Below, piece after piece: positions 1-64,000 of a stretch of 64,000 bases of DNA. The stretch covers positions 4,663-68,662 of the forward strand of contig CAZNUU010000004.1 in the NCBI GenBank assembly GCA_964576615.1, written 5' to 3'. Below the pieces are notes generated by a model, which saw only the letters and a list, made by a program, of their open reading frames with translations, was not told where the DNA came from and ran no database searches. How positions within the stretch are numbered: position 1 is the first letter of the stretch; every line of letters begins with the position of its first letter. The DNA comes from an uncultured Candidatus Saccharibacteria bacterium. Lineage in GTDB: Bacteria > Patescibacteriota > Minisyncoccia > Phycocordibacterales > DATDWN01. The translations under genes and the position numbers were made by a program.

Positions 1-400
1 CATTCGAAATATCCAATGCTCCTGATTTTGTTTCAAATGAGTAAGATAAATCTTTGTATCTTTCCCAGACTTTATTGAGACTTGCATGTGACACTAAGTA
101 GAGTTTCACTTCATAACCCTTACTTTTTATTTTTTCAATTGCTTCTTGTGTTTTAGGGTTATTGGGTGCGAGTACGCCAACACTTAAAACTCGGTTTACT
201 TCATTAAAAACAGCAAGTTGGGCTTCTCTTGTTTCAATCTCTGTTATTGCCCGTAGCGAGTCAATATCAATAGGTGTGACTGTAAGGTCAATGTAGGGGA
301 TACCATATCTATCAGATAAGGTTTGAGCTAGATTTTCCTCTTCTTGTTTTCGAAGGTCAGAGACACGTTTGTTCTGACTATCCTCGTCGAAAATAACCAT
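1..400 (-). CDS. Partial CDS (5' part, runs off the window start). The N-terminal domain of a type II secretion / type IV pilus assembly ATPase (GspE/PilB-like T2SSE_N).
   Basis: The reverse-strand translation from the ATG at complement 398-400 reads MVIFDEDSQNKRVSDLRKQEEENLAQTLSDRYGIPYIDLTVTPIDIDSLRAI... This resembles the N-terminal domain of GspE/PilB ATPases. It has no stop codon within the window, so it is absent from the ORF track. Confidence 0.45.
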   Translation of the reverse strand, partial: MVIFDEDSQNKRVSDLRKQEEENLAQTLSDRYGIPYIDLTVTPIDIDSLRAITEIETREAQLAVFNEVNRVLSVGVLAPNNPKTQEAIEKIKSKGYEVKLYLVSHASLNKVWERYKDLSYSFETKSGALDISN

Positions 401-467
401 ATCTAAATAATAACACACCTAATCCTAAGTAGGGTAAAAAAGCCTTTAAAATAAGGGCTTTTTCCGC

Positions 468-496
468 TTGACATAATATATTTTTTGGTATATAAT
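468..496 (+). promoter_or_regulatory. Sigma70-type consensus promoter for GC-rich cassette A: TTGACA, a 17-nt spacer, then TATAAT.
   Basis: TTGACA lies at 468-473, the spacer at 474-490 and TATAAT at 491-496. GGAGGT follows at 505-510 and the ATG at 516. Confidence 0.55.
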
Positions 497-515
497 TGGG
501 AACAGGAGGTGCGCA

Positions 516-1202
516 ATGACGCACAGATTGACATTGGTGGCCTTGGTGGCCTTGATTGCGTTCTCCGGGGCGGCGTATGCTCAGGAGAAGACGCCGGACG
601 CCTTGGAGGAGTTCATACTCGCAAAGAGTGTAACTCCGCAGGGCGAGACGCCGGAGGACAAGAAGGTCCGGATGCGGGCCATCGAACTTGCGGTGAAAGA
701 ACGCCTCGAACTTCTTGCGAAGGAGGCGCGCAAGTCCGAATCGCGCCTCGACAAAAAGGCGCGCGAGCAAGTCGAGAAGGAAGACAAGAACACTGCCAAG
801 CATGAGCATGAAGAGCGCAAGGCAATCTCACACGCGAACGTGGTCGGCTGTCCAGCAGACAGTGTCTGGGTCAGCTCGAATGCCGAGAACTACGATGTTT
901 TCAATGTCGGGGTGGAGCTGACCGTGGTCAACACGACGCCGCTTTACAAAGACATTCGAACATCGTTTCATGGTTTCGGCACCGTTGTTCGTGGGCTGTG
1001 CCCCGGCGGCTCGATCACGCTCTCCTTCAGACGCCAGATGGCGAAGGATAGCAGCAGCGTGCAAATACCGCTTGCTGCCGTGAGTGAACCGAATCCGGCT
1101 CAGGGGGTGATCGTCGAGGAGAGAAATTTCTACCTCAACGTATCCGACGTTCAGTACAATCGGGTGCGGAGCGAGACCTGGGAGCTCTACCGTCGTCAGT
1201 AA
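516..1202 (+). CDS. GC-rich secreted protein of unknown function (cassette A). It has a signal peptide, a Lys/Glu-rich coiled region and a C-terminal domain.
   Basis: A 228-aa ORF. Its N-terminus MTHRLTLVALVALIAFSGAAYAQE looks like a signal peptide. Its GC content is markedly higher than the flanking genes. It has its own consensus promoter and terminator. Confidence 0.6.
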   Translation: MTHRLTLVALVALIAFSGAAYAQEKTPDALEEFILAKSVTPQGETPEDKKVRMRAIELAVKERLELLAKEARKSESRLDKKAREQVEKEDKNTAKHEHEERKAISHANVVGCPADSVWVSSNAENYDVFNVGVELTVVNTTPLYKDIRTSFHGFGTVVRGLCPGGSITLSFRRQMAKDSSSVQIPLAAVSEPNPAQGVIVEERNFYLNVSDVQYNRVRSETWELYRRQ

Positions 1203-1214
1203 GTTCTTTGCACA

Positions 1215-1266
1215 CGCGGTGGCAATAGTGCCACCGCGAAGGTCGCCAGTAATGGCGGCTTTTTTC
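1215..1266 (+). terminator. Tandem hairpins ending in a T-run, serving as the terminator of cassette A.
   Basis: The first hairpin is cgcggtggc-aatagt-gccaccgcg at 1215-1238. The second is cgcca-gtaa-tggcg followed by cttttttcg at 1244-1266. Confidence 0.55.
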
Positions 1267-1293
1267 GTACTCTAAATATGCTAGTATTTTTTC

Positions 1294-1728
1294 ATGATTT
1301 ATACTTCCAATTCTCTCGAGGAAACAAAAAAAATAGCAGAGGATTTTGTCTCTAATCTTTCTCCAAAAGGTTCTGCAACAGTTGTCGGTCTTTATGGGAA
1401 TTTGGGTGCTGGTAAAACTACACTAACGCAGTTTTTAGCCAAAGCAGTAGGAATCGTTGAGACAGTAACTAGTCCAACTTTTGTAATAGAGAAAATTTAT
1501 GAGCTTCAAGATCAGAAATTTAAATTCCTGATTCACATCGATGCTTATCGCTTGGAAAAACCAGAAGAGTTGGTAAATCTGGGATGGAATAAAATTATTT
1601 CGGAAAGAGAGAACTTGATACTTATTGAATGGCCAGAAAATGTGCAGAATATTATGCCGGAGCATATAAAAATAAAATTAGAAACCCTTGAGGGTGAGAA
1701 TAAACGCCAAATAGAAATAGTAGATTAA
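1294..1728 (+). CDS. tsaE: tRNA threonylcarbamoyladenosine biosynthesis ATPase TsaE (YjeE).
   Basis: It has the P-loop GNLGAGKTT. Its size (144 aa) and the motif LIHIDAYRL are typical of TsaE. Confidence 0.75.
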   Translation: MIYTSNSLEETKKIAEDFVSNLSPKGSATVVGLYGNLGAGKTTLTQFLAKAVGIVETVTSPTFVIEKIYELQDQKFKFLIHIDAYRLEKPEELVNLGWNKIISERENLILIEWPENVQNIMPEHIKIKLETLEGENKRQIEIVD

Positions 1729-1737
1729 TGGAGTATC

Positions 1738-1800
1738 CCCTACACTAAGTTCAACATATTTTGCCAAACGAAGAAGTGATTTTTGTCTAAACTTAGTGTG
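1738..1800. repeat. Near-perfect 15-bp inverted repeat separated by ~33 nt, lying in the tsaE-polA intergenic region.
   Basis: cccctacactaagtt at 1738-1752 pairs with aacttagtgtggggg at 1786-1800. There is one mismatch. Confidence 0.4.
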
Positions 1801-1816
1801 GGGGTATACTTAGTTT

Positions 1817-4174
1817 GTGACCAAGTCTAAAGACAAAAAGACACTAGTCCTCCTCGATGTGCACGCCATAATTCATCGAGCTTATCATGCTCTGCCCGAG
1901 TTCCAATCCTCTCAGGGCGAGCCAACGGGAGCTCTCTATGGTCTTTGCACCATGCTCATCAAGTTGGTTAAGGATTTAAAACCGGACTATCTTATTGCTT
2001 GCTACGATTTACCGGGTGAGACTGTTAGGCACAAAGTTTATAAAGAATATAAAGGCACTAGAAAAGAGATTGATGATGCACTAATAACTCAGCTTGAAAA
2101 ATCAAAAGATGTTTTCAAGGCCCTAAATATTCCGATGTATTCTCATCCAGGTTTTGAGGCCGATGACATGCTCGGCACAATTACTCAGGCTGTTTCCAAA
2201 GATAAAAACATTGATGTAGTCATTGCTTCGGGAGATATGGATACGATGCAGCTCATATCTGGTGAGAAGGTAAGAGTTTATACTTTGCGCAAGGGAATAA
2301 AGGATACTGTCATTTATGACGAAAAAGGAATCATCGAGAGGTTTAAATTTCCACCCAAGTACTTTCCTGATTACAAAGGTTTACGTGGGGATCCATCGGA
2401 TAACATAATCGGCATAGCTGGCATTGGCGAAAAAACAGCCGAGGAACTCATCGTAAAGTTTGGTTCTATTGAAGATATTTATAAAAGACTAAGGAAAGGT
2501 GAGAAAGATTTTATTAAGGCAGGTATAAAACCAAGAATCATCGAGCTTTTAAAACAAGGTGAAGAAGAAGCCTTGTTTTCTAAGATGCTCGCAACTATTA
2601 GGCGAGATGCACCGATTAAATTTAAATTACCTGAAAAACCTTGGGAGGAAGATGTAGATATTCAAAAGGTTGAAAAGCTATTTGTGGAATTGGAGTTTAG
2701 AACACTGGCGACAAAAGTAGCCGAAGTTTTATCAATCGAAGTTGAAAAAAAGGAAGAAAAAGAAGAAAATCCGGATGAAGCTTATGATACTGCTCTCATG
2801 CTCTGGGTAGTTGATTCTAGTAAAACTACGCCAACTTTAGAGGATGCACTTTCTTATACCAGGACAAATACTCTATCTGATGCCAGAAAAGCCCTAGAGA
2901 AAATTATTAAAGACCAGGATCTCTCATTTGTTTTAGATAAGATCGAACGCCCTCTTATTCCGATAATAAAAGAGATGAAAGAAGTAGGCATAAAAATTGA
3001 TGCTGATTTTCTGGACGATTTATCCAAAAAATATCATAGAGAACTAAATAGTCTTGAAAAAAAAATCTGGAAAATAACAGGTGAAGAATTTAATATCGCT
3101 TCCCCAAAACAGTTGGGCGAGATGCTCTTTGTCAAAATGGGTATTAAAACAAAGGGTCAAAAAAAGACAGCCACTGGTGGATTTTCAACCAAGGAATCAG
3201 AATTGGAAAAACTAAAAGACGAGTATCCTATCGCCTCACTTGTACTAGATTATCGGGAATTGGCAAAGCTTTTGGGTACTTATATCGATACTATCCCAAA
3301 ACTTTTAGATAAAAATGAGAGGCTTCACCCAGAATTTTTGCAAGCCGGATCTGCTACAGGCAGAATGGCTAGCCAAAATCCGGGAGTTCAAAATATTCCG
3401 ATTAAAACAGAATTAGGCAGGGAAATTCGCAAGGCTTTTATTGCGGAGAAGGGTTACAAGATTGTTTCATTTGATTACTCCCAAATTGAACTTCGGATCG
3501 CCGCATTTCTGTCCGGTGATAAGAAATTAATTGAGATTTTCAAGAAAGGCGAAGATGTTCATACGGCTGTGGCGTGCGAAGTTTTTGGGGTTAATCCGGA
3601 TGAGGTAACCAAGGCCATGAGATCTCAAGCTAAAGTTATAAACTTTGGTGTCATGTATGGTATGGGGGTAACGGCACTGCAGAAAAATATTGGTACAAAT
3701 AGAGAAGAAGCGCAGAAGTTTTTAAATGAGTATTTCAAAAAATTCTCTGGTTTAGCGGAATATTTAGAGAAAATTAAAAGGCAGACAAGTCAAAAAGGTT
3801 ATACCGAAACGTTTTATGGCAGAAGAAGATATTTTCCAGAAATTCACTCCAGACTCCCATTTATGAAAGCCGCTGCAGAGAGAATGGCAGTTAACGCGCC
3901 TATTCAAGGTACAGAGGCAGACATAATCAAACTGGCCATGATTGAGATCGATAAGGTCCTAGCTTTCAAAAAAATAAAAAAAGATGTGAGACTTTTGCTT
4001 CAAGTTCACGATGAACTTGTCTACGAGATTAAGGTTGATCTGGTCGAAAAAATTGCACCGGAAATAAGGAATATAATGGAAAATGTCCTGCCGCCTGGTA
4101 AGGCTTCTGGAGTAGTCATGGCGGCTGAAGCCAATGCGGGGGATAATTGGGGTGAGTTGAAGAAGTTGCTATAA
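1817..4174 (+). CDS. polA: DNA polymerase I. It has a 5' nuclease domain and a family A polymerase domain, and is short (785 aa).
   Basis: The 5' nuclease N-terminus reads LLDVHAIIHRAYHAL. The polymerase motifs DYSQIELRIAAFLSGD and QVHDELV are present. It has a probable GTG start. Confidence 0.9.
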   Translation: MTKSKDKKTLVLLDVHAIIHRAYHALPEFQSSQGEPTGALYGLCTMLIKLVKDLKPDYLIACYDLPGETVRHKVYKEYKGTRKEIDDALITQLEKSKDVFKALNIPMYSHPGFEADDMLGTITQAVSKDKNIDVVIASGDMDTMQLISGEKVRVYTLRKGIKDTVIYDEKGIIERFKFPPKYFPDYKGLRGDPSDNIIGIAGIGEKTAEELIVKFGSIEDIYKRLRKGEKDFIKAGIKPRIIELLKQGEEEALFSKMLATIRRDAPIKFKLPEKPWEEDVDIQKVEKLFVELEFRTLATKVAEVLSIEVEKKEEKEENPDEAYDTALMLWVVDSSKTTPTLEDALSYTRTNTLSDARKALEKIIKDQDLSFVLDKIERPLIPIIKEMKEVGIKIDADFLDDLSKKYHRELNSLEKKIWKITGEEFNIASPKQLGEMLFVKMGIKTKGQKKTATGGFSTKESELEKLKDEYPIASLVLDYRELAKLLGTYIDTIPKLLDKNERLHPEFLQAGSATGRMASQNPGVQNIPIKTELGREIRKAFIAEKGYKIVSFDYSQIELRIAAFLSGDKKLIEIFKKGEDVHTAVACEVFGVNPDEVTKAMRSQAKVINFGVMYGMGVTALQKNIGTNREEAQKFLNEYFKKFSGLAEYLEKIKRQTSQKGYTETFYGRRRYFPEIHSRLPFMKAAAERMAVNAPIQGTEADIIKLAMIEIDKVLAFKKIKKDVRLLLQVHDELVYEIKVDLVEKIAPEIRNIMENVLPPGKASGVVMAAEANAGDNWGELKKLL

Positions 4175-4289
4175 TTCAGAGAGCAAAAACAAATTTTCTG
4201 GAGCACGGATATTTTCTTACTGGAAAATTCCTCGTGCTCGCGCCGTCGCGCTCCCAAGTCTCCAGAAAACTTATTTTTGCTCTCTGAAT
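4174..4289 (+). repeat. Copy 1 of the conserved-core element. A ~56-nt core is flanked by a 30-bp inverted repeat with 2 mismatches, and the element fills the entire polA-holA intergenic space.
   Basis: The left inverted repeat attcagagagcaaaaacaaattttctggag lies at 4174-4203. The core cacggatattttcttactggaaaattcctcgtgctcgcgccgtcgcgctcccaagt follows. The right inverted repeat ctccagaaaacttatttttgctctctgaat lies at 4260-4289. The next ATG is at 4290. Confidence 0.7.
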
Positions 4290-5012
4290 ATGCTTTATTT
4301 AATTTTCGGTACAGATACAGAAAAGTCTCGCAGAAAGCTCCATGAGCTTTTAGATTCGGCGCAGAAAAAAAGACCAGGCTCGGAGCTATTTAGGATGAAT
4401 ACAGAAAGTTGGGTCGAGGGCAGGTTTGATGAGCTAGTTGTCTCCCAGGGTTTGTTTGAACAGAAATACACTGTTGTTTTGGACAATTTATTTGAAAGAA
4501 AAGAAGTAAAGGATTATGTGTTGGATAGGATTAAGGAAGTGGCAGAATCAAAACAAGTATTCCTCATGCTGGAAAGCAAAATTGATGCGGCTACTCTAAC
4601 TAAAATAAAAAAGGTTGCAAAACAGGTCCAGGAATTTGAAAAAAAAGATGAAGATAAGTTTAGAAAACCAACTGGAAGTATATTTTCGATTGCAGATGGT
4701 TTAGTAAGTAAAGACAAGAAAAAACTTTGGACAAAATTTATTGATTTTATTTACAAAGGTACAGCTCCAGAGGAGATCCATGGAATTTTTTTCTGGCAAG
4801 TAAAAAATATGATTATCTCTCTTAAATCCAGTACTTTAGCAGAAACTGGTCTTTCTCCCTTTGTTTATAAAAATGCCTTAAACGGTTCAAAAAATTATAA
4901 AATAGAAGAACTCCAAAACATGTCTTCCGATTTGGTACAAATGACCCACAGAGTTCGTCAGGGTGAAGGGGATTTGGAAATTATGCTAGAGAAGTGGATA
5001 CTTTCACTTTAG
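4290..5012 (+). CDS. holA: Putative DNA polymerase III delta subunit (HolA-like).
   Basis: The N-terminus MLYLIFGTDTEKSRRKL resembles the HolA N-terminal LYLLYGE motif. Its position after polA fits. It is short (240 aa). Confidence 0.4.
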   Translation: MLYLIFGTDTEKSRRKLHELLDSAQKKRPGSELFRMNTESWVEGRFDELVVSQGLFEQKYTVVLDNLFERKEVKDYVLDRIKEVAESKQVFLMLESKIDAATLTKIKKVAKQVQEFEKKDEDKFRKPTGSIFSIADGLVSKDKKKLWTKFIDFIYKGTAPEEIHGIFFWQVKNMIISLKSSTLAETGLSPFVYKNALNGSKNYKIEELQNMSSDLVQMTHRVRQGEGDLEIMLEKWILSL

Positions 5013-5042
5013 TATGTTAACTTTTTTGAAGAGGTGGTATTT

Positions 5043-5234
5043 ATGCGCCGAGATCGGCAATTTGCGGTTACTCTGTCGTCAGAGGAGGAGAAGAGGGCCA
5101 TAAGGCTTCTAAAGGAAAGCGAGTTTTCCATAAAAGCCATCGCTGTGCGACTGGGGAAGAATGAGGCTCTGATCCGTGACTTAAACCACCGAGAGCAGAT
5201 CAGATCACAAGGGTGGCATGGTCCTTCATGTTAG
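5043..5234 (+). CDS. Small helix-turn-helix-like protein (63 aa) with moderately elevated GC, possibly another cassette (B).
   Basis: The RBS GAGGTGG lies 5 nt before the ATG at 5043. The segment FSIKAIAVRLGKNEALIRDL looks like an HTH. It is followed by a hairpin terminator. Confidence 0.4.
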   Translation: MRRDRQFAVTLSSEEEKRAIRLLKESEFSIKAIAVRLGKNEALIRDLNHREQIRSQGWHGPSC

Positions 5235-5243
5235 CTCTTATGC

Positions 5244-5279
5244 AATGCGGTCACTGAAAATGGCCGCATTCTCTTTTTG
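5244..5279 (+). terminator. Hairpin followed by a T-run.
   Basis: The hairpin is aatgcgg-(13 nt)-ccgcatt, followed by ctctttttg. Confidence 0.45.
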
Positions 5280-5467
5280 TTGATTTTTAGCCTTTTTTCT
5301 TGTATATTTTTCGAGTAGCTAAAGTAATCATGGTCAGGGATATTCTGTTCGCCGACGCGAACAGAATTCCACGACCCTGCCTCACTTGTTTTTTCTACTG
5401 AAAAAACATAGTTCCGGCTCGCATAAGTCTTTGAGAAATCAAAGCAGTTTGATTACTCAAAGCTTAT

Positions 5468-5540
5468 GCGCCCATAACTCAGCTGGTAGAGTAGCTCCCT
5501 TTTAAGGAGAAAGTCGCAGGTCCGATTCCTGCTGGGCGCA
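5468..5540 (+). tRNA. tRNA-Lys, anticodon UUU.
   Basis: The cloverleaf has the acceptor stem GCGCCCA/TGGGCGC and the anticodon loop CTTTTAA. The T-arm is GCAGG-TCCGATT-CCTGC. No CCA is encoded. Confidence 0.8.
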
Positions 5541-5544
5541 CACG

Positions 5545-5575
5545 ACGAATAAAATTCCCTGAACGGGAATTTTTT
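5545..5575 (+). terminator. Hairpin and T-run immediately after tRNA-Lys. It is the first part of the conserved tRNA tail.
   Basis: aaaattccct-gaac-gggaatttttt. Confidence 0.6.
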
Positions 5576-5679
5576 CGTACGTGTGCGAGACGGAGCGCGT
5601 CGTCTGCTCAGGCAGACCCACAAGCGAGTCCGGGTCGGGAAAGTTTTTAGTAAAAAACTATTCCTGACCACATGACTTT

Positions 5680-6378
5680 TTGATTCTATTTGATATAGTT
5701 TTGCTACAAATGAATCTAGAAGAATTTAAAAAGCAGTATGTTATTGGCGAGCTTGGTATAAGCAAGTCTTATGGAAAGATAATGACTGTTATAGATTTTG
5801 GGAATGTTAATTATTGGTTTAATGAGGATAGGCAAGATTCCGAGAATAAGCTTCTGAAAGACGATGAAAAATTTAGGATAAAATTACCAGCCCTTTATGA
5901 CTTTATATCTCTGTTTTCTGACCATGTGCGTTTTTATTATGGTCATGATCCTTCTAGACATGAATCTATTGGCTTTCTTTCAGCAACAAGATCTATATTT
6001 GGTAAAAAAGTATTTACAAAACCAATCCAAAAAGTCAGACATCATCTTTCGCCTGAAGAAATATTTTCAAATAAAAGGGACACATTTTCTGATGGTGAGG
6101 GTGTTTATGTGCATGTTCCAAAATGTAATTTTGATGTAGAAATATCAGTGGACTCGATGCGTCTTTTAGATCAATATGACACATTAGCCTTATTCTCTAG
6201 TGATGCTGATTTTATTAGTTTAATTCGCTTTTTAAAAGGAAAAGGTAAGAAAATTATTTTATTTAAGGGAGGGTTTATTTCTTCTGATTTAAGAAAAGGA
6301 GTTGATAAGATAATAAATGCTCAAAATATTAAGAGACACATTGCTGAGGTCGTAAAAAAGCAAAAACCTGGCATTTAG
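5680..6378 (+). CDS. NYN / LabA-like domain protein.
   Basis: The motif VIDFGNVNYW and the C-terminal LFSSDADFISLIRFLKGKGKKIILF are typical of NYN/LabA proteins (PF01936-like). The true start may be a downstream Met. Confidence 0.55.
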   Translation: MILFDIVLLQMNLEEFKKQYVIGELGISKSYGKIMTVIDFGNVNYWFNEDRQDSENKLLKDDEKFRIKLPALYDFISLFSDHVRFYYGHDPSRHESIGFLSATRSIFGKKVFTKPIQKVRHHLSPEEIFSNKRDTFSDGEGVYVHVPKCNFDVEISVDSMRLLDQYDTLALFSSDADFISLIRFLKGKGKKIILFKGGFISSDLRKGVDKIINAQNIKRHIAEVVKKQKPGI

Positions 6379-6390
6379 CCAGGTTTTGCG
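6364..6390 (+). terminator. Hairpin plus T-run overlapping the stop codon.
   Basis: aacctggc-attta-gccaggttttg. Confidence 0.55.
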
Positions 6391-6509
6391 AACCGATAAC
6401 CCGTATCCACGGGCAGGTATGTAAAGTCTATATCAGTTAAATGAAAATTTCAAGAAGTTGGGGATAATGAATATATTATAGACACAAAAACCCTAATTAT
6501 AAGCTATAT

Positions 6510-6564
6510 AACTTGTGGGGAAATTAAAATGGCTGTTACAGCCATTTTAATTTCCCCACAAGTT
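6510..6564. repeat. Perfect 26-bp palindrome with a 3-nt spacer. It spans the predicted ATG at 6529.
   Basis: acttgtggggaaattaaaatggctg-tta-cagccattttaatttccccacaagt. Confidence 0.8.
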
Positions 6565-7050
6565 GGTGTACAGCTCACAAGTACAAACATTTGTGTCGCA
6601 ATTAGAGATTTTGATATAGAAATTAATGATTTTTTAGAGGGCATCAAAGTTCTTATTAAGTATATCAAAAAACAGAGAAAAAATAAATTTATTGGTATAA
6701 TTAATTTGATGCCGAATAATAGACCTACTCCTCAAGTACTAGAATTAGTTGACGCTCTTAGAAAAAGAGGAGTGGAACTAGAAGTCGAACATTGGGATGG
6801 ACACAAACACATTGACGTCTACATTCCCAAAGATAATTTATATATCGAAGTCGATGGAATGCATCATACAACTAAACCTGAAACTATTATTTCCGATTTA
6901 AATCGTGACTATTTCTCATTTAAGGATGGATTTTTTACCAAACATATAACAAATGAAGCTATCGATACTCATTTAGATGAGATAGCTGATGCAATAGCCC
7001 ATGTCGCCAAAAACGCACCTAATAAAATTGGTGAAAACCTACATTCCTGA
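6529..7050 (+). CDS. DUF559 / Vsr-like (PD-(D/E)xK) endonuclease-domain protein. The N-terminal extent is uncertain.
   Basis: The C-terminal segment HKHIDVYIPKDNLYIEVDGMHH resembles the DUF559 endonuclease fold. The first 12 codons are encoded by the palindrome, so the real start may be a downstream Met, for example MPNNR. Confidence 0.4.
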   Translation: MAVTAILISPQVGVQLTSTNICVAIRDFDIEINDFLEGIKVLIKYIKKQRKNKFIGIINLMPNNRPTPQVLELVDALRKRGVELEVEHWDGHKHIDVYIPKDNLYIEVDGMHHTTKPETIISDLNRDYFSFKDGFFTKHITNEAIDTHLDEIADAIAHVAKNAPNKIGENLHS

Positions 7051-7053
7051 TAT

Positions 7054-7437
7054 CTACAATGGATAATCAAAAGCGAAAGCGCCTGGACCGGTAAGGAGAA
7101 GAGAGATTAAAATAAGTTCCATGAGGACCATAAGAGCAATTTTTTCCCGAGGAACGGGACCAGCTTTTCTTTCTGTCCAATAATCAAATTTGATTAACAG
7201 GATTGCAACCACTGCTGCGATCTGGGTATAAAGACCCACGATAATCATTATGCTGGAGACGATATAAAAGATCCCTGTCCAACCATAGTCTTTCCTACTT
7301 CTGTCCACACCTGCAAGAAGACGCAACCCCCCGATTCCTATTCGCAAAATCGTTGGAGCAAAAAAGCCATAATTTAGAAGTAGGGGAAAAACAGTAAGTA
7401 TATGCATAAAAATATTATATGTTATATTGCTTTCCAT
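7054..7437 (-). CDS. DoxX family membrane protein.
   Basis: Four predicted TM segments. The motif LRIGIGGLRLLAGVDRSRK is DoxX-like. Confidence 0.55.
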   Translation of the reverse strand: MESNITYNIFMHILTVFPLLLNYGFFAPTILRIGIGGLRLLAGVDRSRKDYGWTGIFYIVSSIMIIVGLYTQIAAVVAILLIKFDYWTERKAGPVPREKIALMVLMELILISLLLTGPGAFAFDYPL

Positions 7438-7915
7438 GACAAAGCCGAAAGAAGTTGTGGTTTTACTTCACAATATTCGTAGTACTCATAACGTTGGCTC
7501 TATTTTTCGAACATCTGACGCTCTAGGGGTATCAAAAATTTATATCTCAGGTTACACCCCAACCCCAATTGATAGATTTAATAGACCGAGAAAAGGTATT
7601 GCTAAGGTCTCTCTGGGTGCTGAAAAAAGTATTGCTTGGGAATACCTGAAAGACCCGAAGTCTATTTTAAAGAAGCTAAAGCAAGGAGGTTTTGAAATTG
7701 TGGCCTTGGAACAAGCTAAAGGTTCCAAAAACTATAAAAATATAAAAGTTAAAAATAAGACGGTTTTTGTTGTCGGAAACGAAGTCGAGGGTATCTCTCG
7801 AAACTTACTTAAACTGTCCGACATCATTGTCGAGATTCCAATGAAGGGTGAGAAGGAATCTCTAAATGTCTCTGTCGCCTTTGCAGTGGCACTTTTTCGG
7901 ATACTAGATCAATAA
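7427..7915 (+). CDS. SpoU/TrmH-class RNA 2'-O-methyltransferase.
   Basis: The motifs LLHNIRSTHNVGSIFRTSDALG and VVGNEVEGIS, and the SPOUT knot motifs, are present. 162 aa. Confidence 0.75.
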   Translation: MLSMTKPKEVVVLLHNIRSTHNVGSIFRTSDALGVSKIYISGYTPTPIDRFNRPRKGIAKVSLGAEKSIAWEYLKDPKSILKKLKQGGFEIVALEQAKGSKNYKNIKVKNKTVFVVGNEVEGISRNLLKLSDIIVEIPMKGEKESLNVSVAFAVALFRILDQ

Positions 7916-8793
7916 CTTATTGAATCCACTATTTTTCCTAGATTGTCATATAATGTAAGCGTCTCGCGGCGGTCCCTCCAAACGCTTCCCGTGTGTTTTA
8001 AATAAACTCTCCATTCATTGCCATAAAAATCGCGGTCGTTTTTGTGTCTATCGACGCAAGATGGATAATTAATTTTTGTATAGATAAAGTTGTTACATTC
8101 ATAGCTAAAACTTGGCGGCAAATTGTCAGTTTGGATTCGGCAAGATGGCATGGAATCAATATAGTCAAAACACGTATCATTTACCGGTGTATTTGGGATA
8201 GAGGAGAGGTCTTCATTTCTAGGAGCAGGACAAGAAGAAGTAATATATGGAATAAAAGTTTGAAATTGAGAAAGATAACCAGAGCATTTGTTTGATTTGA
8301 AGCCTACTCCTACTGGAGAAATTCCAGAGACAACATAGAGATAATCTCCTGAGTTCAGATAGATATTTTGTTCGGAGTTAATTGTAGATGTATAAAAGAG
8401 ATAAGCGCCTTTTGGAATTTGAACTGTTGTGTTGGTGGGGGATTCTTTAAGTGTCCAACCGGTTACGGGAATTGATTCGCTATCATAACTACTGTCTCTT
8501 ATAGCCACATATTCCTGAGATGGATCGTTTGCGTGGCTCACATATAGGAGGGAAACCTTACCTTTATAAACTGAATTTAGCTTTTTATCCTCCTCAACTT
8601 GGATTTTTTTCTGCAAATCTTCAACCTGGCTTTGAGCGTCGTTTACTCCCTCCTGGATGGTAACGTATTTTTGTTCAGGGGTTCTGGCTTCACCTGAGAC
8701 AAGACCATTGTGGTGGGCCCCAGTAGCTCCGCCAAAAAGTAGGGCAGCTATTACTATGCCTAAAATCAAAAGTCCTAATAGGCCATCGTTCAT
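7909..8793 (-). CDS. Membrane-anchored secreted protein with a Cys-rich C-terminal domain. Function unknown.
   Basis: An N-terminal TM segment (LLGLLILGIVIAALLF). Many Cys residues in the C-terminal half. Confidence 0.5.
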   Translation of the reverse strand: MNDGLLGLLILGIVIAALLFGGATGAHHNGLVSGEARTPEQKYVTIQEGVNDAQSQVEDLQKKIQVEEDKKLNSVYKGKVSLLYVSHANDPSQEYVAIRDSSYDSESIPVTGWTLKESPTNTTVQIPKGAYLFYTSTINSEQNIYLNSGDYLYVVSGISPVGVGFKSNKCSGYLSQFQTFIPYITSSCPAPRNEDLSSIPNTPVNDTCFDYIDSMPSCRIQTDNLPPSFSYECNNFIYTKINYPSCVDRHKNDRDFYGNEWRVYLKHTGSVWRDRRETLTLYDNLGKIVDSISY

Positions 8794-8816
8794 GAGTTAA
8801 TTTTATAACAGAATTT

Positions 8817-8916
8817 AACAAATTACATTATTTTGGAGACTTGCGAGCACGACGGCGCGAGCACGAGGAATTTTCTAGCAAGAAAATATCCGTGCTCCAA
8901 AATAATGTAATTTGTT
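8817..8916 (-). repeat. Copy 2 of the conserved-core element, in reverse orientation. It is flanked by a perfect 22-bp inverted repeat.
   Basis: aacaaattacattattttggag lies at 8817-8838 and ctccaaaataatgtaatttgtt at 8895-8916. Between them is the reverse complement of cacggatattttcttgctagaaaattcctcgtgctcgcgccgtcgtgctcgcaagt. Confidence 0.7.
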
Positions 8917-8920
8917 ATTG

Positions 8921-9817
8921 CTACTTTTGGCAATTCGGACAATAAACTGTTGTGCGCCCAGCAATTTTCGTCTCACTTAAAACATGTCCACACCTAAGGC
9001 ATTTTTCACCGCCCCGGCCATAAACTTTGTGCTCTCTCGCATAGTTACCCAAGCTTTCATCTAATAGACGGTAAGTTGCAACTGATGAGCCGCCGACTAA
9101 AATTGCCCTTTTTATTATTCTTAAAATTGCGGTATGGAGTCTTGCTGTCTCTTCACTTTTTAAGCTTCGGGCAACTCGATCTGGTCTGATTTTTGCCTCA
9201 AACAGGCTTTCATCCGTGTAGATATTGCCTAAACCTACCACCACACTCTGTCCCATGAGTACAGATTTTATTTTATCAGTGCTGCCTCCGAGAGATTTTT
9301 CGAAATAGCTTAACGTAAATTTCTTGTCTAATGGCTCTATACCAAGTGAGTCAAAATGATTTGTTTTCTCTAGATCTAGAAAAGATGGGTAGTAAAGCAA
9401 GTAGCCGAACATGCGCGTATCATTATAATAAAGTGTGCCTTTCTCAAGGTTGAAAATAACATGAGAGTGCTTGTTAGGCAGGATGCTTTCTGAAATTTCT
9501 ATAGGGTGTCCACCAACTACTTTTGTTTTGTCTTTTCCTTTATACACAAATTGGCCAGACATTTTAAGGTGAACAAGAAGTACTTTTCCGCTTCTGAATT
9601 TAATAATTAAATTTTTTGCTCTTCTTTCTATGGAATCGAACTCTTCTCCCTTAAGTTCCTTTTCAAACTCTATAACTTTTTTAGAGGATGAAGTACGGAT
9701 GTTGCCTTTACCAGAAACTAGTTTGGGTTTTCGAACATTAACGGACAGAATTTTTTGCCCAACAATATTTTTTTCAAGACCTCGCTTTAGATTTTCTACT
9801 TCAGGCAGCTCTGGCAT
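8921..9817 (-). CDS. mutM: Formamidopyrimidine-DNA glycosylase.
   Basis: The N-terminus is MPELPEVE. The C-terminal zinc finger reads CLRCG...CPNCQ. Confidence 0.9.
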   Translation of the reverse strand: MPELPEVENLKRGLEKNIVGQKILSVNVRKPKLVSGKGNIRTSSSKKVIEFEKELKGEEFDSIERRAKNLIIKFRSGKVLLVHLKMSGQFVYKGKDKTKVVGGHPIEISESILPNKHSHVIFNLEKGTLYYNDTRMFGYLLYYPSFLDLEKTNHFDSLGIEPLDKKFTLSYFEKSLGGSTDKIKSVLMGQSVVVGLGNIYTDESLFEAKIRPDRVARSLKSEETARLHTAILRIIKRAILVGGSSVATYRLLDESLGNYAREHKVYGRGGEKCLRCGHVLSETKIAGRTTVYCPNCQK

Positions 9818-10368
9818 TATGAAAGCAACTTTAATGCCTTTTTGACTTTTTCGCCAGTGTCCTTAACATCAGAGGCTTTTTTGAGTGCTTCTCTTGATTC
9901 TTGTTCACTGTAGCCGAGAGACTTAAGGGCTTCTAGAGCGTCGATATCACCAGAGAGGGAATGAGTTTCACCGGAGAGATCTTGGATTTTATCTTTTAAT
10001 TCTAAGACGATTTTTTCAGCATTCTTTTTACCAATGCCAGAAACCTTAGTTAAATGTCCTGTATCACCAGTTGCAATTGCTTTGCGCAAGTTGGAAAGGG
10101 AAGCCATTGAGAGTATTGCTATAGCTGACTTGGGTCCTATACCCGAGACGGAGAGAAGAAGTTCAAAGAAATCCAGTTCTTCTTTTTTAGAAAAACCGTA
10201 TAAATCTAGAGCATTTTCTTTTACGGCCAAATGTGTCCAAAATTCTGTATCTTTGCCTTTATTTAGACTGGCTGTTTTTGTATAAATCTTGTAGCCAATT
10301 CCAGAGACATCTAAAACAACTGATTTCAAATCCTTTTCAATGATTTTACCTTTGAGATAGCTGATCAT
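9817..10368 (-). CDS. ruvA: Holliday junction DNA helicase subunit RuvA.
   Basis: The helix-hairpin-helix repeats (LLSVSGIGPKSA, KVSGIGKKNAEKI) are present. The domain III tail is also present. Confidence 0.85.
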   Translation of the reverse strand: MISYLKGKIIEKDLKSVVLDVSGIGYKIYTKTASLNKGKDTEFWTHLAVKENALDLYGFSKKEELDFFELLLSVSGIGPKSAIAILSMASLSNLRKAIATGDTGHLTKVSGIGKKNAEKIVLELKDKIQDLSGETHSLSGDIDALEALKSLGYSEQESREALKKASDVKDTGEKVKKALKLLS

Positions 10369-10407
10369 GTGTGTATATGATACCAGTTTATAACGTTATT
10401 AATAAAA

Positions 10408-10436
10408 TTGACATTTATTCTAGGGTGGGGTTACAT
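10408..10436 (+). promoter_or_regulatory. Promoter of cassette C: TTGACA, a 17-nt spacer, then TTACAT.
   Basis: TTGACA lies at 10408-10413 and TTACAT at 10431-10436. GGGAGGTG lies at 10463-10470 before the ATG at 10476. Confidence 0.45.
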
Positions 10437-10475
10437 AAGCAATAGAAACCAGCAACATGCTGGGGAGGTGACGAC

Positions 10476-10982
10476 ATGCACAGGTTGTTATTGAAGTTCG
10501 CGATCTCAGTTGTTCTTGTCACTTTGTCAGGGTGGATCCTGTCGCTCTATTTCAGACCTGGGGTCCAGCCAAAGATGGAGGTTTTTACAAGAGGTGCTTC
10601 GGACATCTGGTTCGTGGCGCCGACCTGGGGCAATCCTCAGGTTTGCACCTGGTTTGATCGTGGTGACTTCCTGAAAATTGCCCATGGGCCGGTTGCAGTT
10701 ACCGGGCCAAGCGAAGACAATAAAATTTCGCTGCATGCCATCGATCGAAATGTGTGTCATGCCTGGACACCGGCCATTTCTCAAGAGGGCGATTTCGGTT
10801 ACGTAATCTCGGGAGTGGTCGTGACTACAGATTCAATCTCAGTCACTACTAGCAGAAGTTTCGCCCTTGTGTGGCTGTCTGCGTTCGTCTTTGTTGTCGC
10901 TCTCGGGTTCTTTTTGGCTTTTCTTGTGCAGCTGGTCGAGTATTTTCGTTATCGACCCAAATTGGCTGAGCCGGCCAACTAA
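10476..10982 (+). CDS. Membrane protein with N- and C-terminal TM segments, with elevated GC (cassette C).
   Basis: 168 aa. It has its own promoter, a strong SD and a terminator. Confidence 0.5.
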   Translation: MHRLLLKFAISVVLVTLSGWILSLYFRPGVQPKMEVFTRGASDIWFVAPTWGNPQVCTWFDRGDFLKIAHGPVAVTGPSEDNKISLHAIDRNVCHAWTPAISQEGDFGYVISGVVVTTDSISVTTSRSFALVWLSAFVFVVALGFFLAFLVQLVEYFRYRPKLAEPAN

Positions 10983-10989
10983 CCTACCC

Positions 10990-11027
10990 AGAGCCTTCGT
11001 GTGTAGCACGAAGGCTCTTTGCTTTTA
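10990..11027 (+). terminator. Hairpin followed by a T-run.
   Basis: gagccttcgtg-tgtag-cacgaaggctc, followed by tttgctttt. Confidence 0.6.
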
Positions 11028-11071
11028 TGTTGAGATTGATTTATTTTTTCAAATAGGATAGTATCGAAGCC

Positions 11072-11335
11072 ATGCCAATTACCACATCTGCTAAAAAAGC
11101 ACTCCGAGTTTCGCACAAAAAGCGAGTTTTTAATAATGCAAAAAAGGACCTCATCAACAAAACTATCAAGCAATTCAAAAAGCTTGTTTCAGAGAAGAAA
11201 ATAAAAGAGGCTAAGGAACAAATCAAGAATGTTCAAAAAGTTTTAGATAAATCAGTTAAAACTGGACTTATAAAATTAAATACAGCAGCAAGAAAGAAAT
11301 CGAGGTTAGTTAAAATGCTTAAGAAACTAGGTTAA
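11072..11335 (+). CDS. rpsT: 30S ribosomal protein S20.
   Basis: The N-terminus is MPITTSAKKALR and the C-terminus is TAARKKSRL. A TTGATT-N17-TAGTAT promoter lies upstream. Confidence 0.8.
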   Translation: MPITTSAKKALRVSHKKRVFNNAKKDLINKTIKQFKKLVSEKKIKEAKEQIKNVQKVLDKSVKTGLIKLNTAARKKSRLVKMLKKLG

Positions 11336-11336
11336 A

Positions 11337-11411
11337 TGGTGCTCCCGGCAGGAATCGAACCCACATTACAACCTCCGCAAGGTTGCGTCCTATCCATTGA
11401 ACGACGAGAGC
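11337..11411 (-). tRNA. tRNA-Arg, anticodon read as GCG. CCA is encoded.
   Basis: The cloverleaf has the acceptor stem GCTCTCG/CGGGAGC. The anticodon stem is CAACC/GGTTG with loop TTGCGGA. G37 is consistent with a CGN reader. A G34 anticodon is unusual for Arg. Confidence 0.65.
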
Positions 11412-11425
11412 TTGGCTTTACATTA

Positions 11426-11881
11426 TCAGAATCCCAAATAAAGCAAAACTTTTTCCAAAAAAGGTTCACGATGTTCCTCTTCTGGTAGGTATTGGCTTAG
11501 AAAAGTCTGGACCTCATCTGGTTTAACCTCTTCAATAAAAATTGTAATCAGGTGCATCACAAGTTTCTTTGATTTGATCAGAATTCTGGGATGAAATTCT
11601 CTTGTCTCAACCCAAAAGGATTCCAAACTGGAATAAGGATAAAGTGTTTTATTGATCATGATACCTCCTTCATTTAATTCTACTGCTATTACATGTGGTC
11701 TTCTGGATGCAAACAGAGCTAAGGTAAAAGAAGAGACAAGAATTAAAATTGCGAAAATCACATTGTTTAAAATAATAGAAATAATAGCTATTGAAACAGT
11801 TACAATTCCAACTATCCAATACCAGTCGGCTGTTTTTTCCGTATGAAAATACTCAACAGTCTCCCAGGATAATTTTTTCAT
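11426..11881 (-). CDS. Hypothetical membrane protein.
   Basis: Two TM segments near the N-terminus. No recognisable motif. Confidence 0.45.
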   Translation of the reverse strand: MKKLSWETVEYFHTEKTADWYWIVGIVTVSIAIISIILNNVIFAILILVSSFTLALFASRRPHVIAVELNEGGIMINKTLYPYSSLESFWVETREFHPRILIKSKKLVMHLITIFIEEVKPDEVQTFLSQYLPEEEHREPFLEKVLLYLGF

Positions 11882-11884
11882 AAG

Positions 11885-12328
11885 TTAGATTTGAGGGAGG
11901 TCGACTGGTCTTTTTGGCGACTCTATCGAGGCCCAAATAGTTAATGCACAGGCGATTAGTGCGATATTTTTTATTATGTACTGACCTTCTAGTGTCGGGA
12001 CCAGAAACTTTACCCAAACTTCTGACATAATAAAAATTGGTAGAACCGTTGTAATTATATGAATGAAAAACAAAATTAGTGCGTACTTTTCCTTCCCCGG
12101 TATTACAAACAGTATACCAATCAGCATTTCAAAAAGACCAAATAAAACAATAAAGGAGCTAAAGGGAAAGAACGGCATTGTTTTGGAAAGTAGGTGCTGA
12201 ATTAACTCTTTTAACTCGGGATTTGCTAGACCGATAACTTTTATTAGTCCAAACCAAAAATAGATTAAAAACAAGGAAACTCTTGATAAAAGAACAGAAT
12301 ATTGTCGAATGTTCATTCTCTGGTTCAT
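11885..12328 (-). CDS. Hypothetical multi-pass membrane protein. The start is probably an internal Met, to avoid overlapping the divergent DedA gene.
   Basis: A hydrophobic profile. Using the longest ORF would overlap the start of 12364. Confidence 0.4.
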   Translation of the reverse strand: MNQRMNIRQYSVLLSRVSLFLIYFWFGLIKVIGLANPELKELIQHLLSKTMPFFPFSSFIVLFGLFEMLIGILFVIPGKEKYALILFFIHIITTVLPIFIMSEVWVKFLVPTLEGQYIIKNIALIACALTIWASIESPKRPVDLPQI

Positions 12329-12363
12329 ATCATAATAATAACATCTCATGATAAAATAGGTAT

Positions 12364-12969
12364 ATGTCAGGATCTGTAGTTTCTCTTTTGCAGTATTATA
12401 AATACCCGATAATTTTTCCACTAGCTACTTTTGAGGGTCCGGTAGTTTCTCTGGCGGTCGGTTTCTTGGTTAGAGTCGGGGTATTTAAATTTTTACTGGC
12501 GTACCTTGTTATGATTACAGGAGACATTATCCCTGACAGCTTGTTTTATTTTATCGGTTATTATGGCAATGAGGCAAAAGTTGCCAAGAAGTATTTATCT
12601 AAATCTAAATTTTTTTCAAATCACTTTCCTGCAGTAGAGAGACTTTGGCTTGAGCATCCAGTAAAAATAATGTTTTTTGGTAAGCTGGCTTATGGTATGG
12701 CACTGCCTTTTTTAATCACAGCAGGAATGACCAAGATTCCGTATAAAAGATTTATAAAAATCGCTTTTCCTATTACACTTCTACAGTATTTTGTTCTAAT
12801 GGTGGTGGGGTATTACTTAGGATCTTTATATGGGGGAGCCACAAAATATGTTGAGTGGTTTTATTTCGTCTTTGCATTAGTCGTTGTTGTATTCATGTTG
12901 GTTTATCTAGTCAAATTTGCTAGGAGAAATATTGCCAAAATAGAAAAAGAGGCGGAGTTAGGGAAATAA
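12364..12969 (+). CDS. DedA / SNARE-associated family membrane protein.
   Basis: FEGPVVSLAVGFL ... ITGDIIPDSLFYFIGYYG matches the DedA signature. Confidence 0.65.
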   Translation: MSGSVVSLLQYYKYPIIFPLATFEGPVVSLAVGFLVRVGVFKFLLAYLVMITGDIIPDSLFYFIGYYGNEAKVAKKYLSKSKFFSNHFPAVERLWLEHPVKIMFFGKLAYGMALPFLITAGMTKIPYKRFIKIAFPITLLQYFVLMVVGYYLGSLYGGATKYVEWFYFVFALVVVVFMLVYLVKFARRNIAKIEKEAELGK

Positions 12970-12970
12970 C

Positions 12971-14380
12971 ATGAGTAAAAAAATATCCTGCATAATCCCG
13001 GCCTACAACGAAGAAAAAAGTATCGCAAAAGTTCTCTCTGTTGCTGGTTCCCTCCTTGGTTCACATATCTACGAAATAATCGTCATAGATGATAAATCAA
13101 AAGACAATACAAAAAAAATTGTTAAGACTTTCTCCCAAGTAAAATTAATTGAAAATCCAATAAACCAAGGTAAGAGTAAAAGTGTGGCGAATGCAATAAA
13201 ACAGTCACAAGGTGATTATATTTTCCTACTCGATGCAGACTTACTTTTTCTTAACCAAGAAAATATTAAAAATTTAATTGAGCCTATTATGTCCGGAGTA
13301 GCTGATGTAACAATAAGCTATAGAAAAAATGCGTGGCCACTTTTTCCATTTAAAGACATAGATTATTGTTCGGGCGAGAGAGTTTTTCCTAAAAAATATG
13401 TCACTCCTTTTTTAGATGCTATGTCGCGTTTACCGAGCTATGGGTTGGAGGTTTTTATCAATAGAAACATTATCATTTTAAATAAACTTCGTTTATTAGT
13501 AGTGAAATGGCCAAATGTTGAAAACGATTTTCATCACAAGAAAAAGAGTTTATTCGCTGGGATTTATGCAACATTAAGAATTTGGTTTCAGGTAATTAAG
13601 AGTTCGTCAATAATTGAAATTTATACTCAAAACATAATGATGAAGGGGCTCATGGTTAAGGAAAACAGATACAAGATAAGTCTTGTTATCTGTGCTCACA
13701 ATGAAGAAAATTATATTGCTCAATGTTTGGAGTATGTCTTAAAAAATTCTCACGGCAAATTTAATGAAATAATTGTTGTAAACAATGCCAGCACAGATAA
13801 AACAAAAGAGATTGCGGAGAAATACCCGGTTCGGGTCCTCGATGAGCCAAACAAGGGTCAGGTACGTGCGCGCCAGAGAAGTGTTGGAGAAGCCGGAGGA
13901 GATTTAATTGCATATATTGATGCGGACACTCGTATGCCTGAAAACTGGGTTGACTCTGCTATTTTTGAATTCGAAAAAGACAAAGACCTAGCTCTTTTAA
14001 GTGGTCCTTATATTTACTATGAATTCTCAAGTTGGGAGAATTTCCTAACGAAAATTTATTGGTATGTATTTGCTTACCCTACCTATTTATTTGTCGGTTA
14101 TATGGCGGTGGGAGGAAATTTTGTGATTAGAAAAGATGTATTAGATAAAATGAATGGTTTTGACACTAGCATTGAATTTTGGGGAGAAGATACAAATATT
14201 GCAAAAAGAGCCAGCCAATTCGGTAAGGTTAAGTTTAGTTTGCGTTTTTATATGTTGTCATCAGCTCGGCGCCTCAGACAATCTGGAATATTGAAAACAG
14301 CAGGGAATTATGTGGTAAACTTTCTAAGCCAGGTTTTTTTGAAAAAATCTGCCATGTCTTCCTATGAAGATATAAGATAG
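12971..14380 (+). CDS. Glycosyltransferase with two tandem family-2 (GT2) domains.
   Basis: The first domain has ISCIIPAYNEEKSI...VIDDKSKDNT. The second has SLVICAHNEENYI...VVNNASTDKT and DADTR. Confidence 0.7.
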   Translation: MSKKISCIIPAYNEEKSIAKVLSVAGSLLGSHIYEIIVIDDKSKDNTKKIVKTFSQVKLIENPINQGKSKSVANAIKQSQGDYIFLLDADLLFLNQENIKNLIEPIMSGVADVTISYRKNAWPLFPFKDIDYCSGERVFPKKYVTPFLDAMSRLPSYGLEVFINRNIIILNKLRLLVVKWPNVENDFHHKKKSLFAGIYATLRIWFQVIKSSSIIEIYTQNIMMKGLMVKENRYKISLVICAHNEENYIAQCLEYVLKNSHGKFNEIIVVNNASTDKTKEIAEKYPVRVLDEPNKGQVRARQRSVGEAGGDLIAYIDADTRMPENWVDSAIFEFEKDKDLALLSGPYIYYEFSSWENFLTKIYWYVFAYPTYLFVGYMAVGGNFVIRKDVLDKMNGFDTSIEFWGEDTNIAKRASQFGKVKFSLRFYMLSSARRLRQSGILKTAGNYVVNFLSQVFLKKSAMSSYEDIR

Positions 14381-14382
14381 AA

Positions 14383-15030
14383 ATGAAAGCCTTAGTAATA
14401 AAACATAAAAATTTATGGAACAACAGAACTTTTGTTGTTTCGGTTTCAGTATCCTTACTTCTTTTAATCATTAGTTTTTGTGTAAATTATGTTGCAGTCA
14501 AGGTTGCCACAGAAGACATAGGGAATTCTACAACCGATATTCTCCTCGATAACCTCCCTGTCGTTAATACTGATTTTATTGTGAGCGAAGGCGCGGCTAT
14601 TTTCACAGCCTTTATTGTATTTCTATGCATATTTGACCCAAAGATTATCCCTTTTTTGATTAAAAGCATTGCACTTTTTATTTTTATAAGGGCACTTTTT
14701 GTAGTAATGACCCATTTGGCTCCATTTCCAAACCACATCAATGCGGATTATAGCAATTTGAAGTATATAAGCTCTGGATCAGATTTATTTTTTTCAGGTC
14801 ATACCGGCATGCCTTTTTTACTCAGTTTAATTTTCTGGGATCATAAATTACTTCGATATGTTTTTCTCGCGATTTCGATCATTGCAGCCGTAGGAGTTAT
14901 TCTTGGACATCTACATTACACTATCGACGTTTTTTCAGCCTTTTTTATCACTTTTGGGATATACCATATGGTTTTGAAATTTTTCACAAAAGATTACAGA
15001 CTCTTTCTTCATGGTCCGGAAACCAACTAG
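14383..15030 (+). CDS. PAP2-family membrane phosphatase.
   Basis: The motifs SGHTG and GHLHYTIDV are the PAP2 signature. Confidence 0.55.
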   Translation: MKALVIKHKNLWNNRTFVVSVSVSLLLLIISFCVNYVAVKVATEDIGNSTTDILLDNLPVVNTDFIVSEGAAIFTAFIVFLCIFDPKIIPFLIKSIALFIFIRALFVVMTHLAPFPNHINADYSNLKYISSGSDLFFSGHTGMPFLLSLIFWDHKLLRYVFLAISIIAAVGVILGHLHYTIDVFSAFFITFGIYHMVLKFFTKDYRLFLHGPETN

Positions 15031-15031
15031 C

Positions 15032-15967
15032 TTATTTATAGTTTGAAAGAATATTTTTTACCGAATTGATTGGTATGGAAAAGCTAATACTATTTCCACC
15101 CTGGACTGTGGCCACATTTATTCCAACTATATCTCCGTTTAAATCAATAAGTGGACCGCCTGAATTTCCTGGATTGATCGCAGCATCTGTTTGAATAATA
15201 TTGGACAATGTCTCCGATTTGCCGGTTTCATCTTGGGCGGTGATACTTCTGTTTAGGCCAGAGACGATTCCAACAGAAACTGAATTGTCATATTCACCCA
15301 AAGCATTACCAATTGCCGCAACTGTTTGTCCAAGTTTTAGGCCGGAGGAGTCTCCAATTGATCCGATTGTTTTGTAACTTCCATCAATTTTTATTATGGC
15401 AATATCGTTATTTAAATCTCTGTATATGACTTTTGCTGTTTTTTGACTACCATTTGAAAGGAGAACAGTATATTGGGCCGAGGAGTCAAAGATGACATGT
15501 TTGTTAGTTACGATATATCCATCTTGTCTAAAAAGTATTCCCGTGCCAGCCCCGACCTTTTTAAGTGTGTTGCCGGTTTGGCGGTAAACTGGAATTCGGA
15601 AACCAGGGTCGGGTAAAGAAGGGTCGTCGCCAAATGGATTAACGTAAGCTACTTCGTATTGTGGTGCATATTGAGATATGACAATTGATACAACTGCTGG
15701 AGCAGTTTTTGCTACAGCCGAAGTCAGGAGCTGGTCTTGTGATTTTTGCACAACCTGTTTTCGATTCAGGAGTTCCTGGGCAGAAATCGCTGCAGCAAAA
15801 CTTCTCGAGCTAGATGCCAGAGACATCGTTTGGTTTTGTAGATTGCCAATTTCTCTTTGAAGCGTCAGGACTTTAGAGTTGAAAGACTGATTCTGTTTGA
15901 TATTCCAAAATACCTGAGTAGCCAGAGCAAGGACAAGAATAAATATAAATCCAATGGTTCTTTTCAT
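15032..15967 (-). CDS. Trypsin-like serine protease (HtrA/DegP-like S1C). It has no obvious PDZ domain.
   Basis: The motifs GNSGGPL, TNKHV and DIAIIKI are present. There is an N-terminal signal/anchor. Confidence 0.75.
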   Translation of the reverse strand: MKRTIGFIFILVLALATQVFWNIKQNQSFNSKVLTLQREIGNLQNQTMSLASSSRSFAAAISAQELLNRKQVVQKSQDQLLTSAVAKTAPAVVSIVISQYAPQYEVAYVNPFGDDPSLPDPGFRIPVYRQTGNTLKKVGAGTGILFRQDGYIVTNKHVIFDSSAQYTVLLSNGSQKTAKVIYRDLNNDIAIIKIDGSYKTIGSIGDSSGLKLGQTVAAIGNALGEYDNSVSVGIVSGLNRSITAQDETGKSETLSNIIQTDAAINPGNSGGPLIDLNGDIVGINVATVQGGNSISFSIPINSVKNILSNYK

Positions 15968-16032
15968 ACAATATTAATACGAAATATGGAGGGAAAAGTT
16001 CCCGATATTATAACACGTAGGTGGGGAAATTG

Positions 16033-16117
16033 CGGAGGCGGTGAGATTCGAACTCACGGTACCTTGCGGCACTCCCGTTTTCAAGACGGGTGCACTCGAC
16101 CACTATGCGACGCCTCC
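16033..16117 (-). tRNA. tRNA-Ser, anticodon UGA.
   Basis: The acceptor stem is GGAGGCG/CGCCTCC. The anticodon loop is CTTGAAA. There is a long variable arm. The T-arm is GTGAG-TTCGAAT-CTCAC. Confidence 0.8.
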
Positions 16118-16121
16118 AGTA

Positions 16122-16343
16122 TTACTTACTTTCTATTGTCTCTACAGTATACTTTTTAGCCACAAAGTATATGTAGATGATCTCTAAAATACCTAATGTG
16201 TTTATGATTAGCAAGGCGACAAACCATTTCTTGTGAGAGAGTCTAGCTGCTTTCCAAAGTGCCCAACCCTTCCAAGGCAGTGTCCAAAGGACAACAAGGG
16301 CGATGAGCCAAGCCGGAATGTTACTAAATGTATCTGGCGACAT
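16122..16343 (-). CDS. Small two-TM membrane protein.
   Basis: 73 aa. It carries a WKGWALWKAA motif. Confidence 0.45.
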   Translation of the reverse strand: MSPDTFSNIPAWLIALVVLWTLPWKGWALWKAARLSHKKWFVALLIINTLGILEIIYIYFVAKKYTVETIESK

Positions 16344-16407
16344 AATTAACTTATTTTAATTTACTTATTAATAGTAGCAAAAAACAGAAAAATGTTAAGA
16401 TAACCTA

Positions 16408-16809
16408 ATGAAGTATTTAGGCATTGACTATGGAGAAAAAAGAGTTGGCATAGCCATATCAGATGAGGAAGGAAAGTTAGCTTTCCCCTTTTCTGTCTCA
16501 GAAAACTCGGAGAAACTTATTTCTCAAATAGTTAATATATGTACTGAGAATAATATCTCGGAAATAATTGTGGGGGAGTCGAAAGATTTTATGCAAAATG
16601 AAAATACTATAATGGAGGAAATAAAAAAATTTGCGGAAGATCTAGGGAAAGAAATCAAGCTACCAATCCGTCTTCATCCTGAGTTTATGACTTCGGTCGA
16701 GGCGGAGAGAATCCAGGGTAAAAACGAAATGCTCGATGCTTCTGCTGCCGCTTTAATTTTAAGGCACTATTTAGATACAATTAATAACAAAAATAGTGAA
16801 AATGTATGA
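16408..16809 (+). CDS. ruvX: Putative Holliday junction resolvase / pre-16S rRNA nuclease YqgF.
   Basis: The N-terminus is MKYLGIDYGEKRVGIAISD. It is RNase H-like, 133 aa. Confidence 0.75.
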   Translation: MKYLGIDYGEKRVGIAISDEEGKLAFPFSVSENSEKLISQIVNICTENNISEIIVGESKDFMQNENTIMEEIKKFAEDLGKEIKLPIRLHPEFMTSVEAERIQGKNEMLDASAAALILRHYLDTINNKNSENV

Positions 16810-17195
16810 TTTCAATTGAAGATTTCAAAAAATTGGAAATAAAAATAGGGGAAATAAAAAGTGCTGAAAAAGTTCCTGAGACTGACAAATTACTCAAACT
16901 CTCCGTAGATTTTGGGCTAAAATCGCAAGGCGATTCGCCCGATCAGAACAGTAGTTCTGGTTTAGGGGAGAGAGAAATAAGACAGATTATTTCTGGGATA
17001 AGTGAGTTTTTCCCAGAACTAGAGAAACTAATTGGTAAGAAGTGTGCTTTTGCCTATAATCTCGAGCCGAGGACAATAAGAGGACTAGAGAGCCAGGGTA
17101 TGATTCTCGCAGTAAATGGTGGGGAGGGTGAAGAGAAATTCTTCTCGCTTTTGGAAGTTAATCCCGAGACAAAATCTGGCAGTAAAGTGAAGTAG
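16806..17195 (+). CDS. tRNA-binding (EMAPII / CsaA-like) domain protein.
   Basis: The motifs LEIKIGEIKSAEKVPETDKLLKLSVDFG, ISGISEFF, GKKCAFAYNLEP and GMILAV are present. Its ATG overlaps the ruvX stop in an ATGA arrangement. Confidence 0.6.
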   Translation: MISIEDFKKLEIKIGEIKSAEKVPETDKLLKLSVDFGLKSQGDSPDQNSSSGLGEREIRQIISGISEFFPELEKLIGKKCAFAYNLEPRTIRGLESQGMILAVNGGEGEEKFFSLLEVNPETKSGSKVK

Positions 17196-17239
17196 TTTTA
17201 CCTGTTTTTTTGGCTTCGCCTTGGTATAATTAAGCAAGT

Positions 17240-18205
17240 ATGTTTAATAAAATACTAGAGGCATTCCCACCGCCCAGGTTTTTAAGTTTGCCATTTTCGG
17301 GAGTTGCAATTTCTGACTCGGCTGTGAGATGTATACAGTTCGGTAGGCGTCACGGGTCTTTATATATTGAAAAATATGCAGAAAAAAAACTGCCTCCAGG
17401 CGTTGTAATCTCTGGAGAGATAAATAACCCAGATGAACTTATAAACACACTATCTAGTCTTAAAAAAGAGCTTAATTTAAATTATGTTCGGGTTTCCCTG
17501 CCAGAAGAGAGGGCCTACCTTTTCACTGCCAAGATTCCAATTGTGAAACAGAAGGAAGTTCGAAGTGCGATTGAGTCGAAAATGGAAGAAAATGTGCCGG
17601 TTTCTCCTACGGAATTAACTTATGACTACAAGCTATTTCATCATAAACAAAAACAACATTTAGACATTGTAGTATCCTGTCTACCAGTTAAGTTTATCGA
17701 TAATTATGTGGAAATAATAAAAAAAGCTGGTCTTTACCCGCTTTCACTGGAGATAGAATCTCAAGCAATTGTCAGGGCACTTCTGCCCCCAAATAGTTTT
17801 GGTACATCGCTCATCATACATTTCAATCCTGATAAAGTTGGCCTTTACGTCGAAAGTTTTGGGGTTGTAAGGTTTACCTCGACAATTCCACTAAAGGGGG
17901 AGTTGGCTACGGATCCGAATTTTCTTTCAGCAGAGATAAAAAAACTTTTTGTTTATTGGCATACCTTGAAAGAAAATATCGATAAGCCCGACAACAAAAT
18001 AACTAGAATCATTGCCTGTGGTGAGAATTTCGACGAGACGACGATTTCCTATCTCTCGGGCCACAATAAAACTGCAGCCTCGATTGGAAATGTCTGGATT
18101 AATGCTTTTAATATCGAAAAAAAACTGCCAGAAATTTCATTTAATGATTCACTAAAGTATACTGCAGCTGTTGGGCTTGCTCTTCCAACCGAGGCATTAA
18201 TATAA
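17240..18205 (+). CDS. pilM: Type IV pilus assembly protein PilM (actin-like ATPase).
   Basis: The length and position fit, and the sequence has PilM-like character. It is followed by PilN- and PilO-like genes. Confidence 0.6.
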   Translation: MFNKILEAFPPPRFLSLPFSGVAISDSAVRCIQFGRRHGSLYIEKYAEKKLPPGVVISGEINNPDELINTLSSLKKELNLNYVRVSLPEERAYLFTAKIPIVKQKEVRSAIESKMEENVPVSPTELTYDYKLFHHKQKQHLDIVVSCLPVKFIDNYVEIIKKAGLYPLSLEIESQAIVRALLPPNSFGTSLIIHFNPDKVGLYVESFGVVRFTSTIPLKGELATDPNFLSAEIKKLFVYWHTLKENIDKPDNKITRIIACGENFDETTISYLSGHNKTAASIGNVWINAFNIEKKLPEISFNDSLKYTAAVGLALPTEALI

Positions 18206-18208
18206 GCT

Positions 18209-18748
18209 ATGTTTAACGTACTTCCGGAAAATATAAAAAGAGAAATTAAGTCAAACTACAGGATGCGTTTGATAGTTGTGTGTCTGCTCATCATTATTGT
18301 AGTTCAGGTTTCTGCTTTAGTGTTCATGCTGCCTTCTTGGGTCAGTTCATACTATAGGCAAAAAGATGTCGCAAACAGAGCTGAAAAAATGAATCAAAAC
18401 TTGCCAGCCATTGATATGACGGCCATTGATTCAGAAATAAAATCGACCAACTTTAAATTAAAAATACTAACCTCAACCTTAGAATATCCAGAAATTATTC
18501 CGTATATTAACCTTATTTTAGAAAACAAGACTAACTCAATTAAATTAAATAGTCTTACTTATACTCTCCCAAATCAGTCTTCAGCCAAGTTTAACTTAAA
18601 CGGTGTAGCCGATTCTCGAGATGCTCTTCTAGCTTTTGTTAAAAATATTCAAAACACTGGAAAGTTTAAGGCGGTTGATCTGCCGATTTCGAACTTTGCT
18701 AAAGATAAGAATATTAGATTTTCACTTGATCTTACTATCAATTCATGA
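18209..18748 (+). CDS. pilN: PilN-like protein. It has one N-terminal TM segment and a periplasmic domain.
   Basis: The topology and its position in the operon. Confidence 0.5.
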   Translation: MFNVLPENIKREIKSNYRMRLIVVCLLIIIVVQVSALVFMLPSWVSSYYRQKDVANRAEKMNQNLPAIDMTAIDSEIKSTNFKLKILTSTLEYPEIIPYINLILENKTNSIKLNSLTYTLPNQSSAKFNLNGVADSRDALLAFVKNIQNTGKFKAVDLPISNFAKDKNIRFSLDLTINS

Positions 18749-19278
18749 AGTCTCTAAAAGTTACAATAGTAATACTGGCTCTAGTTTCTGCAGTACTTTT
18801 TTATGCGAAGTATTATATCTATCAAAATATAAAAGAGATTAATCAAAATGTCTCAGTCCTGGAGAACGGGCTCTCATCTTCGGACGAGAGAAGGGCATAC
18901 CAAATTGCAACTAAAAAAAATATAGCGAATCTTGAACCAGAAATAACCAAGATAAATAATTCAATCATCGCAAATGGTGAGGATGTTAAATTTATTGAAG
19001 ACTTGGAAGCCTTAGCCAACAGCAATGGTTTAAGTATCGATATAAGCTCCCTTTCCTTCGAGGACGATCCGAAAATCTCTTCCTCAACAATCACCACTTT
19101 TGTTATCAAAGCAAAAGCAAAGGGGGGGTGGGCCGGTAATTATACATTCCTCGCAGAGATGGAGTCCTTGCCCTTTAAGGTAAAGATCAATCGATTTGCA
19201 CTATCTAATATTGGCTTAGATAGCGGAGCAATTGGTTGGCAGTCAGATTTTGAAATGAGGGTCCTCAAATACAAATAA
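18745..19278 (+). CDS. pilO: PilO-like protein.
   Basis: An N-terminal TM segment, a coiled region, then a C-terminal domain. Its ATG overlaps the pilN stop in an ATGA arrangement. Confidence 0.45.
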   Translation: MKSLKVTIVILALVSAVLFYAKYYIYQNIKEINQNVSVLENGLSSSDERRAYQIATKKNIANLEPEITKINNSIIANGEDVKFIEDLEALANSNGLSIDISSLSFEDDPKISSSTITTFVIKAKAKGGWAGNYTFLAEMESLPFKVKINRFALSNIGLDSGAIGWQSDFEMRVLKYK

Positions 19279-19604
19279 TGAAAAAGATACTTGAAAAGTT
19301 AAAACCATATTTGGAAAAAATGAAGATGGGTAATTCCTATCGCAAGGAGGGAATTTGGCCAGAACGTGACTGGAAAATAATTCTGTCAGTTACTTTTATT
19401 GCTGTAATACTTGTCGGAGGGTTGTCAGTTTACTTTTACTTAGAAATTGATCAAGGCAACCTTTTTCAGGTTGAAAGCGCTGGGATGAATCAAGAATTAA
19501 AAATCGACGCTGGTCTACTTACGAAAACTATTGGCGAGATAAACTCAAGGCAGGATGCTCTCGCAAATATTAAGAATAATGTGCCGAAAGATCCGTCTCT
19601 TTAA
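19278..19604 (+). CDS. Small single-TM pilus-operon protein (PilP-like?).
   Basis: Its start overlaps the pilO stop in a TAATG arrangement. One TM segment. Confidence 0.35.
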   Translation: MKKILEKLKPYLEKMKMGNSYRKEGIWPERDWKIILSVTFIAVILVGGLSVYFYLEIDQGNLFQVESAGMNQELKIDAGLLTKTIGEINSRQDALANIKNNVPKDPSL

Positions 19605-19636
19605 TTCGAGTCAATTTTCTGATAATCTAAAGCCAC

Positions 19637-19708
19637 GCTCTCGTAGTTCAATGGATAGAACCGCGGACTTCTAAGCCGCTGATGTAAGTTCGATTCTTAC
19701 CGAGAGCA
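19637..19708 (+). tRNA. tRNA-Arg, anticodon UCU.
   Basis: The acceptor stem is GCTCTCG/CGAGAGC. The anticodon stem is GCGGA/GCCGC with loop CTTCTAA. The T-arm is GTAAG-TTCGATT-CTTAC. Confidence 0.8.
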
Positions 19709-19717
19709 CACAGACGA

Positions 19718-19746
19718 AATAATTCCCTTGAAGGGAATTTTTCGTA
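19718..19746 (+). terminator. Hairpin and T-run after tRNA-Arg. It is homologous to the hairpin after tRNA-Lys.
   Basis: ataattccct-tgaa-gggaattttt. Confidence 0.55.
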
Positions 19747-19820
19747 CTTGTGTGAGGCAGGCTGAGGGGCCGAGCCGGGGTCGCGGAAAATTTCAGGAGA
19801 AATTTATCTGTGACCAATAT

Positions 19821-20321
19821 TTATCCTCTTGAATCCGCACTTGGTCCGTAAATTGATGGCACTTTACCGCCCATTGGCCTAAGGTGTGTTGAAAGTTGGC
19901 CGCGGTGATGGACGAGGTCGAGTAAAAATCCCCAAACAATTTTTGCTTTGGTGTCTTCCCAGTCTGCCTTGCCGTTTGTAAGAAGGCTTACTTTCTTTTG
20001 CCAATCATCCTCTGACATTTTTGCTACCAGGCCTTCTACTGTTTTCATGTTATTAATAAAGACGTTTGCTATTTCTTCTGCCTTTTCCCATTTTGGCTCT
20101 GGCCATTTAACAAAATCAACTTCTCTACCTTCCACAATTGCAACCAACATATCGGATTCAACCCCAAACGTGTGTTTCATCAGCTCCAGAGTTGTTCTCG
20201 ATCTCTCATCATGTTTGTAGGAGTGTTTAGAATCTGGAGTTTCTTCCACCGCCTTAAAAACTCTTTCAAACCTAGGCATCTCGTCTTTTAATGTTTCTAA
20301 AAAAAATTGTTTGTCGGACAT
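19821..20321 (-). CDS. DinB/YfiT-like (DinB_2) metal-dependent hydrolase family protein.
   Basis: It has an HHRGQ motif. 166 aa. Confidence 0.55.
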   Translation of the reverse strand: MSDKQFFLETLKDEMPRFERVFKAVEETPDSKHSYKHDERSRTTLELMKHTFGVESDMLVAIVEGREVDFVKWPEPKWEKAEEIANVFINNMKTVEGLVAKMSEDDWQKKVSLLTNGKADWEDTKAKIVWGFLLDLVHHRGQLSTHLRPMGGKVPSIYGPSADSRG

Positions 20322-20485
20322 TGTTATAAAAATTAATTGTTAATGTGTAACAGAGGACTCGAGTCTTACAGACTCTGTATACCTTTTCTGTTTTTTGTTT
20401 CGTAAGCTCACAAAAAACTATCAAAGGTCTTCGAGTCCTCACGAAAATGCTCCCAGCATTTTCTCAGTGCGCACATGCACACATG

Positions 20486-20558
20486 TGCGCACTAGAGGAC
20501 TCGAACCTCTGACCTACCCGGTGTAAACGGGTTGCTCTACCAACTGAGCTAAGCGCGC
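20486..20558 (-). tRNA. tRNA-Val, anticodon UAC.
   Basis: The acceptor stem is GCGCGCT/AGTGCGC. The anticodon loop is TTTACAC. The T-arm is AGAGG-TTCGAGT-CCTCT. Confidence 0.8.
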
Positions 20559-20607
20559 AATAAAAGAAAGAATATAATACATTGTTTAAATTGTAAAATA
20601 ATGTAAA

Positions 20608-21306
20608 ATGGTCCAAATGAGTGGGAAAATTCCGGAGTGCCTTGGCATTATCATGGATGGCAATCGGCGCTGGGCCAAAAGTAAAAACCTTCATACTTTA
20701 AAGGGCCACAGTGCAGGAGGGGAGACTCTTAAAAACGTTGCCAAATGGGCCAAGGAGGTCGGTGTTAAGCATTTGATTCTTTATACTTTTTCGACAGAGA
20801 ACTGGAATAGGTCAGAGGAAGAGGTTTCATATCTTCTTAAATTAATCGGTGAAGTTATTGAAAAAGAGCTGCAAAACTTCAACAAGGAAGGTGGTGTTTT
20901 GCATTTTGTCGGTGATTTATCTAGGTTCTCAGAGGATCTTCAAGCAAAACTAATTAAAGCAAGGGATTATACTAAGAATAATCCTGGCCCTCATATTTAC
21001 TTTGCATTGAATTATGGGGGAAGACCAGAGATTCTTTCTGCGGTAAAAGAAATAGTAAAGGAAAATCCTAACCCCGATGCAATTACAGAAGAATATTTTG
21101 GCAAGCACCTGCAAACTTATCCTATGCCAGATCCAGATCTCATTATCCGAACCTCCGGAGAGATGAGATTGTCTGGCTTTCTGCCATGGCAGGGTGTTTA
21201 TAGTGAATTATTTTTTACAGATACTCTGTGGCCAGATTTTTCCAAGGATGAGTTTTTGAAAATTATCGAGGAGTATGGGAATCGGGAGAGAAGAAGGGGA
21301 AAATAA
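20608..21306 (+). CDS. uppS: Undecaprenyl diphosphate synthase (cis-isoprenyl transferase).
   Basis: The motifs HLGIIMDGNRRWAK, LILYTFSTENW and RTSGEMRLSGFLPWQ are present. Confidence 0.85.
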   Translation: MVQMSGKIPECLGIIMDGNRRWAKSKNLHTLKGHSAGGETLKNVAKWAKEVGVKHLILYTFSTENWNRSEEEVSYLLKLIGEVIEKELQNFNKEGGVLHFVGDLSRFSEDLQAKLIKARDYTKNNPGPHIYFALNYGGRPEILSAVKEIVKENPNPDAITEEYFGKHLQTYPMPDPDLIIRTSGEMRLSGFLPWQGVYSELFFTDTLWPDFSKDEFLKIIEEYGNRERRRGK

Positions 21307-22022
21307 TGGAACCAACTATTTTATATGAGGATAATGAAGTTTTGAGTATAAATAAGCCAGCTGGATTGGTTGTTCATTCTGATGGGAAAACTAGAGAGAT
21401 AAATCTAACTGATTGGATTCTAAAAAATTATCCGGAAATAAAAGATGTGGGCGAACCCGGGCGGACTTCTTCCGGCAAGATCATTTTGCGTCCAGGAATT
21501 GTTCACAGACTGGATCGCGAGACATCAGGTGTCATACTTATCGCAAAAACACAGAAGTCATTTGAAAATATAAAAAAACAATTCCAGAGTCATCAAATTG
21601 AAAAAATTTACCATGCCTTTGTCTTGGGAGAAATGAAAAATGACCAAGCTACTATCGATAGGTCAATCGGCAGAAGTTCAAAGGACTTCCGAATGTGGTC
21701 AGCACAAAGGGGAGCTCGAGGCGAGATGCGGGAGGCAATTACCGACTATAATGTCCTGGCTAAAAAGGATGGCTATTCTTTTGTAGAAATAAGACCAAAA
21801 ACTGGACGGACTCATCAAATCAGGGTTCACTTTAAGGCAATTAATTATCCTTTGGTTGGAGACTCTTTATATGCACCTAAAAGACCAAACAGCCTCGGTT
21901 TTAAGCGGCTAGCCCTGCACTCTCATCAAATTTCTTGGTCAGATTTAGATGGCAAAAAACACACTACAGTTGCTCCATACCCTGAGGATTTTGAAGAGGC
22001 AATAAAGATATTGCAAGTTTGA
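21306..22022 (+). CDS. RluA-family pseudouridine synthase.
   Basis: The catalytic Asp motif HRLDRETSGVILIAK is present. The N-terminal LVVH segment is also present. Confidence 0.8.
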   Translation: MEPTILYEDNEVLSINKPAGLVVHSDGKTREINLTDWILKNYPEIKDVGEPGRTSSGKIILRPGIVHRLDRETSGVILIAKTQKSFENIKKQFQSHQIEKIYHAFVLGEMKNDQATIDRSIGRSSKDFRMWSAQRGARGEMREAITDYNVLAKKDGYSFVEIRPKTGRTHQIRVHFKAINYPLVGDSLYAPKRPNSLGFKRLALHSHQISWSDLDGKKHTTVAPYPEDFEEAIKILQV

Positions 22023-22041
22023 ATTTCGTATGTTATCTTAA

Positions 22042-22458
22042 ATGCCTATGGAAATTAAGTCTCCAGTAAAAATAACTGAGAGAAAAGCACTAGATATAAG
22101 ATCTGGCGATACTATTCGTGTTTGGCAAAAAATTAAGGAAAAAGACAAAGTAAGACTCCAGGCTTTTGAAGGTTTAGTTATTGCAGTTAAACATGGCAAG
22201 GAAGCAGGAGCTACTTTTACTGTGAGACGGGTTGCATCTGGAGTCGGAGTTGAAAAAATTTTCCCACTATATTCTCCGATGATTGATTCAATTGAAACAG
22301 TGAAGAGATCAAAAGTTCGAAGAGCAAAACTTTACCATGTTCGGGAAAAAGCTGCTAAAGAAATCCGAAGACAGATGAGAAATATATTGGAAGTTCCTGA
22401 AATCGAAGAAGAAATCGCAGAGGAAAATACAGAAGTAAAAGAGGAAGTAAAAGAATAA
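22042..22458 (+). CDS. rplS: 50S ribosomal protein L19.
   Basis: [61 protein letters not shown] matches L19. It has an acidic C-terminal extension. Confidence 0.85.
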
Positions 22459-22462
22459 CTAG

Positions 22463-22544
22463 TGCCCAGGAGAGGACTCGAACCTCCACACCTTACGGCA
22501 CACCCACCTCAAGGGTGCTTGTCTACCAATTTCAACACCTGGGC
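22463..22544 (-). tRNA. tRNA-Leu, anticodon GAG.
   Basis: The acceptor stem is GCCCAGG/CCTGGGC. The anticodon stem is CACCC/GGGTG with loop TTGAGGT. There is a long variable arm. Confidence 0.75.
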
Positions 22545-22625
22545 GCACTAAGGAAGTATATTGAAATTAATATTTAATTTCAATCTAGATTTTAAGCCAG
22601 TTTTTTGCTATAAATTGGAAATAAT

Positions 22626-22698
22626 GGTGGCTATGGTGTAGTGGTAACACAGAGGCTTGTGGAGCCTTTATCTCCGGTTCGAATCCGGATAGCCACCC
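22626..22698 (+). tRNA. tRNA-His, anticodon GUG, with G-1 encoded.
   Basis: The 5' end GGTGGCTA carries the extra G that pairs with C73. The anticodon loop is TTGTGGA. Confidence 0.75.
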
Positions 22699-22780
22699 AA
22701 GAACTGCAGTGCATAACTTGTCTTTCGTATGTTTTTAAGGAGTTATTATTATATAAGGTTTATTATTAACTTATATCACT

Positions 22781-23137
22781 ATGACTAACAACAAAAAAGT
22801 AGAATGGCTTTTACGTGTTGGTGTTTTTGGTGAGTTTTTGGGACACGGTATGCTAGCTATAAATGGCAAAGCAGACTGGATTTCTTGGATAGTCAAACTT
22901 ATTCATGTAGATACCGGTACTGCTACAACACTACTTATGTTAATCGGTTTCTGTGATATTTTGGTTGCTATCATTGTTTTACTTAAGCCTCTTAATCCAG
23001 TCCTTTTGTGGGCAGCCTTCTGGGGATTTTGGACTGCATTAGTTAGGCCAATCGTTGGTGTAGGCTGGCTTGATTTTGTTGAGAGATCAGCAAACTGGGC
23101 AGCACCACTTGCTCTCTACTTTTTCAACAAAAAATAA
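22781..23137 (+). CDS. Hypothetical membrane protein.
   Basis: A hydrophobic 118-aa ORF. Confidence 0.45.
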   Translation: MTNNKKVEWLLRVGVFGEFLGHGMLAINGKADWISWIVKLIHVDTGTATTLLMLIGFCDILVAIIVLLKPLNPVLLWAAFWGFWTALVRPIVGVGWLDFVERSANWAAPLALYFFNKK

Positions 23138-23140
23138 TTA

Positions 23141-23482
23141 ATGAAGTCTCATCATAATTTATACGCTGCTATTGTTTTAGGTATTGTTGCGGGACTTTTG
23201 AGCACTTACCCTTTCCTTCTCGGTCCTTACGAAAGTTTCTTTTTGTGGGGAATGGTTGCTCTCGGTCTTGGGTTTTTTGCACACGGTAATAAACAAGCTA
23301 TGTGGAGTGGTGCTTACTACGGTTTCTTCTTGTCTTTATCTTTTCTTTATTCAAGATTTGGTGGTGGGAGTGAGAAGTTTTTGACTTATAGTGTTTTTGT
23401 TCTGGGTATGAGTGTCCTGGGAATTGTAGTTGGGGTCTTCACTTCTCTTGTGGGTTCAAAGCTAAAAGGTCTCAAACAGTAG
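23141..23482 (+). CDS. Hypothetical membrane protein.
   Basis: A hydrophobic 113-aa ORF. Confidence 0.45.
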   Translation: MKSHHNLYAAIVLGIVAGLLSTYPFLLGPYESFFLWGMVALGLGFFAHGNKQAMWSGAYYGFFLSLSFLYSRFGGGSEKFLTYSVFVLGMSVLGIVVGVFTSLVGSKLKGLKQ

Positions 23483-23494
23483 CTCAAAATAGAA

Positions 23495-23525
23495 GGAGCC
23501 GCACCCTCTGGTGCGGCTCCGTTTT
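23495..23525. terminator. Bidirectional GC-rich hairpin terminator. Its stem sequence is shared with the hairpin at 31965-31996.
   Basis: ggagccgcacc-ctctg-gtgcggctcc. It is flanked by T-rich runs on both strands. Confidence 0.6.
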
Positions 23526-23540
23526 GTCTGTCTTGAAGAT

Positions 23541-23888
23541 CTAGGCGCTCGGCTCCGGCTGGTCGGATGACCAGTTCACGTCGGTGCCGTCGGGCTGCCG
23601 GAATGCCGTCACACCTCGGATCGACCTGCACTTGGCCTCGAAATCGAAGCCAAGCTTGTCCTTGGCATAGGCTCGCATTTCTGGCCCCACACCCCCCTCG
23701 ACTTTCAGGCCGTGAGCCGCCTGAAAATCGGCGTTCCGTTTCGAGCCGGTTTCTCCGAACTCACCATCGACAAGGATTCCTTCGCCGAAGCCTCGCTCGA
23801 TCAAAAACTCAAGCCAGGGGTCGACGTGCGGCCCCTTCGAACCCACTTCCATGTATGGCGGTGGGGTAAAGCCATTAATGACAGCCAT
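23541..23888 (-). CDS. GC-rich small protein with a peptidoglycan-binding (PG_binding_1-like) domain (cassette D).
   Basis: A 115-aa protein from the ATG at complement 23886-23888, with AGGAGGT 4 nt upstream. The C-terminal half, ADFQAAHGLKVEGGVGPEMRAYA, resembles a PG-binding domain. The promoter TTGACT-N16-TAATAT lies at 23903-23933 on the minus strand. Confidence 0.55.
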   Translation of the reverse strand: MAVINGFTPPPYMEVGSKGPHVDPWLEFLIERGFGEGILVDGEFGETGSKRNADFQAAHGLKVEGGVGPEMRAYAKDKLGFDFEAKCRSIRGVTAFRQPDGTDVNWSSDQPEPSA

Positions 23889-23953
23889 CGCTACCTCCTG
23901 CGAGCATATTACTTGGGGATGCAATAAAGTCAAATAGATATATAATATTTCTC

Positions 23954-24481
23954 ATGTCAAAAGAATACTCGGTGCATCTTGAAACAAAAAAATATCAAAC
24001 TAAATACAGAACTGAATTTATTACAATCACAAAAGATGTAGAACACGCTATAAAAAGTTCTGGTATAAAAACTGGTACAGTTTTAATTCAAACTTATCAT
24101 ACTACTTGTGGTATTTGGGTAAACGAGGATGAAAAAAATTTAATAGGTCCAAGCGAAGTTTTAGGATACACCTCGGACTTGCGAAAAGTTTTAGATAGGT
24201 TTGCCGATCCCATGCATGACTATGGCCACAATGATGTTAACCATGCCCAAAACCCAAAAGGCAAACGGGATACTCATCTCTGTGAGCCAGATGAAAATGG
24301 GGTAATAAATGAATGTATAAATGGTCATGCTCATGCGCAAGCTCTGATGATCCATCCATCAATTTCTCTTATTGTAGAAGGCGGCAAGATCTTAAAAGGC
24401 AGATGGCAGGAAGTTATGTTAGTTGAGCTGGATCATGATAGGGAAAGGCAGGTGTCATTTCTGGTTAGTGGTATTAAGTAG
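23954..24481 (+). CDS. YjbQ/UPF0047 family protein.
   Basis: The motif TGTVLIQTYHTTCGIWVNEDE is present. The promoter TATAAT at 23940-23945 is very close to the ATG, so the transcript may be leaderless. Confidence 0.65.
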   Translation: MSKEYSVHLETKKYQTKYRTEFITITKDVEHAIKSSGIKTGTVLIQTYHTTCGIWVNEDEKNLIGPSEVLGYTSDLRKVLDRFADPMHDYGHNDVNHAQNPKGKRDTHLCEPDENGVINECINGHAHAQALMIHPSISLIVEGGKILKGRWQEVMLVELDHDRERQVSFLVSGIK

Positions 24482-24672
24482 CATAAATTCTCTTTCTCAT
24501 CATATTTCTCAGAGAGCACGGATATTTTCTTGCTGAAAATCTTCTTACAGAAGCTGTACACCTTTCGCTACTACGTGCTCAAGGTCTTGCGAAGCTTCCC
24601 TTCTCACCTCGTGATTGCGAAAGTGCGCTCCCAAGGCTCTCTTCGAAACATGATTCAACAAGATTTTATGCT
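24478..24672 (+). repeat. Copy 3 of the conserved-core element. It is an expanded variant with a ~100-nt internal insertion, flanked by an imperfect ~37-bp inverted repeat.
   Basis: The start of the core gagcacggatattttcttgctgaaaat lies at 24514. The end of the core gtgcgctcccaagg lies at about 24624-24637. The flanks agcataaattctctttctcatcatatttctcagagag and ctctcttcgaaacatgattcaacaagattttatgct are complementary at about 27 of 37 positions. Confidence 0.55.
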
Positions 24673-24687
24673 AAAATTACCATCATA

Positions 24688-25560
24688 ATGGAAAATGTTC
24701 TTGTTACAGAAAAATCTTCCGATTACGAACTACTAGATAGTGGGGATGAAGAAAAATTAGAAAGATACGGCAGTGTAATTTTATCCCGGCCCGATCCCCA
24801 AGCTATTTGGAAAAAAAATCTTGTCCCAGAGAGATGGCAGGAGGCTAGAGCAATATTTAACAGGAATGGTGCGTCTGGTAAGTGGAAAATAGAAAGAGAA
24901 ACTCCTGATCCTTGGCGGATTCACCTAAATGGTCTCACTTTTAATTTAAAACTTAATCCCTCAAAACATGTTGGTGTTTTTCCAGAACAATCTGCGCATT
25001 GGAAATGGTTGGAAGAGAAAATAAAAAAAGATTTTTCGGGACAAAAACTAAATATCCTGAATCTTTTTGGTCACACTGGTGGAGCATCACTTGCCTGTGC
25101 TCGAGCTGGGGCCAAAGTCACTCACGTTGATAGCTCCAAATTTGTGGTTGATTTTGCCCACAAGAATTTAATTGATTCGGGACTTTATGATAAACCGGTC
25201 AGGTTTATTGTGGATGACTGTCGAAAGTTTGTGGAAAGAGAGATACGGCGCAAGAGCAAGTATGATGTTATTATCCTCGATCCTCCCGTTTATGGTAAAG
25301 GTAAGAAAGGTGAGATCTGGAAAATAGAAAAAGATTTACCAGATTTTGTCCTGAGACTAAAGGGGATTCTTTCAGCAAAGCCAACTGCAATTGTTTTAAA
25401 CGGTTATTCTTCTTCGTATTCAAATATTACCTATGCCCAGATTCTTTCTCCACTAGTCTCGGATCTTGGTGGGGAAGTTTCCTCTGGAGAGCTGGGGATT
25501 AGGGAATCCAGTAGCTCACGCATTCTACCATCGGGTATTTTTGCTCGCTGGGAAAAATAA
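24688..25560 (+). CDS. Class I SAM-dependent RNA methyltransferase (RlmI/RlmK-like catalytic domain).
   Basis: The motifs LNLFGHTGGASLACARAGA, VTHVDSS and VIILDPP are present. Confidence 0.6.
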   Translation: MENVLVTEKSSDYELLDSGDEEKLERYGSVILSRPDPQAIWKKNLVPERWQEARAIFNRNGASGKWKIERETPDPWRIHLNGLTFNLKLNPSKHVGVFPEQSAHWKWLEEKIKKDFSGQKLNILNLFGHTGGASLACARAGAKVTHVDSSKFVVDFAHKNLIDSGLYDKPVRFIVDDCRKFVEREIRRKSKYDVIILDPPVYGKGKKGEIWKIEKDLPDFVLRLKGILSAKPTAIVLNGYSSSYSNITYAQILSPLVSDLGGEVSSGELGIRESSSSRILPSGIFARWEK

Positions 25561-25561
25561 A

Positions 25562-26092
25562 ATGTACGGAATTGATATTTTTGTTCAACGGTATTTATCA
25601 TCGACCCCAACACCATCTTGGGTCGAGTTTTACTATTTAATCACTGGTCTTTTTGATTTCTCACTAGCATTTATTCTTGTTTCGATCCTGGTTTCATTTT
25701 TAATATATTTGATTAGGGGTGTTCGTTACTCACTTCTTTTTCTGGTAACCGTAATTTCAGGCGGGGTTATTGTATACCTACTCAAAATCTTCTTTAATGT
25801 GCAGCGGCCGCTTCAATCCATAATCACAGCTTTTGGTCCAAGTTTCCCTAGCTATCATGCTACGATCTCAACTATCTTTTTTGTCATGCTTATGTATATT
25901 TTTGACCAGTATTATAAGGGCTTTTGGCGATATCTGTTTAATGCTTTTTGTATTTCTTCTGTAATTCTGGTTGGTTTGAGCCGTCTGTATTTGGGAGTTC
26001 ATTGGCTAAGCGATGTGCTCTTTGGAATATTTTTAGGGATTTTAATAGCTTATTTTGCCGTTATAATTTTTAGAAATGTGCTAAAATATTAA
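25562..26092 (+). CDS. PAP2-family membrane phosphatase (BcrC/UppP-like).
   Basis: The motifs PSYHAT and SRLYLGVHWLSDV are present. The start was chosen at 25562 to avoid overlapping the upstream gene. Confidence 0.55.
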   Translation: MYGIDIFVQRYLSSTPTPSWVEFYYLITGLFDFSLAFILVSILVSFLIYLIRGVRYSLLFLVTVISGGVIVYLLKIFFNVQRPLQSIITAFGPSFPSYHATISTIFFVMLMYIFDQYYKGFWRYLFNAFCISSVILVGLSRLYLGVHWLSDVLFGIFLGILIAYFAVIIFRNVLKY

Positions 26093-26118
26093 GTAAATTA
26101 TTAAGTAACAATATTTAA

Positions 26119-26925
26119 ATGCTGTTTCAAAACCTAAGTGATTCACAGAAGCAAAATCTTTACAGGGCTTTTCTTGCTACCGTAGTTCTCCTCGCAGTAT
26201 TTTTGGGGGTTAAAGTATTAAGCTCTCTTAAGGAATTAGAATATATTGGTCGAGGCACATCTGCGGCCAACGTTATTGCGGTCTCTGGTAGTGGCGAGGT
26301 TTACGCTGTGCCAGATGTCGGTTCCTTCTCTTTTTCGGTTGTGGAAGAAGGCAAAACTGTAAAAGAAGCTCAGGACAAAGCTTCTAAAAAAGTAAATAGT
26401 GTTATCGATGCGATTAAGAAAATGGGCATTGAGGAGAAAGATATAAAAACAACCGGATACAATTCTTATCCAAAATATGAATATTCCCAAGCCCAGATCT
26501 GTACCAATGGTTACTGTCCGCCATCCAGGCAGACTCTAATCGGTTATGAAGTAAATCAGAATATAACTGTAAAAGTCCGAAAAACCGATCAAGCTGGAGA
26601 TGTGCTAACAAAGGTTGGGTCTCTGGAAGTTTCTAATATAAGTGGACTTGATTTTGTGATTGATGATATGGACAAGGTTCAAAGCGAAGCGCGCGACAAG
26701 GCAGTTCAGGATGCAAAAGAAAAAGCCAAAGTTTTATCAAGAACACTTGGAGTTAAGCTAAAAAGGATTGTTAATTATTACGAATCGGGGAATCAGCCAC
26801 CGATCTATTATGGTATGGAAGCTAAGGCAATGGGGGGGACCGATATGATGCCTACTGTTCCAGAAATTCCAACCGGGGAGAATAAGGTGGTTAGTAATGT
26901 AGTTATTACCTACGAAATAGAGTAA
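26119..26925 (+). CDS. SIMPL (DUF541) domain protein.
   Basis: An N-terminal TM segment. The sequence is typical of the DUF541/SIMPL family. Confidence 0.6.
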   Translation: MLFQNLSDSQKQNLYRAFLATVVLLAVFLGVKVLSSLKELEYIGRGTSAANVIAVSGSGEVYAVPDVGSFSFSVVEEGKTVKEAQDKASKKVNSVIDAIKKMGIEEKDIKTTGYNSYPKYEYSQAQICTNGYCPPSRQTLIGYEVNQNITVKVRKTDQAGDVLTKVGSLEVSNISGLDFVIDDMDKVQSEARDKAVQDAKEKAKVLSRTLGVKLKRIVNYYESGNQPPIYYGMEAKAMGGTDMMPTVPEIPTGENKVVSNVVITYEIE

Positions 26926-26926
26926 A

Positions 26927-26952
26927 ACTTCCAAATTTGGAAGTTTTGTGGA
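26927..26952 (+). terminator. Perfect 10-bp palindrome followed by a T-run, after the SIMPL gene.
   Basis: aacttccaaa-tttggaagtt, followed by ttgtgg. Confidence 0.5.
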
Positions 26953-26953
26953 T

Positions 26954-26982
26954 TGACATTCAATCTTTTTTAAGATATAAAG
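26954..26982 (+). promoter_or_regulatory. Promoter of cassette E: TTGACA, a 17-nt spacer, then TATAAA.
   Basis: TTGACA lies at 26954-26959 and TATAAA at 26977-26982. GAGGTG lies at 26991-26996 before the ATG at 27002. Confidence 0.5.
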
Positions 26983-27001
26983 CTTCAGCAGAGGTGCTTT
27001 C

Positions 27002-27319
27002 ATGAAGAGAGAAGATTTTTTGGCCGCACTGGCCGATATCATCCAAGACCTTCAAGGTCTGGATTTCGGTCAGAGTCACGAAGATCTGTTTGGCTACGTA
27101 ACTCGGATTCTCCGATCCCGTAGCCTGCTCGCCTGGGAAGATTCCGATGCGGCCCAAGCAGGTCATAACGAGCTTGTGAGGGCTGTCGTCTCGATGTATC
27201 ATCTGCCGTCGGACACTCATCCGGTTGTAACGGCACTGAAGGTTCGGCGACTCGAAGAGAAAGCGTGGAACTATTACCACGACCAGTTCACTTATCATGA
27301 GGTGGTACAGCACGGTTGA
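27002..27319 (+). CDS. GC-rich small cytoplasmic protein of unknown function (cassette E).
   Basis: 105 aa. It has its own promoter, SD and terminator. Confidence 0.5.
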   Translation: MKREDFLAALADIIQDLQGLDFGQSHEDLFGYVTRILRSRSLLAWEDSDAAQAGHNELVRAVVSMYHLPSDTHPVVTALKVRRLEEKAWNYYHDQFTYHEVVQHG

Positions 27320-27326
27320 GATGGTG

Positions 27327-27358
27327 GGGCGACTAGGCAGATGCCGATGTCGCCCTTT
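27327..27358 (+). terminator. GC-rich hairpin followed by a T-run. Its stem is shared with the hairpin at 52228-52258.
   Basis: gggcgac-(15 nt)-gtcgccc, followed by ttt. Confidence 0.55.
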
Positions 27359-27458
27359 GACATTTAGAAATAAAAGAGTACTATGTGAACAAGCCCTTCG
27401 GGGGTTTTTTATTACCAACGCAGCGCGAAAGAAATGAAAGTAATCTTACTTTCATTTC
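27357..27458 (+). promoter_or_regulatory. secE-nusG promoter and structured leader.
   Basis: The promoter is TTGACA at 27357-27362, a 16-nt spacer, then TACTAT at 27379-27384. It is followed by the hairpin aagccc-ttcg-gggg plus T6. A perfect 12-bp hairpin gaaatgaaagta-atct-tactttcatttc follows at 27431-27458. Confidence 0.4.
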
Positions 27459-27480
27459 CGAGCCAAGACAGGTAATATGG

Positions 27481-27687
27481 ATGTTAAAGATAATAACAGA
27501 GACTATTATGTCACTAATTACATATCTAAAGGATACTCAAGGAGAATTGAAACATGTTTCCTGGCCAACTAGAAATCAGGCCATTGCATTTACAATTGTT
27601 GTCATAATCATTTCAATTTTTGTCTCTTTTTTCTTGGGGTTTTTTGACTATCTATTTAAGTTAATTTTGCAGAAGTTCGTTATATAA
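27481..27687 (+). CDS. secE: Preprotein translocase subunit SecE. The alternative start is at 27508.
   Basis: The C-terminal ELKHVSWPTRNQAIAFTIVVIIISIFVSFFLGFFD matches SecE. It lies directly upstream of nusG. Confidence 0.6.
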   Translation: MLKIITETIMSLITYLKDTQGELKHVSWPTRNQAIAFTIVVIIISIFVSFFLGFFDYLFKLILQKFVI

Positions 27688-27698
27688 ACTAGACAAAA

Positions 27699-28244
27699 AT
27701 GTCAAAGCAACAAGTTCGTAGCGAAAGAAACTGGTACGCAATCCACACTTATGCTGGATATGAAAACGCTGTGATGCGAAATCTAAAACAGCGTATAGAA
27801 TCCCTTGGCATGGAGGATAAAATTTTTGATGTGATTGTTCCAACCGAAAGAAAGATAAAAATAAAAGCCGGCAAGCGTGTAGAAGAGGAAGAGAAAATTT
27901 ATCCTGGTTATATTCTTGTGGACATGATTGTAACCGAGGATTCTTGGTATGTGGTTAGAAACACTCCGCGCGTAACTGGCTTCGTGGGCTCTGGGGTTTA
28001 CCCTGTGCCTATAGATAAAAAAGAAATTGATGAACTTTTCTCCCGCATGAATGCCCAGGATGTTAAGCATAAAATTGATCTGTCCCAAAACGATGCTGTG
28101 CGAATAGTGGACGGTCCATTTAAAGATCTTGAAGGAAAAGTAAGCGAAGTGGACGAGGAAAGGGGTAAGGTGAAGGTTTTAGTTGCAATGTTCGGGCGAG
28201 AAACGCCGGTGGAACTGGACTTCCTTCAAGTAAAGAAAATTTAG
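27699..28244 (+). CDS. nusG: Transcription termination/antitermination factor NusG.
   Basis: The NGN domain (WYAIHTYAGYENAV) and the KOW domain (VRIVDGPFKDLEGKV) are present. Confidence 0.9.
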   Translation: MSKQQVRSERNWYAIHTYAGYENAVMRNLKQRIESLGMEDKIFDVIVPTERKIKIKAGKRVEEEEKIYPGYILVDMIVTEDSWYVVRNTPRVTGFVGSGVYPVPIDKKEIDELFSRMNAQDVKHKIDLSQNDAVRIVDGPFKDLEGKVSEVDEERGKVKVLVAMFGRETPVELDFLQVKKI

Positions 28245-28422
28245 AAAATTAAGGAGTGAAACGACTATAATTTACTTAACCCAAGCACCACTTTATTGAT
28301 TTAAAAAAAGAAGTATGATAACTTTCAAGAGCGAAATTATATCGAGAAATGGCACTTACTTGGTGTATAAAGTGGTGCTGGGTAATGATTTTTATAGTCA
28401 CTACGCTCGTTAAAAATCAACC
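28245..28422 (+). promoter_or_regulatory. Structured leader element, copy 1. It has conserved 5' and 3' modules, a covarying long stem and a possible 32-codon uORF. It ends 9 nt upstream of the rplK ATG.
   Basis: The 5' module aaaattaaggagtgaaacgactataatttacttaaccca lies at 28245-28283. The stem arms cccaagcaccacttta at 28280-28296 and aaagtggtgctgggt at 28369-28383 pair. The 3' module tgatttttatagtcactacgctcgttaaaaatcaacc follows. The uORF runs 28315-28413. Confidence 0.55.
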
Positions 28423-28848
28423 ATGGCAAAGAAAGTAGTTAAAAAATTAAGACTTATTCTCACTGCAGGTAAGGCAACTCCTGCTCCTCCAGCTGGCCCT
28501 ATTTTAGGTCAGGCCGGGGTTAATATTGGAGAATTTGTTAAGCAGTTTAATGATGCATCTGCAAAAATGGCAGGGGATTTAACACCTGTTTCTGTTTCTG
28601 TTTACGACGATAGGTCTTTTACTTTCAAACTAAAAACTCCTCCAGCTTCCAATCTAATTTTAAAAGCTGCAAACAAAGATAAAGGTTCCGGTAAAAATAC
28701 AGTTTCAAAGGCAGGTAGTATTACCAAAGCCCAACTAAAAGCAATTGCGGAAAAGAAAATGCCAGACTTGAGTGCGAACGATATTGAAGCCGCAATGAAA
28801 ATTATTGCAGGTAGTGCTCGTTCGATGGGGATTGAGGTTAAGGGATAA
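28423..28848 (+). CDS. rplK: 50S ribosomal protein L11.
   Basis: [35 protein letters not shown] matches L11. Confidence 0.9.
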
Positions 28849-28865
28849 TACCGAAAAACCTAAAT

Positions 28866-28895
28866 GAAAAAAGACACTTATGTAAAGTGTCTTTT
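28866..28895 (+). terminator. Hairpin followed by a T-run, after rplK.
   Basis: aagacactt-atgtaa-agtgtctt, followed by ttttct. Confidence 0.55.
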
Positions 28896-28954
28896 TTCTT
28901 GTTTTCGTGATAGTACAAGGTCAGACGTTAACAGTTTTTTGAAAGGAAGAAACG

Positions 28955-29584
28955 ATGTCAGCCAAGAACATTCTGTCCAATGGGATTTGTTTGTCGGACC
29001 GATACATTCCGAACTACGACAAACTCCAAGAAGTACTGAGGGTGATGCGTTCTCTGGGACACACAATTTCGATGACCCAGGGCGTTTACGACCTCATCCA
29101 CCCCGGGCACACCCGGTATCTCGAGAAGGCGAAATCCTTCGGGGATATCTTGGTCGTGGCTGTGGATACGGATGAGTACACCCGACTGCGCAAGCAGAGG
29201 GAAAATGAGCGTCGGCCAGTTGTGCCGTTCGAAGAGAGGCTGGAACTTCTAGCCAACCTGCGCACAGTCGACATACTGACTGTGCGGGACGTAACGGAAC
29301 ACGAGAAGGATCCGACACACGTAATAAAGATCGTACAACCGGATGTTCTCGTCATGTCGCGATCAACGAAGGATGTGGGGAAAGATTGGTACGACGAGCT
29401 TCGCAAACTCTGCGGACGTCTCGAGGTACTCGAGCCGCAGTCAACGGGCTCAACAACCAAACAACTTCGTGATCTCATGATGGACGGGGCTTCTGGACTT
29501 GTCGATCACCTCCGTGAGACGATCGACAATTACTTCAGGGCGGCCGGCCGAGAGGTGACGTTTGGTAAAAGGAGGGATGGATGA
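28955..29584 (+). CDS. Cytidylyltransferase-like (HxGH) nucleotidyltransferase. It is GC-rich.
   Basis: GVYDLIHPGHTRYL ... ILVVAVDTDEYTRLRK ... RPVVPFEERLELLANLRTVD matches the TagD / RfaE-domain-II style nucleotidyltransferase fold. It is the first gene of a GC-rich island. Confidence 0.55.
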   Translation: MSAKNILSNGICLSDRYIPNYDKLQEVLRVMRSLGHTISMTQGVYDLIHPGHTRYLEKAKSFGDILVVAVDTDEYTRLRKQRENERRPVVPFEERLELLANLRTVDILTVRDVTEHEKDPTHVIKIVQPDVLVMSRSTKDVGKDWYDELRKLCGRLEVLEPQSTGSTTKQLRDLMMDGASGLVDHLRETIDNYFRAAGREVTFGKRRDG

Positions 29585-30441
29585 GGGCATTACTCGCCTA
29601 CGTTCCTGTCTTGAACCAACGTCACGTTGATTGGTTCAAGAGACATGAGGAGAGTCCGCTCTACCTCATACCGCAAGAGATGGCGGTGGGTTTCTTACCG
29701 CGACTCTCTCGAAATATTGCGGCTGTTTCTCCCGAGACGACCGCAACATCGATCAGATTCAACGGGTTGATACGAGAGGTGGCAATATTCAATCCCGAAA
29801 ACTGGGATCCGCGTTTGGCAAAAGACAGTGGGTGGAAAGATTGGGTTTTGCCAGACGAGGATATCTCACACGAAGTAGCTGAGAGGTACCTCAAACCGAT
29901 CGGAGCTTCGTGCCTCTTCGAAGAAATCTGGGCACGTTGGGATATGACCGCTGTACAAAAAATGCAGCCGGTCATTCCAGATGTGATAGTCAGCGAGTCC
30001 GAATTTGACCAAGTTCGGATGAGGTTAGCTGAGTGCCGAAAGACAGACAGCCCGGATTGGTGGCGGCAGATTGGTGCGGTATTGTTTGATGCGGGAGGTG
30101 AACCGATTTCATCTGCCTGCAACTTACACATGCCGAACGAATACGAGACGTATATCTTCGGAGATCCACGTCTCAATGTTGATGCCGGTCAGATCGGCAA
30201 GTACACCTCGCTTCACGCCGAGAAGGCTGTCATTGTTTTGGCGGCCAGGCTGGGTCGTCCGACGAACGGCGGATCGATGTATGTCACAGTTTTTCCTTGC
30301 GAGGACTGTGCCAGAGAGATCGCGTTCGCCGGGATTTCCAAAGTGTTCTTTCGTGAAGGGTACTCTGCTCTCAATGCTCGAGAAGTCTTTCGATCATGGG
30401 GAGTGGAAGTGGTCCAAGTCAAAGGCCCCGAGTCCGCGTAA
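29581..30441 (+). CDS. Two-domain protein. The N-terminal domain (~180 aa) is unknown. The C-terminal domain is a CMP/dCMP deaminase zinc-binding domain. It is GC-rich.
   Basis: The C-terminal SLHAEKAVIVLAARLG ... VFPCEDCAREIAFAGI gives the HAE...PCxxC deaminase signature. It overlaps the previous gene in an ATGA arrangement. Confidence 0.55.
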   Translation: MRALLAYVPVLNQRHVDWFKRHEESPLYLIPQEMAVGFLPRLSRNIAAVSPETTATSIRFNGLIREVAIFNPENWDPRLAKDSGWKDWVLPDEDISHEVAERYLKPIGASCLFEEIWARWDMTAVQKMQPVIPDVIVSESEFDQVRMRLAECRKTDSPDWWRQIGAVLFDAGGEPISSACNLHMPNEYETYIFGDPRLNVDAGQIGKYTSLHAEKAVIVLAARLGRPTNGGSMYVTVFPCEDCAREIAFAGISKVFFREGYSALNAREVFRSWGVEVVQVKGPESA

Positions 30442-30457
30442 GCGGCCGGGGCCTTGT

Positions 30458-30913
30458 CTATTTCTTCCAGCCGAGAGTCACCAGAAGACGGTTTTCGGCA
30501 GTCATGTCTTCTGTTTTTTTCTCGCCAACAAGAAAATGAAAGTGCAAGTGGTCTAGAGTGGCGCCTGTATACTCCATGTCCCCTGACCTTGCAAACATAG
30601 AGTACCCAGTTACTCCGAGATGGTCCTCGAGCCAAGCGAGAAGTTCAAAAAGTTCCACTATCTCTCTCGTGTCTAGCTCGCTAGCTCTCTTCATGTGCCT
30701 CTTTGGCACGAGCAAGTAATGGTGAACACTCCCCAGGTAGGGGAAGTTGTTGGGACAGACGTACCACCACTCCGTTTCATGGATAGTGGTCGGGAGTGTC
30801 TGCTCTTCTTCCGATCCACCTCGACAGAAGTAGCAGATACCAGCGTCAATCAATTTCTGCATTCTTCTTCTTTGTTCTGGATCACGCGAGTTACTCATAT
30901 TCACTTGAGACAT
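30458..30913 (-). CDS. HIT (histidine triad) family protein. It is GC-rich.
   Basis: The histidine triad LDHLHFHFLVG is present. A CYFC zinc-binding-like motif lies near the N-terminus. Confidence 0.65.
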   Translation of the reverse strand: MSQVNMSNSRDPEQRRRMQKLIDAGICYFCRGGSEEEQTLPTTIHETEWWYVCPNNFPYLGSVHHYLLVPKRHMKRASELDTREIVELFELLAWLEDHLGVTGYSMFARSGDMEYTGATLDHLHFHFLVGEKKTEDMTAENRLLVTLGWKK

Positions 30914-30998
30914 GCGTTATACCTCTTTCGGATTTCTAACATTTTAAATATAAAAAGCAAGTCGCCCCAGAATTTTGGGGCGACTCAGTGCAGAAGGA

Positions 30999-31908
30999 CT
31001 AGACCGTGACCGGGATGTCGTTCATCACTTCTCCCGGGTGATACTCACGCAGCTCGAAGTGATTGGGTCGAAAATCGAACAGGTCACTGACCCTCTCTCC
31101 TTCTTCGGTGAGATACATCGTCGGAAACTGTCGTGTCTCTCGCTCCACAATTTTCTTTGCAGCTTCCATCTGGTCTTCGTAGATGTGGCTGTTGTGGGTT
31201 GAGTGAACAAACAGGTGCGGCTCGTAACCAAGCACATGTCCGAGCATCATGGTGAGCGCTGCGTACTGGATGGTGTTCGACGGTACGCCGATGGGGAAAT
31301 CGGCAGACCTTTGATCCATACGCAAGCTGAGTCGCTTGTTCATCACGGTGATTTCAATGTCACCGTGACATGGTGCGACGACAACTTTCCTCTTACGGCC
31401 TAAGTGTTGGATCGCGTAGTGTGGAATCCAGGAGGTGATCTTGTGAGTGATCACATCGGGGTAGTCACGAATCTGCTCGATCACTTCTCGGAACTGATTA
31501 AAGGTCCCGCCGTCGGGTGTCGTGTACTGGAACGCGCCGCCATACGAACCCGGACCCATATCGTACGGCTCAAGGTCGAAGTCGGCACATTTCTCTGGTG
31601 TGGCCCATTTCTCCATCCACCAGTTGACTCCCCACTTCTCAGCGAGTTCACGTGCGTCGCGGACACCGTGAATGAAACCGAGAAGCTCGCCGATCGGTTT
31701 TCGCCAGAAGCCCACCTTTCGTTCGGTGAGTACTGGGAAGCCGTTCGAGAGGATGTAACTCATCGGTGCGAGGTCGAGGACAACGTAACGCCCGGTCCTC
31801 TGGAATGGATTCTTGGCGTACTCGCCGCTTGCCAGAATCTGTGCCAGGAAATTCTTGTACTGCGTATCCGGCGTACGAAGGCTATACGGTCGATAATTCG
31901 GATGCATG
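30999..31908 (-). CDS. thyA: Thymidylate synthase (ThyA family). It is GC-rich.
   Basis: The catalytic VVAPCHGDIEI (PCH motif) is present. QRSADFPIGVPSNTIQYAALT retains the Asn equivalent of E. coli N177, indicating dUMP specificity. The start was chosen at the Met preceded by AAAGGA (MHPNYR). Confidence 0.7.
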
Positions 31909-31964
31909 CTAGTCCTTTCAAAAAAGCAGATCTTTTGTGATACTAGCATCTAACTTTTTTAAGT

Positions 31965-31996
31965 CAAAGGAAGAGCCGCACCCACTGGTGCGGCCC
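31965..31996. terminator. GC-rich hairpin between folA and thyA. It shares its stem sequence with the hairpin at 23495-23525.
   Basis: agagccgcacc-cactg-gtgcggccc. Confidence 0.45.
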
Positions 31997-31999
31997 AAG

Positions 32000-32491
32000 T
32001 TATCGTCGGTACTCGACGACATTGAACGAGAATTCGTTCTCTTTGTCAGCATCATGTCGAAAGAGGGAGGAGCCGACGTATTCCCTGGGAATTTCTGGGA
32101 AAAATGTGTCACCTCCCTCGATCTCAGTTTCAACGTGGGTTACGACAAGTCGTTCCACGGCAGAAAGGAAGAGTGAGTAAATCTCTCTTCCACCCATCAC
32201 GAAGACTTCGCGTGTTCTTGAGAGTCTTTGAATCTCAGCGAGATGCAGACCCAACATGGTGTGGCAGCCTGCGGCCCTAAATGTCGGGTCGTTGGTCAGG
32301 ACGATGTTCTCTCTACCAGGTAGGGGTTTGTACGCCGCTGGGATTGACTTGTAGGTTTTTCTGCCCATGACAACCACATGACCCATGGTCGTGTTCTTGA
32401 AGTGATCCATGTCTGCCTTGAGGTGCCAAGGGATGTTGTCTTTCTTGCCAATCACACGATTGGCATCCATTGCCACGATAATACTGAGCAT
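32000..32491 (-). CDS. folA: Dihydrofolate reductase. It is GC-rich.
   Basis: The N-terminus MLSIIVAMDANRVIGKKDNIPWHLKADMDHFKNTTMGHVVVMGRKTY matches DHFR. AAGGAG lies 7 nt upstream of the chosen ATG (complement 32489-32491). Confidence 0.8.
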   Translation of the reverse strand: MLSIIVAMDANRVIGKKDNIPWHLKADMDHFKNTTMGHVVVMGRKTYKSIPAAYKPLPGRENIVLTNDPTFRAAGCHTMLGLHLAEIQRLSRTREVFVMGGREIYSLFLSAVERLVVTHVETEIEGGDTFFPEIPREYVGSSLFRHDADKENEFSFNVVEYRR

Positions 32492-32549
32492 GAGAGACTC
32501 CTTTTCTATCGCGATACTACTCTTTATAAAGGCTAGGGTCAATGTTAAG

Positions 32550-34235
32550 ATGAAAGAAATGAAAGATCTCTTAGGATCAGTAATTTTAGAAGAGTTGAAG
32601 GCTCGTGGTGTTGAAAATGCGATAGTGAATTTCGATTACCCAACTCACATGGAAATGGGCGATTTGTCTACTAATGTGGCCATGGTTTCTGCGGGGAAAT
32701 TGAAAACCAGCCCCATCGATTTAGCAAATGAGATAAAAGAGGCAATTCAAATTAAAGGAGTTAAACATATCAAAAGAGTTGATGTGATTAAACCAGGTTT
32801 TATCAATTTTTTCTTTGATGAACATTATTTCGCGAAAAATGTAGATGAGATTTTGAATAAAAAAGAGGAATTTGGGAAAAATAACAGATTTGGTGGAGAG
32901 AAGGTAACTATCGAATATACCGATCCGAATATTTTCAAAGAATTTCATATTGGACACCTAATGCCAAATGTTGTGGGGGAGTCTCTCTCTAGAATAATTG
33001 AAAATAGTGGGGCAAAAGTTAAGAGGGTAAATTATCAAAGTGACATTGGGCTTAATGTTGCAAAGGCGGTCTGGGCAGCCCAGAAAGGGATAAAAGTGGA
33101 AGAAGCCTATGCCTATGGTCATAAAGAGTATGAGGAAAATGAAGAAGCTAAAGGAGAAATTATAGAAATAAACAAAAAGATTTACGAAAAAAGTGATAGT
33201 GAGATAAATAAAATTTACGAAAAAGGGAGAAAGGAGTCACTCAATTATTTCGAGAAGATCTATAAATTGCTTGGTACAAAATTTGATCATTATTTCTTTG
33301 AAAGCGAAGTAGCGGAGTTTGGTAAAGAAACGGTGGAAAAAAATATTGGTAAGGTATTTGAAAAATCCGAAGGTGCCGTTGTCTTCAAAGGTGAAAAATT
33401 CGATAAATCACTTCATACTAGAGTTTTTATCAATAAAGAGAATTTGCCAACTTACGAAGCAAAGGAACTTGGCTTAGCTAAAATAAAATATGATGTTTCG
33501 CCGTATGATTTATCAATAATTGTTACAGGTGACGAGATAAATGAATATTTTAGAGTTTTGATTAAAGCTATGTTATTAGTTTTCCCAGATTTAGCAGCGA
33601 AAACAAAACACATTTCCCACGGAATGCTAAAACTTTCGACTGGCAAGATGTCGTCGAGGACCGGTAATGTTATCACAGCCGAAAGTTTAATTGCTGAGGT
33701 TAAGGAGAAAGTCTTACATAAGATGAAGAACCCTTCTTTATCTGAATATTCAGAAAATTTAGTTAAGGGATTCTCCGAGAGTGAACTCAGTGATATTGCC
33801 GAAGTTGTTTCTATTGGGGCAATAAAATACTCCATCCTTCATCAAGCCATTGGAGGAGATATAATTTTTGATTTCGATAAATCGATTTCATTTGTCGGAG
33901 ACTCTGGTCCCTACCTCCAGTATTCAACTGTTAGAGCTAATTCGATATTAAGAAAATCAGAAGGGAAATCAGGGGAGATGCCGAGTGATTGGGAAACAAC
34001 AAATCTGGAGAGGTTTTTGGAGAGGTTCCCAGGTGTTGTGGAAAAAGCAGGGAAGGAATATGCATCACACTACATTGCGACGTACCTCATTAATTTAGCT
34101 GGAGAATTTAATTCTTTTTATTCTGGTGAAAAGATTTCTGGTTCACCTTATCGTCTGGCTTTAACTGAAGCTTTTATCCAAGTAATGAATTCTGGGCTTT
34201 ATTTACTAGGTATCAAAGTTCCAGAAAGAATGTAA
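32550..34235 (+). CDS. argS: Arginine--tRNA ligase.
   Basis: The HIGH-type motif HIGHLMPNVVGESL is present. The C-terminal DALR domain with SGPYLQYSTVRANSILRK is present. The start was placed at 32550, because the longer ORF would overlap folA. Confidence 0.8.
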   Translation: MKEMKDLLGSVILEELKARGVENAIVNFDYPTHMEMGDLSTNVAMVSAGKLKTSPIDLANEIKEAIQIKGVKHIKRVDVIKPGFINFFFDEHYFAKNVDEILNKKEEFGKNNRFGGEKVTIEYTDPNIFKEFHIGHLMPNVVGESLSRIIENSGAKVKRVNYQSDIGLNVAKAVWAAQKGIKVEEAYAYGHKEYEENEEAKGEIIEINKKIYEKSDSEINKIYEKGRKESLNYFEKIYKLLGTKFDHYFFESEVAEFGKETVEKNIGKVFEKSEGAVVFKGEKFDKSLHTRVFINKENLPTYEAKELGLAKIKYDVSPYDLSIIVTGDEINEYFRVLIKAMLLVFPDLAAKTKHISHGMLKLSTGKMSSRTGNVITAESLIAEVKEKVLHKMKNPSLSEYSENLVKGFSESELSDIAEVVSIGAIKYSILHQAIGGDIIFDFDKSISFVGDSGPYLQYSTVRANSILRKSEGKSGEMPSDWETTNLERFLERFPGVVEKAGKEYASHYIATYLINLAGEFNSFYSGEKISGSPYRLALTEAFIQVMNSGLYLLGIKVPERM

Positions 34236-34261
34236 ATGTGTTATATTGAGGCTATCTAGGA

Positions 34262-34460
34262 GCCTAATCACCTCCGATTAATCGGGAAGAAGTTCGTCTG
34301 ATTTACGAATGTAGAACCCGACGGGTAAGCCCGTTATAGCAGTAATGAGAAACCCTAAGCCTAAACAAGATTACTTGTCGGCCGGGTAAAGCAAGGTGGT
34401 ACCACGGTTCGAGTTATCTCACCGTCCTTGCACGGAGTTTCCGTGTAAGGAATTTTTTAT
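34262..34460 (+). promoter_or_regulatory. Candidate T-box riboswitch leader upstream of ileS.
   Basis: The T-box-like sequence aagcaAGGTGGTACCaCGG lies at 34389-34408. It is followed by the terminator hairpin ccttgcacgg-agttt-ccgtgtaagg and aatttttt at 34427-34458. The leader is short, so stem I is not fully resolved. Confidence 0.5.
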
Positions 34461-34533
34461 TACCTGTCCCGTACTAAATTTTTGATTAGGTAATAAAAAA
34501 TTCATATGAACTGTTTAAAATTTTAGTACTGGG

Positions 34534-37500
34534 ATGGAAAAAGAAGAAAAAAAATTAGGCAAATCAGATGTGGCTTTGAAAGAAGAAGCTATTTTAGAGT
34601 CCTGGCAAAAAAATAGAATATTTGAAAAGACTTTGGAAAAAAATTCCCCGAAGGGTGAGTTTGTTTTTTATGATGGGCCACCTTTTGCCACGGGCTTACC
34701 TCACTACGGTAGTTTACTTGGCTCCATCGCTAAAGATCTTTTTCCGCGTTACAAAACCATGCAAGGCTATTATGTACGCCGTCGCTGGGGCTGGGATTGT
34801 CACGGGCTTCCAATTGAAAATTTGGTGGAAAAGAAATTAGGCCTTAAACACAAAAAAGACATTGAGGTTCTGGGTATAGAGAAATTTAACGAGGAATGTC
34901 GGAGCCAGGTTCTAACTTATGTACACGATTGGAAAAAGTACATTGATCGGGTAGCTCGCTGGGTTGATTTTGATGGCTCCTACAAAACCATGGATGCCAG
35001 TTTTACTGAAAGTGTCTGGTGGGCACTTTCCGAAATGAATGAAAAAGGACTTCTCTACGAAGGTCGTAAGGTCTTACTTTATTGTCCGCACTGCGAAACT
35101 CCTCTGGCCAAGGCCGAGATTGCTATGGATAACTCTTACAAGGACATAACAGAGGAGGCTGTGACAGTAGAATTCAAGCTAAAAGATGACCCTAAGACTT
35201 CTATTCTCGCCTGGACAACAACACCGTGGACTCTCCCAGGTAACGTGGCGTTGGCAGTTCATCCTGATATTGATTACGTAGTAATAGAGAAGAAAGATAT
35301 GGGTGTGGGGGACTTGGTTCGATTTATTCTAGCTAAAAAAAAGCTCGAGGATATTTTTGGTAAAGACGAATATAGGGTTGTTGAAGAAAAAAAAGGAAGG
35401 GATTTAGTTGGCCTTGAATATGAACCTCTCTATGAAATTGAAGCAGTTAAAAAAACAGGTAAAAAAGCTTGGTATGTGACTGGAGCGGATTTTGTTAACA
35501 CGGAAGAGGGAACAGGTGTAGTTCATACAGCTGTAATTTATGGGGAGGACGATTTTAATCTAGGCCAGAAAATTGATTTACCGATGGTGCCCCTACTTTT
35601 GCCAAATGGAAATTTTAACCTGGAGGCACCAGAGTTTATTAGAGGTGTCTATCTAAAAAAAGCAGAGGGTTTGATAAAAGAAGATCTCGAGAAGCGTGGG
35701 CTTTTATTCGATAAGAAAATGAATACCCACTCCTATCCGCATTGTTACAGGTGTGGCACGCCACTCATATACAATGCACTTTCTAGCTGGTTCATTGATG
35801 TTCAGAAGATAAAGGACAAAATAATTTCGACAAACGAAAACATTAATTGGATGCCAGATCACCTGAAACACGGACGTTTTCTAGATATCATGACTAACGC
35901 GCCAGATTGGGCAATAAGCCGAAATCGTTTTTGGGCTTCACCTTTGCCGATTTGGAAAGATAGCCAAGGGAATATAACAGTTGTAAGTGGTTTGGAAGAT
36001 TTGAAAAAGCATCTTAGGAAAACTGGCAATAAATTCTTTTTAATAAGACACGGAGGGTCACTCAGCAATGAAAAAAATGTAAGCAGTTTAGTGCCGGGTG
36101 AAGAAAATGATTGCCTCACGAAAAAAGGCGAAGATCAGGTTAGAAAATCAGCCAAAGAGTTTAAAGACAAGGTTGATTTAATTATTACCTCTAATTTTAG
36201 AAGGACGCAAAAAACAGCCGAAATTTTCGCTGAAGAAAAAGGATTAAGTAAGGAGGATATCGTGGTTGATGATAGCCTGCATGAATTTATTGATGAGGGT
36301 GACCGGGCTGAAAATTATGCAGATGTCAGAAAGAGGATGGTTCATGTTCTCTCGCGTTTAGACAAAGAATATTCGGATAAAAATATTCTGGTCGTTTCTC
36401 ACGAGTATCCATTGCGAGTCCTGCTTTCCTCCCACGAATCTCTCGACGATTTTGAAGAGAGTGAAAACTTTAATAATAAATTTACTTACCTGGATAATGC
36501 CAAAATTACCCCAATAAATTTTATTTCGCTACCCCGAAATATCTTTGCTCAAGTTGATTTTCACCGACCTTATATTGATGAGGTTCAGTTATACAACGAT
36601 ATAGGGGATTCTATATATAGAATTCCGGAGGTAATTGATTGTTGGGTAGAGTCAGGCTCCATGCCTTTTGCAGAATATAATTATCCTTTTGCGCATAAGA
36701 AAGAATTTGAAAAGAGAAGCCCTGCAGATTTTATAGCAGAGTACATACCCCAAACACGTACCTGGTTTTACTATATGCATGTCGTTTCCAACGCTTTGTT
36801 TGGGCATGAAGCATTTAAAAACGTTGTCACGACGGGGAATGTTCTTGCGATAGATGGTAGCAAAATGAGTAAATCAAAAAATAATTATACCGATCCGCTT
36901 ATATTAATGGATAAATTTGGCGCAGATTCGTTACGCTACTATTTGACGACCAGTGTAGTGATGCAAGCAGAAGATTTGGCTTTTTCGGATAAGGATGTGC
37001 AAGAAATTCACCAGAGGCTTCTAAATATTTTGAGAAATGTTGCGGTATTTTACGAGACTTATAAAAGTGATTCAGAGCCAAAATTAAATCACGAGAATGT
37101 TTTAGACAAATGGATATCTATGCGCCTCAAACAATTGAGGGATGAAACCACGGTAAATTTAGATAGATTTGATTCAATCCGAGCTGGCAGACCGCTTAAG
37201 CAGCTTGTGGATGATTTGTCTACTTGGTATTTGAGAAGATCTAGAGAGCGTTTAAAGATGGGCGGAGAAGAGGGGGAGAAAGCACTCCAGCATTTAGCCT
37301 TTATTCTCGGGGAGCTATCAAAGCTTATTGCACCGTTTGTGCCGTATGTTGCTGAGGAAATTTACCAGAAAGTTAAAGGCAAAAGAGGCCTACAAAGTGT
37401 GCATTTAGAAAGTTGGCCAGAAATGAGGGATGTAAATGTTGAACCAGATTTTCTAGCTATCATGTCTAATACCAGAGAAATAGTAACTCAAGCTCTCGAG

Positions 37501-37914
37501 TTAAGGCAGGAGGCTAATATAAAGGTGCGTCAACCCCTGGCGTCACTCACTATTCCTGAGAGTTTGCCAAAAGAGTTTTTGGAAATTTTACGAGATGAAG
37601 TTAATGTCAAAGAGGTAAAAGTTGGTGGTGATTTAAATCTTGATACTAATTTAACCCCCGAACTTCTCGCGGAGGGGCTGGTACGGGATGTTATAAGAGG
37701 GATTCAAGATGTGAGAAAAACAGAAGGTTTAAATCCAAATCAAAAGATAAAGATAGTTGCTCATGCCGATAAGGAGTTAGAAAAAATGATTAATTCAAAT
37801 TTAAGCCAAATTAAACAGCCGACTCAGGTATCTGGCGTTTCTTTCTCGAGAGAAGAACAAAAACATAAAATTGCACTTGAAAAAAACAAACTCTCTGTTT
37901 CAATAGAGAAGTAA
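34534..37914 (+). CDS. ileS: Isoleucine--tRNA ligase with an inserted histidine-phosphatase (PGAM-like) domain.
   Basis: The HIGH-class motif PHYGS and the KMSKS motif are present. WAISRNRFWASPLPIW is present. The insert between that and DCWVESGSMPFA carries FLIRHGGSLSNEKN and VVSHEYPLRVLL, which are the RHG and SH motifs of histidine phosphatases. Confidence 0.85.
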   Translation: MEKEEKKLGKSDVALKEEAILESWQKNRIFEKTLEKNSPKGEFVFYDGPPFATGLPHYGSLLGSIAKDLFPRYKTMQGYYVRRRWGWDCHGLPIENLVEKKLGLKHKKDIEVLGIEKFNEECRSQVLTYVHDWKKYIDRVARWVDFDGSYKTMDASFTESVWWALSEMNEKGLLYEGRKVLLYCPHCETPLAKAEIAMDNSYKDITEEAVTVEFKLKDDPKTSILAWTTTPWTLPGNVALAVHPDIDYVVIEKKDMGVGDLVRFILAKKKLEDIFGKDEYRVVEEKKGRDLVGLEYEPLYEIEAVKKTGKKAWYVTGADFVNTEEGTGVVHTAVIYGEDDFNLGQKIDLPMVPLLLPNGNFNLEAPEFIRGVYLKKAEGLIKEDLEKRGLLFDKKMNTHSYPHCYRCGTPLIYNALSSWFIDVQKIKDKIISTNENINWMPDHLKHGRFLDIMTNAPDWAISRNRFWASPLPIWKDSQGNITVVSGLEDLKKHLRKTGNKFFLIRHGGSLSNEKNVSSLVPGEENDCLTKKGEDQVRKSAKEFKDKVDLIITSNFRRTQKTAEIFAEEKGLSKEDIVVDDSLHEFIDEGDRAENYADVRKRMVHVLSRLDKEYSDKNILVVSHEYPLRVLLSSHESLDDFEESENFNNKFTYLDNAKITPINFISLPRNIFAQVDFHRPYIDEVQLYNDIGDSIYRIPEVIDCWVESGSMPFAEYNYPFAHKKEFEKRSPADFIAEYIPQTRTWFYYMHVVSNALFGHEAFKNVVTTGNVLAIDGSKMSKSKNNYTDPLILMDKFGADSLRYYLTTSVVMQAEDLAFSDKDVQEIHQRLLNILRNVAVFYETYKSDSEPKLNHENVLDKWISMRLKQLRDETTVNLDRFDSIRAGRPLKQLVDDLSTWYLRRSRERLKMGGEEGEKALQHLAFILGELSKLIAPFVPYVAEEIYQKVKGKRGLQSVHLESWPEMRDVNVEPDFLAIMSNTREIVTQALELRQEANIKVRQPLASLTIPESLPKEFLEILRDEVNVKEVKVGGDLNLDTNLTPELLAEGLVRDVIRGIQDVRKTEGLNPNQKIKIVAHADKELEKMINSNLSQIKQPTQVSGVSFSREEQKHKIALEKNKLSVSIEK

Positions 37915-38498
37915 TGTCGTATCACATATATTCTACAGAAGGGATTATCTTAAAACGCATACCCCAGGGCGAAGCCAGTGCTACTTTTTATATTTTGACC
38001 GAAAAATTTGGTCTTATTATTGCTTCGGCAAGGTCAGTAAGAGTGATGGTCTCAAAACTTCGTCCAGCCCTTCAAGAGTTTGAAAACATAAACCTGTCTT
38101 GCATTAAAGGGAAAAATGGTTGGAAGGTGACAAATGTAGTTAGTTTGGGGAGTTATTTTTTTGAGAGTCAAGATTTTGCTAAAAAGATACTTGCTCAAAT
38201 CTCTTCTTTTTTGATGCGGACAATAACGGGAGAGTTACCTCATCCTAAAATATTTGAGACGGTAAAAAGTGGATTTGAGTTTCTTCGGACTCTTAACAAA
38301 AAAGAAGTTTCTAATTTTGAGGTCTTAATTATGCTGAGGATCCTATTTGAGCTAGGTTACGTTGAGAAAAATCCAGATATTAGAATCTATCTTGATGATT
38401 TAACAAAGTGGAGTACTGGTTTACTGGAGAAAATTGAAGAAAACAAGCTTGAAACCATCGCCATAATTAACAAGGCCTTGAAAGAGAGCCATTTGTAA
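37914..38498 (+). CDS. recO: DNA repair protein RecO (short form).
   Basis: The N-terminal OB-fold region reads STEGIILKRIPQGEASATFYILTEKFG. 194 aa. Confidence 0.6.
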   Translation: MSYHIYSTEGIILKRIPQGEASATFYILTEKFGLIIASARSVRVMVSKLRPALQEFENINLSCIKGKNGWKVTNVVSLGSYFFESQDFAKKILAQISSFLMRTITGELPHPKIFETVKSGFEFLRTLNKKEVSNFEVLIMLRILFELGYVEKNPDIRIYLDDLTKWSTGLLEKIEENKLETIAIINKALKESHL

Positions 38499-38655
38499 AA
38501 TCTATGGTATTTTTTGCGAATTTCTGCGTTACTCGCTCCGTTTGCTCCACGCGCAGTATTACTCATACAGCTTGGTCGCAATACTCGCTCGTGCCTTGAA
38601 CTTCACAAAAAATCCTCATAGCTTTCCTGATTACGGTTCATGATATAATTTAAAT

Positions 38656-40551
38656 ATGGATGAAGAAGAGAGTAGTATAGAGCGCCTGAAAAAATCGCTA
38701 TATACCAGGAATGAAAAACTTGTTCCTAAAGAAAAAAGGACACCAGTTTCTCCCCATGAAGTTGAGGCGCCGCCAGATTGGGGTGGTAAGAGGACATTTG
38801 ATTATTCTCCAGAGGTTGTAATAAAAAGAAATAATTCTTTTTTCAATAAATTTTTAATCGGCAGCCTTGTCTTTTTTACCCTATCTTTAGCTATTGCTCT
38901 CTTTATCTTTTTTGGTGGTCTTAACATGATTTCATCTAATAATCTCACTCTCGAGATTACTGCACCAAGTTCGGTTTCCTCTGGCGAAGAATTAGACATT
39001 GGTTTAACCATAACCAATCAAAATAGAACGGATCTGGAAGAAGCCTCCCTCATTATTGATTATCCGGAAGGTGCACAATCTGTGGGGGATAATAATAAAC
39101 CTTTGGTTCACGAAAAAATTGATCTTGGTACAATCGCCAAACATGACAAAACAAATTACACCGTGAGAGCGCTACTTTTTGGCGATAAAGACGTAACAAA
39201 GACGTTTAATTTCAGAATTGAGTACAAAGTTAAGGGTTCAAATGCCGTTTTCTCAAAAGAGAAATCCTTCGATGTTCTAATCGGTTCTTCACCGTTACTT
39301 CTCAATGTAAGCTACCCAACTCAGATTACTTCAGGCGATACAATTACTTTAAAATTAGAAATTACCTCAAACTCGTCTGTGCCCATTAGGAATGCTCTGG
39401 TGAAAATTGAATATCCATACGGGTTTACGTATAAAACTTCAAATGTGAAACCACTGCGCAGTAATTCTGTTTGGAACATAGGGGACTTGAAAAACGGGGA
39501 CAAGAAAACACTGACAGTTACAGGGGTTCTCATTGGCCAGAATCAAGAGGATAGATCATTTAGAATTTCTGCTGGAACGCCTGATTCAGGCTCGAACGAT
39601 TTTACTGAAAGCCTAGCTCAAACTATTGTTACTTTAGGTATAAGAAAATCGTTTTTCGATTTGGGAATAAACCTGGTTGGGGGGACTGTAGTTCATCCCA
39701 ATGAAAATATACAAATGCAAGTCATGTGGGAGAATACTTTACCGGACAGAGTCCTTAACAATGTTATTTTAGTTAAGCTCTCTGGAAATGCTATTGATCG
39801 GTCCCTCATAAGTGTTAATAATGGAGGGTTTTACAGATCTGGCGATGACACTATTACTTGGGACAAAAACGGCGATAATGATCTACAAGAACTATCTCCG
39901 GGGGATCATAATCAAGTGACATTTTCACTACATTCCCTACAGGATAATTTAAATAGGCTCGTAAAAAATCCCCATATCGATGTGAATGTGGTTATGACCG
40001 GAGACAGGTCTGGAACAAATGTAGAGAGCATATCTTCAGTTGCTGATTACTCAGTTAAAATTTCCTCCACTCTTACTCTGGTAGGCAAAACATACAGAAG
40101 TGTCGGTCCGTTCTCAAACACCGGCTCGATACCGCCTCGGGTTGATAAAGAAAGCACTTATACTATTTATTGGTCTGTTTCTAACACAACGAATGACTTA
40201 AAAAATACTCTGGTTACGGCAACTCTACCTCCGGGAGCAGTTTGGAAAAACGAGACTTCAGCTGGTACCGGCAGTATTTCATATGATCCAGATAGTAGGT
40301 TAGTAACTTGGAATATCGGGAATGTCTCAGCAGGAGTTGGGTATAGCTACCCTGTTCTAGAAGCATATTTTAAAGTTGGCCTAACGCCAAGTGCAAACCA
40401 AGTCGGCTCGCCGGCAGTGGTTATAAACGAATCTAAACTTGAGGCGCTAGATACATATAGTGGCAATACTTTAACAGAAGGTATAACTACTTTAACCACC
40501 CATTACGCTGATCCGGATTTTTCTACTGGTAAGGATAATGTGACAAAGTAA
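38656..40551 (+). CDS. Single-pass membrane protein with a large extracellular beta-sandwich repeat region (CARDB/DUF11-like). Function unknown.
   Basis: The topology is a cytoplasmic N-terminus, then the TM segment FLIGSLVFFTLSLAIALFIFF, then ~540 aa of repetitive extracellular sequence. Confidence 0.45.
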   Translation: MDEEESSIERLKKSLYTRNEKLVPKEKRTPVSPHEVEAPPDWGGKRTFDYSPEVVIKRNNSFFNKFLIGSLVFFTLSLAIALFIFFGGLNMISSNNLTLEITAPSSVSSGEELDIGLTITNQNRTDLEEASLIIDYPEGAQSVGDNNKPLVHEKIDLGTIAKHDKTNYTVRALLFGDKDVTKTFNFRIEYKVKGSNAVFSKEKSFDVLIGSSPLLLNVSYPTQITSGDTITLKLEITSNSSVPIRNALVKIEYPYGFTYKTSNVKPLRSNSVWNIGDLKNGDKKTLTVTGVLIGQNQEDRSFRISAGTPDSGSNDFTESLAQTIVTLGIRKSFFDLGINLVGGTVVHPNENIQMQVMWENTLPDRVLNNVILVKLSGNAIDRSLISVNNGGFYRSGDDTITWDKNGDNDLQELSPGDHNQVTFSLHSLQDNLNRLVKNPHIDVNVVMTGDRSGTNVESISSVADYSVKISSTLTLVGKTYRSVGPFSNTGSIPPRVDKESTYTIYWSVSNTTNDLKNTLVTATLPPGAVWKNETSAGTGSISYDPDSRLVTWNIGNVSAGVGYSYPVLEAYFKVGLTPSANQVGSPAVVINESKLEALDTYSGNTLTEGITTLTTHYADPDFSTGKDNVTK

Positions 40552-40574
40552 TATTAATTCTATATATTAAGAAA

Positions 40575-41885
40575 ATGAAAAAAGACGAGGCCTTGATGGA
40601 AAAAATAGTTTCTTTGTGTAAACGTAGAGGCTTTGTTTTGGCCAGTTCTGAAATCTACGGTGGACTCTCCGGTGTTTGGGATTATGGTCACTATGGTCAA
40701 GCTCTAGCGCACAATGTAAAAGATCTTTGGTGGAAACACTTTGTCACGGAGCAAGAAAACATGTTCGGTCTGTCGACTTCCACTTTAATGCCTGAAGCTG
40801 TCTGGAAGGCGAGTGGACATTTGGATGGGTTTTCAGATCCAATGGTAGTTTGCAAAAATGGTCATGCTTTTAGGGAAGACCAACTAGAGGATTCTAAAAA
40901 ATGTCCAGAATGTGGAGCTGAATTTACTCAAAGTAGCAATTTCAACTTAATGTTTCCAGTTTCGATGGGAGCAAATAAAGATAGCAAAAATCAAGCATAT
41001 CTCCGAGGGGAAATCGCCCAAGGTATGTTTGTAAATTTTAAAAATATTCTCGATACCATGCATCCTAAGCTCCCTTTTGGGATTGCCCAAATCGGTAGAG
41101 CATACAGAAATGAGATTGCGCCCAGAGATTTTCTTTTTCGAGTTCGTGAGTTTGATCTTATGGAATTTGAATATTTTGTTCGGGAGTCGGATTGGGAAAA
41201 ATATTTTGAAATGTGGAGAGATCAAATGTGGCATTGGATAGAGCGAGTAGGTATAGACAAACATAGAGTCACTGAGCTTGAGGTGAGGGCCGAAGACAGA
41301 GCACATTATTCCAAAAGAACAATTGATTTTGAATTCGAATATCCTTTTGGCAAGAAAGAGCTCTATGGTTTGGCTTATAGAACTGATTATGATCTAAAAA
41401 ATCATTCGGCTGCATCTGGGGTGGAGCTTTCTTACTTTGATGAGGAAAATAAAGACAAGTTTATTCCACATGTTATTGAGCCGACATTTGGTCACGGCAG
41501 AACAATTCTCTCGGTTATCTTGTCTGCATACAGAGAGGATGAAATGGGAGGAGAATCCAGAAATTATCTTGCCTTTAGGCCTAGTATAGCTCCAGTCAAA
41601 GTAGCTGTTTTCCCATTACTTAAGAACAAACCTGAATTAGTCGAGAAAGCTCGCGAAATTTACAAAAAACTGAAAAAGGAATTTGGCGATGTTGAATTTG
41701 ATGATAATGGCAACATCGGCAAACGTTACAGAAGACAAGATGAGATTGGCACACCCTGGTGCATTACCGTTGATTTTGAAACCATCGAGAAAGATGCGGG
41801 AGTTACGGTGCGGGATCGTGATACAGGTAAGCAAGACAGGATGCAGGTAGAAGAACTCATCTCCTATATAAAAGAGAGACTATAA
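40575..41885 (+). CDS. glyQS: Glycine--tRNA ligase (alpha2 dimeric type).
   Basis: The N-terminus IVSLCKRRGFVLASSEIYGGLSGVWDYGHYG is present. Class II motifs and a C-terminal anticodon-binding domain are present. Confidence 0.85.
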   Translation: MKKDEALMEKIVSLCKRRGFVLASSEIYGGLSGVWDYGHYGQALAHNVKDLWWKHFVTEQENMFGLSTSTLMPEAVWKASGHLDGFSDPMVVCKNGHAFREDQLEDSKKCPECGAEFTQSSNFNLMFPVSMGANKDSKNQAYLRGEIAQGMFVNFKNILDTMHPKLPFGIAQIGRAYRNEIAPRDFLFRVREFDLMEFEYFVRESDWEKYFEMWRDQMWHWIERVGIDKHRVTELEVRAEDRAHYSKRTIDFEFEYPFGKKELYGLAYRTDYDLKNHSAASGVELSYFDEENKDKFIPHVIEPTFGHGRTILSVILSAYREDEMGGESRNYLAFRPSIAPVKVAVFPLLKNKPELVEKAREIYKKLKKEFGDVEFDDNGNIGKRYRRQDEIGTPWCITVDFETIEKDAGVTVRDRDTGKQDRMQVEELISYIKERL

Positions 41886-41926
41886 ATTACTTTGTTTTTG
41901 GTTTGGGGTTGTGCTATATTCAGCTG

Positions 41927-43195
41927 ATGAATTTTAAGAAAAAAACGTTCAAAAATGGAATGCGGGCCGTTGTTGTCTCTATGCCAGAGTCTCCCTCTGT
42001 CACGGTAATGTCGATGATTGAGACAGGTTCGGAATATGAAAAAAAGAATAAAAACGGCATATCTCACTTTTTGGAGCATATGTTTTTCAAAGGTACAAAA
42101 AATCGCAAAACTTCTCTAGATATTTCTAAGGAATTTGATGGGATGGGAGCACAGCACAATGCTTTCACTTCGAACGAGGTAACTGCTTACTATGGTAAGG
42201 CAGCAAACAAAAATTTTGGGAAGATTCTGGATATTATTTCCGATATGTATTTAAATCCTACTTTTCCAGAGAAAGAATTAGAAAAAGAGAAGGGGGTAAT
42301 AATCGAGGAGATAAATATGTACGAGGATCTCCCTCAGAGACATGTGCACGAAGTATTTCAAGAACTTCTGTATGGTGATACACCTCATGGTTGGACTGTC
42401 TTGGGGCCAAAGGAAAACATTAGAGGAATGAAACAAAAAGATTTCATCGATTACCGGAAGACCCACTATGTTGCTAAGAAAACTCTAGTTGTAGTGGCAG
42501 GCAATGTCGCTCCCGAAGACGCCTTTAATAAAATCGAGAAAGCTTTCAAGAATATCCCTACCGGAAAAGTGGTTGGTAAAGAGAAGCTGTTGGAAAAACA
42601 AAACAAACCTGAAATAAAGATAAAGCACAAGGATACTGATCAAATGCATATAATCATCGGTTTTAGAACTTTCGATCTCTATGATAAGAGAATGCCAACT
42701 TTGAAGGTTTTAAATACTGTTCTAGGTAGAGGAATGAGTTCGAGGCTTTTCCAAAAAATGAGAGAGGAATTAGGCATTTGCTATTATATTCGTTCATACA
42801 TTAACGACCTAACAGATCATGGCAATTTTATTATTACTGCGGGTGTAGATAAGACGCGGCTGGACCAAGCTATCGTCGGCATACTTGAGGAAGTCAAAAA
42901 AATGGTAAACGAGACAGTAAAGGGAGAGGAGTTAAAAAAAGCAAAGGATTTCTTAATCGGCAATATGCATCTTAATCTAGAAGCTTCTGATGATGTTGCA
43001 AATTTTTACGGATTTCAAGAGATAATGCGGGAGATAGTAAAAACACCTGCCCAGATAGAAAAAGACATGAATAAAGTTAAGGCTGGGGACATTCAAAGAC
43101 TCGCAAAACAGATTTTTAAGAATGGCAATTTAAACCTTGCAATTGTTGGCAACGTTAAGGATGAAAAGCCTTTACGAAAAATTCTTCATTTTTAA
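41927..43195 (+). CDS. M16-family zinc peptidase (insulinase-like).
   Basis: The inverted zinc motif HFLEHMFFKGT (HxxEH) is present. The start was taken at MNFKKKTF. Confidence 0.75.
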   Translation: MNFKKKTFKNGMRAVVVSMPESPSVTVMSMIETGSEYEKKNKNGISHFLEHMFFKGTKNRKTSLDISKEFDGMGAQHNAFTSNEVTAYYGKAANKNFGKILDIISDMYLNPTFPEKELEKEKGVIIEEINMYEDLPQRHVHEVFQELLYGDTPHGWTVLGPKENIRGMKQKDFIDYRKTHYVAKKTLVVVAGNVAPEDAFNKIEKAFKNIPTGKVVGKEKLLEKQNKPEIKIKHKDTDQMHIIIGFRTFDLYDKRMPTLKVLNTVLGRGMSSRLFQKMREELGICYYIRSYINDLTDHGNFIITAGVDKTRLDQAIVGILEEVKKMVNETVKGEELKKAKDFLIGNMHLNLEASDDVANFYGFQEIMREIVKTPAQIEKDMNKVKAGDIQRLAKQIFKNGNLNLAIVGNVKDEKPLRKILHF

Positions 43196-43244
43196 TTCAT
43201 TCTCCCTTGTGTTATTATGTTTTTAGTGTTATTTTTCTATTTCC

Positions 43245-44324
43245 ATGGAAATTAGAGAACAAACTATTCACATAAGTGCGGGTTCCATAGCAAAAGCCAT
43301 TTTTGTATTGCTACTTTTTGCTGCTCTATTTTTACTTAAAGATTTAGTTCTAGTTCTCTTAATGTCTATTGTTATTGCTTCAGCTATGGAGCCAGCAACC
43401 CAGTGGTTTACCAGAAGGGGCTTGCCCAGACTTTTTGCTGTCATCCTGATTTATTTCACTATTGCTATCTGTCTTATTGCAATTGTTTTCTTTTTGCTCA
43501 TTCCACTTCTTTCGGAAACCTCCGATTTCTTAAAAAATCTTCCATCTTATCTCAATGCCAGGGTGGTTGAGAGAACTATCGCAAATAGTGAGTTCTTATC
43601 TTCTCAACCATTCGTTGCCGGTCTTACAGACAGTATAAACATCTCGCATATAATTACTGAGGTAAATGATTTGATAGTTACAATTTCTTCAAATGCGTTC
43701 GGGGCAGTGACGACTATCTTCGGAGGAATTTTAAGTTTTATTTTGATGATCGTCATATCGTTTTATTTGTCCGTCGAGGACGATGGAGTAGGGAAGTTCC
43801 TTAAGGCGATCACACCTTTAAAGCATGAGAAGTACATGGTTGCCCTCTGGAAGAGATCCCAGAGGAAAATAGGTCTTTGGATGCAGGGGCAGTTTGTGTT
43901 GGCTATTATAATCGGAATGCTAGTTTATCTCGGTCTCCTAATCCTAAATGTGCCAAATGCCTTACTTTTGGCTGCTCTAGCTGCTGCATTTGAAATTATC
44001 CCTCTTTTTGGGCCTATTTTGGCCTCAATACCAGCAATTGGCATAGCTTTCTCAAGTGGGGGGTTGGCCCTGGCCTTACTTGTGGTAGGTCTTTACGTTA
44101 TCATCCATCAGTTCGAAAATCAGCTGATTTACCCCCTTGTGGTGAAGAAAGTTGTGGGGGTCTCTCCAGTAATTTCAATTGTGGCCTTAATTGCTGGCTT
44201 TAAATTAGCTGGGTTTTTAGGCTTAGTACTCTCTGTTCCAATTGCGACCGCTGTTATAGAATTTGTCAGTGACTTTGAAAAAGACAAAATAGAGAAATTT
44301 GAAAGGATGCAATCTGCCGAGTAA
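43245..44324 (+). CDS. AI-2E family transporter (PerM/UPF0118).
   Basis: An eight-TM profile. The C-terminal conserved region reads YVIIHQFENQLIYPLVVKKVVGVSPV. Confidence 0.7.
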   Translation: MEIREQTIHISAGSIAKAIFVLLLFAALFLLKDLVLVLLMSIVIASAMEPATQWFTRRGLPRLFAVILIYFTIAICLIAIVFFLLIPLLSETSDFLKNLPSYLNARVVERTIANSEFLSSQPFVAGLTDSINISHIITEVNDLIVTISSNAFGAVTTIFGGILSFILMIVISFYLSVEDDGVGKFLKAITPLKHEKYMVALWKRSQRKIGLWMQGQFVLAIIIGMLVYLGLLILNVPNALLLAALAAAFEIIPLFGPILASIPAIGIAFSSGGLALALLVVGLYVIIHQFENQLIYPLVVKKVVGVSPVISIVALIAGFKLAGFLGLVLSVPIATAVIEFVSDFEKDKIEKFERMQSAE

Positions 44325-44339
44325 TTTTCTCTGGATTAG

Positions 44340-45767
44340 ATGAAAAAGACTTTCTATATCACAACTACTTTGCCATATATAAATGCTGATCCGCATATCG
44401 GTTTTGCTATGGAGATAATTCAGGCTGATGTCATTAATCGAGCAAAAGTCCTTCAAGGTTTTGAGACTTTCTTCAATACTGGCAGTGACGAACACGGTCA
44501 AAAAATGTACAAGAAAGCTCTGGAGGCCAAGAAAGAACCTAAGGTTTACATGGACGAATTTGCAGAAAAATTTAGGAATCTTAAATCACTCTTAAATCTA
44601 AGTGAAAATTTAAAGTTCATTAGAACAACTGATGATTATCACAAAAAAGCGGCACAAGAATTTTGGAAGAGGTGTGAGGTGAACGGAGATATATATCAAA
44701 AAGAGTACAAGATTAAATATTGTGTCGGCTGCGAGCTTGAGAAAACAGATTCAGAACTTGTAGATGGAAAATGTCCTATTCATCCTGATAAGGAGCTGGA
44801 GTTAATTGATGAAATAAATTATTTTTTTAGGTTTTCAAAATACAGCGAAAAATTACTTGAGCTTTATAGAAATAATCCAGAATTTGTAAAACCAGATTAT
44901 AGATTAAACGAGATAAAAGCTTTAATTCGCAGAGGTTTGGAGGATTTTAGTGTTTCTCGGGTTGCAAAGAAAATGCCTTGGGGAGTTCCAGTTCCAGGAG
45001 ATGAGAGTCAAGTTATGTACGTGTGGTTCGATGCTTTAGTTAATTATGTCTCGACTATTGGTTGGCCAAATGACTTAGATAGTTTCAGTAAATGGTGGCC
45101 AGTCGTTCAATTCGCAGGTAAAGACCAAGTTCGTCAGCAGGCGGCAATGTGGCAGGCTATGCTTCTCTCAGCCGGGCTTACACCGTCGGAAAAAATTGTG
45201 ATCCATGGATTTATAAATATTGGTGGTGAAAAAATGTCAAAAAGTGTCGGTAATGTCGTCGGTCCAGTTGAGTTAGTTAACGAATACGGGGTTGATGCAC
45301 TTAGGTATTACCTGACTCGTGAAGTTAATCAGTTTGAGGATAGTGATTTCACGAAAGAGAGATTTAAGGAGGCCTATAATGCCAATCTGGCCAATGGCTT
45401 GGGGAACCTAGTCTCAAGAGTGATGAAAATGGCCCAGGACAACCTAGAAGAACCTGTTGAGGTGCCAGAATTTGAGAACATGGAGTCTTATTTCACTTTT
45501 CTAAATGCTTTTGATATCAATAAGGCGGTCAATTTCGTATGGGAAGAGATTAGTAAGATGGATAAATTCATTCAAGACAGTGAGCCCTTCAAGGTTGTTA
45601 AGGAAGACAAAGAAAAAGGTAAGAAAATGATCAAGGATTTGGTCACAAGGCTCTATAGTGTGGCTAGAATGTTAAATCCAATAATGCCTGAGACGTCAAA
45701 TAAGATAAAGGAGCTTATCAAATCAAATAAATCACCGGAAAAACCACTCTTTCTTCGCAAAGACTAA
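44340..45767 (+). CDS. metG: Methionine--tRNA ligase (short form).
   Basis: The HIGH-type motif PYINADPHIGFA is present. KMSKSVGN and the anticodon-binding domain are present. Confidence 0.9.
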   Translation: MKKTFYITTTLPYINADPHIGFAMEIIQADVINRAKVLQGFETFFNTGSDEHGQKMYKKALEAKKEPKVYMDEFAEKFRNLKSLLNLSENLKFIRTTDDYHKKAAQEFWKRCEVNGDIYQKEYKIKYCVGCELEKTDSELVDGKCPIHPDKELELIDEINYFFRFSKYSEKLLELYRNNPEFVKPDYRLNEIKALIRRGLEDFSVSRVAKKMPWGVPVPGDESQVMYVWFDALVNYVSTIGWPNDLDSFSKWWPVVQFAGKDQVRQQAAMWQAMLLSAGLTPSEKIVIHGFINIGGEKMSKSVGNVVGPVELVNEYGVDALRYYLTREVNQFEDSDFTKERFKEAYNANLANGLGNLVSRVMKMAQDNLEEPVEVPEFENMESYFTFLNAFDINKAVNFVWEEISKMDKFIQDSEPFKVVKEDKEKGKKMIKDLVTRLYSVARMLNPIMPETSNKIKELIKSNKSPEKPLFLRKD

Positions 45768-45768
45768 A

Positions 45769-46563
45769 ATGTACGAATATTTTGATATTCATTCTCACAT
45801 TTATTCTCCCGAATTCGACAATGATAGGGAAGAGGAAATTGAGAAGTTAAAGAAAGCAAAAATTGGGACGATAACTATTGGCGCAGATCTTGAGACATCC
45901 AAGCAGGCAATCGAACTTGCGGACAAACATGAGAATATTTTTGCGACTATCGGACAAATTCCAAGTGACCTAAATAACAATTCTGTCTTTGAAGAGAAGT
46001 TAGAGATCCTTGTCCAAAATAAAAAAGTAGTAGCTATAGGGGAATGTGGGCTGGATTATTTTCGAGATGAATCTCCAGATCTAAAAAATATTCAAAAAAC
46101 AATTTTTGAATATCACATTGATCTTGCCCTTTCATCGGAACTTCCACTTATGTTACATGTCCGGGATAAGCGCGGATCATTTTTGGCGTATAAGGATACT
46201 CTGGATGTTTTAGAGCATCATGCAAAATTAGCAGGTAGTCGTTTGCGAGGGAATGCGCATTTTTTTGCAGGTAATATGGATACTCTAAAAAGATTTCTTG
46301 CAATTGGTTTTACCGTTTCCTTTACTGGGGTTATCACTTTTACTCAGGACTATGATGAGCTTATCCAATTTGTACCTCTCAATATGATAATGGCGGAAAC
46401 CGATGCACCATTTGTTGCTCCAGTGCCATACAGAGGGAAGAGGAACTCGCCACTTTATGTAGCAGAAGTAGTAAAGAAAATTGCAGAGATAAGAAGTGAA
46501 CCACTCATGCATGTAAAAAAAGCTCTACTAGAGAATACTTTTTCAAGCTTCAAATTGGGCTAA
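45769..46563 (+). CDS. tatD: TatD-family metal-dependent hydrolase.
   Basis: The motifs FDIHSHI, GECGLDY and METDAPF are present. Confidence 0.85.
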   Translation: MYEYFDIHSHIYSPEFDNDREEEIEKLKKAKIGTITIGADLETSKQAIELADKHENIFATIGQIPSDLNNNSVFEEKLEILVQNKKVVAIGECGLDYFRDESPDLKNIQKTIFEYHIDLALSSELPLMLHVRDKRGSFLAYKDTLDVLEHHAKLAGSRLRGNAHFFAGNMDTLKRFLAIGFTVSFTGVITFTQDYDELIQFVPLNMIMAETDAPFVAPVPYRGKRNSPLYVAEVVKKIAEIRSEPLMHVKKALLENTFSSFKLG

Positions 46564-46595
46564 TTCGACCCTGGTTATCCACAGAGAGGGGAAGT

Positions 46596-46650
46596 ATGGA
46601 TGGTCAGGAGTGGTAACGATCAGTGTCACATTTCCATCCATTTTTTTTTG
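46596..46650 (+). terminator. Hairpin with a long loop, followed by T9.
   Basis: atggatgg-(27 nt)-ccatccat, followed by ttttttttt. Confidence 0.45.
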
Positions 46651-46979
46651 CTGATTTTTGCAATCTTTTATCTCAAAGTAATTCTCAAAGGAGGTCTAAA
46701 AATGGCCGTTTGAACTATATGCAACATTACTAAACCTTAATAGGTCTCATGAAAAAATATAGATATTTTTTTGATGGTCTTTTTTTGAAAATTTTTTCAG
46801 AATTCATAACTTTTGGACTCACTAGTTTAGTTTTTTTAATTAGATTTGAGCCAAAAAAATACCTAAATTTTCCAACATTTTCTTAGGGGGTCTTTTTACC
46901 AAAAAAAGGCTTATTTATAGGCAAATAAGTGATAAAATATATATAAATCGCTGTCCGTTGGACCGATATTAATTCACTC

Positions 46980-49900
46980 ATGATCGGCGATGCAGTAAAA
47001 AGAATAGTGAGAAAAGAATTTCCTACTGGAAAAACTGTTTTTTCTTCACTCTTAATTTCTCTGTTAGCCCTCTCGCCCCTGCCACTTTTTGCCTCTACTT
47101 ATCAAACTTTAGCCTACCAAGACGTACACAAAGACAGATACCTATTTGCCTTTAATTTGATTTCAAGTGTTCAGAATTCTCTTGCGAATTTAAGTGATGG
47201 CCAGATAGGAAGTAAGTTTTCAGATGAGGAAAATCAGTTAATTTCAGCGAGCCAGCAGAACGCAGATAAGTTAGGAGAATTAATTAATGAAAAAATAGAT
47301 TACTTGGGTTATTCAATAAACCAGGGTTCAGCAGATTTGGTGTACCAAGGAGAATTATTTTTTGAATATATTTTTGGTTTATCTTTGAATAATAATCCAA
47401 GCGGTAATTATAATTTCAAATCACCGATAAGTGGAGGAGTGTCTTTGAGCAATCTTTTTGAAGGCAAAGTGATTTCAAAGTTTAGAAATTTATTTGGTAA
47501 TGGGATCAATTTTCCAAAAGTTGCTGAAGCAAAAAAAATAGTAGAAAAGAAATCGGAACAGATTTCAGAAAAAACGAAAGCTGCCGAAGTTGCAGTTTCA
47601 AATAAACCAGAGCCAAAAGTTTTGGCTGCAAATATTTCTGTTCCAACAAGTGCAATAAAAAAAGTTATAAATAATTATTTGGCTCCAACTCCTAAACAGG
47701 ATGCGGCACTTAGTATTTTACCTAACTACGTAACAAAAAAAGATTTAGACAGTCGCTTGAAGTTATTATCTGAAGAATTTATTAAAAAAATATCGGCAAT
47801 TAACATTAATCCCGTAAGTGGTGACGATTTGGCAAACATATACAGGCAGATCGCTCTAACCCAGAGGATAGACCAAATTTCAAATGTAACCATCAATAAT
47901 TCCTACATTAGCAGCGGTAGTGTCGGGGGTGTCTCTGTGACCAACATTGTTTCAAATACTGGCTCAACAAGTATCCCGAATCTAGTAGTAAACAACACCT
48001 CTACCTCTACATTTGCCGGGGGGGTAGCTATTACAGGCGGATGTATAAGTGTAAATGGTACATGTGTGGGTGGCGGTGGGGGTAGTGGTACACCCGGAGG
48101 TAGTGATGGCCAGATCCAATTTAACAGTGGAGGGACATCATTCGGAGGGTCGTCCAGTTTGGTCTGGGATAATACTAACTTGAGGCTGGGTGTTGGTACA
48201 ACATCACCATACGCTCCACTTTCAGTTGTGGGGCAAATTGTTGCAGCCTATTTTACGGCAACAACAACATTGGTAAATACATTTCCTTATGCTTCAACCA
48301 CAGCTCTGTCGGTTTCCAGTGGACTGACATTGAATACTTCAACTAATGGTCCACTTCAAGCAGTTGGTGGAATTGTTTCAGCTACCACATCGATTGGTGT
48401 TGCGTACGGTGGTACCGGTTGGGCATCTCTTCAATCAAACGCAGTTCTTCTTGGAAATGGTTCAGGGAAAATTGCAACAACATCAGCTGGTACCGACGGG
48501 CAAGTCTTGGCATTAGTAAACGGGGTACCAACCTGGCAATCGACTACAACACTTTCTACAATTACTGGAACACTTACAGTAGGGAAGGGTGGTACTAATG
48601 CAACATCTTTCTCAGCTAACTCGATTGTGGTTTCTGATGCTGCCGGGACAACTCTAATTGCTACTGGGTCGAAACTAACCATTGGCTCACTCCTTTCTAC
48701 CACAACCGCAACATCCACATTTTCTGGAGCACTAGGAATTGGCACGACATCACCTTGGGCAGTATTTTCTGTTAACCCAACGGGAGGTACAGCAGCTGCA
48801 CAATTTGTAGTTGGATCCTCATCTGCAACAAATCTAATCGTGTTAAACTCGGGATTTGTTGGTATTTCCAGTACAACCCCGACATCTAGATTTGGAGTAA
48901 ACCCTCAAGCCGGAGATATAGTAGCTTTTGCAGTAGGTTCTTCAACTAAATCACTTCTCTCCATCTCGACTGAAGGTTTTGGCACCACAACCCTTGCTGG
49001 TCTTAACGTAAATGCTACAGCCACTTCTACATCAAATGTTGGCTGGAATATAAGTAATGGTTGTTATGCTATTTCTGGAACCTGTCTTTCTCTTTCTAAT
49101 TTGGCTGGAACACTTGCTGTCTCCAAGGGCGGAACAAATGCTACTTCTTTTGCAGCTAACTCCATCATTGTCTCTGATGCTGCTGGCACAACTCTCATTG
49201 CAACAACATCAAACAACTTCACACTCGGATCGTTTATTGCCACCTCCACCACACTTAACTCCTACTCACTTAATAACTGGACAGGTTTTGGCACAAGTAC
49301 GCCGGTATACGAAGTTACAATCTCATCTTCTACAGCGCCCCAGTTAGCTTTATCTGCAGGCTCGGGTATAGCGCAGTGGGTATTTAGAAACGGTGGGGGT
49401 GATCTTTATCTCGCGACTACAACTGTCGCGGGAACTGCTACTACCTCAATCACAGCTCTAACCATATCTGGTAGTGGCTTCGGTACCACAACAATCCGCG
49501 GCCTAACTATTGCTAACGGCCAAGCAACTTCTACCTCCAACGTCGGTTGGTCAATCACAAATGGTTGTTACGCTATAGGTACGACCTGTCTATCACTTTC
49601 ATCACTTACTGGAACACTCGCGGTTGCAAGTGGTGGTACTAACTCGACATCTTTTGCGGCTAACTCGATTATCACATCTGATGCCGCCGGAACTACACTC
49701 ATTGCAACAACATCAAACAACTTCACACTCGGATCATTTATTGCCACCTCCACCACACTTAACTCCTACTCACTTAATAACTGGATTGGTTTTGGTACCA
49801 CAACATCGAAGTACCCCTTAACAATTTCATCTTCGACGGCATCTCAACTTGCTCTCTCAGCTAGCTCTGGTTTTGCTCAGGTGGTGTTTAGAAATGATGG

Positions 49901-50801
49901 CACTAACTTTTACATTGCCACAACCACTACTGCTGGTACAGCTACCACTTCAACTCCGGCGATGCAGATAGCAATATCTACTGGTAATGTTGGTTTTGGT
50001 ACAACAACTTCTCTTGGGCCGCTCACCATGAACTCTGGTGCGTTTGTGACAACAGGAGGTACATGGACAAACGCGTCAGATCGAAACTTGAAGGAAAATT
50101 TTGTGGAGCTAGATATTAACGATATCTTAAACAAGATTATGCAGTTGCCGATAACACAGTGGAATTATAAATCTGAAAATATTAACATTCCTCACATCGG
50201 TCCAGTTGCTCAAGATTTCCATGCAATATTTGGTCTTGGTAATTCTGATACATCAATCTCGACCATTGACCCTGCCGGTGTAGCACTTGTGGGTATAAAA
50301 GCTTTATATAAAAAAATCGAAGACATTGGCAAATATTTTGCAGATAATGTTCTTAAAATAAACAAAGTCTCTACGGAAAACCTTTGTGTAAGTGATGATG
50401 AAGGTGAGACGTGTATCACTAGGGCAGAACTTCTAGCACTTCTTTCAAAATCAAAAGGGCAAAGCAGTAATACTCCTCCTCCAACGGCTTCGACAACTCT
50501 GTCTGTCCCGCAAGACACTTCCGCTCCAGTTATTACTATTTTGGGGGATAACCCAGCACAGATAGTTGTTGGCTCAACTTATTCCGACATGGGTGCCACA
50601 GTTTCTGATACCAACGCAGATGGAAGTGTAAATAATAATCTGGGTCTGCACTACACTGTAAATGGTCTAAGTACAGATTCTGTTTCGATTGATACGGCTA
50701 CTTCATCAAGTCACACCGTCGTATATTCGGCAGTAGATTCGTCAGGAAACTGGGGCTATGCAACTCGAACTGTAGAGGTAAAAGAAGCTGTTGCGCCGTA
50801 A
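46980..50801 (+). CDS. Giant secreted protein (1273 aa) resembling a tail fibre. It has a signal peptide, Thr/Ser/Gly-rich beta repeats, a C-terminal intramolecular-chaperone (peptidase S74-like) module, and a DUF5011-like Ig domain.
   Basis: The signal peptide is FSSLLISLLALSPLPLFAS. A ~170-aa unit is repeated (GTLAVSKGGTNATSFAANSI...). The chaperone-like block is LPITQWNYKSENINIPHIGPVAQDFHAIFG...VALVGIKALYKKIEDI. The C-terminal PVITILGDNPAQIVVGSTYSDMGATVSDTNADGS is DUF5011-like. Confidence 0.6.
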   Translation: MIGDAVKRIVRKEFPTGKTVFSSLLISLLALSPLPLFASTYQTLAYQDVHKDRYLFAFNLISSVQNSLANLSDGQIGSKFSDEENQLISASQQNADKLGELINEKIDYLGYSINQGSADLVYQGELFFEYIFGLSLNNNPSGNYNFKSPISGGVSLSNLFEGKVISKFRNLFGNGINFPKVAEAKKIVEKKSEQISEKTKAAEVAVSNKPEPKVLAANISVPTSAIKKVINNYLAPTPKQDAALSILPNYVTKKDLDSRLKLLSEEFIKKISAININPVSGDDLANIYRQIALTQRIDQISNVTINNSYISSGSVGGVSVTNIVSNTGSTSIPNLVVNNTSTSTFAGGVAITGGCISVNGTCVGGGGGSGTPGGSDGQIQFNSGGTSFGGSSSLVWDNTNLRLGVGTTSPYAPLSVVGQIVAAYFTATTTLVNTFPYASTTALSVSSGLTLNTSTNGPLQAVGGIVSATTSIGVAYGGTGWASLQSNAVLLGNGSGKIATTSAGTDGQVLALVNGVPTWQSTTTLSTITGTLTVGKGGTNATSFSANSIVVSDAAGTTLIATGSKLTIGSLLSTTTATSTFSGALGIGTTSPWAVFSVNPTGGTAAAQFVVGSSSATNLIVLNSGFVGISSTTPTSRFGVNPQAGDIVAFAVGSSTKSLLSISTEGFGTTTLAGLNVNATATSTSNVGWNISNGCYAISGTCLSLSNLAGTLAVSKGGTNATSFAANSIIVSDAAGTTLIATTSNNFTLGSFIATSTTLNSYSLNNWTGFGTSTPVYEVTISSSTAPQLALSAGSGIAQWVFRNGGGDLYLATTTVAGTATTSITALTISGSGFGTTTIRGLTIANGQATSTSNVGWSITNGCYAIGTTCLSLSSLTGTLAVASGGTNSTSFAANSIITSDAAGTTLIATTSNNFTLGSFIATSTTLNSYSLNNWIGFGTTTSKYPLTISSSTASQLALSASSGFAQVVFRNDGTNFYIATTTTAGTATTSTPAMQIAISTGNVGFGTTTSLGPLTMNSGAFVTTGGTWTNASDRNLKENFVELDINDILNKIMQLPITQWNYKSENINIPHIGPVAQDFHAIFGLGNSDTSISTIDPAGVALVGIKALYKKIEDIGKYFADNVLKINKVSTENLCVSDDEGETCITRAELLALLSKSKGQSSNTPPPTASTTLSVPQDTSAPVITILGDNPAQIVVGSTYSDMGATVSDTNADGSVNNNLGLHYTVNGLSTDSVSIDTATSSSHTVVYSAVDSSGNWGYATRTVEVKEAVAP
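48570..49800 (+). repeat. Intragenic tandem repeats with a period of about 510-540 nt. The last two units are almost identical over ~130 nt.
   Basis: The segment at 49141-49270 is near-identical to the segment at 49651-49780 (...tcattgcaacaacatcaaacaacttcacactcggatc...). Mirror ORFs appear on the minus strand at 49064-49252 and 49568-49756. Confidence 0.75.
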
Positions 50802-50826
50802 ATCGTCCTATGGTAGTCTTTTTGGA

Positions 50827-51354
50827 ATGGAAGGGGATTTTAACAAGGAAAAACAAGGCAAAAATGACGAGGTTCTAGTTTATGAAGTCTCGTATATTCT
50901 CCTACCTCATATAAATTCCGGGGATGTTCCAGCAAAAGCGGATTCACTAAAGAACGAAATAATCTCCCTGGGCGGCGAGATTATTTCAGGAGAGAACCCA
51001 GTCCTAATTGAACTGTCTTATCCAATGGTCAAAACCGTTGGTGCTACTCGTAATAAAGTTACATCTGGTTATTTTGGCTGGCTAAAGTTTGAACTAAAAA
51101 GAGGGGAGGAGGCGGGGATATTAAAGGTGAAGAAAATGTTAGATGGCAATAGTGATATTGTTCGATTTCTCCTAATAAACACTGTTAGAGAAAACACACT
51201 GCTTAACGGCAAGATGGTTTTAGTAAATGAGGAGAAAGAAAAGAAATCTCCAGACGAAGAGGTGCCTTATGAAGGCGAAAGTACAGAAGTAGTTGAAGAG
51301 AAAAGTACAACCGAAGATATTGATAAGAGTATTGATGATTTAGTAATTGTTTAG
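50827..51354 (+). CDS. rpsF: 30S ribosomal protein S6, with a C-terminal acidic extension.
   Basis: YEVSYILLPHINSGDVPAKADSLKNEI...LIELSYPM is S6-like. The start was taken at MEGDF, because the longer ORF overlaps the upstream gene. Confidence 0.7.
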   Translation: MEGDFNKEKQGKNDEVLVYEVSYILLPHINSGDVPAKADSLKNEIISLGGEIISGENPVLIELSYPMVKTVGATRNKVTSGYFGWLKFELKRGEEAGILKVKKMLDGNSDIVRFLLINTVRENTLLNGKMVLVNEEKEKKSPDEEVPYEGESTEVVEEKSTTEDIDKSIDDLVIV

Positions 51355-51571
51355 AAAATTAAGGAGTGAAACGACTATAATTTACTTAACCCAGCCCCAC
51401 TTTTGGTAAAAAATGAAACAAAATATAAAACAAACAAATAGTGAAAAAATCTCTAGCGACGCGCGAAGGAATACTTCGGCCCTATTCGGGCCAGCGTCGA
51501 GGAATAGTTTACTAGCAAAAGTGGGGCTGGGTGAAGATTTTTATAATCGCTTCGCTCATTAAAAATCAATC
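51355..51571 (+). promoter_or_regulatory. Structured leader element, copy 2. It has the same 5' and 3' modules as 28245-28422, and a possible 49-codon uORF at 51413-51562. It ends 9 nt upstream of the ssb ATG.
   Basis: The 5' module aaaattaaggagtgaaacgactataatttacttaaccca lies at 51355-51393. The covarying arms cccagccccactttt and aaaagtggggctggg pair. The 3' module agatttttataatcgcttcgctcattaaaaatcaatc follows. Confidence 0.55.
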
Positions 51572-52009
51572 ATGTATTTAAACAAAGCACTGATTATAGG
51601 AAATTTAACTAGGGATCCAGAGATGAGGTCTTTGCCGTCTGGCGTAAAAGTATCGAGCTTTTCGGTGGCCACAAACCGAGTCTGGAAAGATAAAAACGGT
51701 GTTAAACAAGAAAATGTTGATTATCACAACGTGGTTGTCTTTGGAAAACAAGCGGATATTGTTTCGCAATATTTGAAAAAAGGATCTTCGATTTTAGTGG
51801 AAGGACGAATGCAGACTCGCAGTTGGGACGATGCTTCGGGGGTGAAAAAATATAGAACGGAAATAATTGCAGAAAGAATCCAGTTTGGACCAAAGAGGGA
51901 AGGTTCAGGTGGCTACGCTGTGCCAATGCCGGAACATGAAGAAAAAAAGGCAATTGATACGATCGAGTATCCCGAAGAAGAAATTAATCCAGATGATATT
52001 CCATTTTAG
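51572..52009 (+). CDS. ssb: Single-stranded DNA-binding protein.
   Basis: The OB fold NKALIIGNLTRDPEMR is present. The acidic C-terminal tip DDIPF is present. Confidence 0.85.
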   Translation: MYLNKALIIGNLTRDPEMRSLPSGVKVSSFSVATNRVWKDKNGVKQENVDYHNVVVFGKQADIVSQYLKKGSSILVEGRMQTRSWDDASGVKKYRTEIIAERIQFGPKREGSGGYAVPMPEHEEKKAIDTIEYPEEEINPDDIPF

Positions 52010-52019
52010 GTGAAATTTT

Positions 52020-52220
52020 ATGAAACAAGATTATTTTAACGAAAACAATATAAAATACATTGACTACAAAGACGTGGATCTTCTTAAGAAGTTTTTAAAT
52101 CCGCATGCCAGGGTAATGTCTCGTAGACGAACTGGGGTTAGTGCAAAAAATCAAAGACTGTTAGCAAATGCCGTAAAGAGGGCTCGCTTCATGGGCCTAC
52201 TTCCTTTTGTAAGCAGATAA
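52020..52220 (+). CDS. rpsR: 30S ribosomal protein S18.
   Basis: [50 protein letters not shown] matches S18. Confidence 0.85.
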
Positions 52221-52227
52221 TCAAGAT

Positions 52228-52258
52228 AGGAAAGGGGCGACCAGCAAGTCGCCCTCTT
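52228..52258. terminator. Bidirectional GC-rich hairpin. Its stem gggcgac/gtcgccc is shared with the hairpin at 27327-27358.
   Basis: aggggcgac-cagcaa-gtcgccctc. Confidence 0.55.
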
Positions 52259-52260
52259 CT

Positions 52261-52467
52261 TTACCCAACCATCCCTTCTATTCTTGCGATCAAGGCGATG
52301 ACGTGCATTCTCACTATCTCGGGTTCGATGTAGCCCCAATCCGTACGATTCCGCATTGTCTCGAGGTACCTTCGTAGTTCCTCCAAGCGGGCCTTCTTGT
52401 CGAATCCGGCTGCAAGACCTGAAACGAATCGCATCTCGTCTCCAGTCGAATAAATGAAATCGCTCAT
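52261..52467 (-). CDS. GC-rich 68-aa protein of unknown function (cassette G).
   Basis: The minus-strand promoter TTGAAA-N17-TACTAT lies at 52482-52511. GGAGGC lies 3 nt before the ATG. Confidence 0.45.
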   Translation of the reverse strand: MSDFIYSTGDEMRFVSGLAAGFDKKARLEELRRYLETMRNRTDWGYIEPEIVRMHVIALIARIEGMVG

Positions 52468-52512
52468 AGAGCCTCCAGCGCAATAGTAATATTTTAAAGC
52501 TCAGATTTCAAG

Positions 52513-53094
52513 TTAGAAATTTGCACCACCAACTCTTTCTGTGTATTCGCCAGACTCGGTGTTAATTCGGATAGTATCTCCTTCTTTTATAAACATAGGC
52601 ACTTGAAGTTCTACTCCAGTTTCTACCTTTACACTCTTTGTGCCGCCTTGAGCTGTGTTACCTTTTACTGCAGGATGAGCCTCGATAACCTTAAGTTCTA
52701 CTTTTATTGGCATATCGACTCCAATCATCTTTTCTCCAAAGTACATTATCTCAATAACTGTGTTTGGTTTTAGAAATTTTCCTCGTGGTCCAATGACATC
52801 CTCCTTTAACGAAAATCTTTTGGATGGATCTTTTGGGTCGCAGAACCAGTATTCACCTCTGTTGTTGTATAGGTATTTTGCTTCTTTGGAATCAATTTCT
52901 GCTTCCTCTACCTTTTCAGACACATGAAAAGATCTCTCGGTTACTTTGCCAGTAATAAGATTTTTTAGTTTCGTAGCGTTAACTGGTTTTCTTTGCTGTT
53001 TTCTAAAAACATGGGCGTCAATAACTTCCCATGGTTCTCCATCGAGAACTATGTATTTTCGAAGTGTAACCTCACTGTAATCTAGCATTGCCAT
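52513..53094 (-). CDS. efp: Elongation factor P.
   Basis: RKYIVLDGEPWEVIDAHVFRKQQRKPVNATKLKNLITGKV matches EF-P, including the KPG/KNL loop region. Confidence 0.9.
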   Translation of the reverse strand: MAMLDYSEVTLRKYIVLDGEPWEVIDAHVFRKQQRKPVNATKLKNLITGKVTERSFHVSEKVEEAEIDSKEAKYLYNNRGEYWFCDPKDPSKRFSLKEDVIGPRGKFLKPNTVIEIMYFGEKMIGVDMPIKVELKVIEAHPAVKGNTAQGGTKSVKVETGVELQVPMFIKEGDTIRINTESGEYTERVGGANF

Positions 53095-53199
53095 CCCATT
53101 AGAGATTTAAAATAATAAATTTCCCGGTCGATCTTCGTTAGCTGAATCTCTAACGGGACAAGTAGGGGAATAATAGCTAATTTAAGCCATTTTATCTAC

Positions 53200-53235
53200 T
53201 TGACATTTTATAATATATATTTACAATGTGGTTTA
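53200..53235 (+). promoter_or_regulatory. Promoter of cassette H: TTGACA, a 16-nt spacer, then TACAAT.
   Basis: TTGACA lies at 53200-53205. The -10 element is TACAAT. GGAGGT lies before the ATG at 53248. Confidence 0.5.
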
Positions 53236-53247
53236 GGAGGTCGAAGT

Positions 53248-53436
53248 ATGAGATGGTTCGTAAAACGCATTCGTGGTGCCCAGGAGCACGTTGTGGGATT
53301 CGCAAACGACCACAATCTCAAACCGGGCGAGCTACTCGTCATCTCGTCAGATCCAGGAGAGTACAGCCGCTTTGGCGGTGGTCGGGAAGCTTCGGTTCTG
53401 CTAATGTACTACGCAGAAAAGGAGCTCGAGTCATGA
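53248..53436 (+). CDS. GC-rich 62-aa protein, first gene of cassette H.
   Basis: The protein reads MRWFVKRIRGAQEHVVGFANDHNLKPGELLVISSDPGEYSRF... Its stop overlaps the next ATG in an ATGA arrangement. Confidence 0.45.
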   Translation: MRWFVKRIRGAQEHVVGFANDHNLKPGELLVISSDPGEYSRFGGGREASVLLMYYAEKELES

Positions 53437-53591
53437 CTCGAAGAATTGTCGGAGGATTTCTCGTCCTCGGTGCGATCATTATGGGAGTCATTCAGTATCG
53501 AACAGACAATCGTGATCTCATCGTGATCGGTGGTCTCACACTCGGTGTCGGGCTCATTCTGCTCTTCCCCAAAAGACAAGGCGTCTTGTAG
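53433..53591 (+). CDS. GC-rich 52-aa two-TM membrane peptide, second gene of cassette H.
   Basis: The protein reads MTRRIVGGFLVLGAIIMGVIQYRTDNRDLIVIGGLTLGVGLILLFPKRQGVL. Confidence 0.45.
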   Translation: MTRRIVGGFLVLGAIIMGVIQYRTDNRDLIVIGGLTLGVGLILLFPKRQGVL

Positions 53592-53856
53592 CCGGTCAGG
53601 CAGAAGCTTGCAAAGCGAGTTTCATAGCTTGGCCGGTTTTCTGCATTTAAATACTTGAGTGAAAATACTCTTTTATAAAACATTGCACAGGAGCTTAGAA
53701 AATAAAAGCAAATTAGAAAGCTGAAGGCATTGTTTGAGCGTAGCGAGTTTGCCGAGAAGCTCAGTCTAATTTGCGCATTATTTTCTTGAGCGACGAGCAT
53801 GGTAAAACTTCAGTAGAAGTTTATACGCGTTTTGCAAAAGAGTATTTGAACGACTA

Positions 53857-54972
53857 TTAGCCCTCGGCTTCCATCCCACCAGTACCTGGAACCATTGATC
53901 CACCGTTTTTCTTTAATCCAGCACGGATTTCTTTTAATATTGAGTCAGCAACTTTTTTATTTTCTTTATCTTTCAAAAATTGTCGTGTAGCATCGTAACC
54001 GCGGCCAAGTTTAACTTCACCAAACGAGTAGCTTGTGCCAGTTTTAGAAATTATGCCCATTTTCTCACCTAGGGCAATAAGTTCACCCTCACGCGAAATT
54101 CCTTCGTTATACATGAGGTCAAACTCTGTTTGTTTAAATGGTGCTGCCACTTTGTTTTTAACAACTTTAACTCTTATGCGTCCACCCATGACTTCTTCAC
54201 CTTTTTTTATTTGGGCAATTCGGCGGATATCTAATCGAACAGATGTGTAAAATTTGAGAGCTTTTCCGCCTGGAGTTGTCTCCGGATTACCAAACATTAC
54301 TCCTATCTGCATCCTGATCTGATTGAGGAAAATAACTATTGTTTTAGACTTGGCTACGATGGCGGTTAATTTGCGTAGAGCTTGAGACATTAGTCTGGCC
54401 TGCTTACCAACATGATGAGCTCCCATATCTCCCTCGATTTCATCTTTTGGTGTCAGAGCCGCAACAGAGTCAACAACAATTACATCGATTTTCCCGGAGC
54501 GAACAAGTGAATCCACGATTTCCAGGGCTTGTTCGCCATTATCCGGTTGAGAAATAAGTAAGTGATCTATATTTACACCGATTCTCTTGGCATATTCTGG
54601 ATCCATAGCATGTTCTGCGTCTATGAAGGCACAAATACCATCTTTTTTTTGAGCCTCGGCTATTACGTGAAGTGAAAGTGTTGTTTTACCAGATGATTCC
54701 GGCCCAAAAATCTCAATTATCCTCCCACGTGGCAGACCACCAACTCCAAGTGCCGCATCCAGACCAATTGACCCAGTTGATACTGCGTTTATATCGACAT
54801 GTGGCTTTTCGCCGAGCATCATGATGGAGTCATCGCCAAATTTTGTTTTTATTTCGCGAAGGGTATTATCAATGCTCACTTTTTCACCTCGACTAGGCAT
54901 TTCCCCGCCTGCGCGGGCAGTTTTTTCTGATTTTTGTTTTGATTTCATTTTTTTAGGATTTCGTTGAGCCAT
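53857..54972 (-). CDS. recA: Recombinase A.
   Basis: The Walker A motif [13 protein letters not shown] is present. [36 protein letters not shown] is present. The start was set at MAQRN (complement 54970-54972). The longer ORF would run through the repeat element. Confidence 0.9.
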
Positions 54973-55060
54973 AATTTTTCTGGCGCCTTGGGAGCGCGAC
55001 GGCGCGAGCACGAGGAATTTTCTAGCAAGAAAATATCCGTGCGCAAGAAAAATTATGGGG
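54969..55060 (-). repeat. Copy 4 of the conserved-core element, in reverse orientation. It is flanked by an 18-bp inverted repeat with 1 mismatch. The recA start codon lies inside the element end.
   Basis: ccataatttttctggcgc lies at 54969-54986 and gcgcaagaaaaattatgg at 55043-55060. The core is the reverse complement of acggatattttcttgctagaaaattcctcgtgctcgcgccgtcgcgctcccaag. Confidence 0.7.
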
Positions 55061-55082
55061 AGAAAGAAATCCGATTAAACTT

Positions 55083-55436
55083 TTAATATTCCTTTAAAAT
55101 CACTTGTAGTTTCTTTTCAGTGTAAGTTTTGAACTTATCACGTGCGTCTAGTTTTATTATATTAAGGCCAGGCGACAGAAGCAACTTCTCCTTAAAGTAG
55201 CCATTTTTATCCGTAAATATGGGTCGATCGTCAAGGTTTAGATACGCGGCATTCTGGGCACGGCCTTCTATTTCAATAAGCGTCTGGTTGTAAACCGCAC
55301 CATCCTGCGGAGTATTAACTTGGATCACTGGACCAGTTAGAAGCTTTTTAGCTTGAAACAATGTATAGCCTACAATAATAACTACAAATAACGAGATTAG
55401 GGTTAACCTAATAATAGTTCTAGCATTTCTGGTCAT
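55083..55436 (-). CDS. Small membrane-anchored protein of unknown function.
   Basis: An N-terminal TM segment (LTLISLFVVIIVGYTLF). 117 aa. Confidence 0.4.
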   Translation of the reverse strand: MTRNARTIIRLTLISLFVVIIVGYTLFQAKKLLTGPVIQVNTPQDGAVYNQTLIEIEGRAQNAAYLNLDDRPIFTDKNGYFKEKLLLSPGLNIIKLDARDKFKTYTEKKLQVILKEY

Positions 55437-55438
55437 AT

Positions 55439-57649
55439 TTATTGTGGTTCTTCCGTTGTCGAAGCTGTTGCTCCAATGACTTCTCTTGGCTTTGCCCCTG
55501 ATCCAGGTCCAACGACTCCACGTTCTTCTAGCATGTCAATTAATCTAGCTGCTCTAGCATAACCAACTCCTAGTTTTCTCTGGAGATACGAAGTCGAGGC
55601 CTTGCCCGCCTCCAAGACAGTTTGTTTTGCCTCCTCGTACAAATCATCATCGTCTTCCATACTTTCGTTTTCTAACGTCGCCTCAAAGATACTATTTTTC
55701 TCCACCTGCCCGGTAATGTTTATCTCGCTAGGTATTTCGTCAGCATACGTATCAACCAAGTACTTCACGACCGCTTTTGTTTCTGTTTCTGATATGTAAG
55801 CTGATTGAATTCTGGTCGGTTGGGACATTTCACCCGAAAGATAGAGCATGTCGCCGGCACCCAAGAGCTTTTCAGCTCCGCTCATATCCAAGATTGTTCG
55901 AGAGTCGATCTGGGAGGCCACTTGAAGTGCAATACGTGAAGGAATATTGGCTTTAATAAGACCGGTTATCACGTTAACAGACGGTCTTTGAGTTGAAAGA
56001 ATGAGGTGAATTCCCACTGCTCGGGACATCTGAGCAAGTCGAACAATTGTGGCTTCAAGCTCTCTGGGATAGGCTGACATAATATCTGCAAGTTCATCGA
56101 TGACGATGACGATATACGGCATAGTATCGATTGGCTTATCATCTTCACTTTTTTTGCCCTTAGCCTTTTTTAGCTCTGGTTCCAAAACATTTTTATGATA
56201 CGAAGCAATATTTTGAAGCCCTTCTGCTTGTAGCACGTCGTAGCGTCTGTCCATCTCTTTGGCCGCCCACTTTAAAGCCAGAATGGTTTTCTTTGCATCA
56301 GTAATAACTGGAGTAAGTAAATGTGGAATTTTATTATACAACGTTAACTCGACTCTCTTCGGATCAATCATTATAAATTTTAAGTTATCTGGGGAATTTC
56401 TGTATAAAAGCGAAGTGATAAGTGCGTGAATTGTGATGGACTTACCTGAGCCTGTAGCTCCGGCAATCAAAATATGAGGAGCTTTGGCTAAGTTTTCAAA
56501 ATAGGAAATGCCAGAAATTCCTCGGCCAAGCGACATTAGAAGTGGTTTATCTGAGTTCTTAAAATCATCTGTATCTAATAGTGTACCGAGCCCAACTGTG
56601 GTTTTTATACTGTTTGGTATTTCGATTCCAACTAGTGATTTTCCCGGAATTGGGGCTTCTATTCTGATTGGATGTGCAGCTAAGGCTAAAGACAAATCAT
56701 TCTGAAGTCCGACTATTCTAGAAAGTTTTACTCCCTCAGCTGGTTTCAAAGCATATCTGGTTATGGAAGGTCCAATTGAGATCTCATCCATCTCCACATT
56801 TATGCCGAAATTGGCTAAAGTTCTTTTTATAATATTTGAATTAGCTTTAATATCGCCAACTCCAGGTTTGCCCTTATCACCTTGTAGCAGCGAAAGTGGT
56901 GGCGGAGTATATTCTCTGTTCCATAGGAGTGGACTTATACCGAACTCGTCTTTCTGGGTAGATTTCTGAACTGGCGCAACTGCTGCCTCGGGTGGGGGTT
57001 CACTTTTTTGAAAGAATGATTTTGCAGTTTCAACTACAGGATTCAACTGCTCCGGATTTGTTATTAATAATTCTGGCTCAGCATCCTCCCCTTCTTCCAA
57101 CTTCTTTTTTCTAAAGAGTGAAGTGAGGAGTTCAATGTTTATTGTTGCATCAAATATTACCAGAATAGAAATAACAATAAGCGCAATCAGGATCACAATA
57201 CTTAGGGGAGTATCGAATAATTTAATGAGTGGGGAAGAGGTGTAACTTCCAACCAATCCTCCCTTATCTGGCATGGAAATACTGATAAGCGAAAGGCTAG
57301 AAATAAAAAAGATTAACCCTCCGATGCTATGTGTCAGAGCCAATTTTTTGTGAAGTGAACGTAAAAATGAGATGCCGAGGATTACAAATAAGATAGGCAA
57401 GAGGTAGTATCCGACACCAAACAGATAATGAAAAAAGCTATAAGTTTCCGCACCCACAACACCACCTTTGCCTATTGGCCCAGAAGAGAGTACAAGAAGC
57501 ACGCTTAAGACAAAAAAAACAACTGCTGATATAGCTCTCATGGTCTCATCTCGAAGGTAATTTCCAAGTGATAGTTCCGACTCACTCTTGCCCCGTTTCT
57601 TATCAGCCTTTTTTTGTCTTGCCATCCTAGATATTCTAACAGATTCCAA
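55439..57649 (-). CDS. ftsK: DNA translocase FtsK.
   Basis: An N-terminal membrane domain is present. The Walker A motif HILIAGATGSGKS is present. A C-terminal gamma (winged-helix) domain is present. Confidence 0.9.
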   Translation of the reverse strand: MESVRISRMARQKKADKKRGKSESELSLGNYLRDETMRAISAVVFFVLSVLLVLSSGPIGKGGVVGAETYSFFHYLFGVGYYLLPILFVILGISFLRSLHKKLALTHSIGGLIFFISSLSLISISMPDKGGLVGSYTSSPLIKLFDTPLSIVILIALIVISILVIFDATINIELLTSLFRKKKLEEGEDAEPELLITNPEQLNPVVETAKSFFQKSEPPPEAAVAPVQKSTQKDEFGISPLLWNREYTPPPLSLLQGDKGKPGVGDIKANSNIIKRTLANFGINVEMDEISIGPSITRYALKPAEGVKLSRIVGLQNDLSLALAAHPIRIEAPIPGKSLVGIEIPNSIKTTVGLGTLLDTDDFKNSDKPLLMSLGRGISGISYFENLAKAPHILIAGATGSGKSITIHALITSLLYRNSPDNLKFIMIDPKRVELTLYNKIPHLLTPVITDAKKTILALKWAAKEMDRRYDVLQAEGLQNIASYHKNVLEPELKKAKGKKSEDDKPIDTMPYIVIVIDELADIMSAYPRELEATIVRLAQMSRAVGIHLILSTQRPSVNVITGLIKANIPSRIALQVASQIDSRTILDMSGAEKLLGAGDMLYLSGEMSQPTRIQSAYISETETKAVVKYLVDTYADEIPSEINITGQVEKNSIFEATLENESMEDDDDLYEEAKQTVLEAGKASTSYLQRKLGVGYARAARLIDMLEERGVVGPGSGAKPREVIGATASTTEEPQ

Positions 57650-57714
57650 AATGATGGGAAATTTTAGTTAGAATAGAAATAATAGGATATGTAAAGTAGG
57701 GAAGTCTTGATTCC

Positions 57715-57818
57715 GTGTCCTTTAAAGCATATAATAGACATGACCTTGACGATATAAAAGACACGTGATATTATAAAGGACATTTAAGGACAGTCAAATT
57801 TATAAAGGACATTTAAGT
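57715..57818. promoter_or_regulatory. Operator-like repeats upstream of the regulator gene. Two direct 17-bp repeats are accompanied by an inverted partial copy.
   Basis: tataaaggacatttaag occurs at 57772-57788 and again at 57801-57817. The inverted partial copy gtgtcctttaaag lies at 57715-57727. Confidence 0.45.
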
Positions 57819-57836
57819 TAGCCATATAATGCACAA

Positions 57837-58547
57837 ATGGAGCAGGAAAAAAACTTGCCAGTTCAAAAAGTAGAAAAAAACCTCGAGCCAGTCTCATTTT
57901 TTGAGAATGATGCTGATTTTGTATTTGCCTTCAAAAAGACAGAAAAGTTAGTTTCTGCCATATACATGGTTACTGGTTTGTTTTCAGAAAATGAACCAAT
58001 GAAGTGGGCTCTAAGGAAGAAGGCTTCAGATCTTTTGTCTTTTACTGCTACATATAAAGATACTAATGAACACAGGGGTGCAGATTTTGTGTATACACTT
58101 AAGAGTCAGGTGTTGGAGGTGGTTTCTTTCTTAGAGGTCTGTTTTAGAGGGGGAATGGTCTCTGAAATGAATCTATCTATTTTAAAACAAGAATTTGTTA
58201 GCGTTGTATCAGTATTTGAATCTGGGGTTAGTAGAACTAGAGTCTCACACAGAACTGTCATCACACCTAGTTATCTTAAGGTTGATCCTGTAGTAAAGGA
58301 CAAGAGAAGTTATACGGAGGAGATAAAGGACAGTGTACCTGTCGAAACCAATTTCAAAAGATCGAACAGACAAAACATTATCCTCGGGTTGCTCAAAAAG
58401 AAAAAAGAACTAACAATTAATGATATTGCTGAAGTTATAAAAGATTGTAGTGAAAAAACTATTCAAAGAGAGCTTATCTCTTTTATTGCTGCTGGGGTAA
58501 TAAAGCGAACTGGTGAGAGGAGATGGAGTAAATATTCCTTAAAATAA
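57837..58547 (+). CDS. Putative transcriptional regulator. It has an unknown N-terminal domain and a C-terminal winged helix-turn-helix.
   Basis: The C-terminal LTINDIAEVIKDCSEKTIQRELISFIAAGVIKRTGERRWSKYSL is winged-HTH-like. Confidence 0.45.
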   Translation: MEQEKNLPVQKVEKNLEPVSFFENDADFVFAFKKTEKLVSAIYMVTGLFSENEPMKWALRKKASDLLSFTATYKDTNEHRGADFVYTLKSQVLEVVSFLEVCFRGGMVSEMNLSILKQEFVSVVSVFESGVSRTRVSHRTVITPSYLKVDPVVKDKRSYTEEIKDSVPVETNFKRSNRQNIILGLLKKKKELTINDIAEVIKDCSEKTIQRELISFIAAGVIKRTGERRWSKYSLK

Positions 58548-59137
58548 GGCTTTTTTGGTGTTTGTAACTAAAAGATCGTCTTTACGTCTAAATGCTTGGT
58601 CTTCCTAAAGAATTATATAAAGTTGACTTTTTAAGCCATTTTATGAAATAATGGCTTAAATTCGTGGCCAAGCAATTTAGGTGTTTTATGACATAAAACG
58701 CTAAAAAAGCTATGGTTATCCACACGGATGTTTGAAAGGATGAACTCGAGAATATATAATACGTCTAATGCATGGCATTTGCTGTGCATAGACCCGTATT
58801 CTCATAATTCAGACCGAAAAAGTACGTTGACAATTTAATATGGATTTTATGCACGTTTTAGTGCACGCAGATATACTGTCAATCCCTTGACGAAAGAAAT
58901 CGGAAACTCAGTCCAAATTCGCATCTATCCGTCTTTTTTGTGTCGAGTTGCTCGGCTCTGCCTACATGTGGAGATATGAGTAAAATATAAAAAGGGCGGG
59001 TTAGTATGAAGATAAGATGAAGAAAGATCTTTCTCTTCTTATCTGGAAATTATAAGTTCGGTTAACCGTTTTCAATAACTGGTCTCGAATAATTATTAAT
59101 AGTAAAAGAGACAAGTTGTTTTATTAAAAACATATAT

Positions 59138-62100
59138 ATGAATCTAAACAAATCAAAAACTGCAAAGTTGGCTGCCGGAGTAGTCGGACTTGCTATGGCG
59201 GTTTCAGTATTTATGCCAGTAATGGCTTCTGCTGATACAGCTTCAGATTTGCAAGCGCAAATCAATAGCTTAATGGCTACAATCGCTTCGCTTCAAGCAA
59301 AGCTTGCGGCATCGACAGGTGGCTCAATGTCAACTGGCTACACATTCAACGTAAACTTGACTGTCGGTAGTACAGGAGCAGATGTTATGAATCTACAAAA
59401 GGTTCTTAACATGTCTGCAGACACACAAGTTGCAGCTTCAGGTACTGGATCACCAGGTCATGAATCATCATACTTCGGTGCTCTAACAAAGGCCGCTGTT
59501 GTTAAATTCCAAACAAAAAATGGAATTTCTCCAGCTGCTGGTTATGTAGGTCCAATCACTCGAGCGAAACTTAATTCAATGGGCGGTGGTACAACCACAG
59601 TTCCTCCAGTAGGAACAGGCGCTCTATCAGTTTCAGCTGGAGTTCAGCCTGCTAACTCGCTTGCACCTCAAAGTGCAGCTCGAGTTCCTTTCACAACAGT
59701 TGTCCTCACAGCAGGATCAGCTGATGTGACTGTAAACTCAATCACAGTTGAAAAAGCTGGCCTAGGTCAGGATGCTGTATTTAGTGGCGTCGTTCTTCTA
59801 AGATCAGACGGTACTCAAATCGGTATCGCAAAGACACTTAACTCAAATCACCAAGCAATGGTTGGTGAACCATTTGTGGTTAAGGCTGGTACTTCAATGA
59901 CAGTTACAGTTGCTGGTAACATGGCATCTTCTCTTGCAACATATGCAGGACAGGTTCTTGGTCTAAACGTTGTCGCAGTTAACGCTGCCGGCACAGTTTC
60001 AGGCTCTCTACCTATAAGTGGTGCAATGCATACTATCAACGCAACACTTACACTAGGTTCAGTTACTGTTGGTACTTCTTCTTATGATCCTGGTTCATCC
60101 CAGAGTAAGGAAATTGGTACAACTGGTTACAAATTCGCTGGCTTCAGACTTACAGCTGGTTCAGCTGAACAAGTAAGACTATGGTCAGTAAGATTTAACC
60201 AAACAGGTAGTGCTGCATCAGGCGACCTTGCAAACGTAATGGTCGTTATCGATGGCACATCTTACCCAACAACAGTTTCTGCTGATGGTAAGTACTACAC
60301 AGCGATGTTCCCAGGCGGACTACTTATTGATAAGGGTCTTTCTAAGGACGTCTACATTCAGGGTGATATCGTAGGAACAGGTGCTGCAGGACGAACTGTA
60401 AAGTTTGATCTCTACAAGCAAACTGATCTATACGTATCTGGAGTAACATATGGTTACGGAATTACACCTCCAGCAGGTTCAAACTCTGTAGTTACATGTT
60501 CAACTACCCAGGCTTGTGGTAACTTCACTACAGGTACACCTTGGTTCCAAGCAAATATACTTACAGTTTCAGCTGGTTCGGTTACAACAATCAACAAGGC
60601 AACATCAGTGCCTTCACAAAACATTGCTGTAAACGTTCCTAACCAAGTTCTCGGTGGATTTACAACAGATATTAAGGGTGAACCAATATCAGTACAGTCA
60701 ATGGTCTTCACTATTGCTACAACTGGTACATGGACATCTTCAACTGGCATTACCAACATCACTATCGTCGATTCAAACGGCGCAGTTGTTGCTGGTCCAA
60801 TTGATGAGGCTACATCTTGTACATCTGGTTGTTCAATCACATTCACTGACACAGTTACATTCCCAGTTGGTCCAAGGACTTACACTTTGAAAGGTAAAAT
60901 CCCTTCTGGTGCACCTAATGGAGCAACAGTTACAGTTTCGGCTACACCTTCATCAGGTTGGACAAACGTAACAGGACAAGTTACTGGAAACACAATCAGT
61001 CTCTCAGGAGCTGGTGCGTTCTCAATGAATGCTATGACTGTTAAAGCAGCCGCTCTATCGATTGCAGTATCAGCTACACCTGCTGCTCAGTCAGTAGTTG
61101 CTGGTTCTCAAGGCTTCGTATTTGCTAACTATCAATTCGATGCTTCTCAATCAGGTGAAGATCTAAGATTCTCATCTATTGGACTTCTGTATGATGGTGC
61201 AAACCAAAGCTTAGCTGCAGATCCATCATCCCAAACAGCTTGTCAGTTGTTCGATAGCTCTACAGCTTTGAACACTGGTTCAAACACTGTTAACCCAACA
61301 AATGGTGGTACAGCAACTTCGTCTAACACAACAGGTTACTCATCTACATTCACGTTCGATCAATCTCTCGTAGTTCCAAAAGGAACTGTCAAGACTTTGA
61401 CTCTAAAATGTAATGTATCTGCTTCGGCAAACAGTAACTCTGTATTCCAGTGGGGCATCGCTGCTTCACCTTCGATCACAGTCACTGGCGTAACTTCTGG
61501 AAACACAGTTTCATCAGTTGTTACTTCATCTAACGGTCAGGCAATGACAGTTGCTAATGGTTACCTAACAGTAACTACAGATCCGTCATCACCTTCATAC
61601 GCCGTTGTTGCAGGAGGTACAACAGGAAATGTTGTGGGAGTTTACAAGATTCGTGCATCAAACGATTCTGTAAATCTAACAACACTTGGTCTTAAACTTA
61701 CTAACACAGCTTCATCTTCAGCTTCTGATCTAGTTCAGGTCACAGTCTGGGATGGTGCTACTCAAGTAGGTTCAGCAGTCTTCACAGGTAGTAACACAGT
61801 AGCTACGTCAACATTGACACTAGCTTCACCTTCTGGAGTATTGCTTACAAAGGACACAGATAAGCTCTTGACTATCAAGGCTGATCTTACAAATATCGGG
61901 ACTTCACAGCCTGGTACACAAGGTCACTTGATTGCAATTGATATAAACGCAAACGACACAACAGGTACACAAGGTACAGGTATTGGCTCGGGTGCAACAA
62001 TCAACCTTGCAACTTCAGGTTCCACAGCTTCAACAGCTGTAGCTGGAGTAAGAGTCTTTAGGTCATACCCAACATTCGCTAAATTATCAGTACCTACAAA

Positions 62101-62680
62101 CACTCTAAACAATGGTACTCAATCATTGTTAAGATTTAAGGTCACTGCTAACGCAGCTGGTGATGTCGGTATCTACAAGTTCACATTGAATGTTGCTACA
62201 TCAACTGCAACTGTAACTAACATCAACATAAAGGCTTACACTGATTCAGGCTTCTCAACACCAGTTTCTGGTTTGAGTGCTGACGGATCGATGCTTGTTA
62301 CACCACTTACGGGTACAGCATGGGCTGCATCAAACACTGATCTAGAAGTATTTGCACAGAATTCTTCTGCTGCCTCTACAACAGTTCAGGTTCCAGCAGG
62401 TCAGACACGTTACTTTGATGTAACTGGTACTGTCGCCGGCGCCGCAACAGGTGCTTCTGTACAGACCCAACTTCAAGGTGATGCTGCTTACCCAGTCAAC
62501 CAGTATGTATCTAACTTTATGGCAACATCAACTGCTGTAAACAACGATACAAACAACGACTTTATCTGGTCACCAAACGCTACATCAACATCAGTTGTCT
62601 CATCTAACGACTGGACAAACGGATTTGGTCTAGTTGGTCTACCAGCAGTTAACATGTCACCAGAGGTATTATCTAGGTAA
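59138..62680 (+). CDS. Large secreted surface protein (1180 aa). It has a signal peptide, a coiled segment, a peptidoglycan-binding-like domain and long Thr/Ser/Gly/Val-rich beta-sandwich repeats.
   Basis: The signal peptide is MNLNKSKTAKLAAGVVGLAMAVSVFMPVMASA. The PG_binding_1-like block is GADVMNLQKVLN...YFGALTKAAVVKFQTKNGISPAAGYVGPITRAKL. Confidence 0.55.
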   Translation: MNLNKSKTAKLAAGVVGLAMAVSVFMPVMASADTASDLQAQINSLMATIASLQAKLAASTGGSMSTGYTFNVNLTVGSTGADVMNLQKVLNMSADTQVAASGTGSPGHESSYFGALTKAAVVKFQTKNGISPAAGYVGPITRAKLNSMGGGTTTVPPVGTGALSVSAGVQPANSLAPQSAARVPFTTVVLTAGSADVTVNSITVEKAGLGQDAVFSGVVLLRSDGTQIGIAKTLNSNHQAMVGEPFVVKAGTSMTVTVAGNMASSLATYAGQVLGLNVVAVNAAGTVSGSLPISGAMHTINATLTLGSVTVGTSSYDPGSSQSKEIGTTGYKFAGFRLTAGSAEQVRLWSVRFNQTGSAASGDLANVMVVIDGTSYPTTVSADGKYYTAMFPGGLLIDKGLSKDVYIQGDIVGTGAAGRTVKFDLYKQTDLYVSGVTYGYGITPPAGSNSVVTCSTTQACGNFTTGTPWFQANILTVSAGSVTTINKATSVPSQNIAVNVPNQVLGGFTTDIKGEPISVQSMVFTIATTGTWTSSTGITNITIVDSNGAVVAGPIDEATSCTSGCSITFTDTVTFPVGPRTYTLKGKIPSGAPNGATVTVSATPSSGWTNVTGQVTGNTISLSGAGAFSMNAMTVKAAALSIAVSATPAAQSVVAGSQGFVFANYQFDASQSGEDLRFSSIGLLYDGANQSLAADPSSQTACQLFDSSTALNTGSNTVNPTNGGTATSSNTTGYSSTFTFDQSLVVPKGTVKTLTLKCNVSASANSNSVFQWGIAASPSITVTGVTSGNTVSSVVTSSNGQAMTVANGYLTVTTDPSSPSYAVVAGGTTGNVVGVYKIRASNDSVNLTTLGLKLTNTASSSASDLVQVTVWDGATQVGSAVFTGSNTVATSTLTLASPSGVLLTKDTDKLLTIKADLTNIGTSQPGTQGHLIAIDINANDTTGTQGTGIGSGATINLATSGSTASTAVAGVRVFRSYPTFAKLSVPTNTLNNGTQSLLRFKVTANAAGDVGIYKFTLNVATSTATVTNINIKAYTDSGFSTPVSGLSADGSMLVTPLTGTAWAASNTDLEVFAQNSSAASTTVQVPAGQTRYFDVTGTVAGAATGASVQTQLQGDAAYPVNQYVSNFMATSTAVNNDTNNDFIWSPNATSTSVVSSNDWTNGFGLVGLPAVNMSPEVLSR

Positions 62681-62715
62681 TCAATTTACTCAGAGATACT
62701 AAGTTGACATAAGTC

Positions 62716-62748
62716 GCAAAAACCACCCCGAGAGGGGTGGTTTTTGCT
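62716..62748 (+). terminator. Hairpin followed by a T-run.
   Basis: caaaaaccacccc-gagag-gggtggtttttg. Confidence 0.65.
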
Positions 62749-62848
62749 ATCTACAATTTATTAACATTTTGTCAACAAAATTACTTCCTACAAAACTCCA
62801 TGTGATGGATAATTATAAAGTTTAAATTATTCATTCTTTTTAATCCTT

Positions 62849-64000
62849 ATGAGAAAAATAAATGTAGTTATATTACTAAGTCTATTCTTGCCTATGACTG
62901 TGTTGGCGACAACTGATACTTTTACATCATCAGGTACTTGGGTTGCACCAGGCGGAGTGACATCAGTAGATATTGATGTTTGGGGTGCAGGAGGAGGGGG
63001 TGGTGGGTCCCGAGGAGGTGTTGCAGGATGCGAAGGTTCAGGTGGGGGTGGTGGAGCTTATTCAAAAAAATTATCAGCTTCCGTGATTCCAAGTAATAGT
63101 TACACTGTTACTGTAGGGGCTGGGGGTTCAGGAGGAAGTTACGGATTTGGAGGTACAGATGGAGTAGACGGAGGAGATTCATGGTTTGATGCTTCAACAA
63201 CTATTCTTGCAAAGGGTGGTTCAGGTGGGGGTTCTGGTTCTGGATGTAACCCAGGAGGAACTGGGGGGTCTTCAGTTTCTGGTATAGGAGATACAAAATA
63301 TTCTGGTGGAAATGGTGGAAATGGGCAAACATATGCTGGTAATAGTGCAGGAGGGGGAGGGGGTGCTGGAAATGCTAGTGATGGATCTAATGGAAATAAT
63401 GGAAATTTAGGTGGTGGAGGGGGTTCAGGGGGGAGTGCCTTAGGCGGTAATGGAGGAAATGGGGTAGTGTATTCTGGTGGAAATGACGGCTCAACTATTG
63501 GTGGCGGAGCATCTGGAGGAGCTGGTAATGCAGGGTATACAGGCGCAAGAGGAGAAATCAGAATCACTTACTTTCTTACCCCTGTCGTATCTTTTTCAGC
63601 TAACCCAACCTCGGTAGATTACAATGCTTCCACAACTTTAACCTGGAGTTCCACTGATTCAACATTATGTACAGCTTCAGGAGATTGGTCTGGGAATAAA
63701 CCAACTACAGGAAGTGAAGCACAGAATAATCTTATGTCTAACAAATTATACGTGCTTTCTTGTACTGGCCCTGCGGGGTCGGCAACAAGCACTATCAATG
63801 TGATTGTAGGTGCACCATCAATCCAGGGTTCGGGAGACATAAATAGACTTTCTAAATTTATAGCTACCTCAACACTTGGTGACTCTCTGTTATCAGATGA
63901 CGGGTTTAATACGACTTTAGTTTCTGGTAATTTATTTATGCCTATTAACTCAATAATTGACTCCATAAATTCTGGAGGAATTAATTTCGGTATATCGACA
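62849..64000 (+). CDS. Glycine-rich-domain secreted protein. It is partial and runs off the window end.
   Basis: The signal peptide is MRKINVVILLSLFLPMTVLA. It is followed by FTSSGTWVAPGGVTSVDIDVWGAGGGGGG, the hallmark start of glycine-rich-domain proteins. The minus-strand ORFs at 63139-63567 and 63619-63966 are mirror artefacts. Confidence 0.6.
   Translation, partial: MRKINVVILLSLFLPMTVLATTDTFTSSGTWVAPGGVTSVDIDVWGAGGGGGGSRGGVAGCEGSGGGGGAYSKKLSASVIPSNSYTVTVGAGGSGGSYGFGGTDGVDGGDSWFDASTTILAKGGSGGGSGSGCNPGGTGGSSVSGIGDTKYSGGNGGNGQTYAGNSAGGGGGAGNASDGSNGNNGNLGGGGGSGGSALGGNGGNGVVYSGGNDGSTIGGGASGGAGNAGYTGARGEIRITYFLTPVVSFSANPTSVDYNASTTLTWSSTDSTLCTASGDWSGNKPTTGSEAQNNLMSNKLYVLSCTGPAGSATSTINVIVGAPSIQGSGDINRLSKFIATSTLGDSLLSDDGFNTTLVSGNLFMPINSIIDSINSGGINFGIST

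Follow-up and report, generated by a model that had tools for sequence, protein, structure and literature searches.

Why should unrelated genes of a tiny genome end in nearly the same hairpin? The question is raised by a window of 64,000 nucleotides (the whole stretch of DNA analysed, from which all coordinates are counted), part of an AT-rich genome that looks like that of a CPR bacterium of the Parcubacteria type without ribosomal protein uL1. The original prediction described two re-used terminator stems, one found after cassette D and between folA and thyA, the other after cassettes E and G, and took both as a sign that the GC-rich cassettes have a common origin, or a common mechanism of mobilisation or processing. 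One clear case emerges, a 24-nt terminator palindrome duplicated between unrelated genes. The finding is modest, and bears on the source of regulatory ends for newly acquired genes, as well as on whether REP-like mobile palindromes exist in CPR genomes.

Two gene classes and their terminators

Base composition, promoter type, use of Shine-Dalgarno (SD) motifs and terminator style divide the genes cleanly into two classes. GC3 ranges from 0.53 to 0.72 in the GC-rich genes versus 0.22 to 0.40 in the native genes. Most GC-rich units carry a TTGACA- or TTGACT-type -35 box, an SD and a hairpin, and the units are scattered over 50 kb on both strands. The SD motif has been found in all 12 GC-rich genes, and in 0 of the 48 native genes. 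The split offers a defined set of genes on which translation initiation in uL1-lacking and anti-SD-lacking Parcubacteria could be tested. The features discussed are given below; L149 is a distant relative (GCA_964366395.1), and the island is the block hosting folA and thyA.

23141-23482, plus strand: native, AT-rich gene for a 113-aa membrane protein, the 3' end of which is also served by H1
23495-23520, no strand assigned: H1, predicted bidirectional terminator between the 113-aa gene (plus) and D (minus), with a perfect 11-bp GC-rich stem and loop CTCT
23541-23888, minus strand: gene D, orphan, 115 aa, GC 0.59, SD AGGAGGT, promoter TTGACT-16-TAATAT
27002-27319, plus strand: gene E, orphan, 105 aa, GC 0.52, TTGACA promoter, SD AGAGGT
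27326-27356, plus strand: predicted terminator of E, G-GGGCGAC, a 15-nt loop with a small inner stem, GTCGCCC-T; -22.3 kcal/mol
28955-29584, plus strand: cytidylyltransferase-like gene, plus half of the island, syntenic in L149
29581-30441, plus strand: dCMP-deaminase-like gene, plus half of the island, syntenic in L149
30422-30455, no strand assigned: predicted bidirectional terminator of the dCMP-deaminase-like (plus) and HIT (minus) genes, conserved in L149
30458-30913, minus strand: HIT gene, minus half of the island, with its own SD, using the bidirectional terminator 30422-30455; syntenic in L149
30960-30985, minus strand: predicted thyA terminator, AGTCGCCCCA-N6-TGGGGCGACT, carrying the E/G words with arms swapped
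30999-31907, minus strand: thyA, minus half of the island, with its own SD, promoter and terminator; syntenic in L149
31940-31967, minus strand: thyA promoter, TTGACT-16-TAGTAT with TG, directly after H2; kept in L149
31973-31996, minus strand: H2, predicted folA terminator, GGGCCGCACC-AGTG-GGTGCGGCTC, 10 pairs including one G.U
32000-32491, minus strand: folA, minus half of the island, with its own SD, promoter and terminator; syntenic in L149
52020-52220, plus strand: rpsR (S18), native, the 3' end of which is served by the G hairpin
52234-52255, no strand assigned: G hairpin, predicted bidirectional terminator of rpsR (plus) and G (minus), G-GGGCGAC-CAGCAA-GTCGCCC-T
52261-52467, minus strand: gene G, 68 aa, GC 0.50, downstream of efp, with 8 distant homologues

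Hairpins are found 3 to 20 nt past the stops of folA, D, E, thyA, G, rpsR and the 113-aa gene, and fold with z-scores of -4 to -6. A GC-rich stem-loop with a T-rich tract is present for H1 on both strands, for H2 on the minus strand, and for the thyA hairpin. H1 lies 12 nt past the stop of the 113-aa gene and 20 nt past that of D, and folds at -26.8 kcal/mol on the plus and -25.4 kcal/mol on the minus strand (z about -6). H2 begins 3 nt past the stop of folA, and the thyA promoter comes next; the minus strand folds more stably (-20.7 versus -16.5 kcal/mol), the G.U pair making H2 pair better on the folA sense strand. Judged by sequence, all five hairpins look like ordinary intrinsic terminators. 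As in Rho-independent terminators, GC-rich stems of 7 to 11 bp, mostly with a short loop, are followed by T-rich tails at a short distance from the stop, and H1, the G hairpin and the 30422 hairpin each lie between convergent genes, as bidirectional terminators do. Unlike in ordinary terminators, the U-tracts are weak, above all that of H2 (UCUUCCUUUG), and two hairpins are 92% identical despite the genes being unrelated. The notion that these stems are not generic terminators of the genome holds within the window: terminators serving only native genes, at 28866, 34425 and 62716, are AT-richer and differ from the GC-rich stems. H1 and the G hairpin also end convergent native genes (the 113-aa gene and rpsR).

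The palindrome shared by H1 and H2

H1 (GGAGCCGCACC-CTCT-GGTGCGGCTCC, 23495-23520) and H2 (GAGCCGCACC-CACT-GGTGCGGCCC, 31973-31996) are separated by 8.5 kb, and agree at 22 of 24 positions; stem and most of the loop are indeed shared, as predicted. H1 starts at 23495, where it had been placed, and ends at 23520 rather than 23525, 5 nt less. The likeness stops at the hairpin and the following TTC, and flanks are dissimilar (on the minus strand, caaaac/ttc around H1, aactt/ttc around H2). The pattern GAGCCGCACCCNCTGGTGCGGC was found at two sites in the window, H1 and H2 only, versus an expectation of 0.00 from 100 shuffles. For the word GCCGCACC, 5 occurrences were counted in 64 kb versus 0.54 expected, and hairpin arms account for four of the five.

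A set of 18 random hairpins, keeping the lengths and composition of the real ones, was simulated 3000 times, and all hairpin pairs were compared. A 22/24 match was reached twice (p ~7e-4), an estimate resting on a composition-based null, for a pair chosen post hoc by the earlier reader among many features of the 64-kb window. The value supports the earlier view that the likeness is not a chance convergence of generic terminators. In 21 pairwise blastn comparisons of GC-rich units, H1/H2 was the sole significant match (E=2e-5), and no two units exhibited similarity beyond the 22-nt hairpin.

The stem is not universally favoured among terminators, since in IMG/VR it is no more frequent than scrambled stems of equal composition (4, 4 and 6 matches for three controls, versus 4 unrelated, high-GC matches for the real stem). 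With free loops, the stem was found at at least 120 metagenome loci, which include unrelated terminators and coding matches among those listed; among the listed matches, the same stem closes terminators on dozens of unrelated metagenomic contigs, with loops of every kind. One locus (L137) considered in the metagenome scan as a folA flank was discarded, as the match sits within a coding region. In the GTDB representative genomes, a set without the source genome, GAGCCGCACCCNCTGGTGCGGC has 18 matches, with loop always CGCT or CCCT. These are irrelevant: nearly all fall in a conserved CDS of high-GC Alphaproteobacteria, which from its sequence reads like an ABC-transporter ATPase, and the remainder in GC-rich sequence.

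The stem shared by E and G

GGGCGAC/GTCGCCC is present at both sites (27327-27355 for E, 52235-52254 for G), with a shared stem of just 7-8 bp. The same words are found, in reversed arm order, in a third hairpin absent from the original prediction, the thyA terminator at 30960-30985. The words gave 6 matches versus 2.5 expected, and at least 6 were obtained in 5 of 100 shuffles. A 7-mer common to two hairpins arose in 32% of arm shuffles, and blastn revealed no match between E and G. The common stem thus exists as described, but is near chance, and the claim that it represents a shared, non-convergent end finds no support, the data being compatible with chance. The E/G stems are best read as a coincidence within a small set of GC-rich stems.

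Ancestry of the island and of gene G

The order rplK-[CTP-transferase, dCMP deaminase, HIT, thyA, folA]-argS is retained in L149, where island proteins share 52-68% amino acid identity with those of the window (ArgRS 60%, L11 79%). The promoter and SD of thyA are also retained, as is, in part, its terminator hairpin, which in L149 reads AAGTCGTCTC...GAGCCGACTT. For folA, promoter and SD are kept in four lineages. Similarly, the order efp-G-rpsR occurs in two other lineages. The folA/thyA island is a block of old standing, passed on vertically. Some at least of the foreign-looking genes have been retained in place over deep divergence, which calls for caution in reading GC-rich islands as recent insertions.

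Hairpins at the same spot after folA in three relatives have related yet different stems (CCGCGC/GCGCGG in L151, CCGCGT/ACGCGG in L150, TGCGCC/GGCGCA in L149; CCGCAC/GTGCGG in the window), and the window stem differs by a compensated G:C to A:T change. Since orthologous folA terminators with related stems are found in three relatives, H2 was inherited in place. H1 has the derived A:T pair of H2 and the same 4-nt loop AGNG; because it shares this lineage-specific state, H1 most likely arose recently, by copying within the genome.

D and E matched only themselves among 5.8 billion proteins, cassettes A and E have no match in phages, and a megablast search of 15 kb against phage records gave no match. 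D has a weak likeness to a peptidoglycan-binding/endolysin domain, which is marginal (Microbacterium phage endolysins, E=1e-3).

Discussion

We lean towards the view that H2 is the resident, inherited folA terminator, H1 a recent copy of it (or the product of recent homogenisation), that the terminators are ordinary ones, and that the E/G stems are coincidental. Intrinsic terminators would close self-contained, GC-elevated units (promoter, SD, ORF, hairpin) set among housekeeping genes of an AT-rich genome. H2 would go back, without a change of place, to an ancestor shared with at least three related lineages. Its present-day form would recently have been copied to the point where the lineage-specific orphan D and a convergent native gene end, giving H1; alternatively to copying, the two may have been recently homogenised. 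The copied unit would be just ~24-27 nt long, which makes ordinary homologous gene conversion unlikely. REP-like or template-switching transfer of a small palindromic module is the more likely route, as we infer; to our knowledge, no mechanism is known which copies a 24-nt hairpin without flanks. H1 may also be older than D, and have been native to the 113-aa gene as its terminator. A bolder scenario, which we deem distinctly improbable, is that this anti-SD-poor Parcubacterium hosts a long-lived class of foreign-style genes (GC-rich, with SD, -35/-10 promoters and strong hairpins), and that new orphans like D are "domesticated" by copied resident terminator palindromes, in a REP-like or template-switch process needing no flanking homology. 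Were this the case, CPR genomes would have terminators that move about as small modules.

H1 and H2 could also be independent GC-rich terminators which by chance have the stem and all but one of the four loop bases in common. In nature, a given GC-rich stem of 10 bp turns up repeatedly, as the dozens of unrelated metagenomic contigs carrying this one illustrate, the flanks are dissimilar, and the pair was picked post hoc from a 64-kb read. Yet the simulation across all hairpin pairs (p ~7e-4), the 0/100 shuffles yielding the pattern, the lack of over-representation of the real stem versus scrambled controls, and the presence in H1 of the lineage-specific A:T pair and loop type of H2 make coincidence rather unlikely. 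A sequence-specific RNA element, recognised in both hairpins by one protein or RNase, so that folA and D are co-regulated or co-processed, has an analogue in the two lambda nut boxB hairpins, which resemble each other. It would fit the restriction of the identity to the stem-loop, the nearly conserved loop, and the G.U pair preserving H2 pairing on the transcribed strand. We consider it scarcely probable: the folA site of relatives has other sequences, so that no conserved recognition is evident, no Rfam family was found (a match to sbrA over H2 is sub-threshold, 28 bits versus a gathering score of 45), and no candidate binding protein is known.

The predicted common origin or mobilisation of the cassettes is not borne out, since the island and G are old and syntenic, D and E are orphans, and only the hairpin is shared. 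The shared item is one hairpin, not a cassette history. That the GC-rich cassettes derive from a single donor, or were moved by one hairpin-dependent system (integron attC-, REP/RAYT- or IS200/IS605-like) of which the hairpins are footprints, is highly improbable. Such an origin could explain why nearly every GC-rich unit closes with a GC-rich hairpin no further than 3-20 nt past the stop, why the SD (12/12 GC-rich genes, absent from native ones) sets off a distinct class, and why the family of gene G also occurs in a row of small genes that is GC-rich and phage-like (L148). It does not fit the old, syntenic residence of the island and G, nor the descent of H2 from an ancestral folA terminator. 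The hairpins of the other units all differ, and the units are otherwise dissimilar, and dispersed in both orientations; hairpins measure 20-34 nt, and have neither attC cores nor the REP GTAG motif. Among the window ORFs scanned there is no integrase, transposase, RAYT or other recombinase. H1 and H2 were also considered as att-like direct repeats around an 8.5-kb element, a reading rejected because the interval contains secE, nusG and rplK. Derivation of D or E by duplication of island DNA was likewise rejected, as no DNA or tblastx similarity extends past the hairpin, and integron attC, MITE and DGR readings were dismissed, as cores, inverted or direct flanks, TR/VR-like similarity and a recombinase are all missing.

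REP/BIME elements are intergenic palindromes mobilised by RAYT (Y1) transposases, and often act as terminators or mRNA stabilisers. H1 and H2 resemble them in being short (20-40 nt), GC-rich palindromes at gene 3' ends copied without flanks. They differ in that only two copies are present in 64 kb, neither clustered nor inverted, without a RAYT gene in the window, and the GTAG-type head is absent 5' of the palindrome from the flanks of both. Integron attC sites span 57-141 nt and carry R''/L''-L'/R' cores (RYYYAAC...GTTRRRY), cassettes being promoterless, in one orientation, and beside intI. An ORF followed by an imperfect 3' palindrome, which can be similar across unrelated cassettes, is a common trait, but nothing of attC size or cores, no promoterless one-orientation array and no intI is seen here; H1 and H2 are 24-26 nt long, and the flanking GTTTTGT and ACAAAAC misfit the cores. 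Neisseria DUS and Haemophilus USS uptake sequences are found at roughly one per kb throughout the genome, and inverted pairs double as terminators. Here too, unlinked loci have terminator hairpins in which one short word recurs as both arms, but GCCGCACC is far from such a density. Phage morons are autonomous units of promoter, ORF and terminator, the GC content of which deviates (PMC3594210). Similarly, D, E, G and the island genes lie between conserved genes, each with its own SD and a GC above that of neighbours, and a promoter has been identified for most units and a terminator for nearly all. Unlike morons, the units reside in a cellular chromosome amid housekeeping genes, and the positions of at least the island and G have been maintained across deep divergence; morons are insertions absent from relatives and located in phages or prophages, whereas the island and G occupy the same loci in distant relatives.

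The H1/H2 palindrome is present in two copies, as counted within the 64-kb window. Other intergenic modules are re-used between native genes. A 44-nt module, 100% identical in its two locations, follows nusG and rpsF, and sits in a rod-like element of about 180-220 nt; a further intergenic element of about 90 nt is present in four copies.

GC-rich genes and their predicted terminators

Twelve genes in the window, which has an overall GC content of 40%, are set apart by a GC3 of 0.53-0.72, versus 0.22-0.40 in native genes. They make up self-contained units, most of which carry a -35/-10 promoter; all 12 have a Shine-Dalgarno (SD) site 5-7 nt upstream of the ATG, and nearly all units end in a GC-rich hairpin. 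The GC-rich genes are located as follows:

516-1202, GC-rich
10476-10982, GC-rich
23541-23888 (-), orphan gene D
27002-27319 (+), small gene E
28955-32491, island: cytidylyltransferase, dCMP deaminase, HIT, thyA, folA
52261-52467 (-), small gene G
53248-53591 (+), two small ORFs

These patches are not assembly chimeras, because the island and the D locus each recur in Logan assemblies made independently from SRR12313479 and SRR12313480: the island contig is 100% identical to the window base by base, and the D-locus contigs show an unchanged gene order and encode D with an identical protein sequence.

With strong folding, a position 3-20 nt past a stop codon and a T-rich stretch behind it, each hairpin qualifies as a predicted intrinsic terminator. 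The hairpin next to D (H1, 23495-23520) and that of G lie between convergent genes, and serve native genes as well. In the hairpin following folA (H2, 31973-31996), pairing is strongest on the sense strand of folA, via a G.U pair, and the thyA promoter comes directly after it.

Possible relatedness of the hairpins

H1 and H2 resemble each other as originally predicted, with 22 of 24 bases matching. The pattern had no occurrences in shuffles of the window, a match of this extent was reached in 2 of 3000 trials of random hairpin sets, and a blastn comparison of all GC-rich units with each other returned H1/H2 as the sole match (E=2e-5). The stem also closes many unrelated terminators among the metagenome matches listed; three scrambled control stems are as frequent in IMG/VR as the real one, and its recurrence in metagenomes is therefore no more than any GC-rich 10-mer stem would show.

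H2 is the inherited folA terminator, since three relatives have a terminator at the same position, with related stems:

Stems of folA terminators
L151: CCGCGC/GCGCGG
L150: CCGCGT/ACGCGG
L149 (GCA_964366395.1): TGCGCC/GGCGCA
Window: CCGCAC/GTGCGG

The window stem shows a compensated change. H1 has the derived A:T pair, the outer pairs and the AGNG loop in common with H2; a relationship between the two hairpins, if real, would go back to a recent event within this genome. Its most likely form would be the copying of H2 to the end of D. The likeness ends where the hairpin ends, and the copied palindrome would measure 24-27 nt, without flanks. On balance, one such terminator duplication is probable.

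The stem common to the hairpins of E (27326-27356) and G (52234-52255) is present (GGGCGAC/GTCGCCC, plus a closing G.U pair), a real but weak likeness. A 7-mer common to one hairpin pair occurs in 32% of arm shuffles, and the resemblance is best taken as a stem coincidence. The thyA terminator is built from these words in the opposite arm order, and is hence no simple copy.

Age of the GC-rich units

The GC-rich units are not uniformly recent. The order rplK, cytidylyltransferase, dCMP deaminase, HIT, thyA, folA, argS, with no rplA after rplK and a five-gene nucleotide-metabolism block preceding argS, is the same in the window (28423-34235) and in GCA_964366395.1 (5863-12317), which has an additional dUTPase gene. 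Amino acid identities within the block (52-68%) are comparable to that of ArgRS (60%). GC is elevated in both deeply diverged lineages, and amelioration has therefore not erased it. The folA promoter and SD are kept in four lineages. G (68 aa) is flanked by efp and rpsR in three low-GC lineages, the window and two others. No homologues of D and E were found, and no recombinase is encoded within the window. A common origin or mobilisation mechanism, inferred in the original prediction from the shared hairpins, is thus unsupported: the island and G are syntenic in other lineages, and D and E lack homologues.

The G family is very small (8 matches among 1.8 billion representative proteins); one member resides in a phage-like-looking string (GC 0.64) of small overlapping genes including a PD-(D/E)XK protein. 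The ORFs between efp and recA (62 and 52 aa, ATGA overlap) have a consensus promoter and AGGAGGT, and no family matches; the 52-aa product has a predicted membrane helix. A toxin-antitoxin-like pair is conceivable, as is a pair of small membrane proteins.

Shine-Dalgarno split

An SD-like 5-mer is found at -20 to -4 in 12/12 GC-rich genes (10/12 without the post hoc word AGAGG) vs 0/48 native genes (Fisher p = 7e-13), a by-product more notable than the hairpin finding. The words are mostly AGGAGGT or AAGGAG, and in several GC-rich genes the -35 box is a consensus TTGACA. Native genes carry TGnTATAAT-like boxes a few nt upstream of the ATG, and their mRNAs may thus be leaderless.

The window also encodes the housekeeping proteins PolA, RuvA, S20, L19, SecE, NusG, L11, ArgRS, IleRS, ProRS-like, MetRS, S6, SSB, S18, EF-P, RecA and FtsK, seven tRNAs and large surface proteins. 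The closest named relative of FolA is from a Liptonbacteria MAG. One Parcubacteria subgroup misses uL1, and often the anti-SD motif too (PMC9297842), which the SD split fits. From this, the missing rplA and the FolA relative, we infer a uL1-lacking Parcubacteria-type CPR organism.

IleRS (34534-37914, +) has an inserted histidine-phosphatase (His_Phos_1) domain, as in L149. A 1273-aa surface protein (46980-50801) combines ~504-nt internal repeats with a Peptidase_S74 (endosialidase chaperone) domain; the ORF at 62851-64000 is glycine-rich and continues past the window end.

Other re-used intergenic elements

Native genes also share re-used intergenic modules. The nusG-rplK (28240-28425) and rpsF-ssb (51350-51574) spacers are copies of one ~180-220 nt element, 78% identical overall (100% in the initial 44 nt past the stop codons, 86% in the 57 nt up to the ATG). 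Its fold is a long rod in which one stem shows a compensated change (GCACCAC/GTGGTGC vs GCCCCAC/GTGGGGC), and it has no Rfam match; the L149 nusG-rplK spacer is only 44 nt. The element would be MITE-like or, alternatively, a new leader RNA.

Another structured element of ~90 nt (core GGAGCACGGATATTTTCTTGCTAGAAAATTCCTCGTGCTCGCGCCGTCGCGCTCCCAAG), also without Rfam match, occurs in four copies:

4185-4285 (+)
8810-8912 (-)
24500-24650 (+), divergent
54960-55065 (-)

Orientation is constant relative to flanking genes, and the recA 5' region contains one of the copies. An outer stem of ~11 bp, with several compensatory changes, encloses two inner hairpins.

tRNA-Lys and tRNA-Arg(TCT) have 3' trailers (5520-5574, 19688-19742) that are 71% identical, and both trailers terminate in an AATTCCC-loop-GGGAATTTTT hairpin, a further putative re-used terminator, on native RNA genes. 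Finally, a 13-mer, TTTTTTGAAAGGA, recurs in the 5' leader of the cytidylyltransferase gene (28935-28947, +) and in that of thyA (31913-31925, -), in both cases extending into the SD site.

Follow-up and report, generated by a model that had tools for sequence, protein, structure and literature searches.

Does the enlarged third copy of a palindromic repeat, lying between yjbQ and a methyltransferase gene, belong to the same family as its three shorter neighbours, and if so did it grow from within or receive its extra sequence from elsewhere? The 64,000-nucleotide stretch of DNA analysed here (the window) carries four such copies, and a first-pass annotation of the sequence had described the third as an expanded variant of a common core. 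Our analysis shows that the observation is real and not due to chance, since the motif recurs, the flanks pair, and all four copies fold far better than shuffled sequences (z from -4.75 to -9.3). The 27-mer GAGCACGGATATTTTCTTGCTGAAAAT, reported as the 5' motif of copy 3, is present at 24514-24540 and, with up to three mismatches, at two more sites in the window (4201 and 8871; none expected by chance), and the 16-mer GCACGGATATTTTCTT is found exactly at 4203(+), 8880(-), 24516(+) and 55027(-). The second half of the proposal, that the family is "evolving by internal expansion", is not supported: similarity between the extra block and the core is not significant, and the block's homologue in another genome is itself an insertion/deletion difference (below).

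Anatomy of copy 3 and its neighbours

The YjbQ/UPF0047 gene (yjbQ) occupies 23954-24481, with its TAG stop codon at 24479-24481, and the gene for a SAM-dependent methyltransferase occupies 24688-25560, with its ATG at 24688; copy 3 lies between that start and the yjbQ stop. The YjbQ protein of the window is most similar to proteins of Zambryskibacteria and Paceibacterota. Copy 3 (24479-24673, + strand) is a complete palindromic repeat unit, of a family whose size is about 112 nt, split by one 66-nt block. In the minimum free energy (MFE) fold its enclosing stem, P1, joins a 5' arm at 24479-24517 to a 3' arm at 24636-24673 through 28 pairs, all of them Watson-Crick; the yjbQ stop codon lies inside the 5' arm and pairs with CTA at 24671-24673. 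The 5' arm also contains an internal loop (CUUUCUC, 24492-24498) and a UC/UC tandem mismatch (24509-24510), and is homologous to the P1 arms of loci L104, L111, L015 and L097. The complementary flanks that had been noticed are thus borne out, with small corrections: the stem ends at 24673 and not 24672, and the right flank, given before as "gaattttatgc", actually reads ...caagattttatgctaaaatt.

Inside P1, the two-base junction AC and the P2 hairpin (GGA-U-AUUUUCU UGCU GAAAAU) make up the 5' half of the core at 24518-24540 (+), which matches the covariance model of the family, R1. There follow the 66-nt insert (CTTCTTACAG...CCCTTCTCA, 24541-24606, +, bounds taken from local alignment to the core), which we call the B block, and then at 24607-24635 (+) the lower 3' strand of P2 (CC), the junction U and a diverged but complete P3 (CGUGAUUGCG AAAGUG CGCUCCCAAG). 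A spacer of 24674-24687 (+) separates the end of copy 3 from the methyltransferase ATG, and belongs to the 206-nt stretch missing at the empty sites described below. Local alignment to the standard core matches core positions 2-29 with 24514-24540 (27 of 28 identical) and positions 31-63 with 24607-24639 (CCTCGTGATTGCGAAAGTGCGCTCCCAAGGCTC; 27 of 33 identical), so what had been taken for the 3' end of the core, GTGCGCTCCCAAGG, is indeed present at 24623-24636 but is the tail of a complete, diverged P3, and the retained 3' part is 33 nt and not 14. The extra sequence, put earlier at ~100 nt or, as listed, 84 nt, is the single 66-nt block. In the other three window copies CCTCGTGCTCGCGCCGTCGCGCTC follows the 5' half; in copy 3 it is not contiguous with it. 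An earlier parse of ours, in which CGTGCTC at 24574-24580 was a P3 strand and copy 3 had two insertions, is rejected: the local alignment points to 24607-24639 instead, and in locus L108 CGTGCTC is part of the B block.

With the block set aside, 23 of the 27 scorable family base pairs are kept in copy 3 (9/11 in P1, 8/8 in P2 and 6/8 in P3), and the elements by which R1 defines the family, P1, the GCAC junction, P2 with its UGCU loop, and P3, are present in order. Copy 3 is therefore a true family member with an intact enclosing stem and an interrupted core, by the evidence of the local alignment and the kept pairs, and the idea that it shares just a ~25-nt motif with the others is excluded: its 3' half aligns, its helices are kept, and it lies immediately after a stop codon as other copies do. 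Run glocally on copy 3, R1 scores 15.6 bits over the 5' half only, because the block breaks the alignment. The block is placed at the P2/P3 junction, with the upper P2 stem on its 5' side and the closing CC of P2 on its 3' side, and forms a hairpin of its own (ACCUU-UCGCUACUACGUGCUC-AAGGU; -14.8 kcal/mol alone, z = -2.2). The whole region is predicted to fold at -59.3 kcal/mol (z = -4.75 versus shuffles), with P1, P2, the block hairpin and what is left of the P3 apex, hence with at least one branch beyond the standard three-way junction; enforcing both P2 and P3 yields a four-way junction, at a cost of 6.2 kcal/mol in stability relative to the MFE fold.

The other three window copies are of standard type. 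Copy 1 (4174-4289, +; 94.6 bits with R1, fold z = -9.0) lies at the 3' end of polA next to holA and has 30-nt arms that are 93% complementary; copy 2 (8816-8917, -; 99 bits, z = -9.3) lies downstream of fpg and has perfect 23-nt arms; and copy 4 (54956-55072, -; 96.9 bits) lies between a gene of 117 amino acids and recA. The first in-frame ATG of recA, a candidate start at 54972-54970 (-), is inside the P1 3' arm of copy 4; if it is the start, recA translation initiation may depend on opening of that stem. A divergent, enlarged sequence in the recA 3' UTR (53663-53847, -) has 19-nt inverted arms around 147 nt, an interior that opens with a P2-like hairpin (AUAAACUUC UACU GAAGUUUUA), a family-like core reading GCGUAUAAACUUC UACU GAAGUUUUACC AUGCUCGUCGCUCAAG, and a weak R1 match at 53777-53844 (E = 0.05); it is probably a second, older enlarged relative, although its membership is tentative.

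A family of branched palindromic repeats

One scan of species-representative genomes with the exact 24-base core pattern GCACGGATATTTTCTTNCTN{0,1}GAAAA returned 96 loci, with several copies in some assemblies. All are in Patescibacteria-type MAGs (Patescibacteria/Paceibacteria, including Zambryski-, Nomura-, Wildermuth- and Taylorbacteria and others) except one, a 1.7-kb contig labelled Flavobacterium. The standard unit has a median length of about 112 nt, with a P1 of 22 bp (median) and a core of about 57 nt, and in 59 of 86 copies GCAC and the 3' stem lie 57-58 nt apart. In a structure alignment of 76 distinct standard copies (A1), the consensus consists of the enclosing stem P1, a two-base junction, P2 (GGA-U-AUUUUCU UGCU AGAAAAU-UCC, with its UGCU loop and bulged U), one unpaired U and then P3 (CGUGC-UC-GCGC CGUC GCGC-UC-GCAAG, which contains one G.A mismatch and UC/UC mismatches in tandem). 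In these 76 copies 92.2% of cells are paired, versus 76.6% in shuffles, double-sided changes number 340 versus 105, all slid registers are at most 56% paired, and compensatory changes occur in nine P1 pairs and five P3 pairs; the core is a covariation-supported three-way junction. P2 seems invariant because the search pattern fixed it; distant members found through R1 do covary in P2 under the UGCU loop (AUUUCG/CGAAAU in L104, 48 bits; AAUUUCU/AGAAAUU in L097, 72 bits; CCCGCC/GGCGGG in L111). The arms of L104 and L111 are almost identical and their P2 stems are entirely different, a hint that arms and cores may be swapped as modules.

Interrupted cores are found in six of 88 scorable copies, at the P2/P3 junction in L032, L074 and copy 3, and at the P3 apex in L011, L038 and L082. 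By eye, the L032 and L074 inserts, which follow core position ~27-34, share their borders (GNGCGAC ... AGNAGUGCC) and have different hairpins; they look like an optional stem, unlike the B block.

Across the window no Rfam family is matched at its gathering threshold, and at E <= 10 the regions 24440-24720 and 4150-4310 give just chance-level matches to miRNAs and lncRNAs; L108 has no Rfam match. A search of the literature on the candidate phyla radiation and Parcubacteria found no description of such repeats. In type the repeats are small, palindromic and mobile, like RPEs, ERICs and MITEs, and they form a new family that is absent from Rfam. What sets it apart is its host phylum, its covariation-supported branched core, the way it invades essential genes in frame, and the nested module of 66 nt.

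Mobility, and the case for a selected RNA

The gene order yjbQ, methyltransferase, PAP2, SIMPL is kept in relatives whose YjbQ proteins are 84-87% identical to that of the window. At the empty sites L097, L098, L099, L101 and L106 yjbQ and the methyltransferase gene overlap or are 0-12 nt apart, versus 206 nt in the window, and because the whole 206 nt are missing there, both arms of copy 3 belong to the inserted DNA. The same junction holds a standard-size divergent family member in L104 and an unrelated 123-nt spacer in L100. Two contigs from the window's own strain end within the copy 3 element, as expected of a repeat, and MAG REEB237 contains three near-identical ~128-nt units at separate places, with similarity that ends sharply on both sides. 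Copies are more alike within genomes than between them, both in the P1 arms (54% versus 34% identity) and in the 3' half of the core (81% versus 63%).

Long open reading frames contain about 18 of the 101 copies, which are stop-free and in frame in either orientation; by direct reading of the sequence, the core is open in four of its six reading frames. Pfam domains flank the insert on both sides in SecA, UvrB (at two different sites), PheT and Fmt, and other in-gene hosts are RNase R-like, ComEC-like, Dus-like and UvrC-like proteins and a methyltransferase; alignment of the L072 methyltransferase with the window orthologue has a 35-residue gap exactly at the element. Units translated in three frames have no NCBIfam or Pfam match at E <= 10, and a peptide-profile search of the protein database for in-frame copies yielded two word-sharing candidates and no match. 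The outer ends of P1 form terminal inverted repeats, AAATCTC...GAGATTT, that are common to copy 3, L104, L111, L015 and L097. No target-site duplication is present at the ends of the REEB237 copies, nor at copy 3 when compared with the empty sites, and neither the core nor the B block was found in viral contigs. Insertion into a pre-existing terminator hairpin, or an inverted duplication of the target, was considered and rejected, because the empty sites have no hairpin or arm-like sequence and the in-gene inserts add both arms.

The family thus behaves as mobile DNA, and copy 3 is probably a non-autonomous palindromic mobile repeat, similar to MITEs or RPEs, that landed after the yjbQ stop codon and into which a second small module was later inserted. 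The element would have entered directly 3' of that stop codon, separating two genes that abut or overlap in relatives. The unit may move by way of a folded single-stranded intermediate, with a trans-acting enzyme recognising the structure of the core; such an intermediate would account for P1 and P3 covarying. Nested insertion, or recombination between elements, could have brought in the B block, at a junction that presumably tolerates it structurally. On the simplest reading copy 3 would be co-transcribed as a long hairpin in the yjbQ-methyltransferase message. Against this account stand the small number of B blocks known (two) and an indel polarity drawn from two lineages, the missing target-site duplication, the conserved centre with variable arms, which reverses the pattern of a classical MITE, and a preference for the sense orientation next to stop codons.

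The last of these belongs to the strongest competing explanation, that the family is primarily a host-selected, cis-acting 3' UTR RNA, which might for instance stabilise transcripts, be processed by RNase III or bind a protein, and of which copy 3 would be a functional variant with an optional extra stem. Of 74 intergenic copies 57 are sense and 17 antisense to the gene on their 5' side (p ~ 3e-6 by our own binomial estimate), and in 26 of 45 copies P1 starts at -4 to +17 nt relative to the stop codon of that gene. The strands of the four window copies (+, -, +, -) match the local gene strand, so the orientation bias is tied to transcription and not to the direction of replication. In L002, L030, L039, L052 and L053 the copy has a stop codon on one side and a separate canonical terminator on the other. 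In copy 3's own neighbourhood, 24300-24800, there are no promoter-like or terminator-like sites. The strong covariation in the core structure, the near-identical core over many Paceibacteria lineages, and the occupation of the same junctions in distant genomes (at recA in L033 and L027 as in the window, and at polA in L022 as in the window) would likewise be expected of such an RNA. By a rough estimate, however, chance alone would produce about this number of shared junctions, and their conservation is not distinguishable from chance in this sampling; the same is true of an association with DNA-repair genes (polA, fpg, recA), which we also considered.

A selected RNA also accords poorly with in-frame copies of both orientations within essential genes and with presence or absence that differs among close relatives. 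G-U cells are no more frequent than A-C cells (13 versus 24 in P1 and 9 versus 10 in P3, counts that by themselves are uninformative on which strand folds), and the antisense strand is predicted to be the more stable in 47 of 56 standard copies with RNA parameters (50 of 56 with DNA parameters). The antisense strand folds better because of the conserved CUCG/CUCG tandem pyrimidine mismatches, whose UC/UC becomes tandem G.A on that strand. We therefore regard host selection as an unlikely account of the family; it is partly compatible with mobility, since a mobile element could be co-opted.

Origin of the B block

The best local score of the B block against the core is 18.5, versus 15.0 +/- 2.8 for shuffled sequences, 10% of which equal it. 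Whether the inserted segment occurs as a repeat elsewhere has a divided answer: no other instance is present in the window or the 96 loci (partial matches in L033 and L038 are unconvincing), and there is a homologue in a different genome. A single metagenome scan with a 20-mer from the centre of the block returned four loci, of which L107, L109 and L110 were rejected as chance matches in GC-rich coding sequence. The fourth, L108, is on a contig of 40% GC and has the block in its greA-lysS spacer; with the one in copy 3 this makes two known instances. L108 positions 5452-5501 are 92% identical to the block over 50 nt, including 38 identical bases (GTACACCTTTCGCTACTACGTGCTCAAGGTCTTGCGAA), and the homology, bounded by CTTACAG and TTCTCAC, spans 5452-5520 and takes in nearly all of the 66 nt.

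No family-A core was found in the L108 element. It has a long stem with CUC/CUCAAC-type internal loops, built like copy 3, but its core is a single hairpin; the block stands at the 3' foot of a hairpin in both hosts. L115, which is from the same assembly project as L108, and L116 have GreA proteins that are 89% identical, and their greA-lysS spacers are 83% identical to that of L108 except for a gap of ~66 nt exactly at the block; with two lineages compared, this difference may be an insertion or a deletion. No duplication is evident at the borders of the block. The greA-lysS spacer itself differs by lineage, with a family-A relative that has a GC-rich P2 in L111/L113 (4460-4600), a single-hairpin "type C" element in L115/L116 (4460-4620), and type C plus the B block in L108 (5385-5610).

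Found in two different elements, and as an indel in one of them, the B block is a module that has moved or recombined at least once. On this comparison of sequences copy 3 is a nested or composite element and not the product of gradual internal expansion. A wider scheme can be drawn around the same facts, in which a Patescibacteria-specific superfamily would share a P1 framework with CUC/CUCAAC-type loops and have exchangeable cores (the three-way junction A, the single-hairpin C and the 66-nt module B), with structure-reading machinery acting on the folded single strand and some copies co-opted as 3'-UTR signals. We think it quite unlikely that matters are so ordered; if they were, the B block would be among the smallest independently moving modules known.

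Duplication or slippage of the element's own sequence, the mechanism implied by internal expansion, could be seen in the presence within the block of CGTGCTC and CTTGCGAAGC, which resemble P3 strands, in a 7-nt direct repeat (TTGCGAA at 24587-24593 and 24615-24621), and in the weak alignment of 24542-24584 to core positions 15-60 that gives the score of 18.5. That score is within easy reach of shuffled sequence, and the same block, CGTGCTC included, is present in L108 in the company of no family-A core, so an origin of this kind is very improbable. A self-cleaving ribozyme or intron-like RNA removed from transcripts, for which one could cite the long P1 that juxtaposes the flanks, the compact conserved three-way-junction core and the interruption of coding sequences, is highly improbable, as Rfam offers no match (hammerhead, twister, pistol, hatchet and HDV-like ribozymes included) even at E <= 10 on the short regions, and in-gene units are stop-free and in frame in both orientations, with the core open in most frames, which translation needs and excision would not.

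The non-autonomous mobile repeat that we prefer has parallels in several known systems. Rickettsia palindromic elements (RPEs) are found in intergenic regions and also in frame inside unrelated housekeeping genes, to which they add a peptide (PMC10969869); like the present family they are palindromes of 100-150 bp that have no transposase of their own. The two differ in host phylum and have no sequence relationship (the translated units have no NCBIfam or Pfam match), and the covariation-supported three-way-junction core and the strong sense preference just after stop codons are peculiar to the family described here. ERIC/IRU sequences are imperfect palindromes of ~127 bp in transcribed intergenic regions and occasionally within genes (PMC10969869). 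Those of enterobacteria resemble our units in size and in being intergenic with some intragenic copies, but are unrelated in sequence and taxon, and are conserved over their full length, in contrast to the variable arms and conserved centre of our units. Some ERIC copies are reportedly enlarged by extra sequence at fixed internal sites, which would parallel the two insertion hot spots seen here, the P2/P3 junction and the P3 apex. MITEs such as Correia/NEMIS and QMITE2 form co-transcribed hairpins that can be RNase III substrates, and QMITE2 is mostly in 3' UTRs (PMC10969869); classical bacterial MITEs share with this family small size, lack of autonomy, terminal inverted repeats, multiple copies and differences in presence among relatives, but here there is no target-site duplication and conservation is in the centre, not at the termini. 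REPs are 20-40 bp long with a GTAG or CGTC tag (PMC3733652). Like REP/REPIN sequences, which RAYT (Y1) transposases mobilise, our units are hairpin-forming extragenic repeats whose complementarity is kept by compensatory change, and both may move as folded single strands; this unit is longer and its core is branched.

Patescibacteria have tiny, compact genomes that are usually described as repeat-poor. The present family alters that picture: a conserved, structured repeat occupies their intergenic spacers, comes between paired genes that in relatives are adjoining or overlapping, and lengthens proteins such as SecA, UvrB and PheT by 35-45 residues, and is a source of both protein and operon variation. 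It also breaks MAG assemblies, as seen here, and is an annotation trap. Reading "expanded" copies as nested composites offers a way to spot further small modules.

Several other loci in the window deserve mention. A large intergenic palindrome at 51359-51562 (+), with 55-nt arms that are 78% complementary around 94 nt, has a different core and a distal CGCTTCGCTC motif as at the ends of other units. Two mutually similar loci of ~130 nt, at 5600-5681 (-) and 19729-19827 (-), abut the 3' ends of tRNA-Lys and tRNA-Arg, respectively, and match R1 with E = 2.8e-6 and 0.02; each has a P2-like hairpin with a covarying stem and a terminal AAUUCCC...GGGAAUU terminator-like hairpin. A perfect 27-bp palindrome with a 1-nt centre at 6510-6564 overlaps the start of an open reading frame (6529). 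Finally, just upstream of yjbQ, the region 23450-23900 is a GC-rich island (57-62% versus ~39% around it) containing a minus-strand open reading frame of 130 amino acids (23541-23933) that has no Pfam match; a gene of similar size is present there in relatives.

Follow-up and report, generated by a model that had tools for sequence, protein, structure and literature searches.

Palindromic segments upstream of rplK and ssb in a Candidatus Saccharibacteria genome are probably ORF-less copies of a GIY-YIG-associated mobile element family of Patescibacteria

The Correia elements of Neisseria and the ERIC elements of enterobacteria are MITEs that are co-transcribed with neighboring genes. Two intergenic segments of the 64-kb stretch of Candidatus Saccharibacteria DNA analyzed here (the window) share with them a length of 100–220 nt, the lack of an ORF, terminal inverted repeats and a position between and beside genes; like them, they are predicted to form a long RNA hairpin and carry a terminal promoter-like -10. 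In contrast to those MITEs, the segments lack a clear TA or other target duplication, each of their ends is itself a local hairpin, capped by a 22-nt core (hereafter M) conserved across very different genomes, they keep a fixed 9-nt distance to the downstream ATG, and the partner gene of their relatives encodes a GIY-YIG nuclease, to our knowledge not a known transposase type, instead of a transposase. Rickettsia palindromic elements are likewise palindromic, selfish and intergenic, occur near RNA genes and add peptides through in-frame insertions; however, they belong to a different host lineage, we know of no nuclease gene associated with them, and the in-frame cases found here, in pirin and citrate-synthase-like genes, represent a sister type rather than the window copies. 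Free-standing GIY-YIG homing cassettes (seg and mob of phage T4) also place a small GIY-YIG ORF sporadically and patchily between conserved genes, whereas here the ORF lies inside a long inverted repeat with M hairpins on either side, comprises the catalytic domain only, has a putative cleavage specificity and leaves ORF-less derivatives. REP/BIME/REPIN sequences with RAYT, finally, are similar in that two inverted small hairpins form a larger one in multi-copy, intergenic arrangements, but the gene found here is GIY-YIG and not a Y1 (RAYT) transposase, and here conservation lies in the apex and variation in the local stems, the reverse of REPs. We regard the element as MITE-like, with the GIY-YIG nuclease as its putative mobilizer.

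In the window, copy 1 (178 nt) lies between the genes for NusG and L11, and copy 2 (217 nt) between those for S6 and SSB, with S18 following SSB. The assignments of nusG, rplK, rpsF and ssb made in the sequence-only reading were retained: L11 and SSB were confirmed by Pfam, and S6 scored 26.5 bits, slightly below the 27-bit cutoff. The 39 nt reported there as identical at the start of both copies occur at exactly two sites in the window, 28245 and 51355 (expected number, 0), and the identity extends to 44 nt (28240-28283 and 51350-51393), taking in a TTTAG that contains both upstream stop codons. The related 3' modules (28369-28425 and 51518-51574) share 86% identity and, as that reading also had it, place a TAA 9 nt ahead of the ATG of rplK and of ssb. 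The 5' and 3' modules are in addition inverted repeats of each other, with 55-nt arms that are 78% complementary, a relation that the sequence-only reading had missed. Each window copy is a single long palindrome without a conserved ORF, its ends formed by M and by an inverted M (anti-M). A degenerate 25-mer matches all four arms and no other site in the window, and a position-weight scan of the 64 kb found no further copies of M, including more diverged ones. The features are as follows, where P1, P2 and P3 denote the left, central and right hairpins.

28240..28248, + strand: copy 1, 5' strand of P1, TTTAGAAAA, containing the nusG stop TAG (28242-28244); the same in copy 2
28249..28270, + strand: copy 1, core motif M, TTAAGGAGTGAAACGACTATAA, the left terminal inverted repeat at the P1 apex
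28271..28278, + strand: copy 1, 3' strand of P1, TTTACTTA, from family-wide flank pairing
28279..28296, + strand: copy 1, 5' arm of P2, ACCCAAGCACCACTTTAT, from folds and P2 arm comparison
28297..28366, + strand: copy 1, P2 interior, unique sequence at the position of the GIY-YIG ORF in related elements
28367..28383, + strand: copy 1, 3' arm of P2, ATAAAGTGGTGCTGGGT, from the fold and P2 arm comparison
28383..28391, + strand: copy 1, 5' strand of P3, TAATGATTT, from P3 covariation
28392..28413, - strand: copy 1, anti-M, with M on the - strand reading TTAACGAGCGTAGTGACTATAA, the right terminal inverted repeat at the P3 apex
28414..28425, + strand: copy 1, 3' strand of P3, AAATCAACC, then the rplK ATG (28423-28425), from the 9-nt anti-M-to-ATG rule and L11 by Pfam
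51350..51358, + strand: copy 2, 5' strand of P1, TTTAGAAAA, containing the rpsF stop TAG (51352-51354)
51359..51380, + strand: copy 2, core motif M, same as in copy 1, from motif scans
51381..51388, + strand: copy 2, 3' strand of P1, TTTACTTA, from family-wide flank pairing
51389..51406, + strand: copy 2, 5' arm of P2, ACCCAGCCCCACTTTTGG, from the fold and P2 arm comparison
51407..51515, + strand: copy 2, P2 interior, unique sequence with GC-rich sub-hairpins, from the fold
51516..51532, + strand: copy 2, 3' arm of P2, CAAAAGTGGGGCTGGGT, from the fold and P2 arm comparison
51532..51540, + strand: copy 2, 5' strand of P3, TGAAGATTT, from P3 covariation
51541..51562, - strand: copy 2, anti-M, with M on the - strand reading TTAATGAGCGAAGCGATTATAA, from motif scans
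51563..51574, + strand: copy 2, 3' strand of P3, AAATCAATC, then the ssb ATG (51572-51574), from the 9-nt rule and SSB by Pfam

The pattern of the core motif M, TTAAGGAGYGWARYGAYTATAA, matches in more than 119 stretches of species-representative genomes, and the listed titles of the matching stretches are nearly all those of Patescibacteria-group bacteria; the family consensus comes from 144 unique instances. The TTTAGAAAA flank also recurs in many other genomes. Carriage by phages was rejected, the viral collection containing a single match in 2.9 million contigs, and a full-text literature search found no description of the element. The usual order is a stop codon, P1 with M, a variable central hairpin P2, P3 with anti-M, 9 nt and an ATG. 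In 34 unique family members exactly 9 nt separate anti-M from the ATG; the stop codon falls inside M or no more than 13 nt from it, and the right flank AAATCAAYC is invariant across genes. Ribosomal-protein genes follow in at least 15 of 39 cases; the others include rpoC, secE, frr, ssb, dnaB and similar genes, mostly of information processing. The 9-nt spacing and the ribosomal-protein bias exceed the regularity of random insertion and point to selection or function.

A leader peptide (uORF) with attenuation had been considered in the sequence-only reading. ORFs of 32 and 49 codons ending 9 nt before the ATG do exist in the window copies, but across the family the frame is not conserved as an ORF with a start codon: it lacks an ATG in 25 of the 34 members compared, and its median open length is 18 codons. 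The shared C-terminal peptide tail arises because the conserved anti-M nucleotides are translated. An autoregulatory ribosomal-protein leader, mimicking an L1/L11- or S6:S18-binding site, is contradicted by the occurrence of the same element ahead of dozens of unrelated genes, and no Rfam family matches up to an E-value of 1. Both forms of leader are highly improbable.

Folding predicts one long hairpin for each whole segment, whichever strand is taken (z between -4.5 and -8.2), with energies for copies 1 and 2 of -50.6 and -78.0 kcal/mol on the + strand and -44.7 and -80.3 kcal/mol on the - strand; in this predicted state the ATG and the preceding 9 nt would be single-stranded. The stem had been described as kept by covariation between the two copies, of which one compensated pair (A/T versus C/G) stands, alongside a 1-nt bulge. 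In the family consensus, the P1 flank pairs from -1/+1 to -5/+5 are 99–77% Watson–Crick, with A-T to T-A swaps; P3, the hairpin on the ATG side, covaries and is 94.7% paired, a level reached by 0 of 500 shuffles; and a mini-stem within M shows 21 G.U against 1 A.C, on the M-sense strand only. The P3 covariation and the wobble bias of the M mini-stem are signatures of a folded single strand.

A rival explanation is a host-beneficial intercistronic RNA device, in which the P1-P2-P3 fold would bring the upstream stop and the downstream ATG together at its base and serve termination-reinitiation, or punctuate the mRNA by cleavage into short-leader mRNAs. M would then be the binding site of a conserved factor, and the GIY-YIG genes secondary parasites of the P2 loop. 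The covariation of P3, the RNA-like covariation of the M mini-stem, the exact spacing to stop and start codons and the information-processing genes downstream are in keeping with this possibility, as are the lack of Shine–Dalgarno sites in most window genes, many of them apparently leaderless, and the M hairpins located behind tRNA 3' ends, where a processing signal could lie. However, in the 3' modules the wobble of the M mini-stem suits the antisense strand with respect to the gene, P2-P3 is often retained where the 5' M has degenerated or is missing, and P2 shows no RNA strand bias in its mismatches (9 G.U-type in the sense and 8 in the antisense direction, with 24 transversions). Its arms are alike within a genome and different between genomes, as seen in the window and in loci L064, L072 and L097, the last three of which hold several copies per locus.

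The distribution of the element at orthologous sites and its in-frame occurrence in coding sequences argue further against an RNA device, which we regard as a possible but unlikely explanation, and are evidence for a mobile element. Only 6 of 80 orthologous nusG-rplK junctions in relatives are filled; the others carry short native spacers. At the filled junctions the native leader is gone, and replacement of the whole spacer rather than simple insertion may therefore be involved. A sister M-hairpin form, of P1-P2 type, occurs directly after tRNA-Ser and tRNA-Gln and also within coding sequences: in a pirin gene it is an in-frame 66-nt insertion carried by 4 of 8 close orthologs and missing from a 90%-identical protein, and a citrate-synthase-like gene holds it in frame as well. 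At its junctions the sister form shows a 4–6 nt CGCC/CGCT-like direct repeat, while for the stop-to-start composite no clear target-site duplication was definable. A TTAA target duplication is unsupported, because the right flank is constant across genes; the TTAA found at each end belongs to the inverted repeat. Short-read contigs with exact L11 and exact SSB proteins both break inside M. The window copies are, like MITEs, short and non-coding, with terminal inverted repeats, at multiple unrelated sites and with presence or absence at orthologous loci.

The nuclease gene adds a candidate agent to this picture of a mobile element. Fuller copies contain an ORF of 84–97 aa for a GIY-YIG nuclease (PF01541) in the P2 loop, comprising the catalytic domain without a recognizable DNA-binding domain. 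M lies upstream and co-oriented, with GIY-YIG in the P2 loop, at L007, L140 and L162 (all nusG-rplK), L120, L027, L064 and L082; a search from the nuclease side found the same arrangement directly upstream of rpsS (P0032) and before rplJ (P0056). Among M-selected loci holding a GIY-YIG ORF, the ORF adjoins or sits inside the M element in 8 of 12, and 13 loci have GIY-YIG as the gene beside or within the element. The ORF is missing from both window copies, and a six-frame search of their interiors found no GIY-YIG remnant (best E-value 0.012, 4.5 bits). The mobile structured element that the sequence-only reading had listed among its candidate roles is the one supported, by the spread of the family, its orthologous presence and absence, the in-frame insertions and the nuclease gene of the fuller copies.

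The position of M ahead of the nuclease gene could also be that of a portable promoter-leader, whose left end would start transcription of P2 and the downstream gene or, in full copies, of the GIY-YIG ORF. Both window copies have TAGAAA-18 nt-TATAAT, a 10/12 match of sigma-70 type; in 13 of 17 loci M precedes GIY-YIG in the same orientation, 23–46 nt before the ATG of the nuclease gene; and relatives carry a native rplK promoter-like sequence at the same position. On the other hand, promoter-like matches in these regions are no commoner than in shuffles, M also occurs inside coding sequences and reversed beside start codons, and a promoter leaves unexplained the conservation of the 17-nt spacer, the flanking covarying stems and the single-strand-type covariation in M. 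We therefore consider the promoter-leader quite improbable.

Several other candidates were discarded. At gathering score Rfam returned only tRNAs, and at E-values up to 1 its sole match was a spurious miRNA precursor (18 bits against a gathering score of 211 bits); a known Rfam family or ribosomal-protein operon leader was thus rejected for lack of a model match, the element also not being specific to one operon. A T run, GATTTTTAT, begins 3–4 nt after P2, whose loop is long, and a consensus scan for intrinsic terminators calls neither element. A K-turn or CsrA site, suggested by the tandem G.A and the GGA in M, was dropped, there being no 3-nt bulge and position 5 being variable, and a hammerhead-like GGGUGAUGA because those positions vary. 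ARAGORN found no tRNA bearing the motif in its variable arm; the cases that suggested one are inverted copies, resembling tRNA 3' ends, on either side of M. With 4 motifs in 64 kb, the density is far too low for a DNA-uptake sequence.

Taken together, both segments are probably MITE-like copies, devoid of an ORF, that belong to a family of palindromic mobile elements spread across Patescibacteria, and it is likewise probable that they derive from the GIY-YIG hairpin element by loss of the nuclease gene, the ends and P2 arms being kept. A full element comprises a small left hairpin capped by M, the long inverted repeat P2 with the nuclease gene in its loop and, where a host gene follows, P3 capped by anti-M and ending 9 nt before the ATG. 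We infer that it spreads when the GIY-YIG protein cuts DNA and repair-mediated copying follows, which would resemble homing into intergenic sites between highly conserved, highly transcribed genes. The element would be co-transcribed with its operon, where its RNA may fold away as a hairpin and so make the insertion tolerable; the M:anti-M duplex is a plausible RNase III substrate, whose cleavage would split the message. The element may in addition act at the RNA level in expression of the downstream gene. It is rather unlikely that the element has gone beyond selfish DNA to become a domesticated, SD-independent expression device of Patescibacteria ribosomal-protein operons. The M/anti-M pair and the ATG-abutting P3 would then be an RNA switch or processing signal, through which cistrons would be coupled or punctuated by a conserved factor, be it the ribosome, RNase III or another protein, and the GIY-YIG gene would be the vehicle or a parasite of the device.

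A mobile element of this kind would be a selfish element of the streamlined Patescibacteria genomes that occurs lineage-wide and had not been described before, and it suggests a concrete role for the small, stand-alone, catalytic-domain-only GIY-YIG proteins that are common in them. It would account for long structured spacers in ribosomal-protein operons and for short peptide insertions in proteins, and as a repeat it interrupts short-read assemblies at the ribosomal-protein loci on which phylogeny and binning draw. If an RNA-level role were true, the element would also matter for the translation of cistrons in genomes largely without Shine–Dalgarno sites.

The two related segments of the window each occupy a stop-to-start junction:

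28240-28425, copy 1, nusG-rplK junction, between the genes for NusG and L11
51350-51574, copy 2, rpsF-ssb junction, between the genes for S6 and SSB, with S18 after SSB

The 39-mer reported in the sequence-only reading is present at exactly two places in the window (0 expected), and the identity between copies extends to 44 nt (28240-28283 and 51350-51393), including the TTTAG that bears both upstream stop codons. The related 3' modules (86% identity over 57 nt) and the TAA 9 nt ahead of the ATG were likewise recovered in both copies. Overlooked there was that the 5' and 3' end modules are inverted repeats of one another: a single degenerate 25-mer, TTAANGAGYGWARYGAYTATAAWWW, matches all four arms and nothing else in the window, and a weight-matrix scan of the window found no weaker copies of the motif. 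In predicted folds each segment forms one long hairpin on either strand (z -4.5 to -8.2), which leaves the 9 nt preceding the ATG unpaired and is predicted to be ~13-18 kcal/mol more stable than three modules folded separately.

The window has other features of its own. The gene after rplK (28849-29584) encodes a cytidylyltransferase-like protein and is not rplA, so the gene for L1 may lie elsewhere or be missing. A 1273-aa ORF (46980-50801) carries internal direct repeats at 48550-49822 (spacing 504/540 nt, 76% identity), which indicate that its product is repetitive and probably a surface protein. Another palindromic repeat family, unrelated to the first and built around the GC-rich core GAGCACGACGGCGCGAGCACGAGG, has predicted folds of -42 to -54 kcal/mol and fills entire intergenic spacers, e.g., the whole interval between a stop at 4174 and an ATG at 4290:

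4174-4289, second palindromic family
8816-8917, second palindromic family
54971-55067, second palindromic family
24491-24539, second palindromic family

The 25-mer was scanned against one genome per species, yielding at least 119 stretches; among the matches listed, nearly all titles belong to the Patescibacteria group (Paceibacterota, Nomurabacteria, Vogelbacteria, Saccharibacteria, etc.), and a viral collection gave 1 match. The 22-nt core of the left terminal repeat, M, is nearly invariant across 144 unique instances. Its flanks form a stem in every case, with pairs -1/+1 to -5/+5 being 99-77% Watson-Crick and showing exchanges of A-T for T-A. Covariation is also seen in a mini-stem within M (positions 9/13: C-G 97, T-A 31, T-G 13, C-A 1; positions 8/14: G-C 132, G-T 8, A-T 3), and its wobble pairs suit the M-sense strand only, including in cases where M is antisense to the neighbouring gene. 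Short tandem arrays of M-containing units with periods of 43-165 nt were seen in eight loci from other genomes (L057, L054, L073, L119, L078, L020, L096, L028).

The layout of the window copies recurs widely: a stop codon no more than 13 nt from M or within it, a left hairpin capped by M (P1), a central ACCC...GGGT hairpin that varies in sequence and length (P2), a right hairpin (P3) capped by the reverse complement of M (anti-M) or a degenerate CTCGYTAA-type apex, and the ATG. The distance from anti-M to the ATG is exactly 9 nt in 34 unique cases. Pairing in P3 amounts to 94.7%, and five of its pairs show double changes; 0 of 500 shuffles attained these values, and slid controls gave 35-50% pairing. 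Of 39 distinct downstream proteins, those recognised by Pfam were L20 (3), L16 (2), S19 (2), S12 (2), SecE (2), S7, L14, S8, S10, RRF, RpoC, DnaB, SSB and SerRS; for other family members, N-terminal sequences of the downstream proteins added L2, L3, L5, L10, L13, L17, L24, L31, L33, L35, S4, EF-P, NusG and SSB in another genome.

The uORF proposed earlier did not hold up, since the frame ending at the TAA lacks an ATG in 25 of 34 members and has a median open length of 18 codons. The shared DFY(S/N)R(F/Y) tail is just anti-M in translation. Rfam searches at the gathering score, and with E relaxed to 1, yielded no matching family. The element might additionally act as a portable promoter, as its left end scores 10/12 as a sigma-70 promoter; such matches are, however, no commoner than in shuffles, and we regard this property as improbable. 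In the window, Shine-Dalgarno sequences are absent from most genes, and many ATGs follow a TATAAT-like hexamer at a distance of 6-8 nt (e.g., gene starts at 38656, 57837, 23954, 11072, 40575), which suggests that leaderless transcripts are widespread.

An HMM built from ORFs beside M revealed small GIY-YIG proteins (PF01541) in 12 of 119 M-selected loci, the ORF adjoining or sitting inside the element in 8 of these 12. It occupies the P2 loop in L007, L140 and L162, all at the nusG-rplK junction where copy 1 lies in the window, and is found ahead of secE in L120 and of rpmI in L064. The P2 arms of GIY-YIG-bearing elements, ACCCCGCCCTCACTT / AAGTGAGGGCGGGGT, resemble the window arms, ACCCAGCCCCACTTT / AAAGTGGGGCTGGGT. 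A search started from the nuclease returned homologues 65-99% identical across many lineages; both of those looked up show the same architecture, P0032 directly upstream of rpsS and P0056, with an extra ORF-less copy, ahead of rplJ. A long inverted repeat, e.g., CGCCCAGACACTAAC / GTTAGTGTCTGGGCG, also surrounds GIY-YIG genes that have no M nearby (L006 3362-3664, L055 558-839), which suggests that the core unit consists of the P2 repeat and the ORF.

Among 80 metagenomic relatives of the window L11, the nusG-rplK junction is filled in 6, the others having short native spacers. A sister form, consisting of the M hairpin and a short GC hairpin, lies directly after tRNA-Ser and tRNA-Gln, and also within the genes for pirin and a citrate-synthase-like protein, where it is in frame. 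Its 22-aa insert occurs in 4 of 8 close pirin orthologs and is absent from a 90%-identical protein; in the DNA alignment it is a 66-nt insertion with a short CGCT/CGCC-like repeat at its boundaries. The composite form yielded no definable target duplication. Within any one genome the P2 arms resemble each other, and between genomes they differ; no RNA strand bias is evident among their mismatches (G.U-type: 9 sense-strand, 8 antisense-strand; transversions: 24). Short-read contigs with the exact L11 and exact SSB proteins both begin inside M. In five loci (L063, L070, L071, L101, L013) the M hairpin lies 55-90 nt downstream of tRNA-Arg, with long stems that repeat the 3' end of tRNA-Arg in inverted and direct orientation, an arrangement reminiscent of an integration scar or of a tRNA-derived element.

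Filled junctions lack the native rplK leader hairpin, so whole-spacer replacement via recombination in the conserved flanking genes is possible. In relatives without the element, this small hairpin has a GCTTCT loop and lies 15-40 nt ahead of the ATG of rplK; it may be a native L11-operon leader:

Upstream of rplK, GCTTCT-loop leader hairpin: L120, L123, L124, L132, L134, L137-L139, L152, L181

A third palindromic element (agacttccaaatctggc...) occupies the nusG-rplK spacer of L120, L121 and L126, the closest relatives of the window L11.

We consider the family to be probably a selfish hairpin element with a GIY-YIG gene, of which the window copies would be derivatives without the ORF. Its mobility is supported by the nuclease gene, the patchy filling of nusG-rplK junctions, the other insertion contexts, the P2 arm pattern and the contig breaks inside M. 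It would work in the manner of a co-transcribed Correia- or ERIC-type MITE, its sister form behaves similarly to a Rickettsia palindromic element, and its full form is similar to a GIY-YIG homing cassette of the free-standing kind. What sets it apart from all three is the conserved capped-hairpin end, the nesting of a nuclease within the inverted repeat, the stop-to-start placement and the host lineage. A full-text literature search, whose incomplete coverage leaves an earlier description possible, found none of this element. Pure selfishness leaves unexplained the constant 9-nt spacing, the bias toward certain gene classes, the covariation of P3, a stem that goes unused in the long-hairpin state, and the strand-specific covariation in M. 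That the element is primarily a host RNA device is a doubtful second choice, ranked ahead of the portable promoter. These four features indicate that at least part of the element is under constraint to fold as a single strand, and that the survivors are only those insertions that preserve downstream expression.

Follow-up and report, generated by a model that had tools for sequence, protein, structure and literature searches.

The block of five genes between rplK and argS, at positions 28955-32491 of the window (the whole 64,000-nucleotide stretch that was analysed), is a lineage-typical dTMP synthesis module of the Paceibacteria/Parcubacteria (ultra-small CPR bacteria) and not an insertion. 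It carries the genes for a nucleotidyltransferase (NT), a 286-aa deaminase fusion protein, a HIT protein, a ThyA and a DHFR. The whole is best explained by such a module, with accessory roles for NT and HIT and with lateral exchange, a reading to which we assign a probability of roughly 0.6.

Layout and base composition of the block

All five genes had been called correctly in the original prediction, and each product has a Pfam match. These genes and the features associated with them are as follows.

28866-28898, no strand assigned: bidirectional AT-rich hairpin 3' of rplK, terminator-like, with 14 pairs on both strands (sequence read directly)
28955-29584, + strand: NT, 209 aa, HxGH cytidylyltransferase-like (PF01467, 51.9 bits; GVYDLIHPGH)
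29581-30441, + strand: deaminase fusion protein, 286 aa (PF00383, 43.9 bits, aa 144-257; HAE...PCEDC)
29581-29994, + strand: its N-terminal domain, aa 1-138, a putative divergent or degenerate cytidylyltransferase-like Rossmann fold
30010-30441, + strand: its C-terminal dCMP-deaminase-like domain (PF00383; HAE and PCEDC zinc ligands)
30417-30459, no strand assigned: GC-rich hairpin common to the convergent deaminase and HIT genes (RNAfold -28.4 kcal/mol, z = -5.4)
30458-30913, - strand: HIT-superfamily protein, 151 aa (PF01230, 26.5 bits; CYFC zinc motif; HLHFHF triad)
30958-30987, - strand: hairpin 3' of thyA, terminator-like, with 12 pairs and a T-run behind them
30999-31907, - strand: ThyA, 302 aa, divergent subfamily (PF00303, 178.9 bits; the mechanical ORF extends to 31949)
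31973-31996, - strand: terminator-like hairpin 3' of folA (near-identical copy at 23498-23517)
32000-32491, - strand: DHFR (FolA), 163 aa (PF00186, 167.9 bits; a record of the identical protein exists)
23496-23521, - strand: folA-type hairpin again (second copy), located 3' of a GC-rich gene at 23541-23888 (-) that encodes 115 aa

The predicted 3.5-kb block of elevated GC was also confirmed. Its GC content is 0.517 as against 0.394 in the remaining window, and no other 3.5-kb stretch reaches as high a value (z = 6.7). The five genes have GC3 values of 0.55-0.66, as compared to 0.25-0.40 in nusG, rplK, argS and ileS. The rise in GC maps onto the coding sequences, GC being 0.31-0.42 in the intergenic spacers, and the left edge of the GC-rich block is marked by the AT-rich hairpin at 28866-28898. 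Further GC-rich orphan genes are present in the same genome.

Conservation of the cluster in Paceibacteria and Parcubacteria

The comparative set comprised 80 species-level Paceibacteria/Parcubacteria genomes, the ORFs of the relatives being called mechanically. The core, with NT and the deaminase in one orientation followed by HIT and ThyA in the other, was observed to be essentially invariant across the 80 genomes. NT stands immediately upstream of the deaminase in all loci with room (76/76), HIT is next in 70 of 72 loci, and ThyA then follows in 71 of 72. This shows that the four-gene invariant core consists of NT, the NT-like-domain::deaminase fusion, HIT and ThyA. Within 9 kb on either side of the 80 loci, rplK was found in 61, DHFR in 55, argS in 42, glyA in 26, dut in 18 and folD in 13. 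The cluster usually occupies the rplK-argS interval and has DHFR, dut, glyA or folD close by, and in relatives L002-L007 the gene order is that of the window.

The block had been taken for an island inserted after rplK, and the presence of the cluster at the same locus in relatives had been named as the observation that would speak against this. Relatives that are just 33-63% identical do carry the same cluster at the same locus, and the claim has to be given up. As predicted, rplA does not follow rplK, and no L1 gene was seen among the window ORFs scanned. The suggestion that rplA had been displaced does not hold, since absence of L1 is a known trait of OD1-L1 Parcubacteria (PMC5220378) and the relatives likewise lack rplA after rplK.

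Predicted functions of the five proteins

The ATGA overlap between NT and the deaminase is real and spans 4 nt (GGATGGATGAGGGC); the mechanically called ORFs of the two genes overlap in 67 of 79 loci. The N-terminus of the fusion protein, described originally as ~180 unassigned aa, is ~140 aa long. The HxGH position of this domain reads NQRH in the window protein, whereas most orthologues have HxGY there; we tentatively regard it as a degenerate NT-like domain. In the C-terminal domain HAE and PCEDC are invariant throughout the family. The domain has a CDA fold with HxE and PCxxC zinc ligands, and its nearest structural neighbours are dCMP deaminases; the top 15 Foldseek matches all belong to this group (T4, human, S-TIM5, PBCV-1 and S. 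mutans). It scores 84 bits against phrog_174, and 40 bits against the ComEB profile TIGR02571, whose cutoff is 219. The classical dCMP deaminase/ComEB clade has a zinc-binding bihelical insert with two Cys and one His, and 'NA' after HxE (Iyer et al. 2011, PMC3239186). Neither is found here: the insert at aa 185-210 contains no Cys and has low pLDDT, and the motif reads HAEKAV.

ThyA scores above the curated cutoff of TIGR03284 (131.3 vs 108.35 bits). On alignment to 6k7q, the window protein keeps C146, H147, E58, Y94, R166, S167, D169, N177 and Y209, and the catalytic Cys, E58, Y94, R166-S167, D169, N177 (uracil specificity) and Y209 are each present in 75-76 of 76 orthologues; the alignment upholds the predicted retention of the PCH cysteine and of the Asn equivalent to E. 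coli N177. The pair Arg126'/Arg127', through which the partner subunit binds the phosphate of dUMP, is absent from the window protein, R126 and R127 being replaced by Ile and Thr; among the orthologues R126 is kept in 58/76, while R127 is Thr in 68/76. A 7-aa insertion precedes the PCH motif. By homology, ThyA is predicted with high confidence to be a folate-dependent thymidylate synthase. That it would make dTMP and DHF from dUMP and CH2-THF is indirectly supported by the DHFR gene adjacent in 55 of 80 loci and by glyA and folD in the vicinity. DHFR contains a full-length DHFR_1 domain (profile positions 1-159 of 159), matches phrog_316, and scores 117.7 bits against the type-3 profile NF008037, under its cutoff of 168. 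CPR folA genes have been shown to complement an E. coli delta-folA strain (PMC11974145).

The dCMP-to-dUMP-to-dTMP module proposed originally for the deaminase, ThyA and DHFR is right by homology. With high confidence, the deaminase domain is predicted to convert dCMP, or possibly dCTP, to dUMP, ThyA would methylate dUMP to dTMP, and DHFR would recycle dihydrofolate; dut, glyA and folD, which neighbour the cluster in relatives, would complete the cycle. The T4-type/Gram-positive route (cd/td/frd; ComEB/ThyA/DfrA) uses the same three enzyme families with the same inferred chemistry and DHF recycling, thyA and folA are adjacent here as in many bacteria, and the deaminase domain is structurally nearest to the dCMP deaminases of T4, human, cyanophage and S. 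mutans. The module differs from this route in a deaminase that has an extra 140-aa N-domain, putatively NT-like, and neither the Cys/His zinc insert nor the 'NA' motif (PMC3239186), in a ThyA without Arg127 and with the 7-aa insertion, and in having an intact NT and HIT as obligatory partners.

NT scores well above the gathering threshold of PF01467 (21 bits) and carries HPGH and STGSTT, which places it among the HxGH nucleotidyltransferases. HxGH is present in 75 of 78 aligned orthologues, along with a (T/S)STT-type second motif, with some variants. The protein falls below the equivalog cutoffs of both HldC/RfaE-II (TIGR02199, 89.3 vs 181.5 bits) and TagD (TIGR01518, 44.8 vs 165.4 bits), and scores drop from 136 bits for the NT subfamily to 93 bits for generic RfaE-II proteins. 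By sequence it comes closest in the PDB to HldC, TagD and ECT, the nearest solved structure being HldC 5x9q (1e-13), followed by TagD. NT is thus predicted to be an intact HxGH nucleotidyltransferase of the RfaE-II/HldC/TagD type, in a subfamily specific to Patescibacteria. With HldC/RfaE-II and TagD (GCT) it shares the HxGH motif, an (R)TxG(I)STT-type motif and a catalytic core of similar length; unlike HldC and TagD, it lies far under their equivalog cutoffs and has N- and C-terminal extensions of its own. In contrast to HldC, TagD and ECT, the putative second NT-like domain lies here on a separate polypeptide, fused to the deaminase, and the context is deoxypyrimidine metabolism and not envelope sugar/polyol activation.

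HIT lies above the gathering threshold of PF01230 (21.5 bits) and has the HLHFHFL motif; with the HIT superfamily (Hint, Fhit, GalT/Ap4A-phosphorylase) it shares the histidine triad, the CxxC zinc motif and a length of ~150 aa. It is far from the superfamily members in the PDB, the matches being Hint-like and very distant (E about 1e-4), and the family is specific to Patescibacteria. The triad is HxHxH in the clade of the window protein and HxHxQ or HxHxN in many distant orthologues; HxHxQ/N is typical of the GalT transferase branch. HIT is also fused to the C-terminus of DHFR in some genomes (L004, L014, L017 and L028; BLASTP 1e-22), a fusion for which we found no precedent in the literature searched.

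NT would be translationally coupled to a deaminase that bears a degenerate NT-like domain. ECT consists of tandem CT domains, and an active domain together with a degenerate one resembles this arrangement. NT and the deaminase protein probably pair in the manner of cytidylyltransferase dimers or of the ECT tandem, which would keep NT tethered to the deaminase. HIT may act beside DHFR and ThyA, given its fusion to DHFR in some genomes. The most likely joint role, proposed with lower confidence, is that NT and HIT make and then resolve a nucleotidyl phosphoanhydride, with putative substrates; this step would feed the deaminase and ThyA, for instance by taking a deoxycytidine precursor from the triphosphate level, or from an NDP-linked form, down to the monophosphate.

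Another possibility, which we consider improbable, is a carrier-linked pathway. In it, NT would couple a deoxycytidine nucleotide to a phosphate acceptor, the product being an NDP-X or dinucleoside diphosphate; this conjugate would be the substrate of the deaminase and ThyA, and HIT, as a phosphorylase or transferase, would release dTMP or dTDP. If true, the cell would do without free dUMP/dUTP and might also bypass thymidylate kinase. Such a pathway would fit the inseparability of the four core genes, the predicted catalytic integrity of NT, the putative NT-like, nucleotide-binding domain of the deaminase, the altered R127 in the phosphate-binding pair of ThyA and the conserved basic insertion beside its catalytic Cys, and, for HIT, the HxHxQ/N orthologues and the DHFR fusions. 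This proposal is, however, purely inferential, and we know of no such carrier-linked pathway; ThyA keeps R21, R166 and S167, and in most cases R126, as would be expected of an ordinary dUMP enzyme, dut is adjacent in 18/80 loci, implying ordinary use of free dUMP, and simpler roles are possible. Less probable still is anti-phage nucleotide depletion of the dCTP-deaminase type, or base hypermodification with the ThyA homologue as hydroxymethylase. ThyA homologues can indeed be pyrimidine hydroxymethylases, and anti-phage dCTP deaminase profiles score 73-74 bits over the C-terminal 60 aa of the deaminase. Anti-phage dCTP deaminases also share the two-domain layout of a nucleotide-binding N-domain and a C-terminal deoxycytidylate-type deaminase, with strong local similarity over ~60 catalytic residues. 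But the match is limited to this catalytic core, the NF041025 score of 72.8 bits (aa 202-271 only) being far below the cutoff of 400, and the PADLOC dCTPase profile covers only 62 residues, with no PADLOC match for the other four proteins. Their N-domain has a P-loop kinase-like fold whereas the one here is putatively NT-like, and the cluster is universal within its lineage at a housekeeping locus, unlike patchy defence islands. Hypermodification is opposed by the TIGR03284 score of ThyA and by the adjacent DHFR, glyA and folD, which argue for a true dihydrofolate-producing thymidylate synthase.

Origin of the block and its probable exchange between lineages

GC3 of the core rises with that of the flanks with slopes of only 0.42-0.58, as against 0.73-0.87 (r 0.93-0.95) for dut, glyA and folD. 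The core deviates by up to +0.33 where the genome is low in GC and by down to -0.24 where it is high, and the five genes deviate in concert (r = 0.77-0.92). The GC anomaly belongs to the five-gene module and not to this genome alone. Similarity of the core also conflicts with that of the flanks, as judged by pairwise identities and not by trees. Flanks are 88% identical between L043 and L049 and 93% identical between L012 and L033, but the cores are only 41/40/46% and 41/43/56% identical; conversely, L042 and L063 have cores that are 64/49/71% identical and flanks that are 49% identical. Two deeply divergent types of NT occur among genomes with near-identical flanks. Some of this incongruence may be saturation or noise, as argS identities also correlate poorly with those of nusG and rplK (Spearman 0.2).

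The decoupling of five-gene GC3 from the host and these conflicts are signs of lateral replacement at a locus that is itself conserved; the odd base composition suggests that the cluster has been swapped between lineages at a fixed genomic address. The module would have been exchanged among Paceibacteria lineages of differing GC, replacing the resident copy at rplK-argS. Of the horizontal origin proposed originally, a lateral component is thus plausible, while insertion as an island is contradicted by synteny.

Strictly vertical inheritance, with an intermediate GC3 kept by selection on codon usage, mRNA structure or expression level, is less probable than lateral exchange. It would account for the high conservation of locus and gene order, and GC3 is raised in all close relatives at 50-65% protein identity, which implies a long-lived state; nor did we find a donor with a near-identical cluster, the best relative having 68-73% protein identity. 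Against it, the sign of the deviation flips with host GC, the highly expressed flanks (rplK, nusG) and the pathway neighbours (dut, glyA, folD) track the host, and the core conflicts strongly with its flanks, down to the two NT types beside near-identical ones. A recent island from a phage or other foreign source, entering between rplK and argS and displacing rplA, is very improbable. Such an origin would fit the position of the block at the GC peak of the window, the sharing of the folA hairpin with one of the other GC-rich orphan genes, and the matches of the deaminase, ThyA and DHFR to PHROG families. However, the relatives deviate in composition too, and in both directions, and the cluster is not absent from their locus but lies between rplK and argS in most, including dozens of divergent Paceibacteria, with rplA lacking lineage-wide. 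We found no integrase, flanking tRNA or target-site duplication at the block; the longest repeat at its boundaries is 8 nt, and the nearest tRNA is 6 kb off. The module had been called typical of large phages, but no relative of the deaminase fusion protein was found in IMG/VR, and identity to phage ThyA does not exceed 34%, as against 59-69% for the closest syntenic Patescibacteria orthologues.

The folA hairpin was not found at the relatives' loci. As originally noted, it is shared with another GC-rich cassette: GCCGCACCC[A/T]CTGGTGCGGC occurs at 31975-31994 and again at 23498-23517, where 0 matches are expected by chance. The 115-aa gene next to the second copy shows weak similarity to PG_binding_1.

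Genes and proteins of the cluster

All five genes of the original prediction were found between rplK and argS, at 28955-32491, together with the ATGA overlap between the first two.

28955-29584, + strand: HxGH cytidylyltransferase-like nucleotidyltransferase (NT), 209 aa, PF01467
29581-30441, + strand: deaminase fusion protein, 286 aa, with a C-terminal CMP/dCMP-deaminase domain at aa 144-257
30458-30913, - strand: HIT protein, 151 aa
30999-31907, - strand: ThyA
32000-32491, - strand: DHFR

The gene descriptions were borne out, except that the start of ThyA had to be corrected to give the gene at 30999-31907. The deaminase protein does have an N-terminus without assignment, but its size is about 140 aa and not 180.

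The nearest known relatives of NT are HldC/RfaE-II, TagD and ECT, yet its scores fall far short of the equivalog cutoffs for these enzymes. Of 78 aligned orthologues, 75 have HxGH, and the second motif is of the (T/S)STT type. The HIT protein combines a CxFC zinc motif with an intact triad; in many of the distant orthologues the triad reads HxHxQ/N, which is characteristic of the GalT-type branch of transferases. HIT was observed to be fused to the C-terminus of DHFR in the relatives' loci L004/L005 (same assembly as L028), L014 and L017.

For the C-terminal domain of the fusion protein, the top 15 Foldseek matches were dCMP deaminases (among them those of T4, human, cyanophage S-TIM5, PBCV-1 and S. 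mutans). It differs from the classical dCMP deaminase clade in having neither the zinc insert nor the 'NA' motif, and is locally similar to anti-phage dCTP deaminases; because of this local likeness in sequence, dCTP may be a substrate. A defence system was rejected, since the PADLOC match was limited to a 62-residue stretch of the deaminase. The N-terminal domain gave no PDB match at the sequence level and an hhalign probability of 0.5% against the NT family; fold comparison alone was informative about its identity.

ThyA scores above the TIGR03284 cutoff and keeps the catalytic residues C146, H147, E58, Y94, R166, S167, D169, N177 and Y209 (E. coli numbering), which are retained in 75-76 of 76 orthologues. 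R127 is replaced by Thr in 68/76 family members, R126 is also lost in the window's subclade, and all members share a conserved 7-residue insertion directly before the PCH motif. DHFR is full-length, and folA genes from CPR bacteria have been found to rescue an E. coli delta-folA strain (PMC11974145).

Strong hairpins lie between the genes of the cluster. The folA terminator hairpin occurs in two copies, as had been claimed, the second at 23498-23517 with one loop mismatch and directly 3' of another small GC-rich gene; it was absent at all relatives' loci checked. No Rfam family was matched in and around the cluster, the sole sub-threshold match being the terminator hairpin, and a regulatory RNA there was therefore rejected.

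A conserved address in relatives

We scanned for relatives using one genome per GTDB species, which gave 113, and kept 80, including Zambryski-, Kaiser-, Adler-, Nealson-, Lipton-, Sung-, Vogel-, Campbell- and Nomurabacteria; ORFs at the 80 loci were labelled with phmmer seeds. The deaminase fusion, NT and HIT each form a well-populated Patescibacteria-specific family. On inspecting genomic contexts, we observed that relatives with 47-63% identity have the same genes, order and address: SIMPL-secE-nusG-rplK, NT and deaminase, then HIT, ThyA and DHFR in the reverse orientation, and (dut) argS and ileS after them. At all 76 loci with room for it, NT is the gene immediately before the deaminase gene; HIT follows the deaminase gene at 70/72 loci, and ThyA follows HIT at 71/72. 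Within 9 kb, the 80 loci contain DHFR (55), rplK (61), argS (42), glyA (26), dut (18) and folD (13). The four-gene core of NT, deaminase fusion, HIT and ThyA is also intact at other addresses, for example after ileS or beside glyA/folD.

These observations overturn the earlier reading of an island inserted after rplK, since the same cluster sits at the same address in divergent relatives; CPR homologues inherited vertically at this address, which had been named beforehand as evidence against an island, were found. Nor has rplA been displaced, as relatives also pass from rplK straight to the cluster, and the absence of L1 is a defining trait of the OD1-L1 Parcubacteria (PMC5220378). No integrase, flanking tRNA, target duplication or boundary direct repeat longer than 8 nt was detected at the cluster. 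The suggested phage-type origin fared no better: the deaminase fusion has no relative in IMG/VR, and ThyA is at most 34% identical to any of 50,697 phage records, against 59-69% for its closest syntenic orthologues. We conclude that the cluster is a real feature which had been misread as an island. Elsewhere in the window, which is part of a genome, approximate E. coli/T. maritima queries found no rplA, dut, glyA, folD, thyX, tmk or tdk.

At one relative's locus (L004 5329-7282, the same as L028), an NT5C 5'(3')-deoxyribonucleotidase and two uncharacterised genes lie between rplK and NT, one of these two having a weak ParB-CE match; NT5C is one more deoxypyrimidine-related gene at the locus. 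Further along, ileS (34534-37914; also in L002-L005) has a histidine-phosphatase domain inserted in the isoleucyl-tRNA synthetase, recognised as PF00300 in relatives and by the RHG motif 'FFLIRHGGS' in the window protein.

Proposed pathway

Homology and context uphold the reading of the deaminase, ThyA and DHFR as a dCMP to dUMP to dTMP module, in which the deaminase would yield dUMP, ThyA would yield dTMP and DHFR would recycle folate, relatives also having glyA and folD. By analogy with cytidylyltransferase dimers and the tandem domains of ECT, NT may pair with the putative NT-like domain of the deaminase protein, their translational coupling presumably securing the stoichiometry, and HIT would act alongside DHFR and ThyA. 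NT and HIT are predicted nucleotidyl-transfer enzymes. Their most economical role would be to make a nucleotidyl phosphoanhydride and afterwards resolve it, a step that could supply a substrate at the monophosphate level, e.g. from dCTP.

A bolder scheme combines a hitherto undescribed nucleotidyl-carrier route to thymidine nucleotides, run by the inseparable four-gene core, with exchange of the cassette at a fixed address among CPR lineages. NT may conjugate a deoxycytidine nucleotide into an NDP-linked form, deamination and methylation may take place while it is conjugated, and a HIT-type phosphorylase/transferase may release dTMP or dTDP. The changed phosphate site of ThyA and the transferase-like HIT motif would fit such a route, which, if true, would avoid free dUMP and dUTP and possibly bypass thymidylate kinase; we nevertheless regard the carrier route, and with it the combined scheme, as improbable.

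The dCMP-deaminase/ThyA/DHFR backbone is the known part of the cluster. What is new is that NT and HIT are obligatory partners, that a putative NT-like domain is fused to the deaminase and, in some relatives, HIT to DHFR, and that ThyA is a variant form; the four-gene core was not described in the literature searched. Few pathways in biology are as well known as thymidylate synthesis, and here a whole CPR class always links it with two uncharacterised, predicted nucleotidyl-transfer enzymes and with a deaminase that bears a second, apparently degenerate nucleotidyltransferase-like domain. Synteny this tight usually reflects a real biochemical dependency, and it makes the cluster a concrete and testable lead to a missing step of deoxypyrimidine metabolism in bacteria that do not grow in pure culture.

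Base composition and probable lateral exchange

The raised GC of the block was confirmed (0.517 vs 0.394 in the rest of the window), and it is the GC maximum among all 3.5-kb windows (z=6.7). GC3 of the five genes is 0.55-0.66, as against 0.25-0.40 in the flanking nusG, rplK, argS and ileS. Several GC-rich units occur in this genome, the module being one; the rest are small orphan genes that each carry a promoter-like site and a GC hairpin of their own.

516-1202, + strand: GC-rich ORF, no Pfam match
10476-10982, + strand: GC-rich ORF, no Pfam match
23541-23888, - strand: GC-rich ORF, weak PG_binding_1 match
27002-27319, + strand: GC-rich ORF between SIMPL and secE, no Pfam match
53226-53591, + strand: GC-rich ORF, no Pfam match

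GC3 of these five ORFs is 0.48-0.72 (window median 0.34), and all have a TTGACA...TATAAT-like site 5' and a strong GC hairpin 3'. Relatives have nothing between SIMPL and secE, where the 27002-27319 ORF stands. The five ORFs look like self-contained acquired cassettes. Since one orphan unit has the folA hairpin and relatives are without it, this suggests that part of the accessory DNA of this genome came from a common GC-richer source.

The GC anomaly is not peculiar to this genome. At 69 loci with flanking housekeeping genes, regression of the five genes' GC3 on that of the flanks gave slopes of 0.42-0.58, and dut, glyA and folD, neighbours in the same pathway, gave 0.73-0.87 (r 0.93-0.95). 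Module GC3 departs from that of the host by up to +0.33 in low-GC genomes and down to -0.24 in high-GC ones, and the five genes deviate in concert (r=0.77-0.92). Conflict between core and flanks was measured as pairwise identities. Loci L043 and L049 are 88% identical in their flanks and about 42% in the core; L012 and L033 are 93% identical in the flanks and 41/43/56% in the core; L042 and L063 are 49% identical in the flanks and 64/49/71% in the core. NT falls into two deeply divergent types (~42% vs 65-70% identity to the window) whose flanks are equally close.

Judged from these sequence comparisons, the best explanation is that Paceibacteria have repeatedly replaced the module laterally, always at a conserved address. 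Selection on composition might instead produce the GC anomaly, and we retain it since the core/flank conflict rests on identities rather than trees and since the argS identities, too, agree poorly with the nusG and rplK values. It is disfavoured because the sign of the GC3 deviation changes with host GC, and because of the behaviour of rplK/nusG and of dut/glyA/folD. Pairwise argS identities (L008-L087) gave a Spearman coefficient of 0.2 against nusG/rplK; argS may itself have been laterally exchanged, or saturation may have blurred its signal.

Likewise new is a module that stays at a fixed locus and is decoupled there in composition and phylogeny. With a conserved address, composition decoupled in both directions and flank conflict, repeated lateral replacement would find here a clean case for study, one that bears on how essential metabolic genes are replaced in reduced genomes. 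Where local GC anomalies lie beside ribosomal genes in CPR genomes, synteny should be checked before they are called islands.

Other features of the window were also recorded. The spacer between nusG and rplK recurs between rpsF and ssb (28240-28283/28369-28425 vs 51350-51393/51518-51574), with a first segment of 44 nt (100% identity) and a second of 57 nt (86%), the latter reaching the start codon; the duplicate had no Rfam match and may act as a promoter or leader common to both places. An intergenic repeat of ~80 nt at 4191-4274, 8827-8906 and 54971-55054 (partial at 24491-24539) is GC-rich, internally palindromic and MITE- or REP-like, its copies being 88-92% identical and in both orientations. 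ARAGORN matched a tRNA-Leu(gag) at 22462-22544 (- strand), which Rfam did not report at its gathering threshold. At 46980-50801 lies a 1273-aa surface-type protein with a Peptidase_S74 chaperone and Ig-like domains, whose internal repeats of 504-540 bp (48550-49822, ~76% identical) account for a local GC rise there.
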